Of a stretch of DNA of 64,000 bases, positions 1-64,000 are shown piece by piece. Under the pieces are notes generated by a model, which had not been told where the DNA came from, made no database searches, and worked only from the letters and a program-made list of their open reading frames with translations. Origin of the DNA: an uncultured bacterium (lineage in GTDB: Bacteria; Oederibacteriota; PGYV01; Palsa-1178). The DNA lies in the NCBI GenBank assembly GCA_937889595.1, contig CALAOR010000076.1, positions 159,783 through 223,782 on the forward strand. Direction: 5' to 3'. The translations under genes and the position numbers were made by a program. Numbering within the stretch: the first letter of the stretch is position 1; the number at the start of each line of letters is the position of its first letter.

Positions 1-2
1 TA

Positions 3-710
3 TTGGTCGGCGGCCAGACGAAAATGCCCCTCGTGCGGAGCGTGGTACGCAGGATATTCAAGAAAGAACCTTACACGGGCTTAAACCCCGATGAAGCGGT
101 TGCGGCGGGCGCGGCGCACCAGGCATCCGTGCTTAAAGGCGACATACGCGACATACTGTTGCTTGACGTCACGGCTTTTTCGCTCGGTTTAAAGACCGAA
201 GGCGGCATATTCTCAAAAATCATAGAAAAGAATTCTTCCATACCCACGCGCAAGAGCGAGCCATATACGACAACAAAGGACGACCAGTCTTTTACCCGCA
301 TAGAAGTATACCAGGGCGAAAAACCCATGGCTGCGGATAATAAAATGATAGGTACTTTTGACCTGGTCGGCATACCTCCGGCGAAAAAAGGCGTGCCTAA
401 GATAGAGGTCATGTTTGACATAGACGCCAACGGCATAATAAAGGTATCGGCAAAAGACGATACAACCGGCAAAGAACAGACCATAAAGATCACGCCGGAT
501 TCGGGCCTGTCCGGGGTCGAAGTTGACAGGATGAAAAAGGATATAGGGGAGGAATTCTCCAAAAAAATAACATCGGGCTCAAAGCAGAACCAGGGCCAGC
601 AGTATAAGGAAGAAAAATCAAAAGGCGACGAAGGCCTGCCGGCCGAAGCATCCGGTGACCAGAAAAAGAAAGCCTCCATATTCGATATATTCAAGAAAAA
701 AGAGAGGTAA
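3..710 (+). CDS. Hsp70/DnaK-family chaperone, C-terminal part (5' end outside window); helical lid replaced by a short charged tail
   Basis: The ORF is open to the window edge. The translation carries Hsp70 hallmarks: [83 protein letters not shown]. After the beta-sandwich only about 60 K/E/Q-rich residues follow. Confidence 0.85.
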
Positions 711-713
711 CTC

Positions 714-2672
714 ATGGCTAAAGTAAAGAACATGCTTATAGGCGAAATGCTTTTGGAAGAAGGCATTATCACCAAGGAACAGCTAAAGGACGCCCTGGAA
801 GAACAGAAAAGAACAGGCACCAGGATCGGTGAAATACTCATAAAGATGAGGTATATATCCAAGGAGATCCTGTGGACTTTTCTCGGCTACCAGATGGGCG
901 TCCCTTTCATAAACCTGGATGAGGCTCCCGAAGTCAGGCCCGAAGTGTTAAAATGCCTGCCTGAGACATTAATGCGCAATGAAAAATTAATGCCGGTGAG
1001 CAAACAGGGAAGGGTGATAACAGTGGCCATGTCGGATCCGCTTAACTTCCTCGTGGTTGATGAGTTGAAGGCCACCACCAGGAGCGAGATAGACACCAGG
1101 CTTGCGGCGCCGGAGGACATAAAAAAACTGATAGATAAATATTTCGGGTTTAAAGACGAAGACACCGGCGAGATAGCAAGGGCCAGGATCGATGAACTGG
1201 ACGATATATTGGCGGCGCCCATGGGCCGGTCCAAACCAAAGGAAGATACTGCATTTAAAATACAGCGTTCGCCTTACGGCGGTGGCGCGCCGAAAAAAGA
1301 AGAACCTGCAAAGCAGCAGAATCAGACACCGTCAACGCCGCAGTACCAGGCGCCGGCATATGTGCCGCCCCAGGCGCAGCAGCATCAGGCGCCGTCAACG
1401 CCGCAGTACCAGGCGCCGGCATATGTGCCGCCCCAGGAACAGCAGCATCAGCCTTCCGAAGCGCAGCCAGCCATGCAGACGTCATACAGCGCGCCGCAGC
1501 AGCCGGCACAGACATCTGTTTCCGCCGACACGCCAGTGAACACGTTCTTAACCGCCCTCATATCCGAGGCATACGATACGAACGCAACAGACATACACGT
1601 GGAGCCTTTTCCCGACAAATGCAGGATAAGGCGCAGGATAGACGGGGCCTTATATGAAGTGGATTCGCCGCCAAAAACCCTGTACACGGGCCTTTTGAAT
1701 AAAATAAAGGAACTCGCGCAGATGAACGTAAATGAAAAATCCGTGCCCCAGGAATCCAAGCTCAAAATAAGGGTCGCGGGCAAGGAAATAAATATGGCCG
1801 TGTATACCTTCCCGACTTTGTTCGGGGAAAAGATAGTCCTGCGCATCATCAGGGCGGATTCGACCATAATACCGCTGAACGCCATGGGCATGGACGACCC
1901 TGTGCTGGACCTTTACAGGAAAACCATACACCTGCCTTACGGGCTCATCCTGGTTTCCGGACCCACAAACAGCGGCAAGGCCACGACCATGTACTCTACC
2001 ATGTCGGAATTAAACCACCCTAACGTGAATATATTTTCCATAGATGACACTTCTTCTAATTACGTGATACCCGGCATAAACCAGACCAAGGTAAACAGGA
2101 AAAGTTACGGCGAGGTGCTTCATTATCTGGCCGATCAGGACTGCGATGTCATCACAGTGGGCGATATACCCAATAAGGAAACGGCAGAGGCCATCTTTGA
2201 CATGATATCAAGCGGGCACCTGGTCATCGCGGGCATCAGGGCGAACGACCCGTACCAGGCCATGCAGTCCATAATTAATTTTGGCATTGAACCCTATGTG
2301 GTTTATTCCAACACCATGGCCGCGCTTTCACAGCGGCTTATCAGGAAAGTATGCGACCGCTGCAGGGTGTCATATGAGGCGAACGCGGACATGCTTAAGA
2401 TGCTCGGCGGTACGGCCACAAACAAGCAGGTAATGCTGCACAAAGGAAACGGCTGCGCAGCCTGCGCCGGCACCGGCTATAAGGGCAGGACAGCGGTGTT
2501 TGAGCTGCTTCCCATAACGGAAAAGATAAAGGATATGTTCAACTCCGGTGAGGGAGTCAAGAAGATAAAGGAAGAGAACAAAAAATCGGGCATGAACTCC
2601 TTAAAAGAAGACGCGTTGTTAAAAGTTTTGCAGGGTATAACCACTGCGGAAGAGTATATGAAGATAAGTTAA
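714..2672 (+). CDS. PilB/GspE/MshE-family secretion NTPase homologue with degenerate catalytic motifs and a Q/P-rich insert
   Basis: GAGAGG RBS 6 nt upstream; 3-nt gap after the Hsp70 stop. N-terminal T2SSE_N/MshEN-like helices. The C-terminal half is colinear with the GspE/PilB core: GPTNSGKATT at the Walker A position, DCDVITVGDIPNKETA at Walker B, SGHLVIAGIRAND at the His box, and tetracysteine CDRC...CAAC. Confidence 0.85.
   Translation: MAKVKNMLIGEMLLEEGIITKEQLKDALEEQKRTGTRIGEILIKMRYISKEILWTFLGYQMGVPFINLDEAPEVRPEVLKCLPETLMRNEKLMPVSKQGRVITVAMSDPLNFLVVDELKATTRSEIDTRLAAPEDIKKLIDKYFGFKDEDTGEIARARIDELDDILAAPMGRSKPKEDTAFKIQRSPYGGGAPKKEEPAKQQNQTPSTPQYQAPAYVPPQAQQHQAPSTPQYQAPAYVPPQEQQHQPSEAQPAMQTSYSAPQQPAQTSVSADTPVNTFLTALISEAYDTNATDIHVEPFPDKCRIRRRIDGALYEVDSPPKTLYTGLLNKIKELAQMNVNEKSVPQESKLKIRVAGKEINMAVYTFPTLFGEKIVLRIIRADSTIIPLNAMGMDDPVLDLYRKTIHLPYGLILVSGPTNSGKATTMYSTMSELNHPNVNIFSIDDTSSNYVIPGINQTKVNRKSYGEVLHYLADQDCDVITVGDIPNKETAEAIFDMISSGHLVIAGIRANDPYQAMQSIINFGIEPYVVYSNTMAALSQRLIRKVCDRCRVSYEANADMLKMLGGTATNKQVMLHKGNGCAACAGTGYKGRTAVFELLPITEKIKDMFNSGEGVKKIKEENKKSGMNSLKEDALLKVLQGITTAEEYMKIS
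1329..1454 (+). repeat. 63-bp in-frame tandem duplication (2 copies) inside the ATPase homologue
   Basis: Copies at 1329-1391 and 1392-1454. The first 46 nt are identical, followed by 2 mismatches. Each encodes PSTPQYQAPAYVPPQ(A/E)QQHQ. Confidence 0.9.
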
Positions 2673-2682
2673 AGGAGAAAAT

Positions 2683-4431
2683 ATGAAAAAATTTTTATCG
2701 GTATTTGTTCTTATTATTTTGTTTGCCGCTGCCGCCCTGGCGGACCCTCCTTTAAGGGACTTTAGCGTGGTACTGAACGGCGGGATATCATCCGTGTATG
2801 CGGGTGCAAATGTAGCGATAACTATCACCGCCAATTGTATAGATGGAACGCCAAAGACCGATTTCACCGGTACTGTCGGAATAACGGCTTCGGTTGGCAA
2901 TGTATTTATACAGGCAGACGGCAATACGCTGACGCAGGTTATATTTACATCTGAAAGATGGACCGGTTTTATACAGTTATTGGGCGCGGCCGCGCCCCTT
3001 ACAATAACATGCGTTGATTTTGCGAGCGGCGCCACGGGCACGGCCCTGAAAACAGTTACGCCGAATATTTACAAAAAACCCCTTGTCATAATGGACGGCA
3101 TGACCTGGGCTCCGGGTACGGTTGGCGCGGGGTTTACGGGCTGGCCCGTGACACAGACAACAACATCACCGTTTTTTGTTACGGTACTGGCTGTTGACGC
3201 ATGGAACAACACGATAAATACCCTGTTCCCGACTTTGGACCTTGAAACAACGTCAAGCGGATGGGTGGTTACGCCCACAACTGTTGACATGTCAATTGAC
3301 GGCAAGGCAAACACCATATTCGCGGTAACCCTTTTTCCAAACCCGGATTCGTCCGGTGAATACGACATAACCGCAACCGACATAAACAGCCCGGCCAAGC
3401 ATGATACTGCAAAACCATTTTTCGCCTCACTGACCGATTTCTTCATATGGGCCGAAGGGCCCCCGTCTGCGGTTGCGGGCCGGAATTTTACCGTGACAGT
3501 CATAGTCTCGCATTTTTCGCCGACTTCAGGGGTGCCGATACCCGGGTTTGGCTTTCTCGGCGATAATGTGCAGATAGCGGCCATAGATGCGGGCGGGAAT
3601 TCACTGAATCCGGGACTGCTTCCGGTAAAGGAACCCATCGGGCTGTTCACGGACGGGGTATGCACCTTTACGGTTAATTATCAAAGATCATCGCCAAATG
3701 ACGTGACAGGCATAAGGATAAGCCCGAAATACATAGGCACACTGAACATGAATAACGGCATCATGGACAGCAGGAACTCATATGATATAGTGATATACGC
3801 GGATGCGCCCTCTTCATTCACGTATACCGCGGACAGGGTAAAACTGAAGAAAAATGAAAATTCCGTCTTAAGCGTAAAAATAAGCGACCAGTACTCAAAC
3901 CCGGTATCCAACACTGCCGTGGACTTTACCGTGACAACGGGAAGCGGGATATTATCTGACGGCCTTGGAAATACATGGGCCGCCAGAAGCGTCAATACCA
4001 ATCTATATGGTTACGCGTTCATAACCGTAACAGCGCAATCCAATACGATAACCAGCATATCGGCCGCAGTTGCGGGCATTGCCGGAACGCAGACAAAGGA
4101 AATAGAGTTTGCGGATATTATCGACAATAACAAGGTAAGGAATTTTCCCAATCCTTTCAACCCGCTGCAGGGCCCCACTACGATAGAATACTATCTTGAC
4201 GATGACTCTGCCGTGACCATGAAACTATACAGCTTCTCGGGTTCGCTTGTTTGGAACAAAGAAATCCCAGCCGGCGTGATGGGCGGCAGGAAAGGGTATA
4301 ATCCGTATGTGTGGGACGGAATGACCGACAGGCACATGCCTGTGGGTGTGGGTTTATACACATTGAAGATCGAAGTAAAAGCAAATAAGGGGAAATACAC
4401 GCTGACAAGGAAGATCGCGGTTAAAAAATAG
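2683..4431 (+). CDS. secreted surface protein with Ig-like (Big_1-type) repeats and a FlgD-Ig/T9SS-CTD-like C-terminal domain
   Basis: AGGAG RBS. Signal peptide MKKFLSVFVLIILFAAAALA. Invasin/intimin-type Ig segment (VKLKKNENSVLSVKISDQYSNPVSNTAVDFTVTTGSG...GYAFITVTAQSN). The last ~90 aa read FPNPFNP...MKLYSFSGSLVW...YVWDG...GLYTLKIEV...RKIAVKK. Confidence 0.7.
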   Translation: MKKFLSVFVLIILFAAAALADPPLRDFSVVLNGGISSVYAGANVAITITANCIDGTPKTDFTGTVGITASVGNVFIQADGNTLTQVIFTSERWTGFIQLLGAAAPLTITCVDFASGATGTALKTVTPNIYKKPLVIMDGMTWAPGTVGAGFTGWPVTQTTTSPFFVTVLAVDAWNNTINTLFPTLDLETTSSGWVVTPTTVDMSIDGKANTIFAVTLFPNPDSSGEYDITATDINSPAKHDTAKPFFASLTDFFIWAEGPPSAVAGRNFTVTVIVSHFSPTSGVPIPGFGFLGDNVQIAAIDAGGNSLNPGLLPVKEPIGLFTDGVCTFTVNYQRSSPNDVTGIRISPKYIGTLNMNNGIMDSRNSYDIVIYADAPSSFTYTADRVKLKKNENSVLSVKISDQYSNPVSNTAVDFTVTTGSGILSDGLGNTWAARSVNTNLYGYAFITVTAQSNTITSISAAVAGIAGTQTKEIEFADIIDNNKVRNFPNPFNPLQGPTTIEYYLDDDSAVTMKLYSFSGSLVWNKEIPAGVMGGRKGYNPYVWDGMTDRHMPVGVGLYTLKIEVKANKGKYTLTRKIAVKK

Positions 4432-4456
4432 GTTCGGCCGCTGTGTGTCGTTTTAT

Positions 4457-4529
4457 GTAGTGGCGGCATATCATGCCGCCACCCGCGGGCCAGCGAGCCA
4501 CGGCTGGCCGAATAATATTCGGCCACTAC
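4457..4529 (+). repeat. REPIN unit 1: REP-A (GTAG + hairpin) and inverted partner REP-B
   Basis: REP-A is GTAG then GTGGCGGCAT-atc-ATGCCGCCAC (4457-4482). REP-B is GGCCGAATA-a-TATTCGGCC then ACTAC (4506-4529). Both arms read GTAGTGGC... from their own 5' ends. Confidence 0.85.
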
Positions 4530-4555
4530 GTGTTGTAAGTTTGCAGTCATTTTAT

Positions 4556-5243
4556 GTAGTGGCGGCATATCATGCCGCCACAAACGCGGAACGGTCTTAA
4601 ATATAAACAGGGAAAAATAAAACATGGCTGGAGGGAGTCATGGCTGATTTATTGCGCAAGCGGAACCGCTTGCCGTGGTACGATTATTCGCAGGACGGGT
4701 TTTATTTTGTTACTTTGGTTGTAAAAAACAGGGCTGAAGTTTTAAGTTCTGTATCAGAAGGCAAATCAGTATTAACATCCGCAGGTCACGCAGTTTCTCA
4801 AATAATATTAAACATCCCGCAGTATTATAAAAACACCAATATAGATGAATTGACAATTATGCCAAACCACCTGCACATAATAATACAATTAAACAATACA
4901 AGCCTGGCAAAACCGGGAAATGAGATAATTACCGGCAGGATATGTAATTACGGGAAGTTGTCCAAGATTATTAAATCTTTTAAGTGCGAACTGGTAAAAG
5001 TCATGAAAAAACAAAATGAAAAACGTATTTATTGGCAAAGGTCTTACTATGATCATGTGATAAGGGATGAAAAGTCATACCTTAGGATAAAGGAATATAT
5101 GGTTAATAATCCGTTTAAATGGGAGATGGATGTTGAAAATGCCGGGGTTGGAGGGGATTCGGCAGCTTACTATAAAAAATTAACGGAGTGATTTTAAGAC
5201 AGCCACGGCTGGCCGAATAATATTCGGCAACTACGTGTTGTAA
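4556..5243 (+). mobile_element. RAYT element: REP-A arm + HUH/Y1 transposase gene + inverted REP-B arm
   Basis: REP-A2 at 4556-4581 and REP-B2 at 5220-5243 bracket the 183-aa gene. The 10 nt before B2 (AGCCACGGCT) match the spacer of the gene-less 99-bp units. Confidence 0.75.
4640..5191 (+). CDS. REP-associated tyrosine transposase (RAYT; IS200/IS605-like Y1 HUH transposase)
   Basis: GGAGGGAG RBS. HUH motif in MPNHLHIIIQL. Catalytic-Tyr region WQRSYYDHVIRDEKSYLRIKEYMVNNP. About 180 aa, flanked by GTAG-headed hairpins. Confidence 0.85.
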   Translation: MADLLRKRNRLPWYDYSQDGFYFVTLVVKNRAEVLSSVSEGKSVLTSAGHAVSQIILNIPQYYKNTNIDELTIMPNHLHIIIQLNNTSLAKPGNEIITGRICNYGKLSKIIKSFKCELVKVMKKQNEKRIYWQRSYYDHVIRDEKSYLRIKEYMVNNPFKWEMDVENAGVGGDSAAYYKKLTE

Positions 5244-5262
5244 GTCGTTCTATGTAGTGGCG

Positions 5263-5486
5263 GCATATCATGCCGCCACCTGCGGGCCAGCGAGCGACGG
5301 CTGGCCGAATGATATTCGGCCACTACGTGTTGTAAGATTGCAGTCGTTTTATGTAGTGGCGGCATATCATGCCGCCACCCGCGGGCCGGCAAGCAACGGC
5401 TGGCCGAATGATATTCGGCCACTACGTGTTGTTAGTTTGTAGTCGTTCTATGTAGTGGCGGCATATCATGCCGCCACCCGTGGGCC
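5263..5486 (+). repeat. tandem REPIN array downstream of the RAYT gene (99-bp period)
   Basis: REP-A copies start at 5263, 5362 and 5461. REP-B copies lie at 5312-5335 and 5411-5434. The period is exactly 99 bp, the same as 4457 to 4556 upstream. Confidence 0.9.
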
Positions 5487-5623
5487 AGTGAGCCGCGTTT
5501 GGCGGGAGGTTCCTTCTACATACTCAGGATTCTTTATCCGGCCGCTACAAACGGTATTATTAACCGGCGGTTAAACGGTTTTTCAAATCGTTTCGCATCA
5601 TAAAACTTATTTATTATCAATCG

Positions 5624-5652
5624 TTGACTAAATCTAATTAAACATATATAAT
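5624..5652 (+). promoter_or_regulatory. sigma70-type promoter of paralog 1 (TTGACT-17-TATAAT)
   Basis: TTGACT at 5624-5629, 17-nt spacer, TATAAT at 5647-5652. The same hexamers and spacing recur at 9581-9609 and 14763-14791. Confidence 0.7.
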
Positions 5653-5769
5653 CTAAATAAATTATAACGGAACTTTAGAGTTTTTCTTTTGTCATATAAT
5701 TTAACCGTTTAAGTAATTTTTATGAAATTTTAACTATTGAAAATAATTATAAATAAAGGAAGTACAAAA

Positions 5770-8700
5770 GTGCGGAATTTTCGTTTGGGGAATCTAAGAT
5801 ATCTGTCAGGTTTGTTTACGTTTATTATGCTATTGTTTATTTTTGCGTTTCCGGTTTTTGCATCGCCGGTTTCGGGTTTACAGATAGTAAGTATTGTTCC
5901 GGCAAGTCCCACGGCCGGGTCGATTGTAGCAGTGACTATAAGGATGGATATGGGAGCTAATACAACAGACAAGCTTTTGATAGCGTTTTCCAACCAGGCA
6001 AGTCCACAATCATGCGGTTCAGCTGGTCAGTTATTTGTAACACATGACCTGCTTACCAACGGCCCTCCAATTCCAGGCCCCGGAGGTGTTAACGATGGTT
6101 ATCAGGAAAACAGCAATACAACAAATGCGACTATCGCGTATACTTGGACGATGAATATAACCGTGCCAACAACACTTACAGAGGGTTCCACAAATTATAT
6201 TATAGTCGGCGACAGGGAATACAGCGATAACTGTGGTAATTGGAATACTTTGGTTTTACATGACCAATATGATTCGGTACCTTTTACTGTGCCTTTTCCG
6301 GTTGGGTCTGCAACGCTTTTAAAAACAGCTGAAGCGTCTTCGGCCCAGGCCGGGGACCTTGTGCTTTTTACCATTGATTATAATGTTATTAACAGCAATA
6401 ATTTTGTCATAACAGATGTTGTGCCGCCAAACTGTACCATGCTTGAGATAAGTTATCCCGGCACTCCCGTGACCGGCGCTGCCGGTACTCCGATTTCATG
6501 GAATCTTGGGAATTCCACAACAAGAAAAAGGGGAAAGGTCTGGTTCCTTTGCAGGATAGCAGCTACCGCGGTTGTGGGGCAGCAGATACCCAACACCGCA
6601 GCTTATACATTAACCCCTAAAGACCCGGGTGGTATCCTGCTTACGCCTGCCGCAGGCTCCAGCAATCCCGCGACAGTCACCATAGGTGCGGGATTTAACC
6701 TGATAAAATCGGAATCAGTAACTACAGCAACACTCGGCGACACGGTGACTTACGCGTTTGATTTCCAGATATCAGGTTTGTCGCTGAAAACATTTGATTC
6801 ATTTGACCATGCTTTTACGTGGCACAATAATGCGGGTACTGCGGGCATATTTACGAACGATACCGACCCGGTTGACCCGAATAATAAAGTTATTCACGCG
6901 CATAGCGGGACAAGTTACAATCACTACGTAAAAGATTCCACATTACCCGGGTCAGCGGGTCAATTTTGTACAGGTATGATAGTAAGTGACCTATATATAT
7001 TTCCCAGCACCACCAACTTCAATGACGGAGTTGTTTTATTCAGGGATGACGGAGTGGTCACAAACGGATGTTCATACGGTGTGGGAATATCGCCTGACGG
7101 ACCTGATGGGAACACCGCAAATGCGATATGGTTGCAAAAATACTGCAATGGCGTTGCTTTTGGAACCGTTGGAGTTGTTGCGGTTGGGTCCCCCGCTCCG
7201 GTTATACTCAGCCTTACATGGTATGTTGTTAAAATACTTGTGACTGACATAGGCGGCGGCCAGATAAGGATACAGGCAAAGACATGGCCGAGAGGGACGC
7301 CTGAACCAAACGGATGGCCGCTTAGCTATGTGGATACAGCGCCGCTTGCCTGCGGATACGCCGGGGTACAGGCGCAGCTGAACAACGATGATTACTATGA
7401 TAATTACAGGATTTTTTCCGCAAACACCGTTACTAATGCAAGACTTTTTGATACTGTGCCAACCGGCATCACATGGATGGACGGGACAGGCGCTGATGCT
7501 TATCACACGGATCATGTGCCGGCATCACCGGCATCGGGAACCATGGTCAGATGGAATTTCCCGGGAGCATTGACGGAGTATAGCGGGCATATAGCGTGGT
7601 GGGGAACAGTAAACTCATGCTCACCAATAACAAACAGGGGATCCTTTGACTCTGATGATGTTGGAGCCCAGACTGATTCAAACACGGTTGTTCTTAATGT
7701 ATATTGCGGTACGCCGACATTTACACCGACCTATACGGTGACAAGCACGCCGACTTACACACGCACGTCAACTCCCACATATACCCCTACATTTACATTT
7801 ACCGCCACACCCACAGTCACGCCGTCGCGTACGCCGACCTCCACATTTACCGCGACCCCGACCCCGAGTTATACGCCCACATTCACGGATACGGCCACCC
7901 CAACATCCACATACACGGCGACGCCGACCAGGACAGCCACGTCCACTTATACTGATACGGCCACTCCTACATCCACATTCACGGCAACTCCGACAAAGAC
8001 AGCTACATCAACTTATACGGATACGGTCACTCCCACAAATACCATATCTTCAGACACACCGACAAACACAAAAACATACACGCCTACTTTCACAGCCACC
8101 CCGACTTTTACCGACACGCCCACGCCGTCTTTTACCGACACATACACTTCGACTTTTACGTGCACGCCTACATATACCGCGACGCCCACATATACCAAAA
8201 CGAGCACTGCAACGCCTACTGTTACCCAAACATCCGTATACACAGCGACGGTCACGCCGACTATTACTGATACATACACCATGACATTTACCAGTACTTT
8301 CACCAATACAAGCACTGATACGTTTACATCCACATACACGCCCACTGCAACGCCGACCCGCACCCCGACACCTACATTTACCGAGACATTTACGTTATCA
8401 TCCACGCCGACTATAACCCCGACCATGCCGCCTTTCCCGTACTTGATAACACTCGGGGTATATAATGAAGCAGGCGAGTTGGTGCGCACCATTGCGACTA
8501 AGCCGGCCTCGGGCGCCATGTCAGGCGCTGTATTCTCAATTGGCGGGGATATACATGCGACCACGCTTATACCGGGCAACACACCTCTTTCCATATACAT
8601 GCCGGGCATTGAAATACCGGAAACCCTGGGCAGCGCAGGCACTAATTTTTATTGGGATGGAAGGACCGACGGGGGCCAGCTAGTGACGCCGGGGCCTTAT

Positions 8701-9390
8701 TACATAAAGATAAGCCAGAAAGACACGTATGACCACGTAACGGTGCTGATAAAGGATTTTGCGGTGCTGCAGGCTGAAGAATATGTTCAAATGGTTATCT
8801 ATAACAGCTCGGGCGAGATAGTGCGGACGATAAGGAAAAACACTCCTCCGCCCGATGTGATGACGCTCACGGCCGCAGATGTCATGATAGTGGAAAAAAC
8901 AGGGAATGACATCACGATAAATTACGGGCCCGGGCCGGCTGATTACCTGAAATGGGACGGGAAAAATAACCAGGGCATAGTTGTCACGAGCGGAGTTTAT
9001 GAGGTGCAGTTGACTTCCAAGACCTTAAGCGGCAAGTCTGCTGTCGTGTCCAAAACAGTCTCGATACTTTCGAATGGAAATAAATATATGGGGGATATCA
9101 AGGCATATCCAAATCCATACCATGGCGGAGGCAGCTTGACATTTGAGTGGGTAAGCACGGGCGGTCTGGGCGAAATGACCATAAACATATATAACATAAA
9201 CGGGGAACTTATAAGGTCTCTGCGGAACCGCCTGGAAGCAGGAAGCCTGACATGGGACGGTTATACGTCCGCCAATGAATTGACCAGCCACGGATATTAC
9301 ATCTGTATATTCAATGCGAAGAACACCGACGGTTACGTGGTACAAAAGAAGCTGAAAATAGCTGTGCTGGCAAACGGTCCTAATTACTGA
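5770..9390 (+). CDS. giant surface protein, paralog 1: head domain + T-x-T linker + three FlgD-Ig/CTD-like modules
   Basis: The ORF track gives 5737..9390. GTG at 5770 is preferred: AAGGAAG RBS 9 nt upstream, and it yields signal peptide [34 protein letters not shown]11-like repeats are present ([12 protein letters not shown]...ITDVVPPN; YDTVPTG). The linker spans ~7708-8425. The C-terminal modules include [36 protein letters not shown] and [41 protein letters not shown]. Confidence 0.8.
7708..8425 (+). repeat. Thr-register low-complexity linker of paralog 1 (T at every second residue)
   Basis: ACN-NNN 6-nt periodicity. The peptide reads [35 protein letters not shown]... and contains 66-bp tandem units starting at 7885 and 7951. 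Confidence 0.9.
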
Positions 9391-9580
9391 CAAAACGGCC
9401 GCGCCCTGCGCTCACGAGTCGCTGCAAAAATTAAATTGTCAAAAAAATTCATCAAAATAATTATAAATGAAAATCGAACTGCGTATTTGGCCGTTGGAAT
9501 TTCGATAATGCTATCAAATTATAGGGATTGAACCGGTTAAAGCAAATGTTTCACATCGTAAAATCCGTTTTCAAAACTCA

Positions 9581-9609
9581 TTGACTTATTCAATTTATGC
9601 CTATATAAT
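9581..9609 (+). promoter_or_regulatory. sigma70-type promoter of paralog 2 (TTGACT-17-TATAAT)
   Basis: TTGACT at 9581-9586, 17-nt spacer, TATAAT at 9604-9609. Conserved TTTCACATCG lies 32 nt upstream of the -35, as in paralog 3. Confidence 0.7.
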
Positions 9610-9761
9610 ATATCGAAAATCAACAAAACCTTTCCGTATTTATTTTGTCATATATTTTATTAGTTTAGAAAAGGATTTAAAGTATTTTTTCTAAATAGGC
9701 TGATATTTATTTAAATGCCAATTATTGATGCTAAAAGTCCAGTGAAAAGCAGGTATACATA

Positions 9762-12700
9762 ATGAAGGTCAGATTCGGGTTAATAGCTGATTTTTTCAGG
9801 ATAGCAGTGATAACGGGCGTAATAAGTTTTTTCCCGGTAATATCCATATTTGCCGACGGCAAAATAATTTCTGTAACAATGATTCCCGCAAATCCCGGTT
9901 ACGGCGACCTTGCCGTGATTACAGTAAAGTTATGCGCTTCGGAGTATCAGCAGCCTGCCATCGCTTTGGCAGTTTCCACGTATAATACGCTCCAGGCTCC
10001 TGGTTCAGGCGGACAGGTTTTTCTGGTTGATGTCAACGGAATAGACGTCAAAGATGTCACGTTCCCAAGCGGCGGGGCGCTTGGATTAACATATACCGCC
10101 GTTGGAATCAGGACAAATGATTGCAATGACTGCGGCGCGGCGCCGGGTGTAAGTATGACCCTGACATATACCGTGCATATTCCCACTGCGGATTATTTCA
10201 CGTCATGCAATCCGACAAACCTTTATATACATGTTGGGGAGAGAAATTCAAACATGCAGACAAGCGATTGGCCGACGCTTAATGCCGCATGCCAGGGAAT
10301 GATAACGATCCCTATAGGCATACCCGCCTCAAATTTCAGCATAACAAAAAGATTTGAAGGGGTTCTGCAGGCAACCGGAGACCAGGTGCTTTTTGCCGTT
10401 GATTACTCTTACGGAGGTAACGGGGTTTTTACCATAACTGATCCGATACTTGTCGGAGGACAGTTTTCGCTGGTATCATACGGACCCACAAACAGCGCGG
10501 GGGTGGTTACTGTGAGCGCACCGTTATTAGGCGCGACATCAGGCACTTTTTCGTGGACATTCCCGTCAAGAGGAGGGGTGGCCGGAGCCCAGACCGGTAC
10601 AGTATGGATGCTGTTGAAATATAACGGCGCGACGCCGGTTGCGGGAACCGCATACACAGATACGGCGTCAGGCGTGCAGGGCGCCGCAAATCAGGATTCG
10701 TCAGCCACAATAACAGCAGGAATGCCCGCGATCTCAATACAAAAAAACGCGGCGGCAAGTTCAGTCTTATCCGGGACAAATATTACTTATATAATATCTT
10801 ATGATGTAAATGGCTATGCATTAAAAAATTTCCAGCCTTTTGATTCCATTACAGCCTCAACATATAACCACGCCACAGGCCCGCCCGTGGGCTGGAAATT
10901 TCTTCCAACAAGCGGCGGAGAATACGGCACGTGGACAATATCGGACCCGTGCAATACCGGAGGAAGGTTCATTACAGGCAGTTCGGTGTCCGCAACCTAT
11001 CCCGGCCTGTTGTTGGATGACGGGGATCCGACAAATTCATCCGACAGGTTTTGCGATGGGATGATAGTTTCCGACCTGTATATCCAGGACACCGGATATA
11101 TCGGCGCAGACGCTGAAATAATAATAAGGTCAAACGGCTATAATGACCCGGCCAATGGAAGGTCCTTGGGCGTTATCGCGTCCATAGACGAATTCCCTCA
11201 TCGTTTCATGATATCACAGTGCGGGGGCTCTGTGCAGTACTGCGGCAACAATACCGGTCCCGCGGGCTCATGGACAGATACACCGCAGGTCGGCAGGATC
11301 TCGGCAAAAAAATGGTACAGGGTAAGGGTCCTTGTGACCAATATAGCTGGCGGGCAGAGGATCCGCGCGAAAATATGGGCTAAAGGAGACCCGGAACCGG
11401 TGAACTGGGATATAGACTACAATAATACCTCCATAGGCACGAATGATTGGTTATGCGACGGCACAGGTACATACCCTGCGGATAATTGGAGGCCGGGAGT
11501 CAACCAGGAGACAAGCGATGTCGGAGGGGTGCAGGACTCATATGATAATTTTACCGTTTACGAAGCGAGGACAACGCCTGCGTCCACAAATGTTTATGAT
11601 ACAGTCCCCGCAAATGTGAATTATGGCGGTTGTTCAGGCGGATGTACGCCCGGCGGGGCGCCCGGCTCTGTGGTGCGGTGGAACCTTGGCAGTGTTTCCA
11701 TGACTTCGGGATCATATACCTGGTGGGGTCCTGTTTCCGGATGTGTCCCGGTTTCCAACCAGGCTTTGATCGGATTTACCGGGCTTGCGAGTATTGCCTC
11801 AAACTGGGTTGACACAGACGTGCTGTGCTGGAGCCCGACATTCACGCCGACCCTGACCTTTACTGTCACGCCCACAAAGGGAGGGACAAACACATACACG
11901 CCGACATTTACATACACCAGAACCTTCACACCCACGTTCACATACACTCCAACATACACCCCGACTTACACGAGGACAGCGACGCCTACATTCACATATA
12001 CAAGCACAGCGACGCCTACTTATACACCGACTTCAACGAGGACCGCAACGCCCACATACACGGATACAAACAGCCCCACGCCCACATACACGGCGACGCC
12101 GACCAGGACAGCCACATCCACTTATACGGATACGTCCACCCCTACATCCACATACACGGCAACTCCGACCAGGACAGGCACATCCACTTATACGGATACG
12201 GCCACCCCCACATCCACATACACGGCAACTCCGACCAGGACAGCCACATCCACTTATACTTCCACGTCCACTCCCACAAACACCATATCTTCAGACACCC
12301 CGACAAACACAAAAACATACACGCCTACTTTCACGGCCACCCCGACTTTTACAGATACGCCCACGCCGTCTTTTACCAACACATACACTTCGACTTTTAC
12401 GTGCACACCTACATATACCGCGACGCCCACATATACCAAAACGAGTACTGCAACGCCTACTGTTACCCAAACAGACGTATTCACCGCGACGGTCACGCCG
12501 ACTATTACGGATACATATACCATGACATTTACCCGTACTTTCACCAATACAAGCACTGATACGTTTACATCCACATACACGCCCACTGCAACGCCGACCC
12601 GCACCCAGACACCTACATTTACCCAGACATATACGTTATCGTCCACGCCAACTATAACCGCGACCATTCCGCCTTTCCCGTACTTGATAACACTCGGGGT

Positions 12701-13634
12701 ATATAATGAAGCTGGCGAGCTGGTGCGCACCATCGCGACTAAGCCGGCCTCGACCGCCATGTCAGGCGCTGTATTCTCAATTGGCGGGGATATACATGCG
12801 ACCACGCTGATACCGGGCGGCACGCCTCTTTCCATATACATGCCGGGCATTGAAATACCGGAAACCCTGGGCAGCGTAGGCACTACTTTTAACTGGGACG
12901 GAAGGACCGACGGGGGCCAGCCAGTGACTCCGGGGCCTTATTACATAAAGATAAGCCAGAAAGACACATATGATCACGTAATGGTGCTGATAAAGGATTT
13001 TGCGGTGCTGCAGGTTGAACAATATGTTCAAATGGTGATCTATAACAGCTCTGGCGAGATAGTGCGGACGATAAGGAAAGACACCCGCCCGCCCGATGTG
13101 ATGACGCTCACAACAGCCGATGTCATAGTAGTGAAAAAAACAGGGAGTGACATCATGATAAATTACGGGCCCGGGTCAGTTGAATACTTAAAGTGGGACG
13201 GGAAAAACAGCCAAGGCATGGCTGTTACAAGCGGGACTTATGAGGTGCAGCTGACATCCAGGACCTTAAGCGGCAATGTTTCCGTCGTTTCAAAAACAGT
13301 CAATATACTTTCCGAGGGAAATAGTAAATACGTGGGGGATATCAAGGCATATCCAAATCCGTACCATGGCGGAGGCAGCATGACATTTGAGTGGGTAAGC
13401 ACGGGCAGCCTGGGCGAAATGACCATAAACATATATAACATAAACGGAGAACTTATAAGGTCTTTGCGGAACCGCCTGGAAGCAGGAAGCCTGACATGGG
13501 ACGGTTATACATCCGGCAATGAATTGACCAGCCACGGATATTACATCTGCATATTCACCGCGAAGAACACCGACGGCTACGTGGTACAAAAGAAACTGAA
13601 AATAGCTGTGCTGGCAAACGGTCCTGATTACTGA
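9762..13634 (+). CDS. giant surface protein, paralog 2
   Basis: 1290 aa with signal-like N-terminus. The head is homologous to paralogs 3 and 4N ([16 protein letters not shown]..., [72 protein letters not shown]). The linker spans ~11833-12665. The C-terminal 3-module block is nearly identical to paralog 1. Confidence 0.85.
11833..12665 (+). repeat. Thr-register linker of paralog 2, including three 66-bp tandem units
   Basis: T-x-T-x peptide register. 66-bp (22-aa) units start at 12060, 12126 and 12192, with a partial unit at 12258. Confidence 0.9.
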
Positions 13635-13763
13635 CAAAACGGCCGCGAACCACTTGTGCCCGGGCTTTTATCGTTGTAAAGCAAAAATCATCAACCGACC
13701 AAATCATATTTCGTATAAAATACTTCATACAAAATCCACCCGCACAGATCACAATTTGCGGCA

Positions 13764-13801
13764 TTGACAATACGTACGCTTTATGGTACGCTTTCAAGTA
13801 C
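13764..13801 (+). promoter_or_regulatory. candidate yefM-yoeB promoter/operator: TTGACA plus three GTAC cores at 12-bp spacing
   Basis: TTGACA at 13764-13769. GTAC at 13774, 13786 and 13798, within the direct repeats GTACGCTTT, GTACGCTTT and GTACGAGG. TACGCT lies 17 nt after the -35. Confidence 0.5.
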
Positions 13802-13813
13802 GAGGTGACACAT

Positions 13814-14056
13814 ATGACAACTTTAACCGCAAGCCAAGCCAGGGCATCGTTATATAAGCTTATGGATACAGTATCTAAAAGCCATGAACCGGTCCAAATA
13901 ACAGGGAAGCGCAGTAATGCCATGCTCATTTCAGAAGAAGACTGGTGTGCAATTCAGGAAACCTTGTACTTAACTTCAATTCCAGGTATGAGGGATTCAA
14001 TCGTAAAAGGGATGAAAACGCCCGTTAAAAAGCTTGCCAAGGAAATCAAGTGGTAA
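13814..14056 (+). CDS. yefM: Phd/YefM-family antitoxin
   Basis: MTTLTASQARASLYKLMDTVSKSHEPVQITGKRSNAMLISEEDWCAIQETLYL is typical of YefM. GAGGTG RBS precedes ATG 13814 (the ORF track starts at GTG 13805). It overlaps the toxin start. Confidence 0.85.
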   Translation: MTTLTASQARASLYKLMDTVSKSHEPVQITGKRSNAMLISEEDWCAIQETLYLTSIPGMRDSIVKGMKTPVKKLAKEIKW

Positions 14057-14316
14057 ATTGGCGGCTTGTTTATACCAAACAGGCTCAAAAAGACGCCAAA
14101 AAGATCAAACAATCCGGTTTGAAAGATAAGGCGGAAGAACTTCTGCGCATTATAGAAAAATCGCCCTTTACCAATCCGCCGCCATATGAAAAACTTATTG
14201 GAGACTTATCCGGGGCATATTCCCGCAGAATTAACATCCAGCACAGGCTTGTTTATCAGGTGTTAAAGAATATCAAAATTGTAAAAGTTTTACGTTTGTG
14301 GACCCACTATGACTGA
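14050..14316 (+). CDS. yoeB: Txe/YoeB-family toxin (mRNA interferase)
   Basis: The GTG start overlaps the yefM stop. 88 aa with YoeB-like LSGAYSRRINIQHRLVYQV......VLRLWTHY. Confidence 0.85.
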   Translation: MVNWRLVYTKQAQKDAKKIKQSGLKDKAEELLRIIEKSPFTNPPPYEKLIGDLSGAYSRRINIQHRLVYQVLKNIKIVKVLRLWTHYD

Positions 14317-14321
14317 TGTAA

Positions 14322-14513
14322 TATACAAATACAATAAACGGCAGGCAGGTATGGTCGCGGGATTTGGGAGTGCAGGACACGACTGCGGGTGTTAATAGGA
14401 TGGTTTGGAACGGCATAAATGCCAGCGGCAGGCAGGTGGCAAACGGGGTGTATTTGTTTATCATACAGGCGGATAATAAGACGGTGAAAAAGAAGATTGC
14501 CATAGTGCGGTGA
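14322..14513 (+). pseudogene. orphan 3' remnant of a FlgD-Ig/CTD-type surface-protein gene
   Basis: A start-less 64-codon frame reads YTNTINGRQVWSRDLGVQDTTAGVNRMVWNGINASGRQVANGVYLFIIQADNKTVKKKIAIVR*. This matches the last module of the CTD proteins in this window. It opens directly after the yoeB stop. Confidence 0.7.
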
Positions 14514-14534
14514 TATAGTTGTTTATAATTGTAT

Positions 14535-14583
14535 GTAGCGGCCAAATATAAAGTCCTGAGCATGTCGAAGGATAATTCGGCCG
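14535..14583 (+). repeat. GTAG-headed REP variant (class C, long imperfect hairpin)
   Basis: GTAG then CGGCCAAATATAAAGTCC-TGAGCATGTCGA-AGGATAATTCGGCCG. A close copy lies at 19026-19074. Confidence 0.7.
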
Positions 14584-14642
14584 ATAGCGGATGGCGGGTA
14601 GGTTTGTCGCCGTTGTAAAACAAAAAATCAACAGCCAACTGC

Positions 14643-14667
14643 TTGGCGGCATGATATGCCGCCACTA
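14643..14667 (-). repeat. solitary REP-A copy in inverted orientation
   Basis: TGGCGGCATGATATGCCGCCACTAC is the reverse complement of the GTAG + GTGGCGGCAT hairpin found at 4457. Confidence 0.8.
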
Positions 14668-14762
14668 CATGACAGGTTCAATGCCTATTTATGACTCTTT
14701 CTCGCTGTTTTGAACCGGTTTTTATGTTTGTTTCACATCGCAAAACCAACTTATTACAATTG

Positions 14763-14791
14763 TTGACTAATTTTATTTAAACGTATATAAT
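14763..14791 (+). promoter_or_regulatory. sigma70-type promoter of paralog 3 (TTGACT-17-TATAAT)
   Basis: TTGACT at 14763-14768, 17-nt spacer, TATAAT at 14786-14791. It is flanked by AACCGGTT (14713-14720) and TTAACCGGTTAA (14840-14851). Confidence 0.7.
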
Positions 14792-14885
14792 CTTATTAAA
14801 ATAAAGCGAAACTTTGGGACTTTTATATTGTCATAATGTTTAACCGGTTAAGTTATTATCTATAAAGAATTTAGGGAGATACTGA

Positions 14886-17800
14886 ATGAAAATAGGGCTA
14901 AAGAAAATATATAATACAAAAGCATTTTTTGTTTTTATATTTTTTATTATGCTGTTCATAAACACATCACTATTTGCCGGCGCTTCAAAAATAGTGTCCG
15001 TCAGTATAGTACCCACAAATCCGAGCTATGGCGATCTTGTGCGGGTTACGATTAATTTGTGCGCGTCAAACAACGATACTCCATACCTATCTGTGGCGGT
15101 CTCAACCCAGGGAACCCCGGAAACAGCCGGAGCCGGCGGGCAGGTATTTGTGGTGGACGGATACGGCATAGACAGGAAAGACGTTACTTTCGCGGATCCA
15201 CAGAAAGTAGGGCGTATTCAAACCGCGATAAATGAACCTTATCCATACACAAACCTGACATGTACGGATTGCGCGGCAGCAGCGGGTTTGCCGCAGACAT
15301 ATCAATTTGATTTTCATATGCCTACAGCTGATTATTTTTCGTCGGTTTGCAATCCCACAAGCCTGTATATAGTAGTCGGGCAAAGAGGCAACAATCTGGG
15401 AGCCAGCGACTGGTCCAGTCTTGCGCCCGGCTGCACAAGTCCTGACCAGGGGTATGTGGCTGTGCCGGTTCCCATGTTACCACCGCCGCCCAGCAACAGT
15501 ATTACAAAGAGGTTTGAAGGCACATTAGCGGCAGTGGGGGATGAAGTATTATTTGCCATAGATTACAGCTACGGCGGATCCGGAGCATTTACAATAACCG
15601 ACCCAGTGCCTGGCGGAGGGGATTTTACAGTTGTATCATACGGCCCCACAAGCATACCCGGAGGTTCAGTCACGGCGCCGGGGGCAACCGCAGTATGGAA
15701 CTTCCCGAGCAGGGGTGCTGCTGCTCCGGGAATGGCATCAGGAACGGTCTGGATGCTTTTAAGATTGAACACATACACCTCAGGAAAAGTTTATACAAAC
15801 ACCGCAACAGCGACCCAGCCCGGAGTTACAACTACGCAATCATCTGTGCCTGTGACGTCCGGCGCTCCCGCAATATCAATATCAAAATCCGAAAGTGTGG
15901 CCTCGCTGCTTGCGGGTAGTAAGATAACTTACGTGCTTTCATATGATATTAACGGATTTGCCCTTAAGGATTTCGCTCCATTTGATAATATCCCGGGCGG
16001 CACTTATACTTCCGCTACAGGTCCTCCTCCGGGATGGCTGTACTCGCCTTATAAGGCAACCGGGCCGGGAACGTGGACAGTAAAGGACCCGTGTGCTACA
16101 GGCGGTTCATACATTACAGGGAGCGATGCCGCGACCACATATCCGGCTTTATTGCTTAATGATGGGATTGCGGGTAATACCGTTGACGCGTTCTGTACGG
16201 GCATGATCGTTTCTGATTTTTATATCGAGGACTCGGCTTACAGCGGTGCTGATGCACAGATAATCATAAGATCAAATAACCTTGCCGATCCAAACGGCAG
16301 GTCCATAGGAGTGACAGCTTCAATAGATGTAAACCCTGCAGTTTTATTTATTTCCCAATGCGGTACGGGAAATACGCTGGGATGTGGCAGTATTATAGCG
16401 GCAGATACAGGTTCTTATACAAATACACCGAGCATAGGACTGATTTCGGCTAAAAAGTGGTACAGGATGAGGATTCTTGTGACCAACGTCGGAACCGGCC
16501 AGCAGATACAGGCTAAGGTCTGGGCGCGCGGAGACCCGGAACCGACAGCATATGACTTAAATTGGACTATACCGAATATAGGCCCTGGCGGAGACACCAA
16601 CTGGGACTGTAACGGAACAGGAGCAATATCCAATGACGGCTGGAGGCCTGGAGTCGGACAGCAAACCGGCGACGGCGCCGGAGTGCAGGATTCATACGAT
16701 AACTTCACGGTTTACGCACCGAGGAATACGCAGGCAAATACGGCGGTTTATGATACAGTCCCCGCAGGAATAATAAATCCCGGCTCAAATGCGGATTGTA
16801 CCATTGGGAGCGGTATAGTAAACTGCGCAATAGGCTCTGTATCGCTAAAGTCAGGTTCATTCACATGGTGGGGTACTGCAAATACCTGCAATTCCACCAT
16901 ATCAAATCAGGCACTGATATTTTATAGCGCAAATTCCGCTCCTATCGCCTCCAACTGGGTAGCTGCGGATGTGCTTTGCTGGAGCCCCACTTTCACTCCG
17001 ACCAGGACCAATACTGTTACGCCCACTTTGGGGGGGACTCCCTCATACACGCCGACATTCACAGTAACCAAAACATTCACTCCCACGTTCACATACACTC
17101 CCACATACACCTCAACTTTTACGAGGACCGCGACGCCAACATTCACATATACAAGCACGTTTACGTCCACATATACCCCGACATCCACGAGGACCGCGAC
17201 GCCCACATACACAAATACAAACAGCCCCACGCCCACATACACGGCGACACCCACGAGGACCCCGACGCCCACATACACAAATACAAACAGCCCGACGCCC
17301 ACATACACGGCGACGTCCACGAGGACCGCGACGCCCACGTACACAAATACAAACAGCCCGACGCCTACATACACCGCAACTTCCACATTTACCGCGACGC
17401 CCACGCAGTCTTTTACCCCCACATTCACTTCCACGCGCACTCCCACACCTACATTTACAGCCACGCCCACAATGTCGGATACAAAGACTTATACGCCTAC
17501 TTTCACCGCCACTGACACCATATCCTCAAATACGCCGACAGTCACAAAAACATACACGCCTACGTTCACGGCAACCCCGACTTTTACCGCGACGCCAACC
17601 AATTCTTTTACCAGCACATACACCTCGACTTTTACCTATACCCCGACATATACAGCGACACCCACGAATTCGTTCACGCGGACCGTGACGCCGACTGTTA
17701 CCGAAACAAGCATAAATACAGCCACAAATACGCCGACTATAACGAAAACCTATACATCCACCTCTACCTTTACTGATACGCCTACGTACACTGCCACCAA

Positions 17801-19001
17801 AACAATAACACCCACGGTCACTAATACGCCTGTAAACACGAGCACGGACACGCCCACCAACACGCCGACTTTTACCGCGAGCCCGACTTATACGCCGACT
17901 GACACGCCGACTTATACCAGCACTTTTACAAATACATACACTGATACGTTCACATACACATGTACAGCCACTCCCACTTTCACTTCTACCGTTACCCCGA
18001 CTTTTACCCAAACATGGACTTCTTCCGCAACGCCTACTATAACCCCGACTATTCCTCCGTTTCCCTACATGCTCATACTTGGTGTGTATAACGAAGCGGG
18101 AGAGCTTGTGCGCACAATCGCGTCTTCGCCGGTTTCACAGTCCATGACGGCCCCTATATACTCGATCGGGACAGATACAAACCCGACAACATTGGTGCCT
18201 GGCGGCACGCCCCTTTCCATATACATGCCGGGCATAACAACCCCTGATAATGTGGGCGCTGTAGGAACTACTTTCAGCTGGGACGGAATAAACGACGCGG
18301 GACAGCCCGTATCATCGGGCAATTATTACATTAAAATAACCCAGAGAGACACGTATGACCACACGATAGTGCTGATAAAGGAAATTTCCGTGCTTCAAGC
18401 GGTGGAATATGTTGAATTGACCATATATAACAGCGCGGGCGAACTCGTGCGTACCATAAGGAAATACACTACGGCGCCCGACAAGGTGGTCCTGAAAACC
18501 GACGATATTATGATAGTGAAAAAAACCGGCAGTGATATCACCATAAATTACGGGCCGGGCATAACTGATTACATAAAGTGGGACGGGAAAAACGACCAGG
18601 GCGTTGTAGTTAAAAGCGGAGCTTATGAAATAAAGGTGACTTCGAAGACCATGGCCGGCGCAGTGGCGGTCGCGGCAAAAACAGTAATGGTACTCGTGGA
18701 GGGAAGCGATTATCTGGGCGATATAAAGGCATATCCAAACCCGTATCACAGGGCGGGTAGCATGGTTTTCGCGTGGACAGGCGTTGGTATCGGCGTGATT
18801 AACGTGGACATAATTAATATAAATGGAGAGCTTGTAAGGTCGCTTCAGGGCAGGATAGAATCAGGCACCCTGACATGGAATGGAAAAACGTTAGCCGGGC
18901 AGAAAATCGGCTACGGATATTACATATGTGTATTCAAGGCGGTTAATATAGAAGGTTATGTACAGCATAAGACGTTAAAAATCGCAATAATGGGGAAATG
19001 A
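14886..19001 (+). CDS. giant surface protein, paralog 3
   Basis: GGGAG RBS. 1371 aa with signal peptide. The head is colinear with paralog 2. The linker spans ~16983-18050. Three C-terminal FlgD-Ig/CTD-like modules are present ([76 protein letters not shown]). Confidence 0.85.
16983..18050 (+). repeat. Thr-register linker of paralog 3 (~356 aa), including three 66-bp tandem units
   Basis: 66-bp units start at 17187, 17253 and 17319, each encoding TRT(A/P)[17 protein letters not shown](P/S). The T-x-T-x register runs throughout. Confidence 0.9.
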
Positions 19002-19025
19002 TATTCAGGTTTTAAGACCTTTCGT

Positions 19026-19074
19026 GTAGTGGCAGAATATAAAATCCTGAGCATGTCGAAGGATTATTCGGCCA
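19026..19074 (+). repeat. GTAG-headed REP variant (class C) 25 nt after the paralog 3 stop
   Basis: GTAG then TGGCAGAATATAAAATCC-TGAGCATGTCGA-AGGATTATTCGGCCA. Homologous to 14535-14583. Confidence 0.7.
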
Positions 19075-19267
19075 ACCGCAGCAGGTCGCCTTGTCTGGGG
19101 TATAAATATTCCGCCGGTATAAAACAAAAAAAACAAGAACAGCCTGCCTATGGCGGGTTGGTCAGTATTTGGCTATGTAGGCGCAACTTTTAGTCGTAAC
19201 GCTTTGCTTATACGGACTACAGGGTTGCGGATATTGATTGAAACGATGATAGCAGATGGATGCACAC

Positions 19268-19471
19268 AGGAAAGAAATAATCAGCAAAACAAACAAAACA
19301 ATAACGAAACCGCATAGAGAGGCTGCTGAAATATGAGCTTGTCGAATGTTGCTGCCTCTCTGATGCGGGGTTGTAACGCAGGATGTGAAACAGCAGGCCG
19401 CAAACAGCCGTTGAAACATGCAAAGGCCGTTTATTAAAGCCGTGGTGAGCGGCAGCAAGCAGCCGCTCTAC
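19268..19471 (+). repeat. REPIN copy A upstream of RAYT-2 (carries an orphan copy of the gene's 3' end)
   Basis: Homologous to 20008-20189. It contains (A)TAG + GAGAGGC...GCCTCTC, with a ~22-nt loop insertion, and GAGCGGC-AGCAAGCA-GCCGCTC + TAC (minus-strand GTAG at 19471-19468). Confidence 0.8.
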
Positions 19472-19511
19472 TGTGGGTGTAATAATTTAACACAAAAACT
19501 GAGGGGTTTTT

Positions 19512-20057
19512 ATGGCGTTATTTCAAAACAAATACCGTATCGAAACGGCACATCTAAAAGACTATGATTATTCGTCCGAAGGGGATTATTATGTCACAAT
19601 ATGTACAAATAATAAACAGAACATATTTGGCTTTGTCGAAGACAAAAGAATGGTTTTGAACCCGGCAGGCATAGCCACCGGAGAACATTGGCAACACCTG
19701 CCGGAAGACTTTAAAAACATTACGCTTGGAGATTTTGTAATTATGCCCGACCACATGCACGGGATTATCAGGATAAACAAAAAAACAGTTAAAACCCTGC
19801 ATAATATGATCAGAGTGTTTAAATCAAAATCAGGAATACAAATTAACAGAATAAACGGGACGCAAGGCTCAAAACCATGGCAGACTGGTTTTTATGACAG
19901 GGTTATAAGAGTGGAAATCGAATACTTCTTTGTGACAGAATATATCTTAAACAATCCATTGGTGCATGAATTTGGAAAAGAAGGCAAAGAATGGTATGAG
20001 CTGTTTGAGGAAAGAAATAATCAGCAAAACAAACTAAACAATAACGAAACCGCGTAG
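19512..20057 (+). CDS. REP-associated tyrosine transposase (RAYT), second and divergent copy
   Basis: GAGGGG RBS. HUH motif in IMPDHMHGIIRI. Tyr region WQTGFYDRVIRVEIEYFFVTEYILNNP. The stop codon TAG (20055-20057) lies inside the GTAG head of the downstream REP. Confidence 0.8.
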   Translation: MALFQNKYRIETAHLKDYDYSSEGDYYVTICTNNKQNIFGFVEDKRMVLNPAGIATGEHWQHLPEDFKNITLGDFVIMPDHMHGIIRINKKTVKTLHNMIRVFKSKSGIQINRINGTQGSKPWQTGFYDRVIRVEIEYFFVTEYILNNPLVHEFGKEGKEWYELFEERNNQQNKLNNNETA

Positions 20058-20189
20058 AGAGGCTGCTTGCTGCCTCTCTGACGCGGGGTTGTAACGCAAG
20101 ATGTGAAACAGCAGGCAACAAGCAGCCGTTAAAACATGCAAAGACCGTTTATTAAAGCCGTGGTAAGCGGCAGCAAGCAGCCGCTCTAC
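20008..20189 (+). repeat. REPIN copy B overlapping the 3' end of RAYT-2
   Basis: GTAG (20054-20057) + GAGAGGC-TGCTTGCT-GCCTCTC on the plus strand. AGCGGC-AGCAAGCA-GCCGCT + CTAC (20166-20189) is the inverted arm with the same loop. Confidence 0.8.
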
Positions 20190-20469
20190 AAAATATTAAA
20201 CCTGTAAAACCTCCACTTGTTGCCTTATACAGCCATAACGCCTGTTTGTATATTGATGCGTTTTTTAATGATAGTGTTTTAGTAGGGAAATAAACCTGGC
20301 CTTTAATGTCACATTATGAACCACTGTTTTGTATTAGTTTTTACGCGCCCTATGATTAGATTAATAATTTTACAGCCATAAAACGCCAATAAAACATGCC
20401 TGTTTATGGCATGAAAAACCAAATGTAGCCCATTGTTCACATTTAATCACCTAATTATATATAATTTAG

Positions 20470-20498
20470 TGGACAAATGTATGAACATATGCTAAAAT
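20470..20498 (+). promoter_or_regulatory. candidate promoter of paralog 4 operon (TGGACA-17-TAAAAT)
   Basis: Its position relative to the conserved leader block GAGAAACTTT (20511-20520) matches paralogs 1 and 3. A second TATAAT at 20502-20507 is an alternative -10. Confidence 0.45.
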
Positions 20499-20575
20499 AC
20501 TTATAATAGCGAGAAACTTTCTTACGAAAACATTGTCAAAAGCAAAGGAACTAAATAAAAGGAGGAAGTGGAATT

Positions 20576-22993
20576 ATGAAGAACTTCAGTTTCAGAAAAC
20601 TAAAATCAATTTTACTTACGGGTGTTATATTGCTATTTTCAACACTCGTTTTTGCCGATGCGCATGTCATAAGCGTCACCATGAGTCCTGCAAATCCGGG
20701 TTTTGGCGACCTCGTTTCAATAACAGTGAATTATTGCGCTCAGTTATATAATGATGAATACATAGCGATTGCGTTCAGCTCACAGGCTTCAAAAGTCAGC
20801 GCGGACCTGTCCGGAGCGGGGCAGGTTTTTGTGGTAAGCAACAGGGGCGTGGACGTCGCTACGTCACAGCCCGCGGCTGCGCCAGGCGGGGTAATAGGCT
20901 ATCTGGCAAATGTCCAGCCCGGCGCAGTAACGTCGGACTGCTCGGATTGCAGTTCAGGCGCGGGAAAACTGTTCACCAATGTTTATGCTGTCCACATACC
21001 GCCCGCGTCATCTTTTCCCGGATGCAATATCAGCAACCTTCATTTATTTGTGGGCATGAAAGACGCCAACTTAAACGCAGGGGACTGGCAGGGCAGGGCC
21101 GCTTGTTCATGCGAGCCCACGCCGATTTTATGGACAATAGGGACCATCCCGAAAGGTTTTACTATCAGCAAAAGGACAGAGGGAGTATTGCAGGCCCAGA
21201 ACGATCTGGTTCTTTTCTCCATAGACTACAGTTATTGGAACGGGAAGCTTACTATAACGGATATCATACCTGGCGGCGGGCAGTTGACGCTCGTGTCGTG
21301 GGGGCCGCAGTCCATATTAGGCGGGACATGCACCGGCCCTGTAATAGGCGCGACAACAGGGAATTTCACATGGGCGCTGCCGGACAGGACGGGTAAGCCG
21401 GGCGAAGCCACAGGCACAGTGTGGATGCTTTATAAGAGCAACCAGAATCCGCCTGTCGCTGGGACGCATTATACAAACAGCGCGCAGGGGACCATGACAG
21501 GCGTGGCAACGCAGAACGTGAGCGCCACAAATACAGTGGGCCAGGCTGCAATAACCATCAAGAAAGCGCAGAGCGAAGCAAACCCGAATTACGGCGACCT
21601 TATCACTTACTACCTGTCATACGACGTGAACGGCTACCAGCTTGTGGGCTACCAGCCATTTGACGATATAGCGGGCACTTATGGTGCTGACGGTACGCCT
21701 CCGTCCGGCACTGCCATACCCGGGTGGTCGTTTTCGCCGCAAGCCAACACAAACGGCGGGTGGATAGTGGCAGACCCGTGCAACACAGGCGATGATTACA
21801 TAACGGGGCACGCCACGGCAGGCAATTCATTCCCGAGTATTTTGTATAACAACATAACCAATCCTAATAATATGTGCTCGGGGATAATAGAATCCGATGT
21901 TTACATAGACCCGGGTGCGTATGAAGGCGCGGACGCTCTCATTGTAATAAGGAGCGACGGACAGACAAACGGCAACGCGTACTCGCTTGTGATTTCTGTT
22001 GACAACAACATAGGGACAAACTCGAGCGGGCATGTCGGATTCCAGGCGTGCGGCACGGCCGGGCCTTATGTGGGATGCGAATGGCCCCTTTCAAACAACT
22101 GCTGTATAGTAACATCGCTCAAATGGTACAGGGTAAAGATACAGATTGACCCGGCGAACCAGTACCATTTTCAGGCAAAAGTCTGGGCAAAAGGCGATCC
22201 TGAACCTTCTGCCTGGGGCATAGACTGGACAGATCCGAACGGGGCAGCGAACGCTGCTACAATGAGCTGCACTAACGGCCAGACCTGGAAGCCGGGCGTG
22301 GCTGAACAGCACGGCGCGTCAGGGGATGTGAGGGACAGTTACAACAATTTCATTGTTTATCTGCCAAGGACAAATGTGAACACTGTACTCTGGGATACGA
22401 TACCGAACAACTCGGATAATGAAGTCATATATGTGGGTCAGCAGGGGCCGCACACTTATGCAGGCAACGCGAGCGTGGCCAAATGGAACCTGGGAAGCAT
22501 AACGAACGAAGGCGGGACATTTACATGGTGGGGAACGGTAAACACATGCAACCCTATCACGAATGTGGCGCTGATAAATGGCGCCGCGCCTGAAGTGGCG
22601 TCTATGTCAAATCAGGTGATAGCGGTGCCGGTCTGCCAGCCGATTACAGGCATTACCAAGACGGCAAGTGTACTCGTGGCAGGGCTTGGTGATATCATCA
22701 CATGGTCGATAACATACTGCAATGACGGCGTCGGCGATATACCAAACTATGTGATTACCGACCCTATGCCGTCAGGGATGAGCTTTCTTGGATGCACAGG
22801 CGGATGCGCAGGCGGCCCACCCAATGTTACCTGGAATATCGGCACCCTGCCAAAAGGCACATGCAATGTGACTGTTACTTGGTGGGGCGCGGTCACGGCA
22901 ATCCCCATGAACCCGTTTAGAAAAGAGGAATTTTTCGCTTTCACGCCGGATACAGAAACATTGATCAGCAGAGAATACGCGACAAACAGGTGA
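20576..22993 (+). CDS. surface-protein family head domain encoded as a stand-alone gene (paralog 4N), with an extra DUF11-like repeat and no linker or CTD
   Basis: AGGAGG RBS. Signal peptide [27 protein letters not shown]. Colinear with the heads of paralogs 2 and 3 ([85 protein letters not shown]). It ends with a DUF11-like segment, [45 protein letters not shown]. Confidence 0.8.
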
Positions 22994-22997
22994 TGAT

Positions 22998-25535
22998 ATG
23001 ACTAAATTTTTTGACGCGGATATTAAAAGGAAAAAGAGGCCTTTGTTTGGCTTGGGACTGGTTTTCGTCTTTGTCCTTATTTTCTCCGCTGTATCTGCCA
23101 ATGCCGGGCTTGATCTTCAGACCCAACTCACAACAGACCCATGCAGCAATCAAGGTTTTAATTTCAGTTATACTGTAACAAATTATTCAGCAGCCGCTGT
23201 TGCTTCATTCAGCGTAGTTTTGTGGATAAATGAATCAACAGCGGTAAATAGCAGTTCTATGAATATTGGCAATATTGATAATGCCGGAGGAACTTATCAG
23301 GGCAACGGAGGCTCAAGTACCTTATCCACGTCGGTATTCGGCTGCGCAATCCAGGGGGCGATACAGCAGATATCGATTTTGGTGACACCTGCCGTGGCCA
23401 TTCCGGCCAACGGCGGATATATGACCGGGACCATACAGCTTAATCTCAGCGGTTATCCGAACCCCATGAGTCCTGGCTGTACGGACTACAGCCACCCTAC
23501 CGCCGCGTTAACCGATTATAACCATTTAGCTTTATACAGGGCAGGCGCGCTTGAAATCGAATGGAAGAATACAACAGGTACTATAGACCCCAACACGGGC
23601 TTCCCGCCATGCTCGGTAGCTACCCCCACAAACACCCCGACCATAGTCGGCAAGCTTAACTGCGTGCACGATTCGACCGGCCAAGTTGACTGCGCGTTTG
23701 TTCCGCTGATAGGTTCCACGAAGACTTTCACCCCCACATTCACGGTAACGCCCACGCGGACCCCGACGCCTACGTTTACATATACGAGGACAGCTACGCC
23801 TACCGACACACCGACTTCGACTTTTACCGCGACTCCTACGCAGTCTTTTACACCCACTTACACGCCCACGCGCACGCCGACGCCGACTTTCACCGATACA
23901 AACTCGGCGACCGCCACGCCCACGGATACAGACACGCGCACGCCTACTCCCACATATACGGCAACCCCTACAAGCACATCTACCAGCACTTATACGTTTA
24001 CGTATACGCCTACGGACACAGTAACCTCATATACGCCTACGGTCACAAAAACATACACGCCCACTTTCACGGCCACCCCGACTTTTACCGCGACGCCCAC
24101 GCCGTCTTTTAGCAGCACTTACACACCGACTTTCACTGCCACACCCACAAGCACCATGACAGCCACGGACACACCCACAAGCACTATAACCGCCACAGTT
24201 ACGGAAACCAGTGTTTACACGGCTACTGTCACCCCGACATTCACGCCTTCCAGGACCATGACAGATACATTTACTGCAACGCCTACTTTTACCGACACAA
24301 AAACTGTCACACCGACATATACTGATACGCCTGTCAACACCCATACATTTACGCCCACGTATACCCAGACTTTCACAGACACGCCCACGTTCACCGCGAC
24401 GCCGACCTGCACCGATACCAGGACCTTTACTCCGACCGATACGCCTTCTTTTACGCCTACCGACACTCCGACTTTTACATCAACATTCACAGATACGCCG
24501 ACTTTCACCGAAACCTATACCCTAACCGACACGCCCACTGTCACGCCGACCCTGCCGCCTTACCCGTATATTTTAAAGATAGGGGTATATAATTCAGCAG
24601 GCGAGCTGGTCAAGACCCTGGGGTTGACCGCGACTTCCAATGATATCGGGCAGATAATCTTAAGTACGGGAGGACAGACAAATGTGGATATGATGACTTC
24701 GGCAAATCCCCTGAATATTTTCCTGGTTGGGGTACAAACACCGTCCAATCCCGGCGGCGGGGGTACTAATTTCACATGGGACTCGACAACAGACGCAAAT
24801 CAGCCGGCCGGCAGCGGTTTATATTACATAAAATTTGAAGAACAGGACATATACGGCCATACCAACGTGGTTATAAGGACCATAACCATGATGACGGTTA
24901 ACCAGTATGTGGAAGTCGTCATATATAACAGCGCCGGCGAAAAAGTCAGGACCATCAGGGATTATAAGGACATAAGCAATACAAGCATATCGCTCAAGGT
25001 CGGCACAAACAATTCGGGCATGGTTGTCCTGGAAAAGGGTTCAAACGCCATAAACATAACATACGGCACAAACCCGGCGACCGATTACATCACCTGGGAC
25101 GGGTTAAATGACCAGGGACTGGCCGTGTCCGGCGGAAATTACGAAGTCCAGGTAAATATGGTGACAAGCCAGGTCAGAAGTACTGTCGCCACAAAGAGCA
25201 TAGTTGTCTTGACAGAGAAGGCTCCATACATGGGCGGAGTTTCCATACTGCCAAACCCGTATGTAAACAGCGAGTCCGCATCAAAGCAGATAAAGTTTGC
25301 GTGGGCGCCCGGCACGGATACAGGCTGGATGAATGTCACGGTATACACCATCATAGGCGAGAAAGTAACGGGTTTTGACGCGCCATTGCAGGCAGGTTAT
25401 GTTGTCTGGGATTTAAAGACCCAAGACAGCAGCAGGGCCGCGAACGGATACTATGTTGTGGTATTTGAATCCAGGAACATAAACGGCCGCATGGAAAGAA
25501 AAATCGCGAAACTTGTGATGCTGGGGACGAAGTAG
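22998..25535 (+). CDS. surface protein (paralog 4C): unrelated ~210-aa head + T-x-T linker + three FlgD-Ig/CTD-like modules
   Basis: ATG lies 4 nt after the 4N stop. It has its own signal peptide ([18 protein letters not shown]). The linker spans ~23716-24551. The C-terminal modules are [36 protein letters not shown] and [38 protein letters not shown]. Confidence 0.8.
23716..24551 (+). repeat. Thr-register linker of paralog 4C
   Basis: The peptide reads [39 protein letters not shown]... with Thr at alternate positions for ~278 aa. Confidence 0.9.
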
Positions 25536-25555
25536 CGCCAAATTTTCCGGTAATG

Positions 25556-26932
25556 TTATCTGTTAAAAACCGCCAGCGCGCCTTTTATCGCGGTTTTTAG
25601 TTCGCTAAACGAGCGGATCTTAAAGAGTTTCCTTATCAGGTATATGGGCCTTCCGTAGAATTCCTTATGCGCTTTTTTGTAGAACTCCTCCACCTTTTTG
25701 GAAGAAACTGATGGCAGTTCCATGACTGCGTTTGACAGATCGTACAAAGACCAGTCTTTTGTTTTTAAATAATTATTTTTATCCGCCCAGGCATACATTT
25801 CAGTGCCGGGATACGGCGTTGTGATGTTGAATAGCGCTATATCCGGGTCCAGTTTTTTCGCAAAATCCAGCGTTTGCTGCATGGTCTCTTCTGTCTCGCC
25901 CGGATTGCCCAGCATGAAAGCTGTCCTGCATTCTATGCCTATTTTCTTGGTCAGGGCCACCATTTCCTTTGCCTTGTCCATGGAGGTCATCTTTTTGATG
26001 TTTTTTAGTATCTGTTCGTTGCCGGATTCTATGCCGTACATTATCTGGTGGCAGCCCGCTTTTTTCATGAGCATTAAAGTTTCCCCGTCTATAAAATCAA
26101 CCCTGGCAAAACACACCCAGGTTAAGTCTATCTTCTCCTCTATGATCTGCCTGCAGAACTCCTGGACCTTGTGTTTATATGTCGTAAAAGTATCGTCGTA
26201 AAAGGATATCTCTTTTATGCCAAAATCGCGCTGCAGCATTTTTATCTCGTCAATTAAGTACCTGACCGAGTGCATACGCACGTGCCCGCCAAGGTAGGAA
26301 CCGAGGCAGAAAGTGCATTTGCCGGGGCAGCCGCGCGTGGATATCATGCTTATGACAGGCAGGCGCTTATAGGAACCCAGCGCGGCTTTGTAATTGGCGA
26401 TTGGCAGCAGGTGGTAAGCCGGAAAGGGCAGGGTATCGAGGTCCTTTATGAGTTCGCCGTAAGGGTTGTGGACATATTTTCCGTCTTTCCTGTATGACAA
26501 ACCCGGGATATTGTCCTTGTCCATGCCGTTGATGAGCTTAAGGAACGATTCTTCTCCCTCGCCGCGTATGATAAAATCGACCTGTGTATTGACCAGGACG
26601 TCTTCAGGCATCAAGGTCGGATGCACCCCGCCCAGGACAATGATTGCCTGCGGGAATTTAATCCTGCATGACGCCGCGTTTTCAAGCGCGCTTTTTACGG
26701 TCATAGTTGTTGCTGTAATGCCGATGAATCGGGGTATGTCCGCCACTGTTTCCAGCAGCGCGGCAAGGTCGAGTTTTTCGGCTATGGCGTCTATTATCCG
26801 CACTTTAATATTATTTTTTTCAAGGTACGAGGCTATATACGCAAGCCCAAGTGGAGGCATGGCGCCTGAGATTTTTTTCCAGATATTGCCTTCTCTGCTC
26901 ATCCAGCTCGGGTTGATCAGCAGTACGTTCAA
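25556..26932 (-). CDS. B12-binding (class B) radical SAM enzyme, copy 1
   Basis: TTG start with AAGGAG RBS. N-terminal cobalamin-binding-type fold (LLINP...MPPLGLAYIASYL). CX3CX2C cluster motif in RGCPGKCTFC. 458 aa, colinear paralog of 27850..29226. Confidence 0.85.
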   Translation of the reverse strand: MNVLLINPSWMSREGNIWKKISGAMPPLGLAYIASYLEKNNIKVRIIDAIAEKLDLAALLETVADIPRFIGITATTMTVKSALENAASCRIKFPQAIIVLGGVHPTLMPEDVLVNTQVDFIIRGEGEESFLKLINGMDKDNIPGLSYRKDGKYVHNPYGELIKDLDTLPFPAYHLLPIANYKAALGSYKRLPVISMISTRGCPGKCTFCLGSYLGGHVRMHSVRYLIDEIKMLQRDFGIKEISFYDDTFTTYKHKVQEFCRQIIEEKIDLTWVCFARVDFIDGETLMLMKKAGCHQIMYGIESGNEQILKNIKKMTSMDKAKEMVALTKKIGIECRTAFMLGNPGETEETMQQTLDFAKKLDPDIALFNITTPYPGTEMYAWADKNNYLKTKDWSLYDLSNAVMELPSVSSKKVEEFYKKAHKEFYGRPIYLIRKLFKIRSFSELKTAIKGALAVFNR

Positions 26933-26975
26933 GACTTCTTCTCCTTGTCGGAATATGCGTTTATTTTGACGGGGA

Positions 26976-27668
26976 TTAAAACCTGTACCTTATGAGCGTC
27001 CACAGGGCCTTAAAGCCGTCGATCGCTTTTATTTTTTTGCCGTCGCTATAACCCCTGCCGTAAAAACTGATAGGGACCTCGTATATCCTGTATTTTTTTT
27101 TCAGGATTTTCGCGGTTATTTCAGGCTCGATCTCAAACCCGTTTGAGCGCAGGTTTAAGCCTTTGAAAACGTCGCTGCGGAACATTTTATAGCAGGTTTC
27201 CATGTCCGTCAGCAGGGTGTTATAAAGCAGGTTTGTGGTGAAGTTAAGGATCTTATTTGCTATGTAATTCCAGAACAGGAAAGAGCGGTGGGCCCCTCCC
27301 AGGAACCTGGAGCCGTATACGACGTCGGCGTGGCCCTGCTCTATGGGTGCAAGCAGGTGCACAAAATCGGCAGGGTCATACTCCATGTCCGCGTCCTGGA
27401 TTATGGTAAAGTCGCTCTTAATATACCTGATGGCTTCCCGTATGGCCGAGCCCTTGCCGCCGTTTTTATCCTTGAAAACAATTGTCAGGGTTCTATCTTT
27501 TCTTGAAAGCGTTTTAAGTATGTTCCTTGTGCCGTCGGTGGAACCGTCGTCCACTATGATGATCTGTTTTTTATAGCCGGGAAGACGGGATTTTTTTACC
27601 GAGTTTACGGCCTGTTTTATGGTCTTTAGTTCGTTAAAAACAGGAATTATGACCGAAAGTGTTTTCAT
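26976..27668 (-). CDS. DPM1-like family 2 glycosyltransferase (candidate polyprenyl-phosphate sugar synthase), copy 1
   Basis: The ORF track extends to 27785. The start was moved to MKTLSVIIPVFNE by alignment with the 230-aa paralog at 29424..30116. GT-A motifs are present: IIVDDGSTDGT and IIQDADMEYDP. No TM segment. Confidence 0.8.
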   Translation of the reverse strand: MKTLSVIIPVFNELKTIKQAVNSVKKSRLPGYKKQIIIVDDGSTDGTRNILKTLSRKDRTLTIVFKDKNGGKGSAIREAIRYIKSDFTIIQDADMEYDPADFVHLLAPIEQGHADVVYGSRFLGGAHRSFLFWNYIANKILNFTTNLLYNTLLTDMETCYKMFRSDVFKGLNLRSNGFEIEPEITAKILKKKYRIYEVPISFYGRGYSDGKKIKAIDGFKALWTLIRYRF

Positions 27669-27778
27669 CTGCCGCGACAGCTCCTTAAAGTGGTTTATTA
27701 ACTGATGACATGATAACACAACGGCAAGTTTAAAGTCAAAGTTAAATTCAAAGTGCCGCCCGTGTTTCTGCTTTAAAA

Positions 27779-27806
27779 TTGACAATTTGTCAAATACTGT
27801 TATAAT
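27779..27806 (+). promoter_or_regulatory. consensus sigma70 promoter for radical SAM copy 2 (TTGACA-16-TATAAT), with the -35 inside a palindrome
   Basis: TTGACA at 27779-27784 and TATAAT at 27801-27806. TTGACAA-T-TTGTCAA (27779-27793) is a perfect inverted repeat. Confidence 0.6.
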
Positions 27807-27849
27807 CTATTAATATTTTCAATAATCGGGTGTCAAAAGAGGAGCGGCA

Positions 27850-29226
27850 ATGGATGTAATTTTGATTAATCCTTATCAAACCGCCAGAAAAGAAAACATA
27901 TGGACAAAAATACAAGGCGCCATGCCGCCCCTCGGGCTTGCTTATATAGCCTCTTATCTTGAGTCTAAAGGCATAGATTCCACGATATATGACATGAATG
28001 TAGAGCCGGGCGACGCCGCGGCCCAGGTAAGTCGCATCAGCGGGTCCCCCGACATAATAGGCATTACTTCGATGACAAGCGCTGTCATGAACGGATTTGC
28101 AATTGCGCAGCAATGCAGGTTGAAATTCCCAAAGGCAAAGATCGTTTTCGGCGGGGTTCATCCTACGGTACTGCCTGAAGATGTCCTGTCGCGGGAGTAC
28201 GTGGATTATGTGGTAAGAGGGGAAGGTGAAGAATCCTTTTATAAGTTCCTCAAAGGCGATGACATAAAAACCATTTCCGGATTTTCCTACAGGGAAAACG
28301 GGAAGATAATCCACAATCCGGATTCTGTCCTGATACATGACCTTGATATGCTCCCTGTACCGGCCTACAAAAAACTTCCCATAACCAAATATGTGCCGAC
28401 CATGGGGTCGTATAAAAGGCTTCCGGCAATCAGCATGCTTGCCACCAGGGGGTGTCCGGGCAAGTGCACGTATTGTTTTGGTTCCTTTCTCGGCGGCAAG
28501 GTCAGGATGCATTCCGTTGACTACCTCATAGGTGAAATAGAAATGCTGCAGCGCGAGTACGGGATCAGGGAAATACTTTTCTATGATGACACATTCACAA
28601 CCTACCGCAATAAAGTAAAGGATTTTTGTCTTAAAATAATTGAAAAAAAGATAGATGTTTCATGGGTGTGTTTCTCAAGGGTCGATACTATTGATGAGGA
28701 AATTTTAAGGCTGATGAAAAAGGCCGGCTGCCACCAGATAATGTATGGGATAGAATCAGGGAGCGAGGAAATACTTAAAAACATAAACAAAAAGATTAAT
28801 CTGGCAAAAGCTATGGAGGCGGTGAAAATAACAAAAAAAGTTGGGATTGAATGCAGGGCGACTTTCATGCTTGGAAACCCCGGTGAGACAGAAGCGACCA
28901 TACTGAAAACTATTAAGTTTGCGAAAGAAGTTGACCCTGACATAGCCCTTTTTAACGTTACCACCCCGTTTCCCGGGACACAGATGTTCGCGTGGGCAAA
29001 GCAAAACGGTTACCTCACGTCGGAAGACTGGGCCAAATATGATTTTTCGAACATGCTTATGAGGCTTCCTACGATCAGCCCGGAAAGAATAGAATATTAT
29101 TACAAAAAGGTATTCAGGATGTTTTACTGGCGTCCGTCCTACCTGTTTAAAAGGCTGCTGATGCTGCGCAGTTGGAACGATATAAAGACTGCTTTTAAAG
29201 CCCTCTTCGCGGTTTTTTTACACTGA
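27850..29226 (+). CDS. B12-binding (class B) radical SAM enzyme, copy 2
   Basis: GAGGAG RBS. RGCPGKCTYC cluster motif. 458 aa, colinear with copy 1 over its full length. Confidence 0.85.
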   Translation: MDVILINPYQTARKENIWTKIQGAMPPLGLAYIASYLESKGIDSTIYDMNVEPGDAAAQVSRISGSPDIIGITSMTSAVMNGFAIAQQCRLKFPKAKIVFGGVHPTVLPEDVLSREYVDYVVRGEGEESFYKFLKGDDIKTISGFSYRENGKIIHNPDSVLIHDLDMLPVPAYKKLPITKYVPTMGSYKRLPAISMLATRGCPGKCTYCFGSFLGGKVRMHSVDYLIGEIEMLQREYGIREILFYDDTFTTYRNKVKDFCLKIIEKKIDVSWVCFSRVDTIDEEILRLMKKAGCHQIMYGIESGSEEILKNINKKINLAKAMEAVKITKKVGIECRATFMLGNPGETEATILKTIKFAKEVDPDIALFNVTTPFPGTQMFAWAKQNGYLTSEDWAKYDFSNMLMRLPTISPERIEYYYKKVFRMFYWRPSYLFKRLLMLRSWNDIKTAFKALFAVFLH

Positions 29227-29423
29227 AAACTGCGTGGAATCAGGATGTTTAAATCCCACCTAAGCCACTGATTTTAGTCGGTGGTGGGGCGTGGGGGCAC
29301 ATGGCTCCACTCCTTGTGGGCCGCCAACACAGTTGGCGGACTCCATCTCCCTTGATGGGAGAGGGTCAGGGTATTCGAAAAGTTACCGACTAAGTCGGTG
29401 GTAATTTACTGATGTTTTAGGGA

Positions 29424-30116
29424 TTAAAACCTGTACTTTATGAGGGCCCACAGGGCCTTGAAGCCGTCAATTGCTTTCATCTTTTTGCCATCGGCATAAC
29501 CCCGGCCATAGAAATTGATCAGGGTCTCATAAATTCTGTATTTCTTTTTGAGCATTTTGGCCGTTATTTCGGGTTCGATTTTAAATCCGTTTGAACGAAG
29601 GTCAAGCCCCTTTATGACATCCGCTTTAAACATCTTATAGCAGGTTTCCATGTCTGTTAACAGGGTGTTATACAGGATGTTAGTCGTGAAGTTGAGGATT
29701 GTGTTTGCTATATAGTTCCAGAACAGGAAAGAACGGTGGGCTCCGCCTAAAAATCTGGAGCCGTAAACTACATCCGCGTGTCCCTGTTCTATGGGGGCGA
29801 GAAGATGCACGTAGTCTGCCGGGTCGTATTCCAGGTCCGCGTCCTGGATTATGACGTAATCGCCTGTTATGTATTTTATGCCCTCGCGTATTGCGGACCC
29901 TTTTCCGATGTTTTTATCCATGAAAATAATCCTGAATGTCCTGCCTTTTTTTGAAAGCGCCTTTAAAATGTCTCGCGTGCCGTCAGTGGAGCCGTCGTCC
30001 ACTATGATAATCTCTTTTTTAAACCCGGGAAGGGCGGATTTTTTCACCTGCGCCGCAGTTTCGCTTATGGTTTTTTTTTCGTTGTAAACCGGCATTATAA
30101 CGGATAGTTTTTTCAT
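29424..30116 (-). CDS. DPM1-like family 2 glycosyltransferase, copy 2
   Basis: MKKLSVIMPVYNE, IIVDDGSTDGT, IIQDADLEYDP. 230 aa and highly similar to copy 1 at both DNA and protein level. Confidence 0.85.
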   Translation of the reverse strand: MKKLSVIMPVYNEKKTISETAAQVKKSALPGFKKEIIIVDDGSTDGTRDILKALSKKGRTFRIIFMDKNIGKGSAIREGIKYITGDYVIIQDADLEYDPADYVHLLAPIEQGHADVVYGSRFLGGAHRSFLFWNYIANTILNFTTNILYNTLLTDMETCYKMFKADVIKGLDLRSNGFKIEPEITAKMLKKKYRIYETLINFYGRGYADGKKMKAIDGFKALWALIKYRF

Positions 30117-30373
30117 CTGCTTTTATTCTCCTGTTAGTGAAATGTTTAATATCGTTAATAAAAACAGCATGATAAGTCAATTTTTTAAGCGGTTTTTTTA
30201 AAACGGTTTTTTTAGCGGTTTAAGTCCAGCTGCAGGCCGGGAATGCCATATTTTGCCTTTACTGGGGGACATTTATGTATTGCGGACATATAAAAAATAT
30301 AGTAAAATATTAAAATTAGGGTTTTGCCGCGGTATTTATCCCAGCAAAATATGTATTTTTAGGAGGCATAAGC

Positions 30374-31156
30374 TTGAAAACTGTGATTTTAGCGGGCGGG
30401 ATCGGGTCCAGGATAAGCGAGGAAAGTTTTTTAAAACCAAAGCCCATGATAGAACTGGGCAACAGCATGCCTATTTTATGGCATATAATGAAATATTATT
30501 CGCATTTCGGGCATAATGATTTTATAATCTGCTGCGGTTATAAAGGCTATCTGATAAAGGAGTATTTTGCCAATTATTACCTTCACCGTTCCGATGTGAC
30601 ATTTGACTTCAAGAAAAAGAACGAGATGATAGTGCATAATAATGTGGCCGAACCCTGGAAAGTCACCCTTGTGGATACGGGCAATAACACAATGACCGGC
30701 GGCCGCGTAAAAAGAATACGCAAATATACGGGCAATGAAACTTTTATGCTCACATACGGGGACGGTGTGGCAAATGTTGATTTGCGTGAATTGCTGGCTT
30801 TTCACAGGAAAAAGAAAAAAATAGCCACTGTTACCGCGGTTCAGCCCGGCGGGCGTTTTGGGACCATAGAAATAAACAAACGTACCGGAAAAACGGTTTT
30901 CCTTGAAAAGAGAATGGAAGACGGCGGTTGGATTAACGGCGGTTTCATGGTTCTGGAACCGGAAATATTTGATCATATAAAGGGCGATAAAAGCGTATTT
31001 GAGAGGCAGGTACTTGAAAAACTCGGGGTAGAAAATGAGCTTTCCGCATATAAACACAGCGGTTTCTGGCAGTGCATGGACACCATGCGCGATAAGTCTT
31101 ACCTGGACGGGCTTGTTGAAAGCAAAAAGGCGCCATGGATGGTGTGGGAAAAGTGA
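30374..31156 (+). CDS. rfbF: glucose-1-phosphate cytidylyltransferase
   Basis: AGGAGG RBS with TTG start. MKTVILAGGIGSRISEES.LKPKPMIELG..PILWHIMKYYSHFGHNDFIICCGYKGYLIKEYFANYYLH.SDVTFD matches the RfbF/DdhA signature closely. Confidence 0.9.
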   Translation: MKTVILAGGIGSRISEESFLKPKPMIELGNSMPILWHIMKYYSHFGHNDFIICCGYKGYLIKEYFANYYLHRSDVTFDFKKKNEMIVHNNVAEPWKVTLVDTGNNTMTGGRVKRIRKYTGNETFMLTYGDGVANVDLRELLAFHRKKKKIATVTAVQPGGRFGTIEINKRTGKTVFLEKRMEDGGWINGGFMVLEPEIFDHIKGDKSVFERQVLEKLGVENELSAYKHSGFWQCMDTMRDKSYLDGLVESKKAPWMVWEK

Positions 31157-32205
31157 GCCTTTCATTTTACCGCGATAAGAAAGTTTTTGTCACCGGGCAT
31201 ACGGGGTTTAAAGGCTCCTGGTTGTGCCGCGCGCTTGTCCTGGCAGGCGTTAATGTCACGGGTTACGCGCTTGCCCCGGAGACCAAACCCGCGCTTTTTG
31301 AGCTGCTTGGTCTGAAAAATGACATGAAGTCCGTGATCGCCGACATAAGGGATTACAAAGCCCTCCTTAAATCCCTGAAAAAATCCAAACCCGAGATTAT
31401 TTTCCACATGGCTGCCCAGCCGCTTGTGAGGGAATCATACAAAAATCCGGTTTATACATATGAAACCAACGTTATGGGCACCGTTAATTTTCTGGAGGCA
31501 TGCAGGTATATCCCGGGCGCGCGTTCGATAGTGAACGTCACGACCGACAAGGTCTATGAAAACCGGGAAATGAACCGCGCCTTTAAGGAAGACGAGCCTC
31601 TTAACGGTTTTGACCCTTATTCAAATTCCAAATCATGCTCGGAACTGGTAACTTCAAGCTACAGGAACAGTTTTTATTCCGCAAAGGGCGCTGTGGCAGT
31701 GTCGACGGCCAGGTCCGGAAACGTCATCGGCGGCGGCGACTTTGCCGCGGACAGGATCATCCCTGACTGTGTCAGGGCTTTAAAGGCGGGCAAACCGGTT
31801 GTAGTGCGCAATCCGGGGGCCGTAAGGCCGTACCAGCACGTGCTTGACTGCATTTCGGGGTACCTTTTGCTGGCTGAAAAACAATATGACGCCGGGCTTT
31901 CCGGCAGCTATAATTTCGGGCCGGACAAATCGGACGTTGTTGATAATGCCGCGCTCGTGGAGCTGTTTTTAGACGCCTGGGGAGGCGGCAGTCGCGTACA
32001 CAGGCATGACAACGGTCCGCATGAAGCCCGTTTCCTGAGGCTGGACTGTTCCAGGGCGAAAAAAATCCTCGGGTGGAAGCCGCGCATGAAAATAGGGGAA
32101 GCTGTCGGATTGACCGCCGAGTGGAGCAGGGCATACCTGGATAAGTCGGGGCATGCGGCATGCGTGGACAGGCAGATAAACGAATATTTCGGGAAGGGCT
32201 TATAA
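31153..32205 (+). CDS. rfbG: CDP-glucose 4,6-dehydratase
   Basis: FYRDKKVFVTGHTGFKGSWL, extended-SDR YSNSK motif, ~350 aa. The GTG at 31153 gives a GTGA overlap with the rfbF stop, the same coupling style as other junctions here. ATG 31135 is the alternative start. Confidence 0.88.
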   Translation: MSLSFYRDKKVFVTGHTGFKGSWLCRALVLAGVNVTGYALAPETKPALFELLGLKNDMKSVIADIRDYKALLKSLKKSKPEIIFHMAAQPLVRESYKNPVYTYETNVMGTVNFLEACRYIPGARSIVNVTTDKVYENREMNRAFKEDEPLNGFDPYSNSKSCSELVTSSYRNSFYSAKGAVAVSTARSGNVIGGGDFAADRIIPDCVRALKAGKPVVVRNPGAVRPYQHVLDCISGYLLLAEKQYDAGLSGSYNFGPDKSDVVDNAALVELFLDAWGGGSRVHRHDNGPHEARFLRLDCSRAKKILGWKPRMKIGEAVGLTAEWSRAYLDKSGHAACVDRQINEYFGKGL

Positions 32206-33551
32206 TGGCGCGCTGGAAAAACAAAAAGCAAGCTGAAGGCGAGATACTCGGAAGTATAAAACAGTTCTATCATCTTTATCATAAAAAATCCGTATATAAA
32301 TCCGGCGACAGGATACCTTACGCCGCAAGGGTCTATGACAGCTCTGAAATGGCCAACCTTGTGGACGCGTCGCTTGAATTCTGGCTGACCGCCGGCAGGT
32401 ATGCCGGTAAATTTGAAAAAAACTTCGCGGATTTCCTCGGCGTCAAATACGCCTACCTGGTGAACTCCGGCTCGTCCGCGAATCTGCTGGCTTTTATGAC
32501 GCTCACCTCGCCGCTTTTGGGGGCAAGGTCCATACAAAGGGGTGATGAAGTCATCACCGTTGCCGCGGGTTTTCCGACCACTGTCGCACCGGTAATACAG
32601 TACGGCGCTGTCCCGGTATTTGTGGATGTCACTATCCCGCAGTATAATATCGACGTAAACGCGCTAAATGGCGCCCTGTCCAAAAGGACAAAAGCGGTTA
32701 TGGTTGCGCACACGCTTGGGAACCCTTTTGACTTAAGGGCTGTAAAGGCATTCTGTGAAAAACACAACCTCTGGCTTATAGAGGATAATTGCGACGCGCT
32801 GGGTTCGAAATACAAGTCAGGCAAGACGTGGAAATACACCGGCTCGTTCGGCGATATAGGCACATCAAGTTTTTATCCCCCGCACCACATGACCATGGGT
32901 GAAGGCGGCGCAGTGTATACAAGCAACCGCCAGCTGGCCCAAATAGCCCTTTCCATGCGCGACTGGGGAAGGGACTGCAGCTGCCCGTCGGGCAGGGACA
33001 ACACGTGCGGCAGGCGTTTTGACGGGCAATTCGGGGAGCTTCCCAAAGGTTATGACCACAAATACGTCTATTCGCACTTCGGGTACAACCTGAAGGCCAC
33101 TGAAATGCAGGCCGCCATCGGCTGCGCCCAACTTGAAAAACTCCCTAGCTTCATTGAGAAGCGCAGGCACAACTGGGAATACCTGAAAAGGGCGCTTTCA
33201 GGTTTATCACACTCCCTTATCTTACCCGAACCCGCGCCGGGCTCCGAACCAAGCTGGTTTGGCTTCCTGATAACGGTAAGGGAAGATTCCGGATTAAGCC
33301 GGGAAAAGATAGTGCGCCATCTCGAAGCCGCGGGAATACAGACAAGGCTCCTTTTTGCGGGGAACCTTATCAAGCATCCCTGTTTTGATGAGATGAGGAA
33401 ATCCGGCAGAGGATTCCGCGTGGCCGGAAAATTAACCCTGACAGACCGTATCATGAACGACACTTTCTGGGTGGGCGTTTATCCGGGCATGACCAAGCCA
33501 ATGCTTGACGCGATGATTGAAGAAATAAAGTCGGCATGCGGAAAAAAGTAG
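32205..33551 (+). CDS. rfbH: CDP-4-keto-6-deoxyglucose 3-dehydrase (E1; RfbH/DdhC/AscC type, DegT fold)
   Basis: TAATG overlap with rfbG. SSFYPPHHMTMGEGG has His where aminotransferases carry the PLP lysine. The Cys cluster RDCSCPSGRDNTC (C-x-C-x7-C) plus an upstream Cys is consistent with the E1 [2Fe-2S] site. Confidence 0.85.
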   Translation: MARWKNKKQAEGEILGSIKQFYHLYHKKSVYKSGDRIPYAARVYDSSEMANLVDASLEFWLTAGRYAGKFEKNFADFLGVKYAYLVNSGSSANLLAFMTLTSPLLGARSIQRGDEVITVAAGFPTTVAPVIQYGAVPVFVDVTIPQYNIDVNALNGALSKRTKAVMVAHTLGNPFDLRAVKAFCEKHNLWLIEDNCDALGSKYKSGKTWKYTGSFGDIGTSSFYPPHHMTMGEGGAVYTSNRQLAQIALSMRDWGRDCSCPSGRDNTCGRRFDGQFGELPKGYDHKYVYSHFGYNLKATEMQAAIGCAQLEKLPSFIEKRRHNWEYLKRALSGLSHSLILPEPAPGSEPSWFGFLITVREDSGLSREKIVRHLEAAGIQTRLLFAGNLIKHPCFDEMRKSGRGFRVAGKLTLTDRIMNDTFWVGVYPGMTKPMLDAMIEEIKSACGKK

Positions 33552-33949
33552 CCGGTTTTGTAAAGAAGTCTTTGGAAAACAGAAAAGTGCGGTTTCTTTT
33601 TGTGGGCGTCCTGAACACAGTCGTGGGATACGGCACATACGCGCTGTTTATATACCTGAAGATGCATTATATTTTGGCAATGATATTCTCAAGTATTATA
33701 TCGGTGACGCACAGCTATCTGTGGAACAAGCATTTTACTTTTAAAAGCACGGATAAGTCCTTTGCGGAAGCAATAAGATTTGTCATGGTATATGCGGTAG
33801 GCATACTTTTGAATATGGTATTGCTTTACGTGTGCATAACTTTATGCCGGATAAACGCCTATGCGGCGGGCGCGACAACCCTTTTAATAACGACCGTGAT
33901 AAGCTACATAGGGCACAAAAAAATAAGTTTTAGGAGCGCAAAAGGCTGA
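33536..33949 (+). CDS. GtrA-family small membrane protein (candidate polyprenyl-phosphate-sugar translocase)
   Basis: 137 aa with 4 predicted TM helices. RFLFVGVLNTVVGYGTYALF...SYLWNKHFTFKS is typical of the GtrA family. Confidence 0.75.
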   Translation: MRKKVAGFVKKSLENRKVRFLFVGVLNTVVGYGTYALFIYLKMHYILAMIFSSIISVTHSYLWNKHFTFKSTDKSFAEAIRFVMVYAVGILLNMVLLYVCITLCRINAYAAGATTLLITTVISYIGHKKISFRSAKG

Positions 33950-35757
33950 TGACAAAAAATAACAGGATAAGGGTGGCTGATTTTATCGCAGGCTGGCTTG
34001 CGGGTAAAAATGTAAAGCATGTCTTTACTGTGACGGGCGGCGGGGCCATGCATTTAAACGACGCTTTTGGAAATCACCCGGAATTGAAATGCGTGTACAA
34101 CCACCATGAGCAGGCCTCAGCGATAGCGGCCGAAGGGTATTATAAGGCGTCGGGAGAGATGTCCGCTGTATGCGTCACAAGCGGCCCAGGCGGCACGAAC
34201 GCTTTGACAGGCGTCCTGGGCGCATGGCTGGATTCTGTCCCTATGTTCGTCATTTCCGGGCAGGTAAGGTTTGAATATACGATAAAATCAGCGCCAAACC
34301 TGAAACTGCGACAGCTTGGGGACCAAGAATTCAATATAACGGATGCGGCAAAGACAATGACAAAATACGCTTTCATGGTAATTGACCCCCAAACGATAAA
34401 ATACCACCTTGAAAAAGCCATGTTCCTGGCAAAGAATGGCCGGCCCGGCCCTGTCTGGCTCGACATACCGCTTGACGTGCAGGCTGCGCAGGTGGAAATG
34501 GAAACACTGCGGGAATATGATGAAAACGGGTATGTGCCTGGACTTGAAAACGATTTGTCCGCGGAAAAGATCGATGAAATCATAAAAAGGATCGAAGCCG
34601 CGAAAAGTCCGGCTATTATTGCCGGGGCAGGCGTAAGGTTAAGCGGCGCCGCAGGGAAGTTCAGTAAACTGATAAAACAGTTAAATATACCGGTTATGAC
34701 AGCATGGAACTCCCATGATTTGGTGGAGGACGCAGACCCGCTGTACGCGGGAAGGCCCGGCACTGTCGGGACAAGGGGCGGGAATTTTGTGTTCCAGAAC
34801 GCGGACCTTATCCTTGTTATAGGATGCAGGATGAACCTGCGGCAGATCGGGTACGCGAAAAACGAGATCGCGCCTAAAGCGTACAAAATAATGGTTGATA
34901 TTGATGAAGCCGAACTGCAAAAAAATACTTTTAAAGCCGATCTGCCTGTTCACTGCGATTGCGGGCGGTTTATAGGGAAACTGCTGGAAACCGGTTACAG
35001 GAAATCCGGAGCGGGCAATGACAAATGGATAAAATGGTGCGGGGATATAAATCTTAAATATCCGCCATTAAAGGATATAGTCAGGAACACAGACCGGCTT
35101 AATCCGTATGTTTTTTTTGATAAATTATACAAACTTTTGCCCGAGGGGCAGACAACGGTTACAGCCAACGGGTCGGCGTGCGTAATATCTTTCCAGACCG
35201 CGCGTATAAAACACGGACAGAGGCTCTTTACGAACAGCGGCTGCGCGGCCATGGGGTATGGCCTGCCTGCGGCCATAGGGGCGTGCGTGTCTTTGGGCAA
35301 AAAAGATATTGTATGCATAGAAGGCGACGGAAGCCTCCAGATGAACATACAGGAGCTTCAAACCGTCATCCAGAACAAACTTCCCATAAAGATATTTGTG
35401 GTGAATAATAACGGGTATTTATCCATCAGGCAGACCCAGGCGAATTTTTTCCATTCGAGGTTCGCGGGCATAGACAGGGCCACGGGGTTGAGTTTTCCCG
35501 ACCTGTCCAAAATAGCGGCAGCTTACGGGATTGATTATTACAGGATAGACTCTGAAGGCGCGGCGAACAAGACTGCGGCTAAAGTTCTCAATACGCATTC
35601 TCCGGTTATCTGCGAAGTTGTGGTGGACCATGAGCAGAATTTTGTCCCGAAATCGTCCTCAAAATTATCGCCGGACGGGAAGATGTCGTCGGCTCCGCTT
35701 CACGACATGTATCCCTTCCTGCCGGAAAAAGAGATGAATGACAATGTATACCGCTGA
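33949..35757 (+). CDS. thiamine-diphosphate enzyme of the acetolactate-synthase family (YerE-like candidate)
   Basis: TGATG junction. N-terminal TPP domain (HHEQASAIAAEGYYKASG...VTSGPGGTNALTGV). ThDP motif in IEGDGSLQMNIQELQT...FVVNNNGY. Confidence 0.85.
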   Translation: MTKNNRIRVADFIAGWLAGKNVKHVFTVTGGGAMHLNDAFGNHPELKCVYNHHEQASAIAAEGYYKASGEMSAVCVTSGPGGTNALTGVLGAWLDSVPMFVISGQVRFEYTIKSAPNLKLRQLGDQEFNITDAAKTMTKYAFMVIDPQTIKYHLEKAMFLAKNGRPGPVWLDIPLDVQAAQVEMETLREYDENGYVPGLENDLSAEKIDEIIKRIEAAKSPAIIAGAGVRLSGAAGKFSKLIKQLNIPVMTAWNSHDLVEDADPLYAGRPGTVGTRGGNFVFQNADLILVIGCRMNLRQIGYAKNEIAPKAYKIMVDIDEAELQKNTFKADLPVHCDCGRFIGKLLETGYRKSGAGNDKWIKWCGDINLKYPPLKDIVRNTDRLNPYVFFDKLYKLLPEGQTTVTANGSACVISFQTARIKHGQRLFTNSGCAAMGYGLPAAIGACVSLGKKDIVCIEGDGSLQMNIQELQTVIQNKLPIKIFVVNNNGYLSIRQTQANFFHSRFAGIDRATGLSFPDLSKIAAAYGIDYYRIDSEGAANKTAAKVLNTHSPVICEVVVDHEQNFVPKSSSKLSPDGKMSSAPLHDMYPFLPEKEMNDNVYR

Positions 35758-35775
35758 AAAAAAGGGAAAAATATC

Positions 35776-37371
35776 ATGAGAAATATAAAGATACTCGACT
35801 GCACCCTGCGCGACGGCGGGTTTGTGAACGACTGGAACTTCGGCAAAGGCAGCATAAAGAGCATAATAGGGAGGCTCGATAAAGCCGGCGTTGATATAGT
35901 GGAGACAGGGTTCCTGGACAGCCGCCGCAAGTATGACCCGGACCGTTCCATACAACCTGACACGGGGTCGTTTAAGGCCATCCTGGAAAACACGGACGTA
36001 AAACACGCGATGATGATCGCCATGATAGATTTCGGGACATGCGGGATCGAAGCCATAGAACAGCAGGGCGCTTCCTGCATAAGCGGGATAAGGGTTATAT
36101 TCAAGAAAAAGGACTGCGAAGCGGCGCTGAAGTTCTGCGCTTTGCTTAAAGAAAAAGGGTATAAAGTATTCGTAAATCCCGTCTCTACAACAGGTTATTC
36201 CGACGATGAAATGGCCGGCCTGCTCGATGAGGTTAATAAACTCGAGCCCTACGGCATATCAATCGTGGATACATACGGCCTGATGCATAAAAAAGAGCTT
36301 TTGCACTATTTCCGGCTCATGGACAGCAGGTTAAAACCCGCGATAAATATAGGTTATCATTCCCATAATAATTTCCAGCTTTCGTACGCGAACTGCATAG
36401 AACTGCTGGAAATACAGTCAGAGCGCGGGCTGATACTTGACGGTTCACTTTACGGCATGGGCAAAGGCGCCGGCAACGCCAATACCGAGCTGATAGCCAT
36501 GCATTTAAACAGGTATTTTGGCGCGCACTATGACGTAAACCAGCTTTTGGAGGCGATAGACGTCGATATCATGAAAGAATACGCGAAAAAATACTGGGGA
36601 TATTCCCTAATGCATTTTATCGCGGCTTCAAACGACTGCCATCCTGATTTTGTGAAGACGCTTATCGAGAAAAAGACCCTTTCCGTAAGATCGATAAATG
36701 AGATACTGCAGAAACTGGAGCATAAGACCAGTCTTACGTTCAATAAGGACCTGATAGAAAAAATGTACGAAGAATACCAGAACGTGGAAGTTGACGATAC
36801 CGGGGGCTATATAAGGCTGGCAAAAGAGTTCGGGGACCTGCCCATACTTATAATTGCCCCGGGAAATTCAATAGTAAAACACAAAGAGGAAATAGATAAA
36901 TACATAGCCGGGCACAAGCCATTGGTGATATCGATAAATTTTGTGACAGACATGTATAAAACCGATTATGTTTTCTTCGGGAACGCGAAGAGGTACAGCC
37001 AGTTCTATGACGAGATATACAGGACAGGAGCGGACGCAAAGGTGATATGCACTTCAAATGTATCGGAATCGAACAAATCCATAGATTTTATCTTTAATTT
37101 CAATTCCCTGGTAAGCAGAGAAGCTCCCATAAGGGATAATCCCATGCTCATGCTGCTGAAAATACTGGTGAAAATGAAGGTTAAATCAGCGGTTTTGGCG
37201 GGTTTTGACGGCTATTCAGGGCGTAGTACGGACAATTATTTTAACGAATATGTCAAGTTCCTGTACTGCGATGATGATGTGGTTTTAAGGAATGAACTTA
37301 TTAAAAATAAGGTTAAAGAGTTTAAAAATGAAATTGATCTGGGGTTTTTGACTCCTACAGCGTATTTGTAG
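35776..37371 (+). CDS. HMGL-like (pyruvate carboxyltransferase/aldolase TIM-barrel) protein with an uncharacterised C-terminal Rossmann-like domain
   Basis: The N-terminus reads ILDCTLRDGGFVNDW.FG......I...L.KAGVDIVETG. HSHNN metal-site region. The C-terminal ~200 aa (PILIIAPGNSI...VLAGFDGY) faintly resemble the MptE/DUF115 type. Confidence 0.65.
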   Translation: MRNIKILDCTLRDGGFVNDWNFGKGSIKSIIGRLDKAGVDIVETGFLDSRRKYDPDRSIQPDTGSFKAILENTDVKHAMMIAMIDFGTCGIEAIEQQGASCISGIRVIFKKKDCEAALKFCALLKEKGYKVFVNPVSTTGYSDDEMAGLLDEVNKLEPYGISIVDTYGLMHKKELLHYFRLMDSRLKPAINIGYHSHNNFQLSYANCIELLEIQSERGLILDGSLYGMGKGAGNANTELIAMHLNRYFGAHYDVNQLLEAIDVDIMKEYAKKYWGYSLMHFIAASNDCHPDFVKTLIEKKTLSVRSINEILQKLEHKTSLTFNKDLIEKMYEEYQNVEVDDTGGYIRLAKEFGDLPILIIAPGNSIVKHKEEIDKYIAGHKPLVISINFVTDMYKTDYVFFGNAKRYSQFYDEIYRTGADAKVICTSNVSESNKSIDFIFNFNSLVSREAPIRDNPMLMLLKILVKMKVKSAVLAGFDGYSGRSTDNYFNEYVKFLYCDDDVVLRNELIKNKVKEFKNEIDLGFLTPTAYL

Positions 37372-37422
37372 CGGGGCGGTATGTCATAAGATATGGAAAA
37401 AATTTAAGAAGGAGAAAAAAGC

Positions 37423-38088
37423 GTGAAAACTTTATTTATAACCGGAGGCAGCAGGGGGATCGGCGCTGCAATTGCCGATAAATTCATAAAAGATGATTAT
37501 CATGTTATTATGCCTGCCCGCGGGGAAATGGATCTTTCATCCCCTGTTTCAATCAAAAAGTATTTCAAAAAGAACAGCGGTATCAAGGTTGACTGCATCG
37601 TGAACAACGCGGGGGTCAACCCGCTTGCTTTTGTGGATGAACTGACCGATGAAGAGATATTTGAGACTGTCAATGTGAACCTGATAGCGCCGCTTATGAT
37701 AACGCGGGCGCTGGTAAAAGGCATGAAAAAACGGGGTTGCGGACGCATAGTAAATATAGGGTCCATATGGGGCGTTGTTTCAAAGGAAAAAAGGGCGGTA
37801 TATTCCATGACCAAAAACGGGATACACGGCCTGACCAATACCCTCGCTGTCGAACTGGGGGGGGACAATATACTTGTAAATACCGTATGCCCGGGATATA
37901 CAAATACAGAACTTACAAAAAAAAATGTCCCGCTTCCTGAAGCAAAAAATATATCAAAAGACATTCCGCTGGGCAGGTTCGCGGAGCCTGAAGAAATAGC
38001 GGAAATTGTATATTTCCTCGGCTCAAGCCGGAACACTTATATTACTGGCCAGAAAATAGTGATAGACGGCGGGTTTACAATAAAATGA
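37423..38088 (+). CDS. short-chain dehydrogenase/reductase (FabG-like)
   Basis: AAGGAG RBS with GTG start. TGGSRGIG cofactor motif and YSMTKNG (YxxxK) catalytic motif. Confidence 0.85.
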   Translation: MKTLFITGGSRGIGAAIADKFIKDDYHVIMPARGEMDLSSPVSIKKYFKKNSGIKVDCIVNNAGVNPLAFVDELTDEEIFETVNVNLIAPLMITRALVKGMKKRGCGRIVNIGSIWGVVSKEKRAVYSMTKNGIHGLTNTLAVELGGDNILVNTVCPGYTNTELTKKNVPLPEAKNISKDIPLGRFAEPEEIAEIVYFLGSSRNTYITGQKIVIDGGFTIK

Positions 38089-39128
38089 TCATATCCTCAC
38101 ACGCCAAGAAATACAGCGTGGAAGTCACAGATGCCGGGTTTATAACCCGGTTGATGGAAAAATCTTACAAGCTCGTTATAATAGATAAAAAGGTCTATGA
38201 CCTTTACAGGAACACGCTGCTCGCCGGGTTAAAAAAAGAAACGTTGTATCTGTTCGATGCCGTTGAAAAAAACAAGAATGCGGGTTCAGCGCTTAAAATA
38301 TGCGGGAAGATGGCTGAAATATCCTTTAAACGCGGTGATGAGCTGGTTTCAATAGGCGGCGGCATAGTGCAGGATGTTACGGGTTTTGCCGCGAATATAT
38401 TCAACCGCGGCGTCAGGTGGACCTTTATCCCGACTACACTGCTTGCGCAGTGCGACAGCTGCGTAGGCGGAAAAACATCGCTTAATTTTTCGGCATATAA
38501 AAACATACTCGGCACTTTTTACGCGCCGGATAATATTTATATCTGCCTTGATTTTGTAAAGACGCTTACAGAGGATGATTATCTCAGCGGCATGGGGGAG
38601 GTCGCCAAATTCAACATAATGTCCGCAAAAGACGGCATAGGCCTGCTTGAAAACAATATGGAAAAGCTTCTTGCCCGCGATACCGGGGTCCTGAAATTCT
38701 TTGTCGAACGGTCGCTTGAATTCAAGAAGCGCTTTATTGAGGAGGATGAATTTGATCTTGATGTGAGAAACCTCCTGAATTTTGCCCACACCTTCGGCCA
38801 CGCGTATGAAAAGACAAGCAATTACGCCATACCGCACGGGCAGGCGGTGACATTGGGGCTTATAACGGCCAATAATATTTCACGCGCGCGAAATATGCTT
38901 GATCCCGCCCTGAAGGAAAGAATAGAAAAAATATGCATGAATTTTATATCCGTGAAACTGAAAAAAGAATGGTTCCTGGCGGATAAGGTGATAGAAGCCA
39001 TGAAAAAGGACAAAAAGAGGAAGTCGGATAAACTGGCCGCTGTGCTTTTTTCATCAGACCTTTCCCTGAAAGTGGTGCAGGATTTGGAACAAAAGGAAGT
39101 TGCTGAAGCGCTTTCATTTATATTGTAA
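38085..39128 (+). CDS. 3-dehydroquinate synthase-like enzyme (sugar-phosphate cyclase superfamily)
   Basis: ATGA overlap with the SDR gene. GGGIVQDVTGFAA, IPTTLLAQCDSCVGGKTSLN, KNILGTFYAP, GMGEVAKF, HTFGHAYE and IPHGQAVTLG are all colinear with the DHQS fold. Confidence 0.8.
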   Translation: MIISSHAKKYSVEVTDAGFITRLMEKSYKLVIIDKKVYDLYRNTLLAGLKKETLYLFDAVEKNKNAGSALKICGKMAEISFKRGDELVSIGGGIVQDVTGFAANIFNRGVRWTFIPTTLLAQCDSCVGGKTSLNFSAYKNILGTFYAPDNIYICLDFVKTLTEDDYLSGMGEVAKFNIMSAKDGIGLLENNMEKLLARDTGVLKFFVERSLEFKKRFIEEDEFDLDVRNLLNFAHTFGHAYEKTSNYAIPHGQAVTLGLITANNISRARNMLDPALKERIEKICMNFISVKLKKEWFLADKVIEAMKKDKKRKSDKLAAVLFSSDLSLKVVQDLEQKEVAEALSFIL

Positions 39129-39197
39129 TGGTTTGTACTTTAAAGAAGGTGAAAACATGTCAAGACTGATTGAAATAATTAAGAATACAAACAGGCG

Positions 39198-40895
39198 GTG
39201 GATATGAGAAAAAAGAAATTCACTGACGGCAAAACACATAAGGCAGCCTCGTTATCTTATGTGCGGCCGGTTTCGGATGTTTTTAATGTAAAAGAGAGTA
39301 TGCGGCTGGACAGGAAGGCGTTGCTGTTTGTTTTGGGGATTTTTATTGTACTTGCCGGAGTTTTTTATTTTGGAAAGATTCTTGACGTATTCAATTTAAT
39401 AAGAGGTTTGATCCTGTGCGTGATCATTTTTTTTATTTCTTCGGTATATTTCTCCGTCAGGGGGAAAGAGCTTAACAAAGATGATAAAATACGTTCCATA
39501 AGCGCGATAGTTGTTATAGGGTTTGGGGCGGCGGTTATTTATCATTACTTTGTCGGAGCATATCTTAACGTGGGATACCCGACAAATTCGTTTTTGTTTA
39601 TTCCCCAGGATAGATTCATGGATTTCATTAATAATAGTCAATTGCAGACACAGTACAACGGATCATATTCTTACGGCGGGAGTCCAACCAACTACCTGTT
39701 TAATTTGTTCTCTTTGTTTAATAATAAGAGTGTTGTAAATAATTACGTTATATTTGCAAGTTTTTTTACTGTATTTTTATTAATATATAACTTCTTATAT
39801 ATGAAAAAACAAAATTATTCATTCGTTTCTCATTCTGGGGATTTGTTCATTCTAACTTTTCTTTCTTATCCGTACTTATTTTGTATTGACCGTGGGAATC
39901 CGGAAATGCTTATTTTTGTATTTCTATCAATTGCAATTTATTGCCATTTAAGAGGCAGGGATATATTAGCCGCCGCATTTCTGTCTTTTGCCATATCTGC
40001 GAAAATATATTTCATCATTTTTTTACTATTGTTCCTTGTTGACAAAAAGTACAAAGAGCTTGTCTTAAGCCTGCTATTCATGGTTATTATAAAAAAATTA
40101 ATGCCTCTAATTGATAAAACGCTATATTCATCTGCAAATCCAAGCCATCTCCAGACCGATTTGGCACTGATTTCTATATTATTTATATTTGCAATCAGTC
40201 TTGTGCTGGTTAATTGGAACAAGGTGTATAATGATTTGAAAATAAATGTCATGTTATTTTTGAAGCACGTCAATTTATATGCAATAAGAAGAAAAATGTT
40301 AATAGCAACAATCACGGCGGTTTCATTGCTGGCGATAGCCGGTTTGTTTACAAAATTTGGGGATATTTACAAAAAAATCTATAATGATTTTCTGGGTCCA
40401 AACGTTCTTTATAATGCCAACTATGCGATAGGTGACGGTGGAGCGGCGCACTGCAGCAGTATTTACGGCATGGCAAAAGAGGTTTTAATTATGACAAAAT
40501 CAAAAGTGCCTGTTACAACACTTTTTAATGTATATCCTTTTATTGTAGCTGTGTTATTTGTCGGGTTACTTATATATTTGTTTTTTGTTGAAAAGGTAAT
40601 ATGGAAAAAAGTTGCAATATTAACGTTGTCACTATTTGCATTTCCTTTTGTTACTGCGGATTATCGTCTTATTCATATTTTTATCCCGATGTGGCTGTTT
40701 ATTAATAACGAAACAAAAAGTAAATTTGATCCTTTATATGCGATTATGTTTGGTTTGATGCTTATTCCAAACAAATATTTCATATTGCGGGGGGGGGTGG
40801 GGGAAGGGAGCATAACTCACGCATTGACAATAATTGTATTTATGTCTTTAATTATCTTTGATGGAATAAAAAATAAACTGAAACAGGAGTGTTAA
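39198..40895 (+). CDS. AT-rich polytopic membrane protein (Wzy- or GT-C-like; function unknown)
   Basis: 565 aa with more than 10 hydrophobic segments and acidic loop motifs (PQDRFMDF, CIDRGNPEM). Visibly more AT-rich than its neighbours. It contains a G9 tract at 40789-40797. ATG 39204 is an alternative start. Confidence 0.5.
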   Translation: MDMRKKKFTDGKTHKAASLSYVRPVSDVFNVKESMRLDRKALLFVLGIFIVLAGVFYFGKILDVFNLIRGLILCVIIFFISSVYFSVRGKELNKDDKIRSISAIVVIGFGAAVIYHYFVGAYLNVGYPTNSFLFIPQDRFMDFINNSQLQTQYNGSYSYGGSPTNYLFNLFSLFNNKSVVNNYVIFASFFTVFLLIYNFLYMKKQNYSFVSHSGDLFILTFLSYPYLFCIDRGNPEMLIFVFLSIAIYCHLRGRDILAAAFLSFAISAKIYFIIFLLLFLVDKKYKELVLSLLFMVIIKKLMPLIDKTLYSSANPSHLQTDLALISILFIFAISLVLVNWNKVYNDLKINVMLFLKHVNLYAIRRKMLIATITAVSLLAIAGLFTKFGDIYKKIYNDFLGPNVLYNANYAIGDGGAAHCSSIYGMAKEVLIMTKSKVPVTTLFNVYPFIVAVLFVGLLIYLFFVEKVIWKKVAILTLSLFAFPFVTADYRLIHIFIPMWLFINNETKSKFDPLYAIMFGLMLIPNKYFILRGGVGEGSITHALTIIVFMSLIIFDGIKNKLKQEC

Positions 40896-40978
40896 TATGG
40901 TTTTTTGCGTGTTTTATAAAAAGTTGAGTTTTATAACAAAATACTAAAAAATCCAAATAACAAAAAGGGCAAATTTAT

Positions 40979-41896
40979 ATGCAAAGCATAATACTGACAG
41001 GCGCGACAGGAATGCTGGGTACGGCGGTTATTGCAGAATGCATAAAGAATGGGATATCTGTTACGGCTGTGGCAAGGCCGTCATCCTACAGGCTTGGCAG
41101 GATCCCGAAATCCGGCAGTGTCACAGTTATTGAGTGCGGGCTTGACAATATGCATAAACTGCCTGCGCTTGTCACGGGAAAACATGACGCTTTTTACCAT
41201 TTGGGGTGGCTTGGCACCTCGAAAAGTGAAAGAAATGATCCGGCTATCCAGGAGTTAAACGTAAAATACACTCTGGACGCGGTGAATGTTGCGGACGAAT
41301 TGGGCTGCGGTTTGTTTTTGGGGGCGGGCTCACAGGCTGAATATGGCAGGTATGACGTCCCCATAAAGGAAGATTTTGAAACAAAGCCTGATACTGCTTA
41401 TGGAAGGGCGAAACTTTCGGCCTGCAAGAGTTCCGCGGAATTATGCGGCAGATTGAAGATAAAGCATGTGTGGACGCGTATTTTCAGCGTCTATGGCCCG
41501 AATGATTCACCTTCAACAATGGTGATGTACTTCATAGGCAGGCTACTTGATAACCAGCGGGCATCGCTGTCTAAATGCACACAGATATGGGATTATATGT
41601 ATTGTTCTGACGCGGCACGGGCCCTCCTGCTGGCCGGGGAAAAGGGCGGGGGCGGGCGGATATATAATGTTGGAAACGGTATTGGACGCCCCCTGATAGA
41701 GTATGTTAATATATTAAGGGACGCGATTGACCCCGCTGCCGTATTGGGCATAGGGGAGCTTAAACAGGTCGGAAAGCTCATGAACCTTTGCGCTGATATC
41801 ACAAAGATAAAAAAAGACACGAGTTTTAAGCCTATGGTCCCGTTTGAGCGCGGTATAGAAGAGACCATTAAATGGTACAGGGAGAATATAAAATGA
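40979..41896 (+). CDS. NAD(P)-dependent epimerase/reductase of the extended SDR family (RfbS/RfbJ-like 4-reductase candidate)
   Basis: ILTGATGMLGTAV cofactor motif and YGRAK (YxxxK). ~305 aa, the size and class of CDP-dideoxyhexose 4-ketoreductases. Confidence 0.75.
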   Translation: MQSIILTGATGMLGTAVIAECIKNGISVTAVARPSSYRLGRIPKSGSVTVIECGLDNMHKLPALVTGKHDAFYHLGWLGTSKSERNDPAIQELNVKYTLDAVNVADELGCGLFLGAGSQAEYGRYDVPIKEDFETKPDTAYGRAKLSACKSSAELCGRLKIKHVWTRIFSVYGPNDSPSTMVMYFIGRLLDNQRASLSKCTQIWDYMYCSDAARALLLAGEKGGGGRIYNVGNGIGRPLIEYVNILRDAIDPAAVLGIGELKQVGKLMNLCADITKIKKDTSFKPMVPFERGIEETIKWYRENIK

Positions 41897-42825
41897 AAAA
41901 AATTTCTATAATGATACCGACTTACAACGAACAGGATAATGTAAAACCGCTGTGCGCCGAGGTGCAGAAGATATTTTCGGAAAAACTGCGTAATTATGAT
42001 TATGAGATCCTTTTTATCGACAATTATTCCATGGATAAAACACGGGAATATATAGCTCAGCTTTGCGCGGAAAATAAAAAAGTAAAAGCGATCTTTAATG
42101 CCAGGAATTTCGGGCAGGTCAGGTCGCCTTTTTACGGGATACTTCAGGCGACAGGGGACTGCGTCATAGCGATATGCGCCGATTTTCAGGACCCGCCTGA
42201 ACTTATTGAAACATTTGTCAGGGAATGGGAAAACGGCTATAAGATAGTGACCGGGAAAAAGTATAAAAGCAGGGAAAATCCTGTGATGTATTTCCTGCGT
42301 TCGCTTTATTACAAATTCATAAAGCGGGTTGCGGAAACAGAGCAGATAGAGCAATTTACGGGTTTCGGGCTTTATGACAGGGCGTTTATCGAAGTACTAA
42401 AGAAACTTGACGACCCCATGCCTTATATGCGCGGGATCGTGGCTGAGCTCGGGTACGCACGCAAAGAAATAGAATACACACAGAACAAGCGGCGTTCCGG
42501 TAAAACAAAGAACAACTGGTATACGCTCTATGACATGGGCATGCTCGGCATAACTTCGTATTCCAAGATGGTCATGAGGACAGCCACTATCATGGGTTTT
42601 TTTATCGCGGGAATGTCCTTTGCCGTCGCCATGTATTACCTCGTCATGAAGCTTGTATACTGGCAAAGGTTCCCGCTTGGTACCGCTCCGGTCATCATAT
42701 CAATATTTTTCCTGGGGTCGGTACAGCTTTTTTTTATAGGGTTCCTGGGGGAGTATATACTTAATATAAACACCAGGGTCATGAAAAGGCCGCTGGTGGT
42801 TGAGGAGAAAAGGATAAATTTCTGA
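41893..42825 (+). CDS. GtrB/ArnC-like family 2 glycosyltransferase (polyprenyl-phosphate sugar synthase) with two C-terminal TM helices
   Basis: ATGA overlap with the preceding gene. ISIMIPTYNE, LFIDNYSMDKT, ICADFQDPPE. The C-terminal helices are IMGFFIAGMSFAVAMYYLV and VIISIFFLGSVQLFFIGFLGEY. Confidence 0.8.
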   Translation: MKKISIMIPTYNEQDNVKPLCAEVQKIFSEKLRNYDYEILFIDNYSMDKTREYIAQLCAENKKVKAIFNARNFGQVRSPFYGILQATGDCVIAICADFQDPPELIETFVREWENGYKIVTGKKYKSRENPVMYFLRSLYYKFIKRVAETEQIEQFTGFGLYDRAFIEVLKKLDDPMPYMRGIVAELGYARKEIEYTQNKRRSGKTKNNWYTLYDMGMLGITSYSKMVMRTATIMGFFIAGMSFAVAMYYLVMKLVYWQRFPLGTAPVIISIFFLGSVQLFFIGFLGEYILNINTRVMKRPLVVEEKRINF

Positions 42826-43063
42826 TCCAAAAGAAATTCTCCGTTGCTTTTTCCCGCAGCCTGCAAGGCAAGGGATTTGCCGGGCATTGCCAAAATTCAG
42901 CTGTAAAAAATTGTCAATATTTTGTTTGCTTTTATAAGGGTAATATAGTAAAATTTATTTGTTGGCTTGAAGATACAAGATCCGGCAATGGACGGCGCGC
43001 TTTTAAGTTGGCCATTGCTGAAATTACCCAAAACGGGCGCGGGCCGTCAAGGAGACCTGTAAT

Positions 43064-46000
43064 TTGACATTATTAATCTTATTTACGTATTTTGTGTTTA
43101 TACTTGGAATGATGTTAAGCAAGGGCTGGTTGTTGGTTTGTTTGTCCGCGTGTTCAATCCTTCTTGTAAATATCGTCCGCAACAATAAAAAAATACTGGC
43201 TAACGTTGTGCCGTTATCTATCACGTTGATCATGCCGGTTTTAATAGGCTTATCCTGCTTTTTGTTCAATAAATCCCTTTATTATCCGGCCTTTTTTATA
43301 TTCCTGCCGGCAATGATCCTTTTTGCCGCCTATTTCTATTTGCGCAGGGTGCCGGCCGAGAAATTTATAAATATAGGAATCGTTTACAATGAACAAAGCA
43401 CGTCAACAATGGCTTTGAAAATAGGCTCCGCGGTTGCCGCCGGCGTAGCGGGATATTTTATGCTTGACCGGAAGATGTATATATTCTCTTATTTGTTATA
43501 TGCGGTATCTTTTATACTGATGGTAAGGATGTTTAAGATCAAGGGCCATACGCCCCTGGGTGAAGTTGAGCAGGCTGCTGTTGGCAGATCCGGCTCCGTC
43601 GGCATCACACAGGACGCAGGCGTTTTTTTTGCCGCGTTCATAACGGTCATACTCGCGTTTAAAGCTTATTCTTATGTGATGGCTTTTGACGTTAAAAATT
43701 TCCTTATATGCCTGGCGCTCGCGGCTGTATTCGCGGCATTCGCGGCTGACAGCTTTAAGGCCGCTGGTTTGGCCGCAAAAACTGAAAATGATAAACTGGT
43801 CAAGTTTGACTATGTTTTTCTGGCTGTGGTGTTTATTTATGCCCTGGTTATACGGTCCATAGACTGCCTCGGATTGCCGCCCGGACTGCAGTCCGATGAC
43901 ATAAACGGTTTGATAGGCGTTGGTTCGGTTAATTCCGGCAGAAGCACGCTTTATTTTACGGATTTACACATCAGCATACTCCCTTTATGGATGTCATCAG
44001 TCATTGGAAAGTTATTCGGCCTCATGCCGATTTACGCCGTTAAAGCCCCCCATATAATACTTGGCGCTTTGAATATACCCTTTATATACCTGCTTGCAAA
44101 AGAGCTGTACAACAGGCGGGTGGCTGTCGTTTCTTCTCTGATACTTTCAGTGTTTTTTATGCATGTGTTTTTCAGCAGGGCCATTCCGACCTGGATAGAG
44201 GTTCCGGCGTTCGGTACTGCCGCGTTTTATTTTTTCATAGTGGCATTGAAAAGGGGGAAACCGCTGCCCGCGGTGCTGGGCGGCATAATGCTGAGTTTAT
44301 CAATGTATTCCTACGACGCAGGCAAATTGGTGCCGATCGTGATATTATTTTATTTTGCAGCGATTATACTCTCGGATAATTCATACAGAAAATTCCTTAA
44401 TAACAGGACTTACCCGCTTTTATTGTTCGCGTCCGCGTCCTTTTTGGCATTTTATCCTATTTTGATTTACATACTGACCAAAGGATCCGAGTATTTCGCT
44501 TTGTTAAACCGCGTCAGTGTATTTCACTACCTTTCCGCGCAAACACCGGCTTTTGCCACGCTTGCCGGCCGCGCTGCTATATATGTCTGTTATCTTTTTA
44601 AAGGAAACGTATTCTCCGCGTCCATGCCCTCGGCAAATATCCTGGATCCGGTGGGCTCGGCTATGATGCTCGCGGGTTTTTGTGTGATCTTTTCAGGGTT
44701 AAGGCGCGGCAACAACATTTTTATGCTTGCCTGGCTTTTTGCGGGGTCATTAGGCGCGTTTTTTTCCTCGAGCGTCGATGGCTTTGAACCACCGAGGATA
44801 GTTTTAATTTATCCGGCGTTTGCCATACTGATGGCGCTGGGGCTCGACTACTTTGCGGCCTCGATAGACCTTGTCCTGAAAAAACAGGGAAAGATAATCA
44901 GCGCGGCAGTGGTATTAACGGCCCTGGTTTTTATAACTTTTTTCGGGCTTCATACATATTTTGTGCAATATAAAAATGACCCGGTTGTAAAAATGATCTT
45001 CAATGAATACGCCCTTGAAATCAAGAACTTTGTTTCATCCCACAAAAAGGACGATGTGATCGTGTCTGATTTTTATAATTCAAACAGGGGGGTAACGTTC
45101 GCTTACCTTATGTACGGCGAAAAAATGAATTTCAGGAACATGGATGTATCCCTGCTTGAATTGAATAAGATCTATAATAACAGGGGCCAGGGCGTAATTA
45201 TAATCGCCGAAGGCATGTACGCGGAGTATATGGATATTTTCAGGAAGTTTTTCCCCAACGCGGTGATCAAAACCCACTGGAATTATGACTGGTGGTTATT
45301 CGGTCCCGGCGAAAAGTACATGAACTTATATGGATGGAAAAACCCGGTTTTTACCCTGAATAAAGCCAGGACATTTCTGCACGACGTGTGCATAGACCCT
45401 GTGCGGCCCCAGGTTAATTTTGTAAGCTGTGAAATCCCGTATGGGGATATAAAGGACCTTTACGGTTTGAAAACAGTATATAGCAATAAAGGCCGCATAA
45501 TAAGGGAAATAATTACAACGGACATGACGATAATCAAGGACGCGTCGTTTGATTCAGCGGATTTTTCCGGCGGGATTTACGCGCCGGAAACGGGCTGGTA
45601 CGTTTTAACAGCGCAGGGCGCGGTAATGTCCGGACTGTCCGTCGGTGACGCGGATACGAAGAAAAACGACTGTGTTTACTTAAAACGCGGGCTAAACAGC
45701 ATTGGGTTTAAGCTGGATAATTTTCACGGCGCTGATGCGACGGTGTTCTGGGTGGCGCAGGGAGGCAGCGGGTTTGAAAAGCTGCCGGCTGGGAATGTTA
45801 TTGACATAACTCCGGAACCGGCCTTGAACAGTTATATTGAAAAGAACGGCAAAAAACTTTATGAATCCCTCGATTACGGCGTAAATAACAGGATATATTT
45901 TGCGGGGGCCAGGCTACCTGTCGCAGTTACCGCGGGTTTTGGCCATGATAAGTTTGACCGCATTTGGGACGGGTATATAACGATAGATAAAACGGGCTAT

Positions 46001-46249
46001 TATGAGATTATGGCCCAGACGCCCAATGATTGCACGGTAAAAGTCGATGAGTCCGCGGTTTTCAGCAAAAAGTCCGGCATTGAAAGATCCAATGAACGCT
46101 GGCTGTCAAAAGGGAAACATAAAATAAAAGTCAGGCAGGTTTATGAATACCTGCCGAACGTGGACTCGTATCATATATGGCTTTTGAAAAAGAAACGGGG
46201 AGATAACCTGCCGTCGGTTGTGCTTTACAGCCAACTTTCGGGAAAATAA
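43064..46249 (+). CDS. GT-C fold glycosyltransferase (PMT_2/ArnT-like) with N-terminal TM extension and two C-terminal PA14-like modules, paralog 1
   Basis: AAGGAG RBS with TTG start. First-loop acidic motif GLQSDD. Core YLLAKELYNRRVAVVSSLILSVFFMHVFFSRA. PA14-like FSGGIYAPETGWYVLTAQG and FDRIWDGYITIDKTGYYEIMAQTPNDCTVKVDESAVF. Confidence 0.7.
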   Translation: MTLLILFTYFVFILGMMLSKGWLLVCLSACSILLVNIVRNNKKILANVVPLSITLIMPVLIGLSCFLFNKSLYYPAFFIFLPAMILFAAYFYLRRVPAEKFINIGIVYNEQSTSTMALKIGSAVAAGVAGYFMLDRKMYIFSYLLYAVSFILMVRMFKIKGHTPLGEVEQAAVGRSGSVGITQDAGVFFAAFITVILAFKAYSYVMAFDVKNFLICLALAAVFAAFAADSFKAAGLAAKTENDKLVKFDYVFLAVVFIYALVIRSIDCLGLPPGLQSDDINGLIGVGSVNSGRSTLYFTDLHISILPLWMSSVIGKLFGLMPIYAVKAPHIILGALNIPFIYLLAKELYNRRVAVVSSLILSVFFMHVFFSRAIPTWIEVPAFGTAAFYFFIVALKRGKPLPAVLGGIMLSLSMYSYDAGKLVPIVILFYFAAIILSDNSYRKFLNNRTYPLLLFASASFLAFYPILIYILTKGSEYFALLNRVSVFHYLSAQTPAFATLAGRAAIYVCYLFKGNVFSASMPSANILDPVGSAMMLAGFCVIFSGLRRGNNIFMLAWLFAGSLGAFFSSSVDGFEPPRIVLIYPAFAILMALGLDYFAASIDLVLKKQGKIISAAVVLTALVFITFFGLHTYFVQYKNDPVVKMIFNEYALEIKNFVSSHKKDDVIVSDFYNSNRGVTFAYLMYGEKMNFRNMDVSLLELNKIYNNRGQGVIIIAEGMYAEYMDIFRKFFPNAVIKTHWNYDWWLFGPGEKYMNLYGWKNPVFTLNKARTFLHDVCIDPVRPQVNFVSCEIPYGDIKDLYGLKTVYSNKGRIIREIITTDMTIIKDASFDSADFSGGIYAPETGWYVLTAQGAVMSGLSVGDADTKKNDCVYLKRGLNSIGFKLDNFHGADATVFWVAQGGSGFEKLPAGNVIDITPEPALNSYIEKNGKKLYESLDYGVNNRIYFAGARLPVAVTAGFGHDKFDRIWDGYITIDKTGYYEIMAQTPNDCTVKVDESAVFSKKSGIERSNERWLSKGKHKIKVRQVYEYLPNVDSYHIWLLKKKRGDNLPSVVLYSQLSGK

Positions 46250-46871
46250 CCGGATACAGCCGGACAACTGCCCCGCATCGGAAGCGAAGAAAAACACCGT
46301 TGTTTTTGGAGGGTTTTCCGGCAGTATCAATTGTTTGTTTTACACCGGCTGATAATAAAATGAAATCCACAAATCCAAAAATTCCGTATTTAAAAATTAA
46401 AGGCCTCGCTAGCCTAAAACCCCGCGCGTCTTTGTTATTGATTATTACCACCGCCTTTGATATTATTATGATTTGGAAGTGTTTATGCTAAATCTTAAGT
46501 TCCTGGGGTTCTAAAATGACTGCTGTTGAAATAGCAAATAACAGGATAATAATATAGAAAATATGTTAGTATATAAAAAATTAATTTGCTATTAAAGATA
46601 TATCTTACTATATTATTTTTAATCCGGATCTCTTAAAAGGCGCGGAATGGAAGCGTATTTAATTAACTCTTGCAAGCCGCCGGAATAGAAAACATTTGAC
46701 GGAGTTCAACCGGCAGTTATGTCTTAAAATATGCTTGAGAGAGTGCGTACTGATTATGTTGGAAAGGGTCAAGGTGAAGACTTATTCTATGAGTTTTCAA
46801 TTGGTGATGAAGTTGAAACGATCACAGTATTATCATATAGGGACAGCTGAAAAACATGAGGGGTGTTTGTG

Positions 46872-49800
46872 ATGTTAAATAGAAAAGTACTCGCAATGGG
46901 TCTTGGGATCTTATGTTTTATATTTTTATTGTTTTTTTTAAAAAGCCATCCTTTCGATTTAACCGATATGTTTGTCGCTGCGAAAGCGGTTATTTTGTTT
47001 ACCGCTTCCTGGGTTTTCATAAAATATGGGACTGAGACCATGCAACACCCCGGAAAAGCTGAAAAAAAAGGAGTTTGGGAAATATTGTTGGAAGTCGCTG
47101 CGATAATCGGCCTGTTTGTTGCCGGAATCGTTCTAATAAATCATGGTTTTAAACTTTTTCACGGGTATGCTATAGAAAAGGCAATTTTGTTTTTTGCCGC
47201 CGGTTTAATTGTTTTCTTTGCGGCGTTCTATATTGCTGATCGCGTCGGGCGGCAACTGATACTTGCGAAACCCGTGTTTAAACCGCATAAACTTAAGTTT
47301 GTGGCCATTAAAATTATCATAGCTTTTATCTTGAGTTGTCTTGGGATCTTCTTCATGAAAACAAGCCACTCTTATCTGGCTCTCACATCTTTTGTTTTTG
47401 TGATTTTACAGCTTCTTCTTGTGTTTCAAAATCATATACCGTCGTTTTCCGTGGAAACAGTCATTGTCAGTCCTGTTAAACCAGGTGTTCCGGCTAAAAT
47501 GTTATCGATTGCGATGATCGTATCATCTATTTACTTTTATTATCTTACATATACTTCCATGCACTTGTACGATATTCAGGCGGCTATCCTGTGCTTATTT
47601 TGCGGCTCTCTTCTTTTTGGGTTGGCGCCGCACGGCGAAGAGTACCGCAAACCTGCCGGGCCGGATTCCACGACAAATAACGCGGATATATATTATGCTG
47701 TATTTGTTTTCATATTGGGACTTATTGTTTTTGGCTGGAAACTTATGGATATACCGCCAGGTTTGCACGGCGATGAAACCATTAATATTTTGATGGCAAA
47801 AAGGCTGAAATCCGGCGATATCCTGCCGTTGGTGCTTGAGGATTCGGCGTTTAATGGGTTGACACTTCTGCATACCTGGCTTCTTTCCCAGATAGGCAGG
47901 GTTTTCGGTATAACAATGGTTATGGCAAGGTGGGTTTCTGTTGCTGTCGGCGCGGCAGGGGTTTCTTTTGCTTATCTGTTGGCGAAAGAAATATTCAACA
48001 GACGTGTTGGTATCATCGTTTCGCTGTTGATGTCTACTTTTTTCATGATGGTGCTATACAGCAGGATGGCTCATTCGTGGATTTTTGTACCGTCGTTTGC
48101 GGTAGTGACGTATTTTTTCTTTTTTAAAGGTTTAAAAACCGGCAAAGCGGCTTTTTTTGTGGCGGCGGGAGTATTTTTAAGTTTGTCGATGACTGTTTAT
48201 AGCGCTGGAAAACCAACTTCTGTGGTCTTGTTCTTTTGGATGATACTCATGCTGGTAAGGAAGGAAACACGCATGCAGATACTGGCGAACTGGAAAAATA
48301 TAGCCTTGATGCTGATTGCCGCTCTATTGATGTTTCTGCCGGTAATTAATTATATTATACATAATCCGCATAAATATTTTCAACGTATGGGCGATGTCAC
48401 GCTGCTTCACGGTTTTCCTTCCAACTATCAGGAATTCAAGGCAATTGCGGATAACATATTGCGAAATATCCAGATGTTTATTACGGTATCGGCTGACGGG
48501 TATTGTCATAATATTCCAGGTAAGCCATTTTTTGATGAGTTTGTGTCTGTTGTTGCGATTGTGGGAGTGGGTTATTTATTATTCACATGGAAAAGAGAAT
48601 CCAGTTCATTTTTGATCTTGTGGATTTTTTTTGGATTGTTGCCGGGCTTTCTTTCGAAATTGGGTCCTGAAGACCCGTATCCCGCCAGAACGGTTTTGGC
48701 CATACCTGCTTTGATGATTCTTATTTCACTTGGGTTGGACAGGCTTGCGGCAAAGATCGAAAGTTTTTGGCCAAAATATCTGAAGATAGTTTCTGCGTTG
48801 ACTGTTTCATATTTTGTTGTGTGGTTTTCGTTCGCGAATTTAAGGGACTATTTTGTGGTTTTTACGAATGATCCCCACACAAAAGGTTATTACAGATCTA
48901 TTGATAAGCTGAACGCTGATTACATGACTGATAATAAGGATAAACAAATATTCATTTCACCTTATTTAAGCTGGAATTTCTATTACGGCATGTCAAAACT
49001 GTTGTCTACGCCGGAAATGGAAAAGTTTATTTCGGTAAATGATGTTTCGCTTTTTGAAGTGTATAAAGTCTATGACAAAACAGGAAGGGATACCACGCTT
49101 TTAGGCGAAGGCATATATTATAAAATGTTTCCCATCTATAGGGAATATTTTCCTAATGCCAGAATTACCACCGTCTGGGATGATTTGTTTTGGCAATTTG
49201 ATCATAATTCTAATATGAAATATTGTTATGAATGGGTAAATCCCGATAAGACGATAAATTTGAACCGTGGGTATTCATGGTTTTATTTGTATGATAATGA
49301 CGTGAAATTCGTGAAAATTGCCAGGGTTGAGATTCCGTCAGCCGATCAAAAAATGGAATTTTCTCTGGCGGGTGTTTTTAAGTCGCATGGAAAAACTGTA
49401 GAAAAAAGTTCTGTGTATTTTCCTTTAGATTGCAGCGGTCAGGATTTTGACGATTTAAGCTTGAGCGGGTTGTTGGATGTGCCTGAATACGGAAGGTATG
49501 AGTTTCAAATTGATGGGGCTCGCGGCGCAATTTATATTGACGGTAAACCTGCGGAAGGGACCAGAGAGTTATATAAAGGAATACACAGAATAAAGTTTGT
49601 TTTTAAAGAAAAAACGAACAAGTTCATATCTGTTAAATGGAAAATGTCTGGTTCGGAGGTTTTTTCTGATCTTGATCGCCGGTATCTGATTAATTCTGAC
49701 AAGGTGTTTGGTTTGTTGGCGGATTATAAGCTTGGTGGCAGGACTTTTTACAGGCAGCTTGAACCGGTCGTTGACTATAGGCTTTATTATTATAAACACA

Positions 49801-50153
49801 GACCGGCGGCCGCGTATATCCCGGCGGATGTTACGGATAAAAACGCATATGACTTGGAGTGGAACGGGCAAATAAAATTAAGTTCAAGAGACACTTACAG
49901 TTTCAGGCTTCACACATTGTATGATGCTGTAATTATGATTGATAACAAGGTGGTATTTAAAAAAATAAAAGATGTGGAAAAGGTAATCCCGACAGTGTTT
50001 GACCAGGGAATTAAAAAGATCAGGATAATTTCACACTATAGATATATCTCAAATTACTGGGATCCGGGTTCAACAATAAGGTTTATGTACAAAAAAGGTG
50101 ATAAAAATGAATTTGGGCCCGTTACATATGACATGCTCTCGCCCGGAATTTAA
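46872..50153 (+). CDS. GT-C fold glycosyltransferase with PA14-like C-terminal modules, paralog 2
   Basis: ATG 46872 follows GAGGGG (the ORF track starts at GTG 46863). GLHGDETINIL loop. YLLAKEIFNRRVGIIVSLLMSTFFMMVLYSRM. PA14-like LLDVPEYGRYEFQIDGARGAIYIDG and YDLEWNGQIKLSSRDTYSFRLHTLYDAVIMIDNKVVF. Confidence 0.7.
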   Translation: MLNRKVLAMGLGILCFIFLLFFLKSHPFDLTDMFVAAKAVILFTASWVFIKYGTETMQHPGKAEKKGVWEILLEVAAIIGLFVAGIVLINHGFKLFHGYAIEKAILFFAAGLIVFFAAFYIADRVGRQLILAKPVFKPHKLKFVAIKIIIAFILSCLGIFFMKTSHSYLALTSFVFVILQLLLVFQNHIPSFSVETVIVSPVKPGVPAKMLSIAMIVSSIYFYYLTYTSMHLYDIQAAILCLFCGSLLFGLAPHGEEYRKPAGPDSTTNNADIYYAVFVFILGLIVFGWKLMDIPPGLHGDETINILMAKRLKSGDILPLVLEDSAFNGLTLLHTWLLSQIGRVFGITMVMARWVSVAVGAAGVSFAYLLAKEIFNRRVGIIVSLLMSTFFMMVLYSRMAHSWIFVPSFAVVTYFFFFKGLKTGKAAFFVAAGVFLSLSMTVYSAGKPTSVVLFFWMILMLVRKETRMQILANWKNIALMLIAALLMFLPVINYIIHNPHKYFQRMGDVTLLHGFPSNYQEFKAIADNILRNIQMFITVSADGYCHNIPGKPFFDEFVSVVAIVGVGYLLFTWKRESSSFLILWIFFGLLPGFLSKLGPEDPYPARTVLAIPALMILISLGLDRLAAKIESFWPKYLKIVSALTVSYFVVWFSFANLRDYFVVFTNDPHTKGYYRSIDKLNADYMTDNKDKQIFISPYLSWNFYYGMSKLLSTPEMEKFISVNDVSLFEVYKVYDKTGRDTTLLGEGIYYKMFPIYREYFPNARITTVWDDLFWQFDHNSNMKYCYEWVNPDKTINLNRGYSWFYLYDNDVKFVKIARVEIPSADQKMEFSLAGVFKSHGKTVEKSSVYFPLDCSGQDFDDLSLSGLLDVPEYGRYEFQIDGARGAIYIDGKPAEGTRELYKGIHRIKFVFKEKTNKFISVKWKMSGSEVFSDLDRRYLINSDKVFGLLADYKLGGRTFYRQLEPVVDYRLYYYKHRPAAAYIPADVTDKNAYDLEWNGQIKLSSRDTYSFRLHTLYDAVIMIDNKVVFKKIKDVEKVIPTVFDQGIKKIRIISHYRYISNYWDPGSTIRFMYKKGDKNEFGPVTYDMLSPGI

Positions 50154-50450
50154 AATATATATTCAGGTTTTTCATTGGCTGTTAAGGCGGTGTAGCGGGA
50201 ATAAATTTGTCTTAAAACATGCCGGTAAATAAAGGTGCGGTGCGGCCATTTAGCCAGCATTAAGGCCTAGTTTCGCCATAAGCATATGATTTGATGAGTC
50301 AATTTTGGATCATCAAGTGGTTTAATTAGCCTTAAAAAGTATCTTGAAATAACCCCATAAATCATTTATAATATTGTATAAAATTTTTATAAAAAAAAGG
50401 AGCTTAATATTTCAAATATTCCGGTTTTATCTAACGAAATACAAGGATGG

Positions 50451-51557
50451 TTGACGGCAAAGGAAGCAGAGTTTCTATACTTGGCTGCCTCAAATTGTTC
50501 GAAAAATGGGGCGATCGTTGAAATAGGATCCTGGCGGGGAAAATCCACTGTTTTACTTGCGCAGGGGGCCTTAAGCGGACAAAAACCCACAATATATGCT
50601 GTTGATCCACATACAGGCGGCTTGGAAAAGCGTAATATTATCATGCTGACTTTTTATGAGTTTAAAAATAATATAAAAAAAGCAGGCGCTGATGAAATAG
50701 TGGTCCCGATTGTTAAAAGATCGGAGGACGCCGTGAAAGGGTGGAATATTCCGGTGGAGGTAATTTTCATTGACGGCAGCCACGAATTTGAGGATGTAGA
50801 AAAGGATTTCACACTGTGGGATCCGCATGTGATTGAAGGCGGCTTGATCATATTTCATGATACCAATGCCTGGCTGCAGAACGGGCCTTACAGGGCAATT
50901 AAAAAACACATTTTGAAGAGCAGGCATTTTAAGGATGCTGGTACTGTTGATTCGATTTTCTATGCGCGGAAGTGCGTTGAAAACACACAGACGGACCTTG
51001 AAAATATGGCCCGCATCGAAAGGTCGCTGCGCCACGTTGATGTTGTTAACTTTTTTTATGCGCCTATAAAAAAATTAATGTGCTCATTGGGTTTTAATGT
51101 TGTCGATATGAGCTATGCCGTTTACTCTCCGTGGACAGACCTGTCCACTTTCAATCCGTTGGCCGGTTTTTTTGTAAGAATAATGCGCAGACTGAAATTT
51201 AACAGCTACATCAAGGACGAGCAGGGCTGTTTTAAGGAATATTATAAAGCCGGCGGTTTGAAAAGAGAAATTCGTCATGCCGGGCATACTCTCCACGGCG
51301 TTTCGAAACTTTTCTATGAAAATGGGAACGAACAGGCGGAAATACCGTATAATAAAGGTTATATTGACGGTTGCTTAAAGGAATATTATGACAATGGAAA
51401 ATTGCGGTCCGAGGAATTTTATGTAAACGGGGAACGCGACGGATTGTCGAAAGTATATTTTGAGAACGGCGTGCTTATGAAAGAAAAAAGATATTCGAAA
51501 AATCGAATGGTATCCGCGGCTGTTTACGATGAAAATGGAAAAGCGAGGAAAAAATAA
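50451..51557 (+). CDS. class I SAM-dependent methyltransferase fused to MORN/YwqK-type repeats
   Basis: IVEIGSWRGKST and FIDGSHEFEDV..D form the Methyltransf_24-like core. The C-terminus carries repeated ..YY.NGK....Y.NG..DG. units. Family-like sequence (IQGWL) continues upstream of the TTG 50451 start with no ATG/GTG/TTG available, so the true start is uncertain. Confidence 0.65.
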   Translation: MTAKEAEFLYLAASNCSKNGAIVEIGSWRGKSTVLLAQGALSGQKPTIYAVDPHTGGLEKRNIIMLTFYEFKNNIKKAGADEIVVPIVKRSEDAVKGWNIPVEVIFIDGSHEFEDVEKDFTLWDPHVIEGGLIIFHDTNAWLQNGPYRAIKKHILKSRHFKDAGTVDSIFYARKCVENTQTDLENMARIERSLRHVDVVNFFYAPIKKLMCSLGFNVVDMSYAVYSPWTDLSTFNPLAGFFVRIMRRLKFNSYIKDEQGCFKEYYKAGGLKREIRHAGHTLHGVSKLFYENGNEQAEIPYNKGYIDGCLKEYYDNGKLRSEEFYVNGERDGLSKVYFENGVLMKEKRYSKNRMVSAAVYDENGKARKK

Positions 51558-51558
51558 T

Positions 51559-54276
51559 ATGATTAAAAAAGTTGCTTTGTTTCTTCTTTTGGCGTTATGG
51601 ATAACCGGACAGTATTTTATTGCGGTCAAACACTTATACGAGGGTTTATTCATTAGTGTGGCGGCAATCGGCATAGGTTCCGTTATTATTTTGGTGAAAC
51701 GTTCGTACGATAACTATGTTCCTTACGCGGCGCTTTTAGGCATTATAGCCGCTTTTACCGCTTCCTCTGTCGTAAGACATAATCCGCAGGTGGGTTTGTT
51801 GTTATTCGTGTTGTCAGGCCTGCTTATATTTATCGCAAAGCCAGAGGGAGAAAAACTGACGGTTTTGGGTGATGTGCCCGAAAAATCTTACCCGATGGAA
51901 AAATGGGAACCGTATTTTTTGACAATTCTGCTTATTTTTTCCGGTATTATCCGTTTTTATGACCTGCTTAATCTGCATCAGGGAGTTTATGGCCATGATT
52001 CCATACTTTTTTCGAATGTAGAAACACTGATGGCTTCTCCATTGTATATTCCGCACATCGGGGGGGGGTCAGATTGGCCAACTCTTGTTTATTATCAGGC
52101 GGCTTTTTTTGGGAAACTGTTCGGTTGGAACATCGGTTCAATGCGGATGGAATCCGCTTGTTGGGGGTTGTTGGATATTGCCGCGCTGTACTTTTTGATA
52201 AGAATGCTGGCTTCGCCCTGGGCGGCCGCGATCATGACTGCGCTTTTTGCCGTTAGTGTTCCTCACTTGAATTTTTCAAGGACGTTTTTTCCAGGCACTG
52301 TTGTTATGCTGGCGCCTATACTGGGTTTTTCTTTGCTGCTTACCGCGGTGAAATTAGACAAATGGAATTGGTTCATGTTCGCCGGATTTGCCGCCGGGTT
52401 GAGTCTTCACGGGTATGTCCCCGGCAGGATCGTTTTCCTGATGTTCCTGTTATGGTTTATATGGATATGGCTGTTTTACAGGAAAAAATTCCCTAAAATA
52501 AAAAATGTCATTATATTTTGGATAGCTTTTATAGCGATAGCTTCACCAGTGATATGGTTCGCCATCACAAATCCTGAACAATATAACGGATATGTGAACA
52601 GCGTCAATCCCAATAAAAGCGCTGGAATAATGGGATATATAACCATGTTTATTAACCAGATAGGCTCTTACGCGGGAATGTTTCACGTAAAAGGGGCTTG
52701 GGATACTCTTTTTCATGAGCCGTTCGAGCCTATATTGGACTGGTTCACCGGGGCTCTGTTCCCGATGGGTCTTTTTATGTGCCTGCTGATGTTCTGGAAA
52801 CCCATTCCGGTGTTTATTTTCATCTACTTTATCGGAGGGATGGCGCCGGCCATGCTCGGCGGTGGCTGTTCTCCGCAACCAGATGTCCGCAGGATGCTCT
52901 TGGCACTGCCGGTAATATATATATTCGGTGGAATTGCTTTTGAAAGGCTGCGGCTGGTGGCCCGGAATAATTTTGGCGGTAAAGGGTCCGGGGTGTCGTT
53001 CTGGGTCTTTGTTTTTACTTTCCTGCTGGCACTGCCTTTTGGCGCAAATGAAATCAATACTTTCCTGCGCCAGCAAAAGGATCCGATCACGCTGGCCATT
53101 ACCGAACATTACAGCTTTCTCGCGGGAAAGGAAATACAAAAGTACGCCGGAGATGAGATTAAACTGATGAACCTTTACGATTTGACGAACAATTCATGCG
53201 TGCTGCTTCCGCGCAATGTTAAATACACCGTGGTAAAATGGATAGACGATATGATGGTCCTGAATCCGGCAAAGGATAATGTGTTATTACTTGAACCTGT
53301 CTATGAATCCATGATCCCCATGCTGAAAAGAATGTTTCCGGACTGTGATGTAAAGATATTCAGGGAAGAAAGAACAGAACGGATCACAAGGTTTGATAAT
53401 AATCCGGCCGTAACGGAAACGATGAAGTATACCGATCCTTACAATAAATTTGTCTATCTTGTCAGGGTTTTTATTCCAAAAGAAGATTCTGAAAAGTTCA
53501 CAAATGAACTTTTTGTCGCCGGACCGGGCGGGCAGGAAAGGAAATCCGTGTATCTTCCCGAGTTTGCTTCCGTATATTCGGGACGCCAGGTGACTATCTC
53601 GGGAGGCCTTATATTGAAACAGGAAGGCGACCTTGTAAAATTTAAAATGGATTGGGGAGGTTTTACCCTGCTAATTGACGGGAAACAGGCTAATTTTGGA
53701 TCGCAGCGTCAGCTTGAAGGAGGCACACATTACTTTGTTTTAAGGGGCACGGTACCACGGGGCGCCAAAACCGGCCTGCCCTTGAGTATATTGCGGGGGG
53801 AAATTGATCTTAAGGCTGAAGGACGGGTTGTGGCCATTGCCCCTTCGGCCGGGGTTGTCATCACTTTTTCACAGGGTAAACAACTGCTTGCGAACGCACC
53901 GGATTCAATAACGAGGCGTTCCATTGCTCCCATACGCCGTTTCTATCACACCATGGATTATTACATGCCATTTCCTGTAACCGTAAAAGGGTATATTTCT
54001 TTCCCTGAAAAAGGTGAGTATGAGTTTATGGCGCCGGGTTATATTTATAACCGGATACTAATTGACGGCAAAGTCGTATTTGACAACTATGAATACGGCA
54101 CTGTTAAGAATAAAGCATCAATATGGCTGGAAAAAAACCGGAAGGTTACGTTTGTTGTTGAAAATATGGTTAATCAATCCGATGACAGACTCAGGGGTAT
54201 TATTGTTTATTACAGGGAAAAAGGCAGAGTCCCCTGGAATATTCTCTCGCCTGATTTTATAGATCAATTAAAATAA
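51559..54276 (+). CDS. GT-C fold glycosyltransferase with PA14-like C-terminal modules, paralog 3
   Basis: ATG 51559 follows GAGGAA (the ORF track starts at 51529, overlapping the previous gene). GVYGHDSILF loop and multi-TM core. PA14-like VKGYISFPEKGEYEFMAPGYIYNRILIDGKVVFD. A G9 tract lies at 52060-52068. Confidence 0.7.
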   Translation: MIKKVALFLLLALWITGQYFIAVKHLYEGLFISVAAIGIGSVIILVKRSYDNYVPYAALLGIIAAFTASSVVRHNPQVGLLLFVLSGLLIFIAKPEGEKLTVLGDVPEKSYPMEKWEPYFLTILLIFSGIIRFYDLLNLHQGVYGHDSILFSNVETLMASPLYIPHIGGGSDWPTLVYYQAAFFGKLFGWNIGSMRMESACWGLLDIAALYFLIRMLASPWAAAIMTALFAVSVPHLNFSRTFFPGTVVMLAPILGFSLLLTAVKLDKWNWFMFAGFAAGLSLHGYVPGRIVFLMFLLWFIWIWLFYRKKFPKIKNVIIFWIAFIAIASPVIWFAITNPEQYNGYVNSVNPNKSAGIMGYITMFINQIGSYAGMFHVKGAWDTLFHEPFEPILDWFTGALFPMGLFMCLLMFWKPIPVFIFIYFIGGMAPAMLGGGCSPQPDVRRMLLALPVIYIFGGIAFERLRLVARNNFGGKGSGVSFWVFVFTFLLALPFGANEINTFLRQQKDPITLAITEHYSFLAGKEIQKYAGDEIKLMNLYDLTNNSCVLLPRNVKYTVVKWIDDMMVLNPAKDNVLLLEPVYESMIPMLKRMFPDCDVKIFREERTERITRFDNNPAVTETMKYTDPYNKFVYLVRVFIPKEDSEKFTNELFVAGPGGQERKSVYLPEFASVYSGRQVTISGGLILKQEGDLVKFKMDWGGFTLLIDGKQANFGSQRQLEGGTHYFVLRGTVPRGAKTGLPLSILRGEIDLKAEGRVVAIAPSAGVVITFSQGKQLLANAPDSITRRSIAPIRRFYHTMDYYMPFPVTVKGYISFPEKGEYEFMAPGYIYNRILIDGKVVFDNYEYGTVKNKASIWLEKNRKVTFVVENMVNQSDDRLRGIIVYYREKGRVPWNILSPDFIDQLK

Positions 54277-54365
54277 TCGTTAAAATATAAAGTTTAGAGG
54301 GAACAAGGTCTAAAAAAACCGCTATTTTTCTGTTTGTCGTTTTAGGCCTGGCGGGTCAGGCTATT

Positions 54366-54629
54366 ATGTTCATAAAAAAGAATGATTTATTCCTTGTCAG
54401 CGTAGTGTTTTGTTTTATTTCGATTTTGGGTTTGACCCTATTAATAATGGCCCGGCAGGATTATTTGGCCGCTATTATAAGGTTTGGCGGCCCTGTCGTC
54501 GCTTTATTCTTGGCTATTGCCGGGCAAACGGTTGTAAAGGGCAATCCAGGTGCGGGGGTGATCTTATATGCGCTTGCCGCGGCATGCGGCAGGAAAGTGG
54601 GATGTTTAAATGAAACTATCAAGGTTTAA
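54366..54629 (+). CDS. small hypothetical membrane protein (2 TM)
   Basis: 87 aa with two hydrophobic helices and no recognisable family. It overlaps the next gene by 20 nt. Coding status is uncertain. Confidence 0.3.
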   Translation: MFIKKNDLFLVSVVFCFISILGLTLLIMARQDYLAAIIRFGGPVVALFLAIAGQTVVKGNPGAGVILYALAAACGRKVGCLNETIKV

Positions 54630-55269
54630 TTTAAAGATGCAATGGTTTAAAACAGGGATAAGGGAGCTTGAATCGGTAGATTGGGCTTATTTTCTTGATG
54701 CGTACGGAAAGTTGGTGAAAAAAACTGACAGGGTACTTGAGATTGGAGCTTCTCATATAGCCAGAACGAAGCAACTGGCCGCAAGCTGCGCTGAACTTAC
54801 CGGACTCGAAATAATGCCTGAGAGAAAACCGGATGATTTTGGCAATGTCAGGTTTAAAACAGGCAATTGGGAAAAGCTTTCCGGAATTTTCGAGCCGGAG
54901 AGTTTTGATATGGTGTTGTCCAGCCATGTTATTGAACATGTGGAACATGACGTTATGGCTATGAAAGAATTGTATAAAACGCTGAAGCCGGGCGGGGCCG
55001 CAATAATCACGACCCCCAACATCATGCGCATGGCGGCCGTTATTGAAAAACTGTTCAAAGGCCCGAAAATATTTCCCTGGTTCGAGCATATGCGGGAGTA
55101 TGATGAGCCGGGTCTGATCCGGTTAATTAAAGAAGCCGGATTTATAAAATATGAAATTATCCCGATCGCTTTTGGCATAACAGGGTGGAAACTGTTTATT
55201 TACATTGAACCTGTCCCGCAAAAATTAAGGAAATACTGCTGTTTTTGGATGGTTAAGTTGTTCAAATAG
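54610..55269 (+). CDS. SAM-dependent methyltransferase (type 11-like)
   Basis: VLEIGAS (motif I), MVLSSHVIEHVEHD and LKPGGAAIITTPN. Confidence 0.75.
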   Translation: MKLSRFNLKMQWFKTGIRELESVDWAYFLDAYGKLVKKTDRVLEIGASHIARTKQLAASCAELTGLEIMPERKPDDFGNVRFKTGNWEKLSGIFEPESFDMVLSSHVIEHVEHDVMAMKELYKTLKPGGAAIITTPNIMRMAAVIEKLFKGPKIFPWFEHMREYDEPGLIRLIKEAGFIKYEIIPIAFGITGWKLFIYIEPVPQKLRKYCCFWMVKLFK

Positions 55270-55341
55270 AACGGGCCATATATTAATAGTACGTTTAAAA
55301 TAAGGATCTGCTTACCGGCGTGTCCGCTAAAAGGAGATGTT

Positions 55342-56124
55342 GTGAAAAAGTTCAATAATCCGATTAAAGATTTTGCATATTTTTTGTATCGGTGGATCAA
55401 TCCTGTTTTTGATCCGGTTAAATTAGCCCTCTTTATACCCAGGTATGCCGTTTTTTTTGCTAGCTGGATGAGATATTCACTGATGAGGGGGTCTGAAAAA
55501 AGCGGCCTTATCGATTCTTTTCCAAGCCTTTACGATAACCTTAAAAAAACGCCTTTTGATTCGCACTACTTTTATCAGGATATATGGGCCTTTAAAAAGG
55601 TAAAAATATCAGGCGCGCCAGCCCATGTTGATGTGGGATCCAGGATTGATTATGTAGGCTTTCTTACCGCAATCTGCAATGTCACATTCATAGATATCAG
55701 GCCGCTCCTGGCTGATCTGGATAATTATAAATCTATTGCCGGTAGCATATTGAAAATGCCTTATGAGGATAATTCAGTTTCATCCATATCCTGCCTGCAC
55801 GTCGCCGAACACATAGGCCTTGGAAGATACGGAGATCCGCTGGATCCCTTCGGTACGAAAAAGGCGTGCACGGAGTTGAAGCGGGTATTGGCTGTCGGTG
55901 GGAGCATCTATTTTTCTCTGCCGGTAGGCAGACCCAGGCTTTGTTTTAATTCACACAGAATTCATTCGCCCGGACGCATATTGGAATACTTTGAAGGACT
56001 TGAACTGGTTGAACTTTCCGGAATTAATGATGACGGCAGATTTATAACGGACATAAAGTATGATGTTCTTGAAAATTCTGACTATGCGTGCGGTCTTTTT
56101 CATTTTAAGAAGCCTGTAAAATAG
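55342..56124 (+). CDS. DUF268-like methyltransferase-fold protein
   Basis: GGAG RBS with GTG start. VDVGS, SCLHVAEHIGLGRYGDPLDPFG and LAVGGSIYFSLPVG resemble the DUF268 signature as recalled. Confidence 0.6.
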   Translation: MKKFNNPIKDFAYFLYRWINPVFDPVKLALFIPRYAVFFASWMRYSLMRGSEKSGLIDSFPSLYDNLKKTPFDSHYFYQDIWAFKKVKISGAPAHVDVGSRIDYVGFLTAICNVTFIDIRPLLADLDNYKSIAGSILKMPYEDNSVSSISCLHVAEHIGLGRYGDPLDPFGTKKACTELKRVLAVGGSIYFSLPVGRPRLCFNSHRIHSPGRILEYFEGLELVELSGINDDGRFITDIKYDVLENSDYACGLFHFKKPVK

Positions 56125-56403
56125 GGCCGGGGATCAACTGTAATAACGCCGGCGCACGTTGATAACCCCTGGCAGATTTCTGTTAAAGAACAGGATTTAC
56201 TTAGCTGCAAAAAAATCATCGAAACCAGTTGGTCCCAGCAATAAAAACCTTCCGTATGTTTCTCGGCCGATTTTTATTTGACCAGTCGTTCGAACTTGTA
56301 CCGTACCGCGGTTCTTAAGGTATTATTATATGGTTGACACTGATAGGAGGTTATGATATTTTATATCATTAATTACTTTAAATTCAGGAGGATAATTACG
56401 TAA

Positions 56404-59400
56404 ATGAATTATAATCATATAAAAAATATTCTGATCGGTATAGCCATGATTTTACTGATTTTGGGTCAATTTTTTATAATAATTGCGCCAAACCAAATGT
56501 TTCTGGGCATAATTTTAAATATTATTTGCGCGTTATTATTCGCGCTTTCTTTTACCGGAAAATTCACTGTTATATTGGATTTTTTTGGAAGACTTTTTGC
56601 GCCGAAGCCATTGCATATTCCTGTTGTAGTTAAGGCAGGCAACCACAAGAAGGATAAGGCAGGGATCCCGGACAATCTGCAGGATTCTCACCATAACCTG
56701 CCAAGGATCCCGTCTCTTAATCTATACGGATGGCTGCAGAAATTAGGAAATGACGGTATAAAGTTTTTTCTTCCCAAGTGGATCTTTTTTGTATTTTCGG
56801 TGTTTTTATTTATAACTGCACAGTTTTTATTTATTGGCGGAAAGCTAATACCTGCCATAGCGTTACTGGGAGTCATTATCATTACTCTTGTTTTTGTATT
56901 CAGGCTGAAAGCGCCGGGATTGGATGTGAATATAAATTTTGGCAACGGCTTAAAAGTGCTGTCCATGTTGTCAGGTCTGGTTTTAATAGCTTTTGGATGG
57001 TTCCTGCTTATAAATCAAAAAATTACAGTCCAGGAATGGGGAGTAGCCTTAACAGTCCCAGGTTGTATACTAGCTTTTTTAGGGCTGCCGCAACGGTTGG
57101 TGTTCGATAACCATGAGACTGCGTCAAAAAGTGATATACTTTTCGAAAAATCCGGATTTTTTAATAATTATCTTATAAAAGTGGTTCTGATAATACTTTC
57201 TTTTGTTTCCATTAAAATAGGTTACAGTATAATGATGAGTCCGGAATACAATATGTATTCAATGTTGTTTTACGGTTTGGCTATAATGTTCGTATTCTTC
57301 AGCTTTCCTCTCATTAATTTTGCCGAAAAACCAGTTGATAATAAATATTTGGATATGGTAAAACTGGCGTTTGCCGTAGTCGCAATTTTTATCGCTTATT
57401 TGGGGCAGCGTGATTTTGTTGCGGGAAAGGTAAATGTCGCTATAATCAAATATATTATTGCTGCTGCTATATTTATTATTGCTTTTCCGGTTTATTCGTC
57501 CAAACTCGGGGAGGAAAAGGAACCGTTCCCCATTAAAATAGAAGTGATGTTCCTGCTTGTTATTATGATCGTGGGTATATTTCTCAGGTTGTATGAAATT
57601 GATTTGAGACCGTTTGGCCTTGAAAATGATGAGGCAGGCGGTTACACATACAGGCTTGACGCCCACGGCGCGCCAACAGTGCCTTTAAATGTTGGAAATT
57701 TCGGCATTGCGGTTCACATAGTGCAGTTTTTTAGCGCCATTATCGGTGAGTTAAATAGGACCGGTATCAAAATGCTTGGCGTATCTGTCGGATTGATCTC
57801 CATACCGATAATGTATTTTTTTATAAGGTCGCTTTTGAACCCCCGTTCGGCAATATTTGCGACTACAATATTTACTTTTTTAAGATGGAACCTATATTAT
57901 TCCAGGGCTGGGCACGGGGCTGTATTGTCAAATGCCGTGGAAATATTGGCTTTTTTCTTTCTTTTTAAGGCTATTGAAACCAGGAAGTCTCTTATTTGGT
58001 TCTTGGCCGGGCTATGTGTGGGACTCACCTGGCACGGTGTTATGACGGAGTTCTTGCTTATAATTCCAGTTGTTCTTTATTTTGTCATTAGTTCGTTCGC
58101 GCATAAGGGATTTCTTAAATCTAATTTAATAGGTATATTTGCATTTCTTTTCGGCTTTTGGATCTTTGGTTCCATGATCGTCCACAATTTTCCTATGAAT
58201 AAAACAATTTACTTTTCAAGGGTGGCGGAAGTTTCTGTGTTCAGCAAGGATCCCAACGCTCCAAGCAAAAATCCGGCAAAGGGTATAGTGGAAAACACCA
58301 AACTTGTGCTGCTTATGTTTAACCATCAAGGTGATTCAAGGCAGCGTAATTCCGGCGGCAATCCTTTCGATCCAACTATAGATTTCACAAGCTCGATTTT
58401 TTATGCTTTGGGATTTCTATATGTTATATATTACAGCAAATACTATATGTTTTTTATACTGGCCATGGCATTTTTATCCCAGGCTGCGGGATCCATTTTT
58501 TCTATTGAAGCGCCTTCCGCGATGAGGGCCATAGGAACCATGATACCAATGTTTTTCCTTATTGCCGTAATTTTTGACAAAATATGGCTTGCATTCAGAA
58601 AAGTATTTGGAAAAAAAATGGAGTTTATTTATTTCCCGCTAATACTGGCGATTTTTCTCGTGCCAATAATAAAGGATAACTATTATCAGTATTTTGGAAG
58701 ATGGATAGGGGGATTGGATGAGTTGACCACGGCAACCGGGCTTTACAGTAAAAGCCTGGGAAACAAGTGGCGGGTTATGCTGTATACCAATTTGTATTAT
58801 CCCGGCCATCCGCCTTTTAAAATAAACCGTTCAGAAAAGGCTAATACAGCTTCAAGGCTGACAACCGCCTTGACCTACCTGAAACGTGTTGATACGGATA
58901 ATTTCGCGTTGTTATTTCACTATGATACATGGCAAAATCTTGACAGCATTAAAAAACATTATTTTCCCGAATCCAAGTTGGAAATTGTTGACCATAAATG
59001 GTTCAATAAAAAACTTAAGCCAGGTGAAGGCTTAGGTGGCTTTGCAAAGGCCGTACTTGTGACAAATGAAGAATTAAAAAAGAAAATGGGATTAACTGGA
59101 AACTATTCGTTTGGCGGAGGCCCGTTCCCGAACGAAGAACCGGAATTTAAAGTGCGGGATTCTTCAATGGTGCCGTATGTGGCCACATGGAGCGGCGTTT
59201 TCCTGGCTCCATATTACGGCAGATTCAAATTTGAAAACAACGGTACGGCCGACTTTACGCTTAATATTGACTATAAAAATATACCGAAAGGTTCGGATGT
59301 GCTGCTTGCAGAAGGGTTCCATAAAATTAAGATCACTGCTTCGAGGAAAAAGGGCTCGGATACTTTGTCGTTAAATGTCAGGGCAATCGGTCTGACCGAC

Positions 59401-59901
59401 ACATCGTTCAGGGGCACAGAAATGATAAAACTTGACAGCAAGTATCTGTATAACTTTGGAATAATAGGATTGCACGGCTATTATATCAACGGTAATAGTT
59501 TTGATCAGACCAATAAGGATTCCGAGATAATAGATTCCAACATACAGTTTGATGGGGCGGTCTATACAACTTCGGCTTATTGGAACGGAACAATAAACAT
59601 GCCGGACTCGGGCCAATACTTTATTACTGCATCATGTAACGGATATGTAAGGATAGTCGTTGACGGAAACAGCTACTGGGAGCAAATTAATGACCGTTCC
59701 ACGGAATATGCCGAAAAATATTTCAGCAACAAGCCCATGAAACATGTCCTATCTTTCAATTTGTCCAAAGGAAAGCACAGGATAACCATATATAATCTCA
59801 ATTCAAATATAATGCATTTGATGTGGAATAAAGTGGGGCAACCGTCAGAACCTGTTCCTGTAGACGCGCTTGAGCCTGATTACGACATATCAAAAATTTA
59901 A
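56404..59901 (+). CDS. GT-C fold glycosyltransferase with long N-terminal TM extension and PA14-like C-terminal modules, paralog 4
   Basis: AGGAGG RBS. GLENDEAGGY loop. YFFIRSLLNPRSAIFATTIFTFLRWNLYYSRA core. PA14-like ATWSGVFLAPYYGRFKFENNG and YWNGTINMPDSGQYFITASCNGYVRIVVDGNSYW. Confidence 0.7.
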   Translation: MNYNHIKNILIGIAMILLILGQFFIIIAPNQMFLGIILNIICALLFALSFTGKFTVILDFFGRLFAPKPLHIPVVVKAGNHKKDKAGIPDNLQDSHHNLPRIPSLNLYGWLQKLGNDGIKFFLPKWIFFVFSVFLFITAQFLFIGGKLIPAIALLGVIIITLVFVFRLKAPGLDVNINFGNGLKVLSMLSGLVLIAFGWFLLINQKITVQEWGVALTVPGCILAFLGLPQRLVFDNHETASKSDILFEKSGFFNNYLIKVVLIILSFVSIKIGYSIMMSPEYNMYSMLFYGLAIMFVFFSFPLINFAEKPVDNKYLDMVKLAFAVVAIFIAYLGQRDFVAGKVNVAIIKYIIAAAIFIIAFPVYSSKLGEEKEPFPIKIEVMFLLVIMIVGIFLRLYEIDLRPFGLENDEAGGYTYRLDAHGAPTVPLNVGNFGIAVHIVQFFSAIIGELNRTGIKMLGVSVGLISIPIMYFFIRSLLNPRSAIFATTIFTFLRWNLYYSRAGHGAVLSNAVEILAFFFLFKAIETRKSLIWFLAGLCVGLTWHGVMTEFLLIIPVVLYFVISSFAHKGFLKSNLIGIFAFLFGFWIFGSMIVHNFPMNKTIYFSRVAEVSVFSKDPNAPSKNPAKGIVENTKLVLLMFNHQGDSRQRNSGGNPFDPTIDFTSSIFYALGFLYVIYYSKYYMFFILAMAFLSQAAGSIFSIEAPSAMRAIGTMIPMFFLIAVIFDKIWLAFRKVFGKKMEFIYFPLILAIFLVPIIKDNYYQYFGRWIGGLDELTTATGLYSKSLGNKWRVMLYTNLYYPGHPPFKINRSEKANTASRLTTALTYLKRVDTDNFALLFHYDTWQNLDSIKKHYFPESKLEIVDHKWFNKKLKPGEGLGGFAKAVLVTNEELKKKMGLTGNYSFGGGPFPNEEPEFKVRDSSMVPYVATWSGVFLAPYYGRFKFENNGTADFTLNIDYKNIPKGSDVLLAEGFHKIKITASRKKGSDTLSLNVRAIGLTDTSFRGTEMIKLDSKYLYNFGIIGLHGYYINGNSFDQTNKDSEIIDSNIQFDGAVYTTSAYWNGTINMPDSGQYFITASCNGYVRIVVDGNSYWEQINDRSTEYAEKYFSNKPMKHVLSFNLSKGKHRITIYNLNSNIMHLMWNKVGQPSEPVPVDALEPDYDISKI

Positions 59902-59927
59902 TTAAAATTTTTTAAAGGAGAGCACCA

Positions 59928-60905
59928 ATGGCAAAGTCAAAAAAAACGAGAAGAAAAGAACCAAAAGTAGTTGCAACTGTATTGCCGGTCAAGGAGGCGT
60001 CGCCGAAAAAAAACGGGGTGCTGATATTCTTTTTATTCGTGCTGGTGATTTTTACGTCTGTTGAAATATTTATGGTTGCACAGCAAAAAATAAAGCAAAA
60101 TAAAAGGCCGGAATTTATCATGTCCTGGCCGTCCGAATATAAAAAGGGACTTACCTCCATGGGCGAATACGGAGATTTTATTTATGGTGTGGAAAATACC
60201 AGTACCGGCCTTGTTTACAAAATAGACAAGAAGGACGGGTCTTTAGCTTTTCTCTTTCAGCTGCCGGAACTGGTTTATTCCGCGGTGCAGGATTCAAAAG
60301 GTGATATTTACATACTTGATAAAAAGAATACAATCCATGTGTTTGGACCGGATAATAAACTTAAGAAGAAAATAAATGTTGATGACGCGAAGACCGCGGG
60401 TTGGATAGAGGTTGATTCAAAAGATAACTTCTATGTGGTGGATCTTACTTCTTCGATAATAACAAAATATGACCCGAATTTCAAAAAGATATTCAGTTTT
60501 GGCGGGAGAGGCATAGGCAATGAGAATTTTACAAATGTTGGAAAAGTTTTTGACGGGCCGAATGACCAGTTGTATTGCGTGAATATGCTGGATGAAAATA
60601 AGGCGCAGATTAAAATTTTTGATTCCAACGGCAAATATAAAAAAAGCTGGCTTATAAAGAATGTGAAGAAGTTCACATTTCTTGAAAATCTCGCAATCTT
60701 ACCGGATGGGTATGTTTATTTAAATTCTTTTGCCGACAGTCTGATATATGTTTTCGACAACAATGGAAAATTCAAGGGTACATTTGATACGGACATTGGC
60801 AAAAAGTTTTTAATTACAAGCCCATCTTCGATAACCGGCGGTAAAAACGGTATTATTTACGTTGCGACCCATGATCTGGTTGCTTTTAAACCGATAAAGT
60901 ATTAA
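59928..60905 (+). CDS. membrane-anchored NHL-repeat / beta-propeller protein
   Basis: AGGAG RBS. N-terminal K/R-rich segment plus a TM helix (VLIFFLFVLVIFTSV). Repeated blades are present: DSKGDIYILD, DSKDNFYVVD, PNDQLYCVNM, DGYVYLNS and NGIIYVAT. Confidence 0.6.
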   Translation: MAKSKKTRRKEPKVVATVLPVKEASPKKNGVLIFFLFVLVIFTSVEIFMVAQQKIKQNKRPEFIMSWPSEYKKGLTSMGEYGDFIYGVENTSTGLVYKIDKKDGSLAFLFQLPELVYSAVQDSKGDIYILDKKNTIHVFGPDNKLKKKINVDDAKTAGWIEVDSKDNFYVVDLTSSIITKYDPNFKKIFSFGGRGIGNENFTNVGKVFDGPNDQLYCVNMLDENKAQIKIFDSNGKYKKSWLIKNVKKFTFLENLAILPDGYVYLNSFADSLIYVFDNNGKFKGTFDTDIGKKFLITSPSSITGGKNGIIYVATHDLVAFKPIKY

Positions 60906-60929
60906 TTTAACCGCATATAAGTTACTGTA

Positions 60930-60958
60930 AAAAAGGCGGCCGAAAGGCCGCTTTTTTT
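60930..60958 (+). terminator. rho-independent terminator closing the ~30-kb co-directional block
   Basis: AAAAA-GGCGGCC-GAAA-GGCCGC-TTTTTTT, 25 nt after the stop of 59928..60905. Confidence 0.85.
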
Positions 60959-61120
60959 ATTGCCATAAACAACATGGCCTGAATGCGCTAATTGCCCGGT
61001 AATAGGCCTGATGTATAATGCCGATATGCCGGGTTTTCAGCATTGATTTATGATATGAACAAATTGAGTTGGAAACGGCCGACTTTAAGTTTCTTTCATG
61101 TTTTATTGAGGCTTTTATCA

Positions 61121-61149
61121 TTGACACTATGCTGAAATTCAATTATAAT
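61121..61149 (+). promoter_or_regulatory. consensus sigma70 promoter (TTGACA-17-TATAAT)
   Basis: TTGACA at 61121-61126 and TATAAT at 61144-61149, both perfect hexamers. Confidence 0.7.
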
Positions 61150-61183
61150 TAACAAAAGAGTTAAAATGGAAAGGAGTTTTACA

Positions 61184-62923
61184 ATGAAAAAATCTTATAT
61201 TCATACTTTGGTAATACTTCTTGCGATCATTACTATCGGCATAGTCAGTTCCGTCACTGATAATAAATACATTACCAAGGTTTACGCATATGTGTCCGGG
61301 TATATTCCCGTTACACCAACTTTCTACTGGGTGAGTCCTTTTACGGTTAATGATTTTGACACAAATCACGGCCCGGTGGTCATGGGATATCCCCCGCTTG
61401 GCTCTGAAGTTGATTATACGGGGTGGCAAAAGTCATATTTCGGCGCTGTGCCTTATCCAACGCCCCAAATTTCAGACTGCGCCAACAATGCATGCCCTTC
61501 GCCTATCGGGGATACCATGATACCTGGCACCGCTCATAACAGCGGTTTTCTGCGCGTTGAGTGGACGGGTAGTAACAACAATGATCCCCAATACATTCAC
61601 CTGACTAATTATGCACAGGCCACGCCCGGTTCTTATGGGATGAATTTTCAAAACGTCAACTGCAACGGCGGCCTTGTATCGGGCTTAGTCACTTTGACGG
61701 CATCCACATCCGGTACGTTCGGGGACTGGGGATGTTACGGGTACATGCGGCTTTATTTGTATAATAATTTTGGGGCAAATAACGGTTCGCAGTCCGCGGT
61801 TTCCCAGACAGTAATGCTTTTTGACGGTTCTATGACTATTACCACGGGCGCGATTACTGCCGAATCGCTCGGAGGCCCGTCACTATGGGTTAACCATCTG
61901 ACAGTGTCGCTTAATTACCTTTCCAATCAATATAATAACGTAACGGGCCGTTATTTCAGCGTGACCAATATAACAGATGTAATTATACCGGCCTCAGGGA
62001 CTGATTTCACCGGCCGTCTGGCTCCGGCAAATCCGGCAGCTTTTTCACCGGGAGCCGGTTCACTTTTCATGTATTATGACTGGCTGGTGCTTGGAGATTC
62101 TACAGCAGTTCCCGCTTACCAATCGCCTTCAAATATAAGTGTGACAACAGCTTTTGGCCCCGGGCCAATAGGCGCGTATATTGACTGGACAGCCATAGAC
62201 CCGGCTACATATGGGGCGTCCAATACGATAACAGCTTATCATATTTACAGGTCCAAAATCAGCAGTCCCGGCACTCCGGGCGTCCCTGGTACGGGAGGCC
62301 CGTACATATCTGTTGCTATTGTGCCGGTAAACCCGGTGGCGCCTATGAATGTTTCGAGTTATGTTGATACGCTGGTGCCGGGCGGCTCGGTTTACTGTTA
62401 TAAAGTCCTCACATGCAATAACGGCCCGACAATCAACGCGCCTGATGAAAAATATAATACAATAAATGCCTCGTATCATGAACCGCGGCTTAACGACACT
62501 ATCGTCATAGAAAAGTGTGGATATGTCGCGGCAAGGCCGACATTTACGCCGACTCCACCGCCCTACATCGGGACGCCAACAATAACGCCGACACAAGGGC
62601 CGCCTACAGGAGATGTAAATATTAAAGATGCGCATGTTTATCCTAATCCGTTTAATCCGAATGCCGGTTCAGGTTTTTTTCATGTAGGAAACGTCAAGAT
62701 TGGCACTAAAATACACATATATGCCATGGATGGCATGCTTGTGAAGGACGGTGTTTATTCGGAAGGTTTGGCATTTACTTGGAACGGCAAAAATAAAAAC
62801 GGTTCCAAAGTCGTTTCAGGCCTTTATTATCTTGTGCTTGAGGATCCGCAGCATAAAACCGCGGTCTTCAGGATTATAGTCTGTTATAAGTGTGATCCTG
62901 TTTATCACGCCCCTACCCCATAG
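61184..62923 (+). CDS. secreted protein with Fn3-like segment, short P/T linker and FlgD-Ig/T9SS-CTD-like C-terminal domain
   Basis: ATG 61184 follows AAAGGAG (the ORF track starts at 61166). Signal/anchor MKKSYIHTLVILLAIITIGIV. Linker PTFTPTPPPYIGTPTITPTQGPP. The terminal domain reads VYPNPFNPNAG..IHIYAMDGMLV..FTWNGKNKNG..SGLYYLVL...FRIIV. Confidence 0.65.
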   Translation: MKKSYIHTLVILLAIITIGIVSSVTDNKYITKVYAYVSGYIPVTPTFYWVSPFTVNDFDTNHGPVVMGYPPLGSEVDYTGWQKSYFGAVPYPTPQISDCANNACPSPIGDTMIPGTAHNSGFLRVEWTGSNNNDPQYIHLTNYAQATPGSYGMNFQNVNCNGGLVSGLVTLTASTSGTFGDWGCYGYMRLYLYNNFGANNGSQSAVSQTVMLFDGSMTITTGAITAESLGGPSLWVNHLTVSLNYLSNQYNNVTGRYFSVTNITDVIIPASGTDFTGRLAPANPAAFSPGAGSLFMYYDWLVLGDSTAVPAYQSPSNISVTTAFGPGPIGAYIDWTAIDPATYGASNTITAYHIYRSKISSPGTPGVPGTGGPYISVAIVPVNPVAPMNVSSYVDTLVPGGSVYCYKVLTCNNGPTINAPDEKYNTINASYHEPRLNDTIVIEKCGYVAARPTFTPTPPPYIGTPTITPTQGPPTGDVNIKDAHVYPNPFNPNAGSGFFHVGNVKIGTKIHIYAMDGMLVKDGVYSEGLAFTWNGKNKNGSKVVSGLYYLVLEDPQHKTAVFRIIVCYKCDPVYHAPTP

Positions 62924-62980
62924 AAGAACTGCGGGCTTATTATATCCGGAATTAAATTACTAAAATTTGAGGAGCGCATA

Positions 62981-64000
62981 ATGAAGAAATTTGCGGCAGC
63001 TGCGGGCATTTTGCTTTTTGCTTCGGTTTTATTTGCCTCGGAATTTGGCGGGGTAACTGCTTCCCCGTATTTAAACATAGGGGTTGGCGCGCGCGCCAGC
63101 GGCATGGGTGAGGCTTATACAGCCATAGTGGATAACGTTGACGCGAGCTTCTGGAACCCCGGAGCTTTGGTTAAGGTCGAAAATCCCCAGTTTTCCCTCA
63201 TGCATAACCAGAATTTCGGCGGTACGTCATATGAGTATCTTGCCGTGGGTTTCCCCGCCGAACAGCTTGGTTTTAACATCTGGGGAACCATAGGAATTTC
63301 AGCTCTGCTTGTCAGGGTGGAAGATGTGGCAACGACAAAGGAAGATTTATCGGGGAATTGGTCGCAGGAGCAGGCGATTTTAGGCGAGGTTTACGGGGTA
63401 GGAGGCACTGTCCTGGGGCTTTCATACAGCTGGCAGGCCGCAAAGCAGTTCGCGGTCGGGGCCACATTAAAACTTATCAACCAGAAAGTTGCACTTGAAG
63501 AAGGCTGGATACCGGCCATGGATATAGGGATACTTGTAAATACAAATCTGCCGGGATTTGACCTGGGTATGGTTTTTCAGAATGTTTCTTTCATGCAGAT
63601 GAACCAGGTTAAAGGCGCGCCAAACGCGCCGCTTCCGCTGAACCTGAAATTCGGCCTTGGATATAAAACAAAAAGGATGTTCACTTCCGAAGACGACCCG
63701 CGTGACGGTTTTGCCATAGACATAGACGGCATCCTACCGTTACAGCCGGCAAATATGCCATTTGGCCTGAATTTTGGTATGGAATATATGATGAACTTCG
63801 GCGACAACCTTTTCAAGCCGAGGTTTGGCTACAGGTTTAACGGAAACGCGTTCATATCTGATTTAGGCTGGTTTTCGGGCTTTACTTTTGGTTTTGGTTA
63901 TTCCAGGAATTTTGACGGTGTGGATGTGGGCGTAGATTACGCGTTCATTCCTTTCGGTGAGCTTGGCATGTCAAACAGGGTGGGTATGACCATTAACGTG
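62981..64000 (+). CDS. PorV/PorQ-family-like outer-membrane beta-barrel (3' end outside window)
   Basis: This ORF is not in the supplied track. I translated it by hand: ATG at 62981 after GGAG, with 340 sense codons to the window edge. Signal peptide MKKFAAAAGILLFASVLFA. N-terminal motif GVGARASGMGEAYTAIVDNVDASFWNPGAL. Alternating aromatic/hydrophobic strands continue to the end. Confidence 0.5.
   Translation, partial: MKKFAAAAGILLFASVLFASEFGGVTASPYLNIGVGARASGMGEAYTAIVDNVDASFWNPGALVKVENPQFSLMHNQNFGGTSYEYLAVGFPAEQLGFNIWGTIGISALLVRVEDVATTKEDLSGNWSQEQAILGEVYGVGGTVLGLSYSWQAAKQFAVGATLKLINQKVALEEGWIPAMDIGILVNTNLPGFDLGMVFQNVSFMQMNQVKGAPNAPLPLNLKFGLGYKTKRMFTSEDDPRDGFAIDIDGILPLQPANMPFGLNFGMEYMMNFGDNLFKPRFGYRFNGNAFISDLGWFSGFTFGFGYSRNFDGVDVGVDYAFIPFGELGMSNRVGMTINV

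Follow-up and report, generated by a model that had tools for sequence, protein, structure and literature searches.

Five GT-C transferases are encoded in a 35-kb island (positions 25556-60905) of the window, the whole 64,000-nucleotide stretch of DNA analysed here, which comes from a Goldbacteria-like bacterium: four divergent PMT_2 paralogs, each with a PA14 module at the C-terminus, and one GT87-like enzyme. Beside them are three GT2 glycosyltransferases of the polyprenyl-phosphate-sugar-synthase type and one GtrA protein. Two B12-radical-SAM enzymes and three methyltransferases lie in the same span, as does a CDP-glucose/4,6-dehydratase/RfbH pathway joined by TPP, aldolase, SDR and AroB-like enzymes. 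From 30374 to 60905 every gene lies on the + strand, with many overlapping stop/start pairs. The terminator that a preliminary description had placed at the close of this block is a bidirectional intrinsic terminator at 60931-60957 (AAAAAAGGCGGCC-GAAA-GGCCGCTTTTTTT; GGCGGCC-GAAA-GGCCGC flanked by A6 and T7). All classes of parts named in that description are present where it put them, and the GT2 synthases, the GtrA protein and the GT-Cs each pass family tests, which supports its reading of the island as a gene set for lipid-carrier-dependent extracytoplasmic glycosylation.

The island opens with a class B (B12-binding) radical SAM enzyme, assigned by family match (25556-26932, - strand), whose orthologs (73-76% identity) adjoin orthologs of the GT-C paralog GTC2 in the related contigs L050/L052 and L051. 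GT2a (26976-27785, - strand) is a soluble DPMS/AglJ-like GT2 and a candidate polyprenyl-P-sugar synthase that matches the P. furiosus DPMS (5mlz) at 1.7e-17. No other gene of the cluster is as well conserved (60-86% identity), and its place is in every case after the final Thr-linker gene and before the ortholog of GTC2. A second class B (B12-binding) radical SAM enzyme (27850-29226, + strand; family match) and a second soluble GT2 of the DPMS/AglJ/PpgS-like type, GT2b (29424-30116, - strand), complete this end of the island.

The CDP-sugar genes (30374-33551, + strand) all score above the NCBIfam curated cut-offs and comprise a glucose-1-P cytidylyltransferase (30374-31156), a CDP-glucose 4,6-dehydratase (31135-32205) and an RfbH/E1-type 3-dehydrase (32160-33551). 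Embedded in this operon is the small GtrA-family membrane protein, a putative lipid-sugar translocase (33536-33949, + strand; PF04138 at 88 bits, cut-off 26). Sugar-tailoring enzymes follow on the + strand (33949-39128): an AHAS/YerE-like TPP enzyme (33949-35757), an HMGL-like aldolase (35776-37371), an SDR (37423-38088) and an AroB-related TIGR04425 cyclase-type enzyme (38085-39128). Further downstream, an NDP-sugar epimerase (40979-41896, + strand) overlaps GT2c (41872-42825, + strand), a GtrB/PgfS/ArnC-like GT2 with two C-terminal TM helices. GT2c matches sll0501 (GtrB, 5ekp) at E 3.5e-49 and ArnC at 6e-28. Its best NCBIfam match is PgfS, with a score of 177.7 bits where the PgfS model requires 500. 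Epimerase and GT2c form a single fused 670-aa protein in L046/L050. The three methyltransferases comprise a Methyltransf_24 protein with MORN repeats (50451-51557, + strand), which overlaps the start of GTC3 by 29 nt, and two SAM methyltransferases (54610-56124, + strand), of the Methyltransf_11 (54610-55269) and DUF268 (55342-56124) families.

The RfbH-type CDP-dideoxyhexose pathway takes its name from LPS biosynthesis, and 3,6-dideoxyhexose-type sugars are classic O-antigen components; the latter fits a glycan acceptor and speaks against a protein linker. In such a scheme the same donor and flipping machinery would serve GT-Cs that modify or lengthen LPS/O-antigen, a different outer-membrane glycolipid or an exopolysaccharide, much as in Gtr serotype conversion or in the mycobacterial arabinan/mannan that GT-Cs build step by step, with PA14 holding the growing glycan. 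We regard a surface-glycan acceptor as unlikely overall, a minority possibility of some weight. Neither a phosphoglycosyl transferase, Wzx, Wzy or WaaL nor a cytoplasmic GT1/GT4 enzyme was found in the island, and its called ORFs of at least 100 aa did not match Und-PP-oligosaccharide assembly or ligation families; the sugars must therefore be added singly, in the periplasm, and the acceptor must come from another locus. Counting against a surface glycan, neither the island nor the related loci examined contain an initiating phosphoglycosyl transferase, Wzx/Wzy, WaaL or an ABC exporter.

The four PA14-bearing transferases, all on the + strand, are GTC1 (43064-46249), GTC2 (46863-50153), GTC3 (51529-54276) and GTC4 (56404-59901). 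They are 915-1165 aa long and share only 20-27% identity with one another. GTC2 carries a PA14 dyad and has conserved orthologs across contigs, while L046 ends with an ortholog of GTC3 (46% identity). The polytopic GT87-like GT-C (39198-40895, + strand; about 11-13 TM) is the fifth candidate for a periplasmic transferase. The GTC2 structure model is confident (pLDDT 87, pTM 0.86). An extra helical bundle of eight predicted helices (aa 1-~265) precedes the GT-C core, which starts near aa 272 and contains the loop-1 motif PPG-x3-D304-E305; a periplasmic alpha/beta domain and the PA14 dyad make up the rest. The PPG-x3-D-E motif is near-invariant across 40 members of this GT-C family, which is widespread in metagenomes and uncharacterised. 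The PA14-like modules ascribed earlier to the four enzymes are weak in single-sequence Pfam scans and are borne out by a family profile (RsgI3 PA14, 6qe7, E 4.6e-26), with which Foldseek is concordant. The homology to a polysaccharide-sensing RsgI3-type dyad lends support to a surface-glycan acceptor; PA14 modules bind carbohydrate, which likewise argues against the linkers. A membrane-anchored NHL-like beta-propeller (59928-60905, + strand) ends the block and is a conserved partner downstream of GT-Cs in L046, L050, L053 and L055, fused to PMT_2+PA14 in the proteins P0004/5/8/9.

Fold comparison of the GTC2 core returned AglB/STT3, ArnT, AftA, ALG9, Pmt4 and PglB at similar significance, and EmbA/B/C as well, pointing to a generic GT-C fold. 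The presence of AftA, EmbA/B/C and ArnT among these matches is compatible with a glycan acceptor. Since OSTs, ArnT, AftA and Pmt4 match about equally, the core does not group with lipid-A enzymes, and no ArnT- or Gtr-type enzyme gave a specific match; the sequence-profile match of ArnT to the family is weak (E 3e-3 over about 110 residues). The preliminary description had asked whether these enzymes belong with PMTs or with lipid-A or O-antigen modifiers. The second grouping was not found, and the first fared no better: the fold search ranks OST subunits and ArnT above Pmt4, and the GT-Cs of the window have neither a PF02366 (PMT) match nor a MIR domain. Neither modelled fold nor sequence comparison places them specifically with protein O-mannosyltransferases.

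Upstream of the island lie four genes, not the five first counted, whose products carry an alternating-Thr linker. ThrL1 (5737-9390, + strand), a candidate acceptor, consists of a Sec signal, an Ig-like N-terminal array, a T-x-T linker (aa 644-907, nt 7666-8457), FlgD_ig and a T9SS-type CTD. This architecture recurs in ThrL2 (9762-13634, + strand; linker aa 682-979, nt 11805-12698), whose N-domain is modelled as chained, adhesin-like Ig-type beta-sandwiches, and in ThrL3 (14886-19001, + strand; linker aa 695-1064, nt 16968-18077). ThrL4 (22998-25535, + strand; linker aa 230-529, nt 23685-24584) has FlgD_ig domains and a different N-domain, with homologs bearing CBM_3. The linkers span 264-370 aa with 44-45% Thr and zero Thr-Thr dipeptides. 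Thr-x-Thr occurs 106-148 times per linker; the two cleanly delimited linkers have 125 and 122, where shuffled sequences give about 56-60 +/- 4. This pattern is far from chance. It is absent from the proteins encoded at 2683-4431 and 20576-22993. The latter (+ strand), a DUF11-repeat surface protein whose N-domain is ThrL-like and which has neither linker nor CTD, ends 4 nt before ThrL4, an arrangement kept in L046, L052 and L061. The Thr-linker proteins begin with signal-like hydrophobic segments, so their linkers probably traverse the compartment of the GT-C active sites.

Downstream of the terminator, the CTD protein and PorV/PorQ-like barrel reported earlier hold up against family models. 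CTD585 (61166-62923, + strand) is secreted and combines a short P/T linker with a T9SS type A sorting domain (24.4 bits, cut-off 23), and the outer-membrane barrel (62981-63997, + strand, running off the window) belongs to the PorV/PorQ family (108.5 bits, cut-off 90). A CTD585 ortholog and a PorV-family gene are the most widely conserved neighbours of GTC2 orthologs, in the window and in L047, L053, L056 and L057, and T9SS cargo is known to be tethered by glycolipid anchors (PMC7468200). It is conceivable, at low probability, that the island makes or modifies such an anchor for T9SS-type cargo after CTD removal, as an A-LPS analogue, the pair then being akin to a PorZ/PorQ-type glycan-delivery pair. 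Against this, the match of CTD585 to PorZ is confined to the sorting domain, known A-LPS and linking-sugar pathways rely on cytoplasmic Wbp/Vim enzymes rather than GT-Cs (PMC7468200), and in L090 PorV-family genes also stand beside CTD protein clusters that have no GT-Cs.

Gene order around the linkers is repeated elsewhere. In L046, L052 and L061 a ThrL3-like gene, the DUF11 protein, a ThrL4-like gene, GT2a (- strand) and a GTC2 ortholog occur in this order, with GT-C identities of 47-58% and the rest of the island varying. In L047 GT2a and a GT-C are retained together with a Thr-linker protein, CTD585 and the PorV-family gene, and L053, L056 and L057, from distant low-GC lineages (27-28% GC), have a tight same-strand run of CTD585, PorV-family gene, polytopic protein, GT-C, PMT_2 and propeller. 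In L060 a GT-C is followed by T-rich CTD ORFs. Two observations weigh against a surface glycan: GT-C orthologs recur beside CTD proteins in lineages spanning 24 to 51% GC, and in L049 the gene for a CTD protein whose linker is T-rich runs into the start codon of the GT-C, suggesting translational coupling, in housekeeping surroundings with a polyprenyl synthase adjoining. The proposal that the linkers are the acceptor and co-occur with the GT-Cs is partly supported by these neighbourhoods and weakened by counter-examples. Thr-linker proteins occur in L090 with no GT-C within 10 kb, and in the high-GC L092/L093 a tandem array of four PA14/propeller GT-Cs has neither CTD proteins nor T-rich ones nearby; both the linkers away from GT-Cs and the multi-paralog arrays away from CTD proteins favour a glycan acceptor. 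The control comparison for co-occurrence is confounded by taxonomy. Thr-linker CTD proteins are common in the lineage, also away from GT-Cs, so adjacency could be part coincidence or synteny inherited among related genomes.

Only the GT2a/GTC2/radical SAM/propeller core is common to the related contigs, the rest being swapped, with transketolase genes, for example, replacing the CDP pathway. Together with an island GC content that varies in blocks from 38 to 50% and gaps of 238-613 nt with promoter-like sites ahead of several GT-Cs, this would suit a mosaic of separately acquired envelope-sugar cassettes (CDP-sugar operon, epimerase/GtrB/GT-C cassette, GT2a/GTC2 core and others) with different acceptors, lying beside surface-protein genes through shared envelope-locus organisation. 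Such a mosaic is improbable given the co-directional, overlapping run from 30374 to 60905 with its single strong terminator, the GtrA gene inside the CDP-sugar operon and the lipid-P-sugar class of all the transferases, which argues for one shared logic.

Our tentative preference, at slightly under an even chance, is that the island directs polyprenyl-phosphate-sugar-dependent periplasmic glycosylation with the T-x-T linkers of the neighbouring surface proteins as the most plausible acceptor. Cytoplasmic enzymes would make one donor, a CDP-3,6-dideoxyhexose-type sugar elaborated by the YerE-like TPP enzyme, the aldolase, the reductase, the AroB-like enzyme, the methyltransferases and the B12-radical-SAM enzymes, and a second, an epimerised UDP-hexose. 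The three GT2s, one GtrB-like and two DPMS-like, would load single sugars onto polyprenyl phosphate, and the GtrA protein may assist these lipid-linked sugars in crossing the inner membrane. At the periplasmic face the five GT-Cs would transfer them through the acidic loop-1 motif (D304/E305 in GTC2), probably in cooperation with the membrane-anchored propeller. The likeliest acceptors are hydroxyls of the 264-370-residue T-x-T linkers and of shorter P/T linkers in co-located surface proteins. As these proteins are Sec-exported and CTD-bearing, their linkers would be modified in periplasmic transit, before T9SS-type export. Four of the five GT-Cs carry a lectin-type PA14, and each of the four divergent modules may recognise the glycan left by the preceding enzyme, yielding a heterogeneous multi-sugar coat. 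A PA14 domain serving as the lectin of a glycosyltransferase has a precedent (PMC13018970).

Several known systems share parts of this design. GtrA/GtrB/GtrC serotype conversion and ArnC/ArnT combine a GT2 bearing C-terminal TM helices with a GtrA-family protein and a polytopic transferase of the periplasm; in contrast, the window has no Gtr-type or ArnT family-model match, Arn partner genes are missing, and there is no sign of a phage or O-antigen locus. Mycobacterial arabinan/mannan arrays (Emb, Aft, PimE/GT87) likewise use sequential GT-C paralogs, polyprenyl-P-sugar donors, C-terminal carbohydrate-binding domains that hold the glycan acceptor, and a GtrA-like protein with a GT87-type enzyme. 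They differ in acting on lipoglycan or cell-wall polysaccharide and in having neither PA14 nor a link to CTD surface proteins. Actinobacterial Ppm1/PMT pairs a DPMS-like GT2 with a GT-C bearing an acidic loop-1 motif, for Sec-exported proteins with Thr/Pro-rich stretches; the PF02366 and MIR results and the rank of Pmt4 separate the island's enzymes from it.

To call the system novel was an overstatement: GT-C glycosylation of Thr/Pro linkers is already known from Caldicellulosiruptor GT39, streptococcal Pgf/GtrB-PgtC2 and actinobacterial PMT, and for alternating Thr/Pro linkers, by a GT-C encoded next to its substrates, it is documented in Caldicellulosiruptor bescii (PMC6151902) and in streptococci (PMC12041528). 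The streptococcal targets of GtrB/PgtC2 and PgfS/PgfM1 are disordered regions rich in Ser/Thr, and Thr-rich adhesin substrates are encoded in the pgf cluster (PMC12041528). The Pgf (PgfS/PgfE/PgfM1/PgfM2) and GtrB/PgtC2 systems combine a GT2 making lipid-P-sugar, an adjacent epimerase and GT-Cs acting on such regions outside the cytoplasm (PMC12041528, PMC5856776), and positions 40979-46249 of the window repeat this logic as epimerase, GtrB/PgfS-like GT2 and GT-C. By its score, however, GT2c is not a PgfS ortholog; PgfM1, PgfM2 and PgtC2 are YfhO-family GT-Cs rather than PMT_2 with PA14, and the streptococcal systems add single sugars, whereas five GT-Cs and more than one donor pathway are encoded in the island. 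In Caldicellulosiruptor bescii, the GT39 Cbes_1864, encoded beside celA, is needed to glycosylate enzymes with alternating Thr-Pro linkers, and its loss abolishes glycosylation and leaves the linkers open to cleavage (PMC6151902). The likeness lies in a GT-C predicted to use a lipid-phospho-sugar donor, with its gene beside secreted multidomain proteins with Thr/Pro-alternating linkers. Compared by description, Cbes_1864 is one 556-aa GT39 of a Gram-positive host, with no PA14, extra N-terminal TM bundle or paralog array, whereas the island's four PMT_2-type GT-Cs measure 915-1165 aa, carry PA14 and belong to a diderm-type organism whose surface proteins bear T9SS-type sorting domains.

The gene content first described for the island at 25556-60905 is borne out by an ORF listing and by Pfam and NCBIfam scans. 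Its left edge is of mixed strand and holds two B12-binding radical SAM enzymes (25556-26932, minus strand; 27850-29226, plus strand) and two soluble glycosyltransferases of the DPMS/AglJ type, GT2a (26976-27785) and GT2b (29424-30116), both on the minus strand. From 30374 to 60905 all genes lie on the plus strand. These include a CDP-sugar pathway, a GtrA protein, a GT87-like polytopic protein, an epimerase overlapping the GtrB/PgfS/ArnC-like GT2c (41872-42825), and four PMT_2 GT-C transferases, GTC1-GTC4 (43064-46249, 46863-50153, 51529-54276 and 56404-59901), with three methyltransferases interspersed, followed by a membrane-anchored NHL-like propeller (59928-60905). Stop/start overlaps between island genes are frequent. 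The terminator thought to close the block is present at 60931-60957 and is bidirectional; a perfect sigma-70 consensus lies beyond it at 61121-61149. An Rfam scan at gathering thresholds gave zero matches, and no riboswitch is evident.

GC content across 30000-62000 forms a mosaic. From 0.50 at 32-36 kb it drops to 0.40 (38-42 kb), rises to 0.44-0.46 (42-46 kb), returns to 0.39-0.40 (46-52 kb), reaches 0.46 (52-54 kb) and lies at 0.38-0.42 from there on. This pattern is consistent with cassette-wise assembly; that the island is a mosaic of cassettes unrelated to one another is judged improbable. The two downstream genes are also as proposed. The secreted protein CTD585 (61166-62923, plus strand) passes the T9SS type A sorting-domain model TIGR04183 (24.4 against 23), and the gene at 62981-63997 on the same strand, which runs off the window, scores 108.5 bits with the PorV/PorQ-family model NF033709 (cut-off 90). 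Next to such genes the island might be taken to make a T9SS anchor glycolipid, a reading given very little weight here.

On the donor side, the proposed polyprenyl-phosphate sugar synthases stand as candidates on homology. GT2c, with two C-terminal TM helices, aligns over its whole length with sll0501, a GtrB homolog of solved structure (5ekp, E 3.5e-49), and also with ArnC; GT2a matches the Pyrococcus DPMS 5mlz (E 1.7e-17). The GtrA-family candidate, 137 aa long, is equally clear (PF04138, 88.2 bits against a cut-off of 26.1). The epimerase and GT2c genes overlap by 25 nt and are fused into one 670-aa protein in two related contigs (L046, L050). By a Rosetta-stone argument, an epimerised NDP-hexose would thus be loaded onto the lipid carrier.

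The CDP-3,6-dideoxyhexose genes all exceed their curated cut-offs: glucose-1-phosphate cytidylyltransferase (DdhA; TIGR02623, 398.6 vs 300), CDP-glucose 4,6-dehydratase (DdhB; TIGR02622, 437.7 vs 278) and DdhC/RfbH (NF011936, 717.9 vs 423). The pathway is complete through the E1 step. No ferredoxin-reductase-type match to the E3 (DdhD/AscD) iron-sulfur flavoprotein reductase was found among the island ORFs, and this enzyme may be encoded elsewhere or replaced. Without E3 (AscD), the CDP-sugar operon holds at 33949-39128, also on the plus strand, an acetolactate-synthase-like (AHAS/YerE-like) TPP enzyme, an HMGL-like aldolase, an SDR and an AroB-related TIGR04425 enzyme, "sugar phosphate phospholyase (cyclizing)". 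TPP-dependent enzymes are an established means of adding acyl branches to sugars (PMC9306805), and the four enzymes together are a hint that the sugar made is branched, chain-extended or carbocyclic. The radical SAM enzyme at 25556-26932 may modify a lipid-linked sugar. Its nearest named family is HpnJ (274 bits against a cut-off of 578), and it retains 73-76% identity in two other contigs (L050 3483-4898, L051 3182-4567), compared with 49% for the adjacent GTC2 ortholog.

Among the island's called ORFs of at least 100 aa, there is no match to an initiating phosphoglycosyl transferase, Wzx, Wzy, WaaL or a cytoplasmic GT1/GT4 enzyme. Every transfer to the final acceptor would therefore have to take place in the periplasm and add one sugar at a time. 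That the island encodes a periplasmic glycosylation system dependent on lipid-phosphate sugars is well supported and very likely.

The four GT-C paralogs share 20-27% pairwise identity. Each matches PMT_2 (PF13231) at 38-40 bits against a cut-off of 26.1, and PF13231 is the sole PMT model matched, PF02366 not being found. Nothing in the PDB was matched by GTC1 as a single sequence, and single-sequence searches gave a weak PA14 assignment only. With a 40-member family profile the PA14-like modules become firm, as they match the RsgI3 PA14 dyad 6qe7 at E 4.6e-26 and the PA14 of anthrax protective antigen at 1e-10. The AlphaFold (AF2) model of GTC2 is confident (pLDDT 87.2, pTM 0.86) and has four parts: an N-terminal extra bundle of eight predicted helices, a GT-C core from about residue 272, a periplasmic alpha/beta domain, and two beta-sandwich modules that align to the RsgI3-type dyad (Foldseek, E ~2e-9). 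The N-terminal bundle (aa 1 to ~265; 46863-47660) has no Pfam match; GTC3 has a shorter version of it and GTC4 a longer one. It had been suggested that fold comparison could tell PMT from ArnT or other families. Foldseek confirmed the GT-C fold and did not separate the families: the membrane core matches AglB (1e-7), STT3, ArnT (3e-6), AftA, ALG9, Pmt4 (7e-5), PglB and the Emb proteins, with Pmt4 at rank 21, after OST subunits and ArnT. Given this spread of matches, the modelled core is a generic GT-C-A fold and falls in with neither the PMTs nor the lipid A enzymes. All four paralogs carry the loop-1 motif PPG-x3-D-E/D (SDD, GDE, GHD, NDE). Across the family PPG-x3-D-E is nearly invariant, D304 being kept in at least 90% of the 40 members.

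A k-mer-prefiltered search had returned 10 matches and made this family look almost unique, a view overturned by an exhaustive HMMER search, in which 3141 proteins reach E <= 1e-30 and, of the 150 top-scoring clusters at 50% identity, dozens align along their entire length. No characterised member was found in the NCBIfam and PDB comparisons. A scan of GTDB-representative genomes with the GT-C profile A3 found no ortholog; it brought up only remote PMT_2 relatives (Patescibacteria, DPANN and others) with no more than 27% identity across the TM core. A look-up of the window's own GT-C found no existing record, and the broad alignments A2 and A4 had diverged too far to be scanned for patterns. 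The propeller gene at 59928-60905 is a conserved downstream neighbour of the GT-Cs. Fusion of an NHL propeller to a PMT_2 + PA14 protein in some family members speaks for a functional link between the separate propeller and the GT-Cs.

Upstream of the island, the preliminary description counted five genes for proteins with T-x-T linkers. The alternating-Thr linkers exist, in four proteins rather than five: ThrL1-ThrL4, at 5737-9390, 9762-13634, 14886-19001 and 22998-25535, all on the plus strand. Their linkers span 264-370 residues, are 44-45% Thr, and contain 106-148 T-x-T pairs and not a single TT dipeptide. For the two cleanly delimited linkers, the T-x-T counts are 125 and 122, against ~56-60 +/- 4 in shuffles. 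Translation of DNA repeats was ruled out as their origin, since linker sequences differ between paralogs and the protein feature is kept in other contigs. All four proteins begin with signal-like hydrophobic segments. In its model (pLDDT 72.5), the ThrL2 N-domain consists of Ig-like beta-sandwiches strung in a chain, similar to PrgB, Cna/Cnm and macroglobulin domains, and ThrL4 homologs carry CBM_3. The linker proteins are stalked, adhesin-like surface proteins rather than enzymes. ThrL1 and ThrL2 reach 20.7-20.9 bits with Por_Secre_tail, below its cut-off of 27, and match FlgD_ig strongly (67-74 bits). One homolog of a ThrL N-domain, 59% identical, is annotated Candidatus Goldbacteria, which makes that phylum, or one related to it, the probable source of the window; a paper on Goldbacteria makes no mention of linkers or glycosylation (PMC7031533).

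The surface-protein array has further features of its own. Over their last 1.69 kb at the 3' end (7711-9390 and 11946-13634; linker end plus C-terminal domains), ThrL1 and ThrL2 are 88% identical in DNA, compared with ~29% protein identity between their N-terminal domains, which suggests recent gene conversion or a mosaic origin. Two IS200/Y1-transposase-like genes (4640-5191 and 19512-20057), barely over the Pfam cut-off and ~31% identical to each other, lie between surface-protein genes and could promote rearrangement of the paralog array. A ThrL-like protein lacking linker and CTD (20576-22993) ends 4 nt ahead of ThrL4. The two ORFs are not one frameshifted gene, as the split is kept in three other contigs (L046, L052, L061) and a separate signal-like N-terminus opens the second ORF; 20576-25535 may be a two-gene unit with stalk and sorting signal on the second product only. 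Near the start of the window, a T2SS/T4P-type ATPase (T2SSE + MshEN, 714-2672) has a Gln/Pro-rich internal insert, duplicated (QAPSTPQYQAPAYVPPQ.QQHQ, twice), between its N-domain and ATPase domain.

Orthologs of GTC2 were traced in independent metagenome contigs, with neighbours annotated by BLAST against the window proteins. For the proposed co-occurrence of PA14-GT-Cs with T-x-T-linker CTD proteins there are positive cases and counter-examples. In L046, L052 and L061 the order ThrL3-like protein, DUF11 protein, ThrL4-like protein, GT2a (minus strand), GTC2 is retained, with T-rich tracts of 250-400 residues in both linker proteins; the remaining island content differs, transketolase genes for example replacing the CDP pathway. 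L047 has a Thr-linker protein, GT2a, CTD585 and the PorV-family gene, with a GT-C and a radical SAM gene 5 kb further. A tight run of CTD585, PorV-family gene, polytopic protein, GT-C, 596-aa PMT_2 protein and propeller occurs in L053, L056 and L057 (27-28% GC). In L049 (44% GC) the gene of a 534-aa CTD protein, whose linker is short and T-rich, runs into the start codon of the GT-C; a polyprenyl synthase and housekeeping genes lie to the sides. In L060 the GT-C is followed by T-rich CTD ORFs. Thirteen PA14-GT-C loci (175 kb) contain 11 T-rich and 11 CTD-motif ORFs, against one and zero in 70 control loci of other PMT_2 relatives (940 kb), a contrast that is weak evidence because the two sets differ in taxonomy.

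These neighbourhoods lead us to favour, tentatively and at a little short of an even chance, the Thr-rich and P/T linkers of CTD proteins as the acceptor. GT-C and CTD genes are found together repeatedly, in lineages that differ widely in GC, translational coupling is seen in one instance, and glycan-assembly genes are absent. Close precedents also exist. A GT39 enzyme of C. bescii adjoins celA and is needed for glycosylating proteins with alternating Thr-Pro linkers (PMC6151902), and streptococcal GtrB/PgtC2 and PgfS/PgfM1 glycosylate Ser/Thr-rich disordered regions (PMC12041528).

The main rival, a glycan or glycolipid acceptor, is less likely and draws on the lectin modules of the GT-Cs, the O-antigen-type sugar pathway and a paralog array resembling Emb/Aft. 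The remaining contigs also point this way. L090, from a 908-kb contig of a related organism, has a PorV-like gene and several CTD proteins with T-rich linkers, one of them a GH8 enzyme, with no GT-C within 10 kb. Conversely, L092 (4220-16717) and L093 (2726-14293), at 57% GC, carry four consecutive GT-Cs (PMT_2; PMT_2 + NHL propeller; PMT_2 + PA14 + NHL; PMT_2 + PA14) with no CTD or T-rich neighbours, the adjoining genes being of NTPase/TPR type. In L090 the gene order at 7319-22133 is ECF sigma factor, FlgD_ig protein, PorV-like (UPF0164) gene and then the T-rich-linker CTD run with GH8; particular cargo clusters may be served by PorV-family paralogs of their own.

Should the linkers be the acceptor, GT-C O-glycosylation of disordered Thr-rich regions, so far a matter of Firmicutes and Actinobacteria, would gain an uncultured diderm phylum and be tied to T9SS-type surface display, and a large uncharacterised GT-C family with a lectin module inside the transferase would be defined. 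A more speculative and rather unlikely extension is a diderm, periplasmic "mucin-type" assembly line, in which four PA14-lectin-guided GT-Cs and the propeller would use lipid-linked single sugars, radical-SAM-modified and branched dideoxy ones among them, to build a multi-sugar O-glycan stepwise on every second residue of the 300-residue T-x-T stalks in T9SS-type cargo, a process coupled to a dedicated PorV-family shuttle. If true, it would represent stepwise, extracytoplasmic, protein-templated glycan synthesis, undescribed for bacteria. Goldbacteria are reportedly cellulolytic, so glycan-protected linkers could stabilise surface-bound biomass-binding proteins, as in C. bescii. The island also offers candidate enzymes for unusual polyprenyl-phosphate-borne sugars, such as radical-SAM-modified or branched dideoxyhexoses.

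The mechanism class and, as an idea, the glycosylation of Thr-rich linkers are both known. New are the GT-C family itself, which combines an extra N-terminal bundle of eight predicted helices with a PA14 dyad and has a propeller as partner; the presence of four to five paralogs together with several exotic donor pathways; and the link of the family to T9SS-type CTD proteins and to a PorV-family gene, in an uncultured phylum. All classes of the three-component systems (Gtr, Arn, CsbB-GtcA-YfhO or Pgf type) are represented, namely a GT2 synthase, GtrA and a polytopic GT-C with an acidic loop-1 motif. With GT39/PMT protein O-mannosyltransferases the window GT-Cs have the loop-1 Asp-Glu motif in common; they differ in lacking PF02366, and no PDB PMT appears at E <= 0.01 in the profile search. 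Relative to ArnT/GT83, they have no NCBIfam ArnT match, and ArnT 5ezm is matched at E 3.2e-3 over ~110 residues, the same as AglB; Pfam scans found no ArnA/B/D/E/F genes among the window ORFs. Of the CDP-3,6-dideoxyhexose (Ddh/Asc/Rfb) pathway, DdhA, DdhB and DdhC/RfbH are in the island and E3 was not found there. The Pgf system of Streptococcus mutans differs in its PgfM-type YfhO-family GT-Cs, which are not matched, the window GT-Cs matching PMT_2 and GT87 only. PgfS is the best NCBIfam match of GT2c, at a score below the cut-off (177.7 bits against 500), an epimerase adjoins GT2c, and the pgf cluster carries the genes of its own adhesin substrates (PMC12041528).

Follow-up and report, generated by a model that had tools for sequence, protein, structure and literature searches.

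The operon at 30374-42825 of the window, by which we mean the whole 64,000-nucleotide stretch of DNA analysed, probably (at a rough probability of 0.65) makes a caryophyllose-type sugar, that is, a CDP-activated 3,6-dideoxyhexose carrying a long acyl-derived branch at C4, which would be exported on a lipid carrier. Reading of the ORFs in the window placed eight genes between 30374 and 39128, all on the + strand, where an earlier note on this DNA had put them. The four junctions listed in that note were also found by direct reading: GTGA at 31153-56 (rfbF/rfbG), TAATG at 32203-07 (rfbG/rfbH), TGATG at 33947-51 (gtrA/ThDP gene), and ATGA at 38085-88 (SDR/DHQS-like gene). rfbH and gtrA overlap by 16 nt, gene overlaps in the operon range from 1 to 22 nt, and the gaps between the ThDP and HMGL genes (18 nt) and between the HMGL and SDR genes (51 nt) each contain a purine-rich stretch ahead of the start. 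With all ORFs present and either overlapping or closely spaced, the eight-gene region is genuine and tightly coupled. The functional unit is longer than the previous end coordinate of 39128 suggests. It extends to at least 42825 and takes in three downstream genes recognized by Pfam and NCBIfam, for a membrane protein resembling GT87, a GT2 and, between them, an extended SDR (Table 1). The GtrA gene did not appear in the earlier account.

Table 1. Genes of the operon, with positions in the window and supporting matches
Feature	Position	Strand	Support
rfbF/ddhA, glucose-1-phosphate cytidylyltransferase	30374..31156	+	TIGR02623 398.6 bits (cut-off 300.25)
rfbG/ddhB, CDP-glucose 4,6-dehydratase	31135..32205	+	TIGR02622 437.7 bits (cut-off 278)
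rfbH/ddhC, E1-type CDP-4-keto-6-deoxyglucose 3-dehydrase	32160..33551	+	NF011936 717.9 bits (cut-off 423)
GtrA-family small membrane protein, putative flippase for polyprenyl-phosphate-linked sugar	33536..33949	+	Pfam GtrA_DPMS_TM 88.2 bits
YerE-like ThDP-dependent carboligase	33949..35757	+	three TPP domains (Pfam)
HMGL-type (DmpG/BphI-like) pyruvate aldolase (residues 1-265) with Maf/MptE-like nucleotide-binding-fold domain (266-531)	35776..37371	+	
Short classical SDR (FabG-like ketoreductase), 221 aa	37423..38088	+	Pfam adh_short 138 bits; TGGSRGIG motif
DHQS-like enzyme, family TIGR04425, paralogue of housekeeping aroB	38085..39128	+	TIGR04425 422.5 bits (cut-off 400)
Candidate GT87-like glycosyltransferase (integral membrane protein, GT-C type)	39198..40895	+	Pfam GT87 26.2 bits (cut-off 25)
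Extended SDR (nucleotide-sugar epimerase/reductase family)	40979..41896	+	Pfam Epimerase 119.5 bits
GT2, polyprenyl-phosphate glycosyltransferase type (GtrB/ArnC/PgfS-like)	41872..42825	+	Pfam Glycos_transf_2 83.9 bits

RfbF, RfbG and RfbH all scored above their curated family cut-offs, in agreement with the proposed entry to CDP-3,6-dideoxyhexoses, and would together convert glucose-1-phosphate to CDP-4-keto-3,6-dideoxy-D-glucose. rfbG starts either at ATG 31135 or at the in-frame GTG 31153, the latter overlapping the rfbF stop, and rfbH likely starts at ATG 32205, inside the TAATG junction. The RfbH translation contains both motifs described for an E1-type enzyme, PPHHM with His replacing the aminotransferase Lys, and CSCPSGRDNTC, which is a C-x-C-x7-C cluster. 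An AscD-type E3 was found neither in the 64-kb window, as had been observed before, nor genome-wide in this 98.96% complete assembly, where none of the five NAD_binding_1 proteins has the Fer2+FAD_binding_6+NAD_binding_1 architecture. E1 activity would thus depend on electrons from some non-AscD reductant.

To judge from its sequence, the ThDP enzyme is YerE-like and not an acetolactate synthase. It carries the GDG motif, scored 357 bits against TIGR00118, below the cut-off of 538, and is 31% identical to the IlvB of the same genome. Its best solved relative is 8rph (JanthE) at 414 bits, much nearer than 5ahk (258 bits), which we take to be the YerE homologue of Pseudomonas protegens, or AHAS 6lpi (239 bits). 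JanthE is a YerE-like enzyme (PMC12188165, available part). We infer that it removes CO2 from an alpha-keto acid and that the acyl anion is then joined to C4 of a CDP-4-keto sugar.

For comparison with related loci, 155 relatives of the DHQS-like protein were found and 80 loci from many phyla were kept, in which the presence of SDR, ThDP, aldolase, rfbF/rfbG and rfbH was counted with a 50% query-coverage filter. A ThDP gene was present in 56 of 80 loci. Among these 56, rfbF or rfbG occurred in 44 and E1-type rfbH, at no less than 44% identity, in 33, while no E1-type rfbH was found within 10 kb in the other 23. One of these is L001, the closest relative, where rfbF and rfbH are both missing and just a 26% identical rfbG-like dehydratase is within reach, and the acceptor sugar therefore varies. 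An SDR homologue was detected in 69 of 80 loci, mostly directly upstream of the DHQS-like gene, and by this gene order the short SDR is tied, as an obligate neighbour, to the DHQS-like gene rather than to the ThDP enzyme. Of the yersiniose logic proposed earlier, the rfbFGH entry, ThDP-dependent branching and a reductase are supported, and the choice of this SDR as the reductase is not. The extended SDR is a likelier candidate for the YerF/ErwF-type reductase of the branch ketone: the structures related to it in the PDB are those of NDP-sugar epimerases and reductases, and in many Bacillota loci it sits directly after the ThDP gene and before the GT2 gene.

The aldolase in these loci comes from three unrelated families, HMGL (25 loci), HpcH (34) and NeuB (4), with the SDR-DHQS-like pair directly downstream of the HMGL genes and of most of the HpcH ones. 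In the window, the Pfam HMGL-like match (77 bits) spans just residues 4-258 of 531, and the extra C-terminal domain previously reported is therefore real. Structural-database relatives of the aldolase are the putative aldolase 3dxi and 4-hydroxy-2-oxovalerate aldolases. It scored 83.7 against the 4-hydroxy-2-oxovalerate aldolase model, below the cut-off of 286. The predicted structure of the C-terminal domain (pLDDT 85) matched Maf (Z 12.2), MptE HPPK (Z 11.3) and sialyltransferases (Z 8-10), with a glycosyltransferase as top match, and only one of 24 homologues matched Pfam MptE-like. Because Mycobacterium marinum encodes a sugar kinase in a gene of its own, we speculate, from the similarity in fold, that the domain may supply the phosphate. 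The glycosyltransferase as top match, the single MptE-like homologue and the lack of any kinase gene in our window weigh against this.

Of the membrane and transfer genes, gtrA has counterparts in 8 of 80 loci, all weakly similar at 29-35% identity and three of them, in L012, L013 and L015, at the same position, and Pfam GtrA ORFs were found in L031, L042 and L061. The GT87-like protein has a 38% identical homologue in L001, and a GT87 gene is also present in the Clostridia locus L013. The GT2 best matched PgfS (177.7) and ArnC (115.5) in NCBIfam, neither reaching the cut-off, and had homologues at 45% identity or above in 21 of the 56 ThDP loci.

Taken as a caryophyllose-type route, the pathway would continue from the CDP-4-keto sugar as follows. 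The aldolase would join pyruvate and an aldehyde into a 4-hydroxy-2-oxo acid, as its family and the published scheme suggest, and this keto-acid donor would then be tailored by the DHQS-like enzyme together with the SDR paired with it. Acting on a DAHP-like 3-deoxy-2-ulosonate omega-phosphate, the DHQS-like enzyme would carry out oxidation by NAD+, beta-elimination of phosphate and re-reduction, and the short SDR would reduce the methyl ketone so formed. This would give an omega-deoxy keto acid, for example 3,7-dideoxyheptulosonate, the donor that a 1,3,4,5-tetrahydroxyhexyl branch requires. The ThDP enzyme would decarboxylate the keto acid and add the remainder to C4, and the extended SDR would reduce the 1'-ketone. 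Finally, the GT2 would put the sugar on polyprenyl phosphate, GtrA would flip the loaded carrier, and attachment of the sugar outside the membrane would fall to the GT87-like enzyme or to GT-C enzymes encoded nearby.

In this scheme the DHQS-like enzyme probably strips the phosphate from a DAHP-like keto acid and leaves the side chain with a methyl end. Carbocycle formation, which the earlier note had raised, is possible and less well supported: the enzyme would be a true cyclase turning a DAHP-like aldolase product into a dehydroquinate-like carbocycle, to be reduced by the SDR and to end in a glycan as a cyclitol or as a fused ring resembling caryose. The DHQS motifs RG, DSxxGxK, KN, GE..K, K..DE..R..LN..H..GH, HG and DKK, with residue roles that are presumably those of the Aspergillus nidulans structure, are each kept in at least 95% of 50 family members, and just five family-specific differences separate them from four bona fide DHQS. 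NCBIfam names TIGR04425 a putative cyclising phospholyase, and all characterised members known to us within the superfamily of sugar phosphate cyclases are cyclases. Ring opening and aldol closure, the last two steps of DHQS, are probably spontaneous. Evidence for their catalysis by DHQS itself is scarce (PMC7144000, available part). With these steps perhaps spontaneous and the active site almost unchanged, the enzyme might cyclise; moreover, Burkholderia caryophylli contains caryose together with caryophyllose, and the available part of PMC9092360 describes the route to caryose as unknown. However, 7 of 80 loci have a CMP-ulosonate-type cytidylyltransferase instead of the ThDP enzyme beside the aldolase-SDR-DHQS-like genes, the two occurring together in 0 of 7, and since both enzymes need a 2-keto acid, the donor must stay one. 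Aldol closure onto C2 would destroy it in the 56 loci as in the 7. In addition, Pfam and NCBIfam revealed no window gene able to attach a free carbocycle, and caryophyllose, the product linked to an M. marinum locus with the same gene kinds, has an acyclic, methyl-terminated branch (PMC5706390, available part). We therefore regard cyclisation as unlikely.

It is rather improbable that the operon serves two products, one being plain yersiniose, with a two-carbon branch from pyruvate, made by rfbFGH and the ThDP enzyme with a reductase, and the other an unrelated metabolite, such as a deoxy-ulosonic acid, made for the same glycan by the aldolase, SDR and DHQS-like enzyme. The seven loci with a CMP-type cytidylyltransferase and no ThDP gene fit such a division, as does a cluster of 768-aa proteins, most often from Campylobacterota, that pairs the Pfam families CTP_transf_3 and HMGL-like and is structurally close to the C-terminal domain in the Atlas, and YpYerE itself uses pyruvate (PMC12247030, available part). 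Against this, RfbF is the sole cytidylyltransferase in the window, no other activating enzyme for a second product is present there, and an aldolase accompanies the ThDP gene in 54 of 56 loci, the remaining two being contigs of 2.8 and 9.7 kb. ErwE refuses pyruvate and accepts aldolase products (PMC9306805), and M. marinum mutants in 2331, 2332 and 2333 had no caryophyllose, a loss that the aldolase and ThDP mutants share (PMC9306805; PMC5706390, available part).

A chance placement beside an rfb operon, with the ThDP, aldolase and DHQS-like genes working in the metabolism of branched-chain amino acids or shikimate, is very improbable. Among named NCBIfam models these genes do score best with acetolactate synthase, 4-hydroxy-2-oxovalerate aldolase and aroB, but all three matches fall under the curated cut-offs (269 bits against 305 for the DHQS-like enzyme and TIGR01357), genes in the operon overlap, and the cassette recurs beside CDP-sugar genes across phyla. 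Such a role is contradicted by this conservation and by complete ilvD-ilvB-ilvN-ilvC (IlvB, 873 bits) and aroC-aroK-aroB (AroB, 377 bits against TIGR01357) operons elsewhere in the genome.

The earlier note knew of no described pathway to match, whereas the caryophyllose-type reading fits the "unifying scheme" that Steitz et al. (2022) published for the acyl-branched sugars erwiniose, caryophyllose and gastriose, in which a keto acid made by an aldolase is used by a ThDP enzyme, followed by a reductase, and for which ErwE, MMAR_2332 and MyGE were assayed (PMC9306805). The route is most likely a known one in which parts vary: the aldolase is HMGL-type and fused to a Maf/MptE-like domain, there is no separate kinase, and no AscD-type E3 was found. 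With the erwiniose genes of Pectobacterium atrosepticum (ErwE, ErwF, ErwI, ErwJ; PMC9306805) the operon has in common CDP-4-keto-3,6-dideoxyglucose, an HMGL/BphI-type pyruvate aldolase that makes the keto-acid donor, a ThDP enzyme resembling YerE, and a reductase. It differs in that a BphJ/DmpF-type acetaldehyde dehydrogenase partner is not among the ORFs of this window, and in its DHQS-like/SDR pair, of which the text of PMC9306805 makes no mention and for which "dehydroquinate" occurs 0 times in the supplement. The DHQS-like enzyme shares with AroB and sugar phosphate cyclases the same two Pfam domains and the catalytic, Zn-binding and phosphate/carboxylate-binding motifs, but is 33% identical to the AroB of its own genome, falls under the aroB equivalog cut-off and over that of TIGR04425, and among related loci was never in a shikimate context, its neighbours being SDR and aldolase genes in glycan loci. 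E1-type RfbH entry, ThDP-dependent branching at C4 and ketoreduction are shared with YerE/YerF of Yersinia pseudotuberculosis, where pyruvate is the sole donor and neither an aldolase nor a DHQS-like gene takes part. Yersinia also has an E3 partner of E1, of the kind not found in our genome.

The closest resemblance in gene content is to M. marinum MMAR_2327-2336, with nine of ten gene kinds in common when matched by annotated family name, not by alignment: GT87 (MMAR_2327), DHQS-family, short-chain dehydrogenase, aldolase, ThDP, GT2 (MMAR_2333), glucose-1-phosphate cytidylyltransferase (MMAR_2334, the kind of rfbF), RfbH and CDP-glucose 4,6-dehydratase (PMC12395582, available part). There too, the DHQS-family gene and SDR are immediately beside the aldolase and ThDP genes. 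The tenth kind, a sugar kinase, has no separate counterpart here, and the aldolase is HMGL/DmpG-type with its C-terminal domain rather than of the aldolase/citrate-lyase (HpcH) family. The operon described here includes a GtrA gene and an extended SDR, and its host is a member of an uncultured candidate phylum.

The gene content reported for 30374-39128 in the earlier note was confirmed in the window sequence, where an ORF survey returned eight ORFs in one direction, and the junctions GTGA, TAATG, TGATG and ATGA were read in the sequence. RfbF (TIGR02623, 398.6 bits) and RfbG (TIGR02622, 437.7 bits) scored above their curated cut-offs, and RfbH reached 717.9 bits against the NF011936 curated equivalog cut-off of 423. 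In E1 enzymes a His replaces the PLP-binding Lys and a C-x-C-x7-C iron-sulfur motif is present; the RfbH translation carries both, as PPHHM and CSCPSGRDNTC. Between rfbH and the ThDP gene there is also a GtrA-family gene, absent from the earlier note, and the short SDR is of the classical type with 221 aa. Downstream of the DHQS-like gene, the unit continues with a GT87-like membrane protein, an extended SDR and a polyprenyl-phosphate-type GT2, ends at 42825, and is followed by four GT-C/PA14 genes. A scan of 29400-43200 for promoters and terminators gave no operon boundaries: it returned 41 promoter-like sites (26.3 +/- 6 in shuffles), with no + strand site in the gap upstream of rfbF among the matches listed, and 19 terminator-like sites (16.1 +/- 4 in shuffles), every + strand one being inside a gene.

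Upstream of rfbF lies a divergent group of - strand genes. Within it, a 240-aa ORF without a family match overlaps a 458-aa ORF on the + strand, so that the two are alternative gene calls. Elsewhere in the window, very large genes (1217-1371 aa) are flanked by two ORFs that weakly match IS200-like Y1 transposases. These large genes match FlgD_ig and, weakly, Por_Secre_tail, as would type IX secretion cargo.

Coordinates of the operon, its surroundings and the related loci discussed in the text
Feature	Location	Strand	Remark
Operon	window 30374-42825	+	rfbF to GT2
ThDP enzyme	window 33949-35757	+	three TPP domains
HMGL-like aldolase	window 35776-37371	+	531 residues
Short SDR	window 37423-38088	+	classical type
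DHQS-like protein	window 38085-39128	+	family TIGR04425
Upstream group	window 25556-30116	-	divergent from rfbF
B12-binding radical SAM enzyme	window 25556-26932	-	upstream group
GT2	window 26976-27785	-	upstream group
240-aa ORF	window 27790-28512	-	without family match
458-aa ORF	window 27850-29226	+	overlaps the 240-aa ORF
GT2	window 29424-30116	-	upstream group
Y1 transposase-like ORF	window 4640-5191		weak IS200-like match
Y1 transposase-like ORF	window 19512-20057		weak IS200-like match
Closest related locus	L001:1-21029		cassette genes
Dehydratase-like gene	L001:134-1141		NDP-sugar type
FNR-like ORF	L042:4911-5603		Chloroflexia
Second cassette type	L045:4981-11982		cytidylyltransferase
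Second cassette type	L055:5548-11997		cytidylyltransferase
DHQS-family gene	G029:C117:27785-28837 (L092)		phylum relative

In the unifying scheme for acyl-branched sugars proposed and partly demonstrated by Steitz et al. 2022 (PMC9306805), the hydroxylated alpha-keto acid formed by a pyruvate aldolase is joined to CDP-4-keto-3,6-dideoxyglucose by a YerE-like ThDP enzyme, and a reductase finishes erwiniose, caryophyllose or gastriose. Since the donor is made by a pyruvate aldolase in this scheme, the aldolase of the window operon is an expected pathway member. The earlier note had read the operon as a CDP-3,6-dideoxyhexose pathway extended by YerE-type chemistry whose product matched no described pathway; the pathway logic stands, but the second part has to be given up in view of the scheme and of the M. 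marinum locus compared below.

The ThDP enzyme scored 357 bits to TIGR00118 (biosynthetic acetolactate synthase) against a cut-off of 538, while the genome's own IlvB, encoded in ilvD-ilvB-ilvN-ilvC on another contig and 31% identical to the window enzyme, scored 873 bits. Against solved structures it scored 414 bits to 8rph, 258 to 5ahk and 239 to the best true acetohydroxyacid synthase. 8rph is JanthE from Janthinobacterium, which is YerE-like and for which the physiological substrates are stated as unknown in the sections consulted (PMC12188165). The canonical GDG motif is present in the window enzyme but not in JanthE. By these match scores against the curated model and solved structures, the window enzyme is classed as YerE-like and not as a biosynthetic acetolactate synthase. 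It sits in one operon with rfbFGH, which are NDP-4-keto-deoxysugar genes, and is a putative ketone-accepting carboligase with an alpha-keto acid as its predicted donor. Krug et al. 2024 reportedly surveyed more than 200 YerE-like clusters, and JanthE is said to have been described by Lanza et al. 2024.

The conservation of the cassette was examined in 155 confirmed relatives of the DHQS-like protein from a species-representative genome collection, of which the best 80 were kept, with genes counted by tblastn with window proteins and locus-derived proteins under a 50% coverage filter. These best 80 of 155 loci span Bacillota, Chloroflexota, Planctomycetota, Armatimonadota, Nitrospirota, several proteobacterial classes, Spirochaetota and Micrarchaeota MAGs. 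The short SDR was present in 69 of the 80, in nearly every case as the gene immediately preceding the DHQS-like one, and the ThDP enzyme in 56. An aldolase accompanied the ThDP enzyme in 54 of these 56 loci, the remaining two being contigs of 2.8 and 9.7 kb, with rfbF or rfbG in 44 and E1-type rfbH in 33. Across the 80 loci the aldolase was of the HMGL kind with the same C-terminal domain (25), HpcH/HpaI (34) or NeuB (4). All of the HMGL and most of the HpcH genes take the position just before the SDR and DHQS-like genes, a case of non-orthologous displacement within a conserved module. When partners of amino-acid or shikimate metabolism were sought in related genomes, the cassette instead recurred with CDP-sugar genes. 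Together with the separate ilv and aro operons of the genome, this conserved cassette argues against the chance fusion of unrelated operons that the earlier note had considered.

Seven of the 80 loci (best 80 of 155) carry the module with a CMP-ulosonate-type cytidylyltransferase replacing the ThDP enzyme, and the two never occur together. A second cassette type, found in L045, L055, L047, L048, L049 and L056, combines a CTP_transf_3 cytidylyltransferase, SDR, DHQS-like protein and D-2-hydroxyacid dehydrogenase without ThDP enzyme or E1-type rfbH, and may lead to a CMP-activated deoxy-ulosonic acid. An HpcH aldolase is also found in L045, L047, L048 and L055, and methyltransferase and radical SAM genes lie near the cassette in L045 and L055.

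The closest locus, L001, is from a MAG that carries the label candidate division FCPU426 and falls in the family-level group of the window's genome; its protein identity is 54-75% over the shared cassette genes. It holds ThDP, aldolase, SDR, DHQS-like, extended SDR, GT2 and GT-C genes, with neither rfbF nor rfbH within 10 kb; a different NDP-sugar dehydratase-like gene is present, so the acceptor sugar may differ there. The next closest proteins, among the best 80 of 155 loci, are from Bacillota at about 50% identity. A sample of 61 genomes from the phylum yielded only 2 above the TIGR04425 cut-off, and the single same-genus genome (94% complete) had nothing above it. Thus, the cassette is patchy, fitting a variable surface-glycan locus. 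A search of plasmids with the DHQS-like protein returned ordinary aroB genes only, at about 32% identity. One phylum relative has, in addition to an ordinary aroB, a DHQS-family gene with an intermediate TIGR04425 score of 298.8 bits, short of the cut-off.

The absence of an E3 partner of RfbH from the window, also stated in the earlier note, extends to the whole genome (98.96% complete), where no [2Fe-2S] flavoprotein of AscD/DdhD type was found: none of its five NAD_binding_1 proteins combines Fer2, FAD_binding_6 and NAD_binding_1. RfbH could be served by three PyrK-like FNR proteins that bear a [2Fe-2S] motif at their C-terminus and have no link to the operon. E3-like ORFs numbered 0 in the best 80 of 155 loci by a crude motif heuristic, which missed an FNR-like ORF in L042. 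That ORF, 230 aa long and weakly matching NAD_binding_1, is flanked by rfbH and the extended SDR. It has no window counterpart and may serve as a minimal stand-in for E3.

The HMGL-like match of the aldolase is limited to residues 4-258 of 531. Its identity as a 4-hydroxy-2-oxovalerate aldolase (DmpG/BphI) was rejected, with 83.7 bits to TIGR03217 against 286, no DmpF/BphJ partner, and no aldehyde dehydrogenase among the window's ORFs. A model of the C-terminal domain (residues 266-531), built on 24 homologues with a pLDDT of 85, was matched by VIA-align to a Maf flagellin glycosyltransferase (Z 12.2), an MptE-type pterin pyrophosphokinase (MptE HPPK; Z 11.3), SteA (Z 11.0), bacterial and animal sialyltransferases (Z 7.7-10) and thiamin pyrophosphokinases (Z about 7), over unrelated rows at Z about 5, and Foldseek agreed with TM 0.34-0.50. 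Pfam MptE-like matched 1 of the 24 homologues (E = 1.2e-4), and the window protein itself had no match. The modelled fold resembles those of nucleotide-dependent group-transfer enzymes. A putative kinase role is attractive, since the kinase encoded separately in M. marinum is missing from the window, where profile searches found no kinase family among the ORFs. No kinase was found among the larger unassigned ORFs examined in the HpcH-type loci L042, L046 and L031 and the NeuB-type locus L061. Stand-alone proteins of 285-320 aa with this C-terminal domain exist, and one of its structural neighbours in the Atlas is a cluster of 768-aa proteins with both CTP_transf_3 and HMGL-like domains, most often from Campylobacterota.

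The DHQS-like protein scored 422.5 bits to TIGR04425 (cut-off 400), which was not exceeded in any of 14 control genomes. A housekeeping aroB was rejected, as the protein falls below the TIGR01357 equivalog cut-off (269.3 bits vs 305) and the genome's real AroB (377 bits, 33% identical) is encoded in aroC-aroK-aroB, a shikimate operon on another contig. When 50 family members were aligned with that AroB, the DHQS motifs RG, DSxxGxK, KN, GE..K, K..DE..R..LN..H..GH, HG and DKK were each kept in at least 95% of the members and agreed with that AroB; we take these to be catalytic, zinc-, phosphate- or carboxylate-binding residues, after the Aspergillus nidulans structure. The active sites of sugar phosphate cyclases were reportedly treated by Wu et al. 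2007. Compared with four ordinary DHQS, the family has five positions fixed differently, among them a Q in place of G in the GGGxxGD loop; these are too few to judge cyclisation. With the motifs kept and only five positions differing, the substrate should closely resemble DAHP as a terminally phosphorylated 3-deoxy-2-ulosonate, the kind of compound that an aldolase would form from pyruvate plus an aldose phosphate.

As described in the part of PMC5706390 consulted, the caryophyllose branch is a methyl-terminated 1,3,4,5-tetrahydroxyhexyl chain. The donor needed for it is 3,7-dideoxyheptulosonate, that is, DAHP minus the phosphate oxygen. Based on the kept motifs, the need for a 2-keto acid downstream and this methyl-ended branch, we infer that the DHQS-like enzyme would carry out oxidation, phosphate elimination and re-reduction of a DAHP-like keto acid, and that the SDR would reduce the resulting methyl ketone. 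True cyclisation by the DHQS-like enzyme would destroy the 2-keto acid, which must survive because both the ThDP enzyme and the CMP-type cytidylyltransferase need it. It is nevertheless a live alternative, since ring opening and aldol closure in DHQS are probably spontaneous. The sections of PMC7144000 consulted point to little evidence that DHQS itself catalyses these steps, and the carbocyclic sugar caryose is given an origin stated as unknown in those of PMC9092360.

Our joint reading, to which we give roughly one chance in three, is that TIGR04425 enzymes are, in their physiological role, not ring-formers and dephosphorylate a DAHP-like 3-deoxy-ulosonate phosphate by the redox-elimination chemistry of DHQS, with the SDR trapping the methyl ketone before it cyclises, to give the terminal methyl of caryophyllose-type chains and of some CMP-deoxy-ulosonic acids, and with the Maf/MptE-like domain acting as the kinase in the HMGL variant; a bolder branch of this reading is that some hosts let cyclisation proceed to caryose-like carbocyclic sugars. 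The literature search returned nothing on the TIGR04425 family by name, and caryophyllose and dehydroquinate did not occur together among the matches listed; the survey of Krug et al., outside this search, may treat DHQS-like genes.

Caryophyllose, erwiniose and gastriose are rare long acyl-branched deoxysugars on the surfaces of pathogens and environmental bacteria. Among uncultured bacteria, those that display them can be predicted from the cassette, which is also a source of new ThDP carboligases and aldolases for biocatalysis. The interesting part is the DHQS-like/SDR module together with the fused Maf/MptE-like domain. In the papers examined, the published scheme covers the aldolase, ThDP enzyme and reductase, but not the DHQS-family gene, SDR and kinase of M. 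marinum. Across many phyla the DHQS-like/SDR pair accompanies three unrelated aldolase families and two downstream activating enzymes, and is therefore a defined module with a testable function, while the window variant, with its fused aldolase and without a separate kinase, could reveal the source of the phosphate.

The closest known system is the LOS locus of M. marinum, for which the supplementary tables consulted (PMC12395582) give, as RefSeq names, GT87 (MMAR_2327), putative sugar kinase (MMAR_2328), short chain dehydrogenase (MMAR_2330), ThDP-binding protein (MMAR_2332), GT2 (MMAR_2333), RfbH (MMAR_2335) and CDP-glucose 4,6-dehydratase (MMAR_2336). According to the parts consulted of PMC9306805 and PMC5706390, mutants in 2331, 2332 and 2333 lost caryophyllose addition. 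Matched by annotation name, not by alignment, 9 of the 10 annotated gene kinds of MMAR_2327-2336 are found in the window operon. In comparison, the M. marinum caryophyllose set, as annotated there, has an aldolase/citrate-lyase (HpcH) aldolase and a sugar kinase, whereas the window has an HMGL-like aldolase and no kinase family. By this analogy, caryophyllose itself is a putative product, as a predicted type only, and the window operon is best read as serving the synthesis of an acyl-branched sugar of caryophyllose type, with the aldolase as its variant part.

Follow-up and report, generated by a model that had tools for sequence, protein, structure and literature searches.

Organization of the locus

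The window analysed here is a 64,000-nucleotide stretch of contig CALAOR010000076.1 from an uncultured bacterium. Four large genes on its plus strand, designated G1 (43064-46249), G2 (46863-50153), G3 (51529-54276), and G4 (56404-59901), encode predicted GT-C transferases of 1061, 1096, 915, and 1165 aa, respectively, the lengths given in the original prediction. In the public gene call the G2 product has 1085 aa. The four proteins share the same domain order: a variable multi-TM N-terminal extension is followed by a PMT_2/GT-C core, an alpha/beta domain, and two tandem PA14-fold modules. In G1 these parts span aa 1-244, 245-630, and 631-792, with module 1 at aa 795-909 (nt 45446-45790) and module 2 at aa 919-1060 (nt 45818-46243). 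The corresponding parts of G2 are aa 1-271, 272-660, and 661-827, with the modules at aa 828-945 (nt 49344-49697) and 946-1096 (nt 49698-50150). G3 has the shortest extension (aa 1-125), a core at aa 126-515, an alpha/beta domain at about aa 516-676, and modules at about aa 677-760 and at aa 774-910 (nt 53848-54258). In G4 the extension covers aa 1-375, the core aa 376-757, and the soluble segment aa 758-900; its modules lie at about aa 905-1000 and at aa 1021-1159 (nt 59464-59880). The extra N-terminal TM helices are present in all four proteins: the AF2 models place eight of them in G2 and four in G3 before TM1 of the core, and hydropathy indicates about 7-8 in G1 and about 9-10 in G4. Homology between the extensions is detectable only for G1 and G2 (E 2e-5). 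Sequence conservation along the protein peaks in the core.

The acidic motif reported for the first loop was located in every copy: QSDD in G1 (aa 276-279, nt 43889-43900), HGDE in G2 (aa 302-305, nt 47766-47777), YGHD in G3 (aa 154-157, nt 51988-51999), and ENDE in G4 (aa 407-410, nt 57622-57633). The four PA14 strings quoted with it were likewise found. The soluble-segment pattern (F/Y)FP(N/D/E)(A/C/S) is correct for FFPNA, YFPNA, and YFPES; its first position fails in G3, where the string is MFPDC.

Domain and fold assignment

The PMT_2 family was matched by all four proteins at 38-40 bits, above the Pfam gathering score of 26.1 (E 7.8e-10 for G1, 2e-9 for G3, 2.5e-9 for G4). The PA14 matches of 16.6-22.7 bits stay below the gathering score of 24 (E 1.6e-4, 9e-5, and 2.6e-3 for G1, G3, and G4). 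The profile of the tail matches solved PA14 structures, namely the RsgI3 dyad (6qe7, E 6e-17; 6qdi, 1e-15), a GH31 PA14 domain (E 7e-11), and anthrax PA (7e-7), and the two modules are homologous to each other (hhalign probability 98.5%, E 3e-15). An independent profile was built from G2 orthologues alone, with G1, G3, and G4 left out. It recovered the core of G1, G3, and G4 with E-values of 9e-70, 3e-21, and 3e-15, and module 2 with 2e-21, 2e-6, and 2e-5, respectively. Module 1 was recovered in G1 (3e-9) and G4 (4e-7); in G3 it is weak by sequence, yet the AF2 model of G3 aligns to the whole RsgI3 dyad. The linker gave 5e-28 for G1 and no significant match to this profile for G4.

The G2 model (pLDDT 81, pTM 0.78) has the RsgI3/RsgI4 PA14 dyads as its best Foldseek matches (E 2e-10), followed by AglB, STT3, Pmt4, and ArnT. 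The best match of the G3 model (pLDDT 70, pTM 0.70) is the 6qe7 dyad (E 1.7e-7, 259-299 columns), followed by OST, ArnT, and ALG12. The dyad alignments of both models span about 260-310 columns. Matches to OST, ALG, AftA, AftD, and EmbA/B/C were also obtained, and TMt was 0.51-0.52 against ArnT and 0.52-0.54 against Pmt4. The G2 assignment is based on Pfam, the AF2 model, Foldseek, and orthologues. A GT-C/PMT_2 core with two C-terminal PA14-fold modules is present in all four copies by Pfam and profiles, and by structure prediction in G2 and G3, so that both family assignments hold. G1-G4 belong to a widespread subfamily of PMT_2 (GT39/ArnT-like) GT-C glycosyltransferases with a PA14-dyad C-terminus; their activity is predicted.

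G1 and G2 share 27% identity over about 1000 aa (blastp E 2e-94). The remaining pairs show 20-22% identity over 600-860 aa (E 7e-9 to 2e-15), G1 and G4 aligning over 244 aa only. The four proteins are distant paralogues, with a similarity far beyond chance. The claimed fourfold amplification is correct as to paralogy, but it is not recent: each paralogue has its own orthologues in other genomes, those of G2 at 39-58% identity and those of G4 in loci L006 and P0113 at 46-48%. The literature search turned up no paper describing a GT-C/PA14 fusion, in line with the original remark that no characterised one was known. The architecture itself is common in metagenomes, not rare; it occurs in 80 of the best 150 50%-identity clusters matched by the tail profile, and the Pfam pair PMT_2+PA14 already stands in public annotation.

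Topology and accessory genes

K/R-rich loops lie on the predicted cytoplasmic side in hydropathy and in the AF2 models, and from this positive-inside pattern the PA14 tail is predicted to be periplasmic, as had been assumed. In the solved GT-C enzymes ArnT and AglB/PglB, the C-terminal soluble domain is outside the membrane, and the G2 and G3 models match enzymes of the ArnT and AglB type. Two relatives were also counted toward this topology. P0187 carries a SAM methyltransferase at its N-terminus, before the multi-TM extension, and in P0014 an NHL propeller is fused behind PMT_2+PA14. In the window the propeller is encoded separately, by 59928-60905 (plus strand), and is held in the membrane by an N-in signal anchor: a K/R-rich N-terminus and a TM segment (aa 31-49) precede the propeller, which matches the TRIM3/TRIM2 NHL domains (phmmer against PDB, E 2.5e-14). 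An NHL gene also lies 3′ of a GT-C gene in L001, L002, L011, and L013; the pairing of NHL and GT-C genes is recurrent.

The other accessory genes, all on the plus strand, are as described before. G2 is followed by a gene for a Methyltransf_24 + MORN_2 protein (50451-51557; Pfam 5e-25 and 2e-16), and G3 by genes for a class I SAM methyltransferase (54610-55269; Methyltransf_11 8e-13) and a DUF268/Methyltransf_11 methyltransferase (55342-56124; Pfam 1.9e-14). TM segments were looked for in these three proteins, which are predicted to be cytoplasmic, and none were found.

Putative donor-side genes

Directly upstream of G1 lies a GT2 gene of the PgfS/ArnC/GtrB type (41872-42825, plus strand), encoding a putative polyprenyl-phosphate-sugar synthase with two C-terminal TM segments (aa 240-258 and 274-292; NCBIfam PgfS 3e-52, ArnC 2e-33). 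It is preceded on the same strand by a gene for an NAD-dependent sugar epimerase/dehydratase (40979-41896; Pfam Epimerase 2e-34, NCBIfam GalE 1.6e-17). A fifth multi-TM protein (39198-40895, plus strand; 11 hydrophobic segments) may be a further GT-C enzyme because of a marginal GT87 match (8e-6, 26.2 bits against a cut-off of 25); it showed no PA14 tail and no NCBIfam match. The gene at 33536-33949 (plus strand) encodes a small GtrA-family membrane protein, a putative polyprenyl-phosphate-sugar flippase (GtrA_DPMS_TM 5.7e-25). A soluble GT2 of the AglJ/PpgS/Dol-P-hexose-synthase type is encoded on the minus strand (26976-27785; NCBIfam AglJ 2e-42, PpgS 2e-18), as is a second copy, 80% identical to it (29424-30116). 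All GT2 matches in the window stay below the NCBIfam equivalog cut-offs. The orthologue of 26976-27785 adjoins the G2 orthologue in L001-L004 (synteny, 72-86% identity), and the same donor gene set adjoins GT-C relatives in L001, L011, and L013. The large sugar-nucleotide cluster of the window (30374-42825) includes genes for a dehydratase, an aminotransferase, a TPP enzyme, an AroB-like cyclase, and a B12-radical SAM protein.

Candidate acceptor proteins

Four secreted proteins encoded upstream on the plus strand contain (Thr-X)n regions and are candidate acceptors. Three are giant: 5737-9390, with an FlgD_ig/T9SS-like tail (region aa 644-907, 44% Thr, 86% of residues in T-X runs of at least three), 9762-13634 (aa 684-979), and 14886-19001 (aa 695-1064). 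The fourth is an FlgD_ig protein (22998-25535, aa 232-525). The regions contain 44-45% Thr and form linkers of 264-370 residues. In the window about 17 kb of sugar-biosynthesis genes separate them from the GT-C genes. In L001-L004 a gene for a T-rich protein comes first, then those for a DUF11 protein, a second T-rich protein, a GT2, and the G2 orthologue; only a minus-strand GT2 gene for 230 aa lies between the orthologues of 22998-25535 and G2, and in L001, L002, and L004 the G2 orthologue has the orthologue of 14886-19001 upstream of it. Such proteins adjoin GT-C genes only in this closest lineage. None were found at loci L005-L011 and L013, and the edge protein of L012 is cut off.

Proposed pathway and alternatives

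Three-component systems of the Gtr/Arn/Pgf type are the established model behind our view of the donor side. We propose, at about an even chance of being right, a three-component periplasmic glycosylation in which the PA14-dyad paralogues would O-glycosylate the (Thr-X)n linkers of nearby secreted proteins. The GT2 enzymes (41872-42825, 26976-27785, and 29424-30116) would attach sugars to polyprenyl phosphate on the cytoplasmic side, and the donors would be diversified by the sugar-nucleotide genes upstream and by the cytoplasmic methyltransferases. The lipid-linked sugar would be flipped by GtrA. Each GT-C paralogue may then transfer one kind of sugar to the acceptor on the outer side of the membrane, and division of labour among the four is plausible. 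The most likely acceptor would be the linkers of the FlgD_ig-tailed giant proteins, and the chemistry a protein O-glycosylation of the PMT/Pgf type. The PA14 dyad would position or recognise the acceptor, possibly together with the membrane-anchored NHL propeller.

In the original prediction the PA14 modules were instead lectins gripping an acceptor that already carries a glycan, which the four enzymes would extend processively or in fixed order. The PA14 fold, confirmed by the tail profile and Foldseek, is in line with this; the RsgI3/RsgI4 dyads, the nearest solved relatives, have pectin or xylan as ligands (PMC6852018), the GT-A enzyme B4GALNT3 carries a PA14 domain that is a lectin (PMC13018970), and PMT processivity is influenced by the mannose-binding site of the MIR domain (PMC7759382). 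However, sugar binding by PA14 lectins needs the calcium-binding DcisD motif, and the RsgI3 module without it binds neither calcium nor pectin (PMC6852018). None of the eight modules in the window has this motif. Among GT-C fusions it occurs in 0/60 first modules and in 1/60 second modules, so that 119 of 120 lack it, compared with its presence in 192 of 335 (57%) free PA14 proteins in the same search. Module 1 is moreover shortened. Since the calcium site is missing, a classical lectin role is doubtful, ordered extension by true lectins appears unlikely, and acceptor positioning or recognition by the dyad is more likely. Ligand binding without DcisD does occur in some PA14 domains, so the dyad could conceivably still bind glycans, which counts against the proposed non-lectin role.

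The same enzymes could act on O-antigen, LPS core, capsule, or another envelope polymer, each paralogue adding a different side-chain sugar and the dyad, like the CBMs of EmbC and AftD, binding the polymer as it grows, here through a non-canonical site. This possibility, which likens G1-G4 to Gtr, ArnT, Emb, and Aft enzymes, appears less likely than a protein acceptor. The sugar-nucleotide cluster fits a surface polysaccharide equally well, genes for ArnA-formyltransferase, ArnB, and ArnC-like proteins adjoin five PMT_2 genes in L011, (T-X)n proteins are missing from the neighbourhood of most loci in the wider family, and polysaccharides are commonly decorated by three-component systems (PMC11127046). 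Nor do the Foldseek scores separate PMT-like enzymes with protein acceptors from ArnT/Emb-like enzymes with lipid or glycan acceptors; this, the GT2 scores, and the confinement of the (T-X)n adjacency to L001-L004 were counted against the protein acceptor. A glycan acceptor, for its part, leaves the conserved adjacency in four genomes without explanation, the DcisD sugar site is missing, and the subset of window ORFs scanned contained no Wzx/Wzy/Wzz, ABC-transporter, or initiating phosphoglycosyltransferase gene. It is very unlikely that some copies are degenerate non-transferases, serving as scaffolds or hetero-oligomer partners of an active copy like Pmt1-Pmt2 or EmbA-EmbB. PMT and Emb enzymes do function as dimers (PMC12586580, PMC7341804), the first-loop motif varies (SDD, GDE, GHD, NDE), and the copies are only 20-27% identical; but the Asp of the first outer loop (EL1) aligned with D304 of G2 is kept in all four copies and in at least 90% of the aligned family, every paralogue persists as an orthologue group in other genomes, and conservation is highest in the core.

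Glycosylation of the secreted proteins, the preferred reading, has a parallel in the Pgf clusters, which encode their own Ser/Thr-rich adhesin substrates (PMC12041528); the G2-orthologue loci of L001-L004 similarly encode Thr-rich secreted proteins alongside transferase genes, and the epimerase adjoins the GT2 gene in the same place as PgfE in the Pgf operon. In its proposed acceptor recognition, the PA14 dyad is comparable to the MIR domain of PMTs, which in Pmt4 binds S/T-X-S/T (PMC12586580). The suggestion that a lectin-fold domain aids GT-C processivity or acceptor recognition is not new, having been established for the PMT MIR domains (PMC7759382, PMC12586580) and for the lectin-like CBM that forms the C-terminal domain of EmbC (PMC3044687).

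Architecture and paralogy of the four GT-C genes

The four transferase genes are all located on the plus strand. G1 (43064–46249) encodes a protein of 1061 aa, G2 (46863–50153) one of 1096 aa (1085 aa in the public gene call), G3 (51529–54276) one of 915 aa and G4 (56404–59901) one of 1165 aa. The sequence strings quoted in the original prediction were all found at the expected places; the 'FFPNA' segment, described there as conserved, reads MFPDC in G3. The homology among the four products spans nearly their full length. G1 and G2 align over about 1000 residues with 27% identity (E 2e-94). The remaining pairs share 20–22% identity over 600–860 residues (E 7e-9 to 2e-15), the pair of G1 and G4 over 244 residues only. 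Each gene has its own orthologues elsewhere: those of G2 are found in the loci L001–L006 (43–58% identity), those of G3 in L001 (46%) and among the relative proteins P0180–P0183 (30–35%), those of G4 in L006 and as P0113 (46–48%), and those of G1 as P0046, P0047 and P0049 (about 31%). As judged from these alignments, with a mutual identity of only 20–27%, G1–G4 are old paralogues. The 614-bp gap between G1 and G2 (46250–46862) contains no long ORF and no Rfam match, and shows several promoter-like matches, for example at 46526–46553. The Rfam scan of the window found no RNA family, no tRNA genes are present in the window, and its promoter and terminator scan gave no usable operon boundaries.

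All four proteins match the Pfam family PMT_2 (PF13231) with 38.0–40.1 bits, over the gathering threshold of 26.1. The Pfam family PMT (PF02366) gave no match in G1–G4 at E ≤ 1; the G3-like relative P0183 matches it with 29.4 bits, over the gathering cut-off of 22.7. The name 'glycosyltransferase family 39', which relatives carry in public annotation, rests on PMT_2. A core profile built from the G2 family recovered G1 (9e-70) and G4 (3e-15). Just past the first transmembrane (TM) helix of the core, the first outer loop (EL1) carries the acidic motifs QSDD, HGDE, YGHD and ENDE, and at least 90% of 13 aligned sequences retain the Asp that corresponds to D304 of G2. AlphaFold2 models were obtained for G2 (pLDDT 81, pTM 0.78) and G3 (pLDDT 70, pTM 0.70). 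Both models share one plan, in which N-terminal helical hairpins lead into a GT-C core, and the alpha/beta domain past the last TM helix is followed by two beta-sandwich modules. In Foldseek searches of the PDB, the two models matched ArnT (5ezm, TMt 0.51–0.52) and Pmt4 (9i5k, TMt 0.52–0.54), and further ALG9/ALG12, STT3/PglB/AglB, AftA and Emb, with a probability of 1.00 for these GT-C fold matches; AftD was among the matches as well. Searched by sequence in the PDB, the TM core brought up PA14 entries only and no GT-C enzyme, so the GT-C assignment rests on Pfam and structure prediction.

Fold of the PA14 modules

The Pfam PA14 family (PF07691) matches G1–G4 at the same relative position in all four, with 16.6–22.7 bits, which is below its gathering threshold of 24. 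All 12 aligned C-terminal tails match PA14 (best E 3e-11), and their joint profile matches in the PDB the tandem PA14 modules, or dyads, of RsgI3/RsgI4 (6qe7, 6e-17; 6qdi, 1e-15). Weaker matches of this profile are the PA14 insert of a GH31 alpha-xylosidase (7kmp, 7e-11) and the anthrax protective antigen (PA; 7e-7). The two modules are homologous to each other (hhalign probability 98.5%, E 3e-15). The tail profiles included G1–G4 themselves, and independent profiles were rebuilt from G2 orthologues only. With these, the core and both modules are significant in G1 and in G4; in G3 the core and module 2 are significant and module 1 is weak. The best Foldseek match in the PDB for the G2 and G3 models is again the RsgI dyad (E 2e-10 and 2e-7), followed by the GT-C enzymes; other PA14 folds found are MpAFP PA14, Vip1 and PA. 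The RsgI alignment spans about 260–310 columns, and thus covers both modules. The original prediction of a GT-C core joined to two PA14-fold modules is borne out by Pfam, the profiles and the structure models. No MIR domain was matched in G1–G4; their soluble part is C-terminal and has the PA14 fold.

The original prediction further proposed that the PA14 modules, as carbohydrate-binding or adhesin-type modules, could hold an already glycosylated acceptor. In PA14 lectins and RsgI sensors, sugar binding needs calcium held by the Asp-cis-Asp (DcisD) motif on strand beta5; in RsgI3, the module without it failed to bind calcium or pectin (PMC6852018). When the second modules of G1–G4 were aligned to RsgI3, the DcisD positions were occupied by LY, PN, YI and NG. 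The first modules that could be aligned by the profile have AR in G2 and TA in G4. Among the GT-C fusions, DcisD or a conservative variant was found in none of 60 first modules and in one of 60 second modules, against DD in 192 of 335 PA14 modules (57%) of non-GT-C proteins in the same search. Since the motif is nearly absent from the fusions and present in more than half of the free modules, the GT-C-linked dyad is, on the alignment evidence, a distinct PA14 subfamily that lost the lectin calcium site. Its modules are probably not classical lectins, and the missing calcium site weakens the proposal that they hold a glycosylated acceptor in the manner of a lectin.

N-terminal extension and topology

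The AlphaFold2 models place eight helices ahead of core TM1 in G2 and four in G3; G1 has about 7–8 and G4 9–10 hydrophobic segments in this region. Within the protein, conservation is lowest in this extension (23–38% identity among G2 orthologues, versus 48–67% for the core), and no Pfam family was matched in the extensions of G1–G4. A fused GtrA-like flippase was ruled out by an hhalign probability of 0.1–0.2%. A common origin of all four extensions was likewise rejected: G3 against G2 reached a probability of 0.2%, and only the extensions of G1 and G2 match each other. An internal repeat within the G2 extension is weak (E 0.004).

If the N-terminus is cytoplasmic, every K/R-rich loop of G2 and G3 also falls on the cytoplasmic side, and the long K/R-poor loops, including EL1, lie outside. 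This orientation together with the helix count therefore puts the tail outside. The C-terminal soluble domain of the solved GT-C enzymes ArnT and AglB/PglB is also outside the membrane, in agreement with the topology predicted for G2 and G3. The NHL propeller protein encoded after G4 (59928–60905, plus strand) has a single TM anchor and a K/R-rich N-terminus, and in the relative P0014 an NHL propeller is fused straight after the PA14 dyad. In P0187, the multi-TM extension is preceded by a SAM methyltransferase domain, whose location is necessarily cytoplasmic. Loop charges, likeness to GT-C enzymes, the NHL anchor and fusion, and the P0187 methyltransferase are consistent with one another, and the tail is predicted to be periplasmic.

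Distribution of the GT-C/PA14 fusion

A word-index protein search returned 17–24 homologues, and an exhaustive search was needed to see the extent of the family. This tail-profile search covered 1.8 billion cluster representatives and gave 4758 proteins at E < 1e-3, 1216 of them at E < 1e-10. The GT-C core occurs together with two PA14 modules in 80 of the best 150 representatives, and 78 of these 80 also contain the alpha/beta domain; most have 130–290 residues ahead of the core. The remainder of the best 150 consists for the most part of proteins in which PA14 is repeated many times. By these profile matches the subfamily is large, with at least 80 clusters at 50% identity among the best 150 matches and members in several phyla. 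Relatives named 'glycosyltransferase family 39 protein' come from MAGs of Candidatus Goldbacteria, Anaerolineae, Ardenticatenaceae and Chloroflexia, and the closest genomes, likewise MAGs, bear the labels candidate division FCPU426, Candidatus Goldiibacteriota and 'uncultured Spirochaetia'. Scanning the GTDB genome collection with a single protein found nothing, whereas six loci were recovered with aligned close orthologues; when the divergent tails were aligned, no segment was sufficiently conserved to serve as a query. The PF13231 and PF07691 pair is already present in the precomputed annotation of several relatives. Our literature search on the GT-C/PA14 fusion found no paper, most 'PA14' matches being the Pseudomonas strain of that name. 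The fusion is thus a widespread, annotated, yet uncharacterised subfamily.

An NHL gene lies 3′ of a GT-C gene in the window and in L001, L002, L011 and L013, and the membrane-anchored NHL propeller is a recurrent partner of the subfamily. In the Anaerolineae locus L010 a PMT_2+NHL gene adjoins a PMT_2+PA14 gene, and L008 contains a tandem pair of PMT_2+PA14 genes. L011 (JGI metagenome contig Ga0335078_10000078, 1–22730) holds five PMT_2 genes (885–1182 aa) with two NHL-propeller genes and two methyltransferase genes between them, and also genes for an ArnC-like GT2, an ArnA-type formyltransferase and an ArnB-like/DegT aminotransferase. The L011 array is an enlarged form of the window arrangement. 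Outside the window, P0187 and P0190 are PMT_2 GT-C proteins with the N-terminal SAM methyltransferase (aa 51–200) before the multi-TM extension, an order that echoes the methyltransferase genes after G2 and G3. A Rosetta-stone link between the methyltransferase gene at 54610–55269 and the P0187 fusion was rejected, the similarity being only that of generic class I enzymes (E 0.002).

Donor genes and candidate acceptors

Three-component periplasmic glycosylation comprises a GT2 polyprenyl-phosphate-sugar synthase, a GtrA flippase and a GT-C transferase (PMC11127046). All three types are found in the window, where the GT2 gene at 41872–42825, the GtrA gene and the GT-C genes are scattered across about 26 kb of one strand and do not form a tight three-gene operon. 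A putative polyprenyl-phosphate-sugar synthase of the GT2 family with two C-terminal TM segments is encoded at 41872–42825, directly upstream of G1, and is adjoined by an epimerase gene. Its best NCBIfam models are PgfS (3e-52) and ArnC (2e-33); the PgfS match of 177.7 bits is below the equivalog cut-off of 500, and the ArnC match is also below its cut-off. The GtrA-family protein is encoded at 33536–33949. Two soluble GT2 enzymes of the AglJ/PpgS/Dol-P-hexose-synthase type, encoded on the minus strand at 26976–27785 and 29424–30116, are 80% identical to each other. As far as gene context goes, the three GT2 genes of the PgfS/ArnC and AglJ/PpgS types and the GtrA gene nearby point to a putative polyprenyl-phosphate-linked sugar donor for G1–G4.

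The window also encodes many sugar-nucleotide-modifying enzymes and three cytoplasmic methyltransferases. Two B12-binding radical SAM genes, 25556–26932 (minus strand) and 27850–29226 (plus strand), encode proteins 60% identical to each other with HpnJ as best match; the region 25556–30116 is a local duplication of a radical SAM and soluble GT2 gene pair. In relatives, one such radical SAM gene is located directly 3′ of the G2 orthologue. The gene at 38085–39128 encodes an AroB-related 'sugar phosphate phospholyase (cyclizing)' (TIGR04425, 422 bits, over the NCBIfam cut-off), and the same glycan cluster contains an acetolactate-synthase-like TPP enzyme and an HMGL-like aldolase (33949–37371). 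The AroB-like, TPP and HMGL-like genes hint that the donor may be an unusual sugar, either branched or carbocyclic.

Upstream of the GT-C genes, four genes (5737–9390, 9762–13634, 14886–19001 and 22998–25535) encode giant secreted proteins, which are candidate acceptors. They contain (Thr-X)n linkers of 264–370 residues that alternate strictly (X is P, F, Y, A or S); Thr makes up 44–45% of these linkers, and 86–89% of their residues lie in T-X runs. The proteins end in FlgD_ig/T9SS-like domains. Their orthologues in L001–L004 carry the same regions, in the gene order T-rich protein, DUF11 protein, T-rich protein, 230-aa GT2 and G2 orthologue. Such proteins are found near GT-C genes in the closest lineage only. 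Other genes of this part of the window encode a T2SS/T4P-type ATPase (T2SSE + MshEN; 714–2672) at the window start, followed by a secreted Ig-like protein (Invasin_D3/Big_1) with a FlgD_ig tail (2683–4431), and, amid the giant surface-protein genes, a small ORF (19512–20057) with a weak match to IS200-like Y1 transposases (Pfam Y1_Tnp, E 1.6e-5).

Proposed function

GT-C enzymes account for most of the glycosylation that takes place outside the membrane. The way in which they select acceptors is still under study, the MIR domain in PMTs and the CBMs in Emb and AftD being examples. For G1–G4 we favour the (T-X)n linkers as likely substrates of protein O-glycosylation, because the (T-X)n proteins are present in the gene context and because the Pgf and PMT/MIR systems provide models. 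The Pgf pathway combines a GT2 and an epimerase with GT-C enzymes, and its substrates are adhesins from the same gene cluster, which it glycosylates in their Ser/Thr-rich regions (PMC12041528). The MIR domain of eukaryotic PMTs, a lectin fold, binds the acceptor motif S/T-X-S/T (PMC12586580) and influences processivity (PMC7759382). By analogy, the PA14 dyad, perhaps with the NHL propeller, would be the module that positions the acceptor. Decoration of a surface polysaccharide by the GT-C cluster, in the manner of the Emb/Aft enzymes with their CBMs (PMC3044687), would also fit, and the limitation of the (T-X)n association to the closest lineage is the main caveat on a protein acceptor. If the acceptor is a polysaccharide, the cluster would be a routine addition to the three-component systems.

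Within protein O-glycosylation, a bolder and rather doubtful version is that the dyad was re-purposed from sugar to peptide reading of (Thr-X)n and, together with the NHL propeller, feeds the linkers past four specialised GT-C enzymes, giving a multi-sugar, methylated O-glycan coat. This would imply a PMT-like multi-enzyme protein O-glycosylation line in the candidate phyla FCPU426/Goldiibacteriota, with variant forms in Chloroflexota. The interest of the system lies mainly in the candidate enzyme-substrate pairing and the recurrent NHL partner. GT-C/PA14 proteins form a large unstudied subfamily whose acceptor-side module is a PA14 pair that lost its calcium site; for protein O-glycosylation among uncultured bacterial phyla, the lineage of the window offers a concrete candidate pair of enzyme and substrate, and the enzymes could serve glycoengineering.

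Comparison with known systems

An accessory lectin-like domain that aids acceptor handling is an already known concept from other GT-C families. As in the Gtr/Arn systems, a GT2, a GtrA-family flippase and GT-C enzymes are all encoded in the window (PMC11127046); however, classical GtrC and ArnT have neither the PA14 tail nor the N-terminal extension, and here 4–5 GT-C genes accompany three GT2 genes. The mycobacterial EmbA/B/C and AftD are likewise large GT-C enzymes with C-terminal periplasmic CBM-like beta-sandwiches and paralogue genes side by side (PMC3044687, PMC7341804). They differ in belonging to family GT53, in having CBM folds other than PA14 and in acting on arabinan polymers, and their structural similarity is low (TMt 0.20–0.25).

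The resemblance to the Pgf system of Streptococcus mutans (PgfS, PgfE, PgfM1, PgfM2) is functional and organisational only. In both, a GT2 gene with an adjoining epimerase gene is followed by several GT-C genes, and Thr-rich surface proteins are encoded in the same region (PMC12041528). The GT-C enzymes of Pgf belong to the YfhO family and lack PA14, whereas those described here match PMT_2; the GT2 reaches 178 bits, far under the PgfS cut-off of 500, and the host is a candidate-phylum bacterium with FCPU426/Goldiibacteriota MAGs as relatives.

RsgI3 and RsgI4 (6qe7, 6qdi), clostridial anti-sigma factors, share the two tandem PA14 modules outside the membrane and are the best profile and structural match. 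Their dyads are polysaccharide sensors with the DcisD calcium site (PMC6852018), whereas the GT-C-linked dyads lack DcisD and have a shorter first module. Mammalian B4GALNT3 is another fusion of PA14 to a glycosyltransferase, in which PA14 is used for substrate selection (PMC13018970, PMC11254600). Unlike G1–G4, it has a soluble GT-A domain, uses a nucleotide-sugar donor and contains a single PA14 that is a true lectin.

The PMT/POMT enzymes (CAZy GT39) have a loop-inserted MIR beta-trefoil as their accessory domain, whereas G1–G4 have a C-terminal PA14 beta-sandwich dyad as well as extra N-terminal TM hairpins, and match PMT_2 only and not PF02366. The two groups have in common the GT-C fold, an acidic residue in the first luminal loop, a polyprenyl-phosphate-sugar donor (putative for G1–G4), Ser/Thr-rich disordered acceptors (candidates for G1–G4) and an outer-side accessory domain of a lectin fold, which in PMT/POMT recognises S/T-X-S/T and affects processivity (PMC12586580, PMC7759382).
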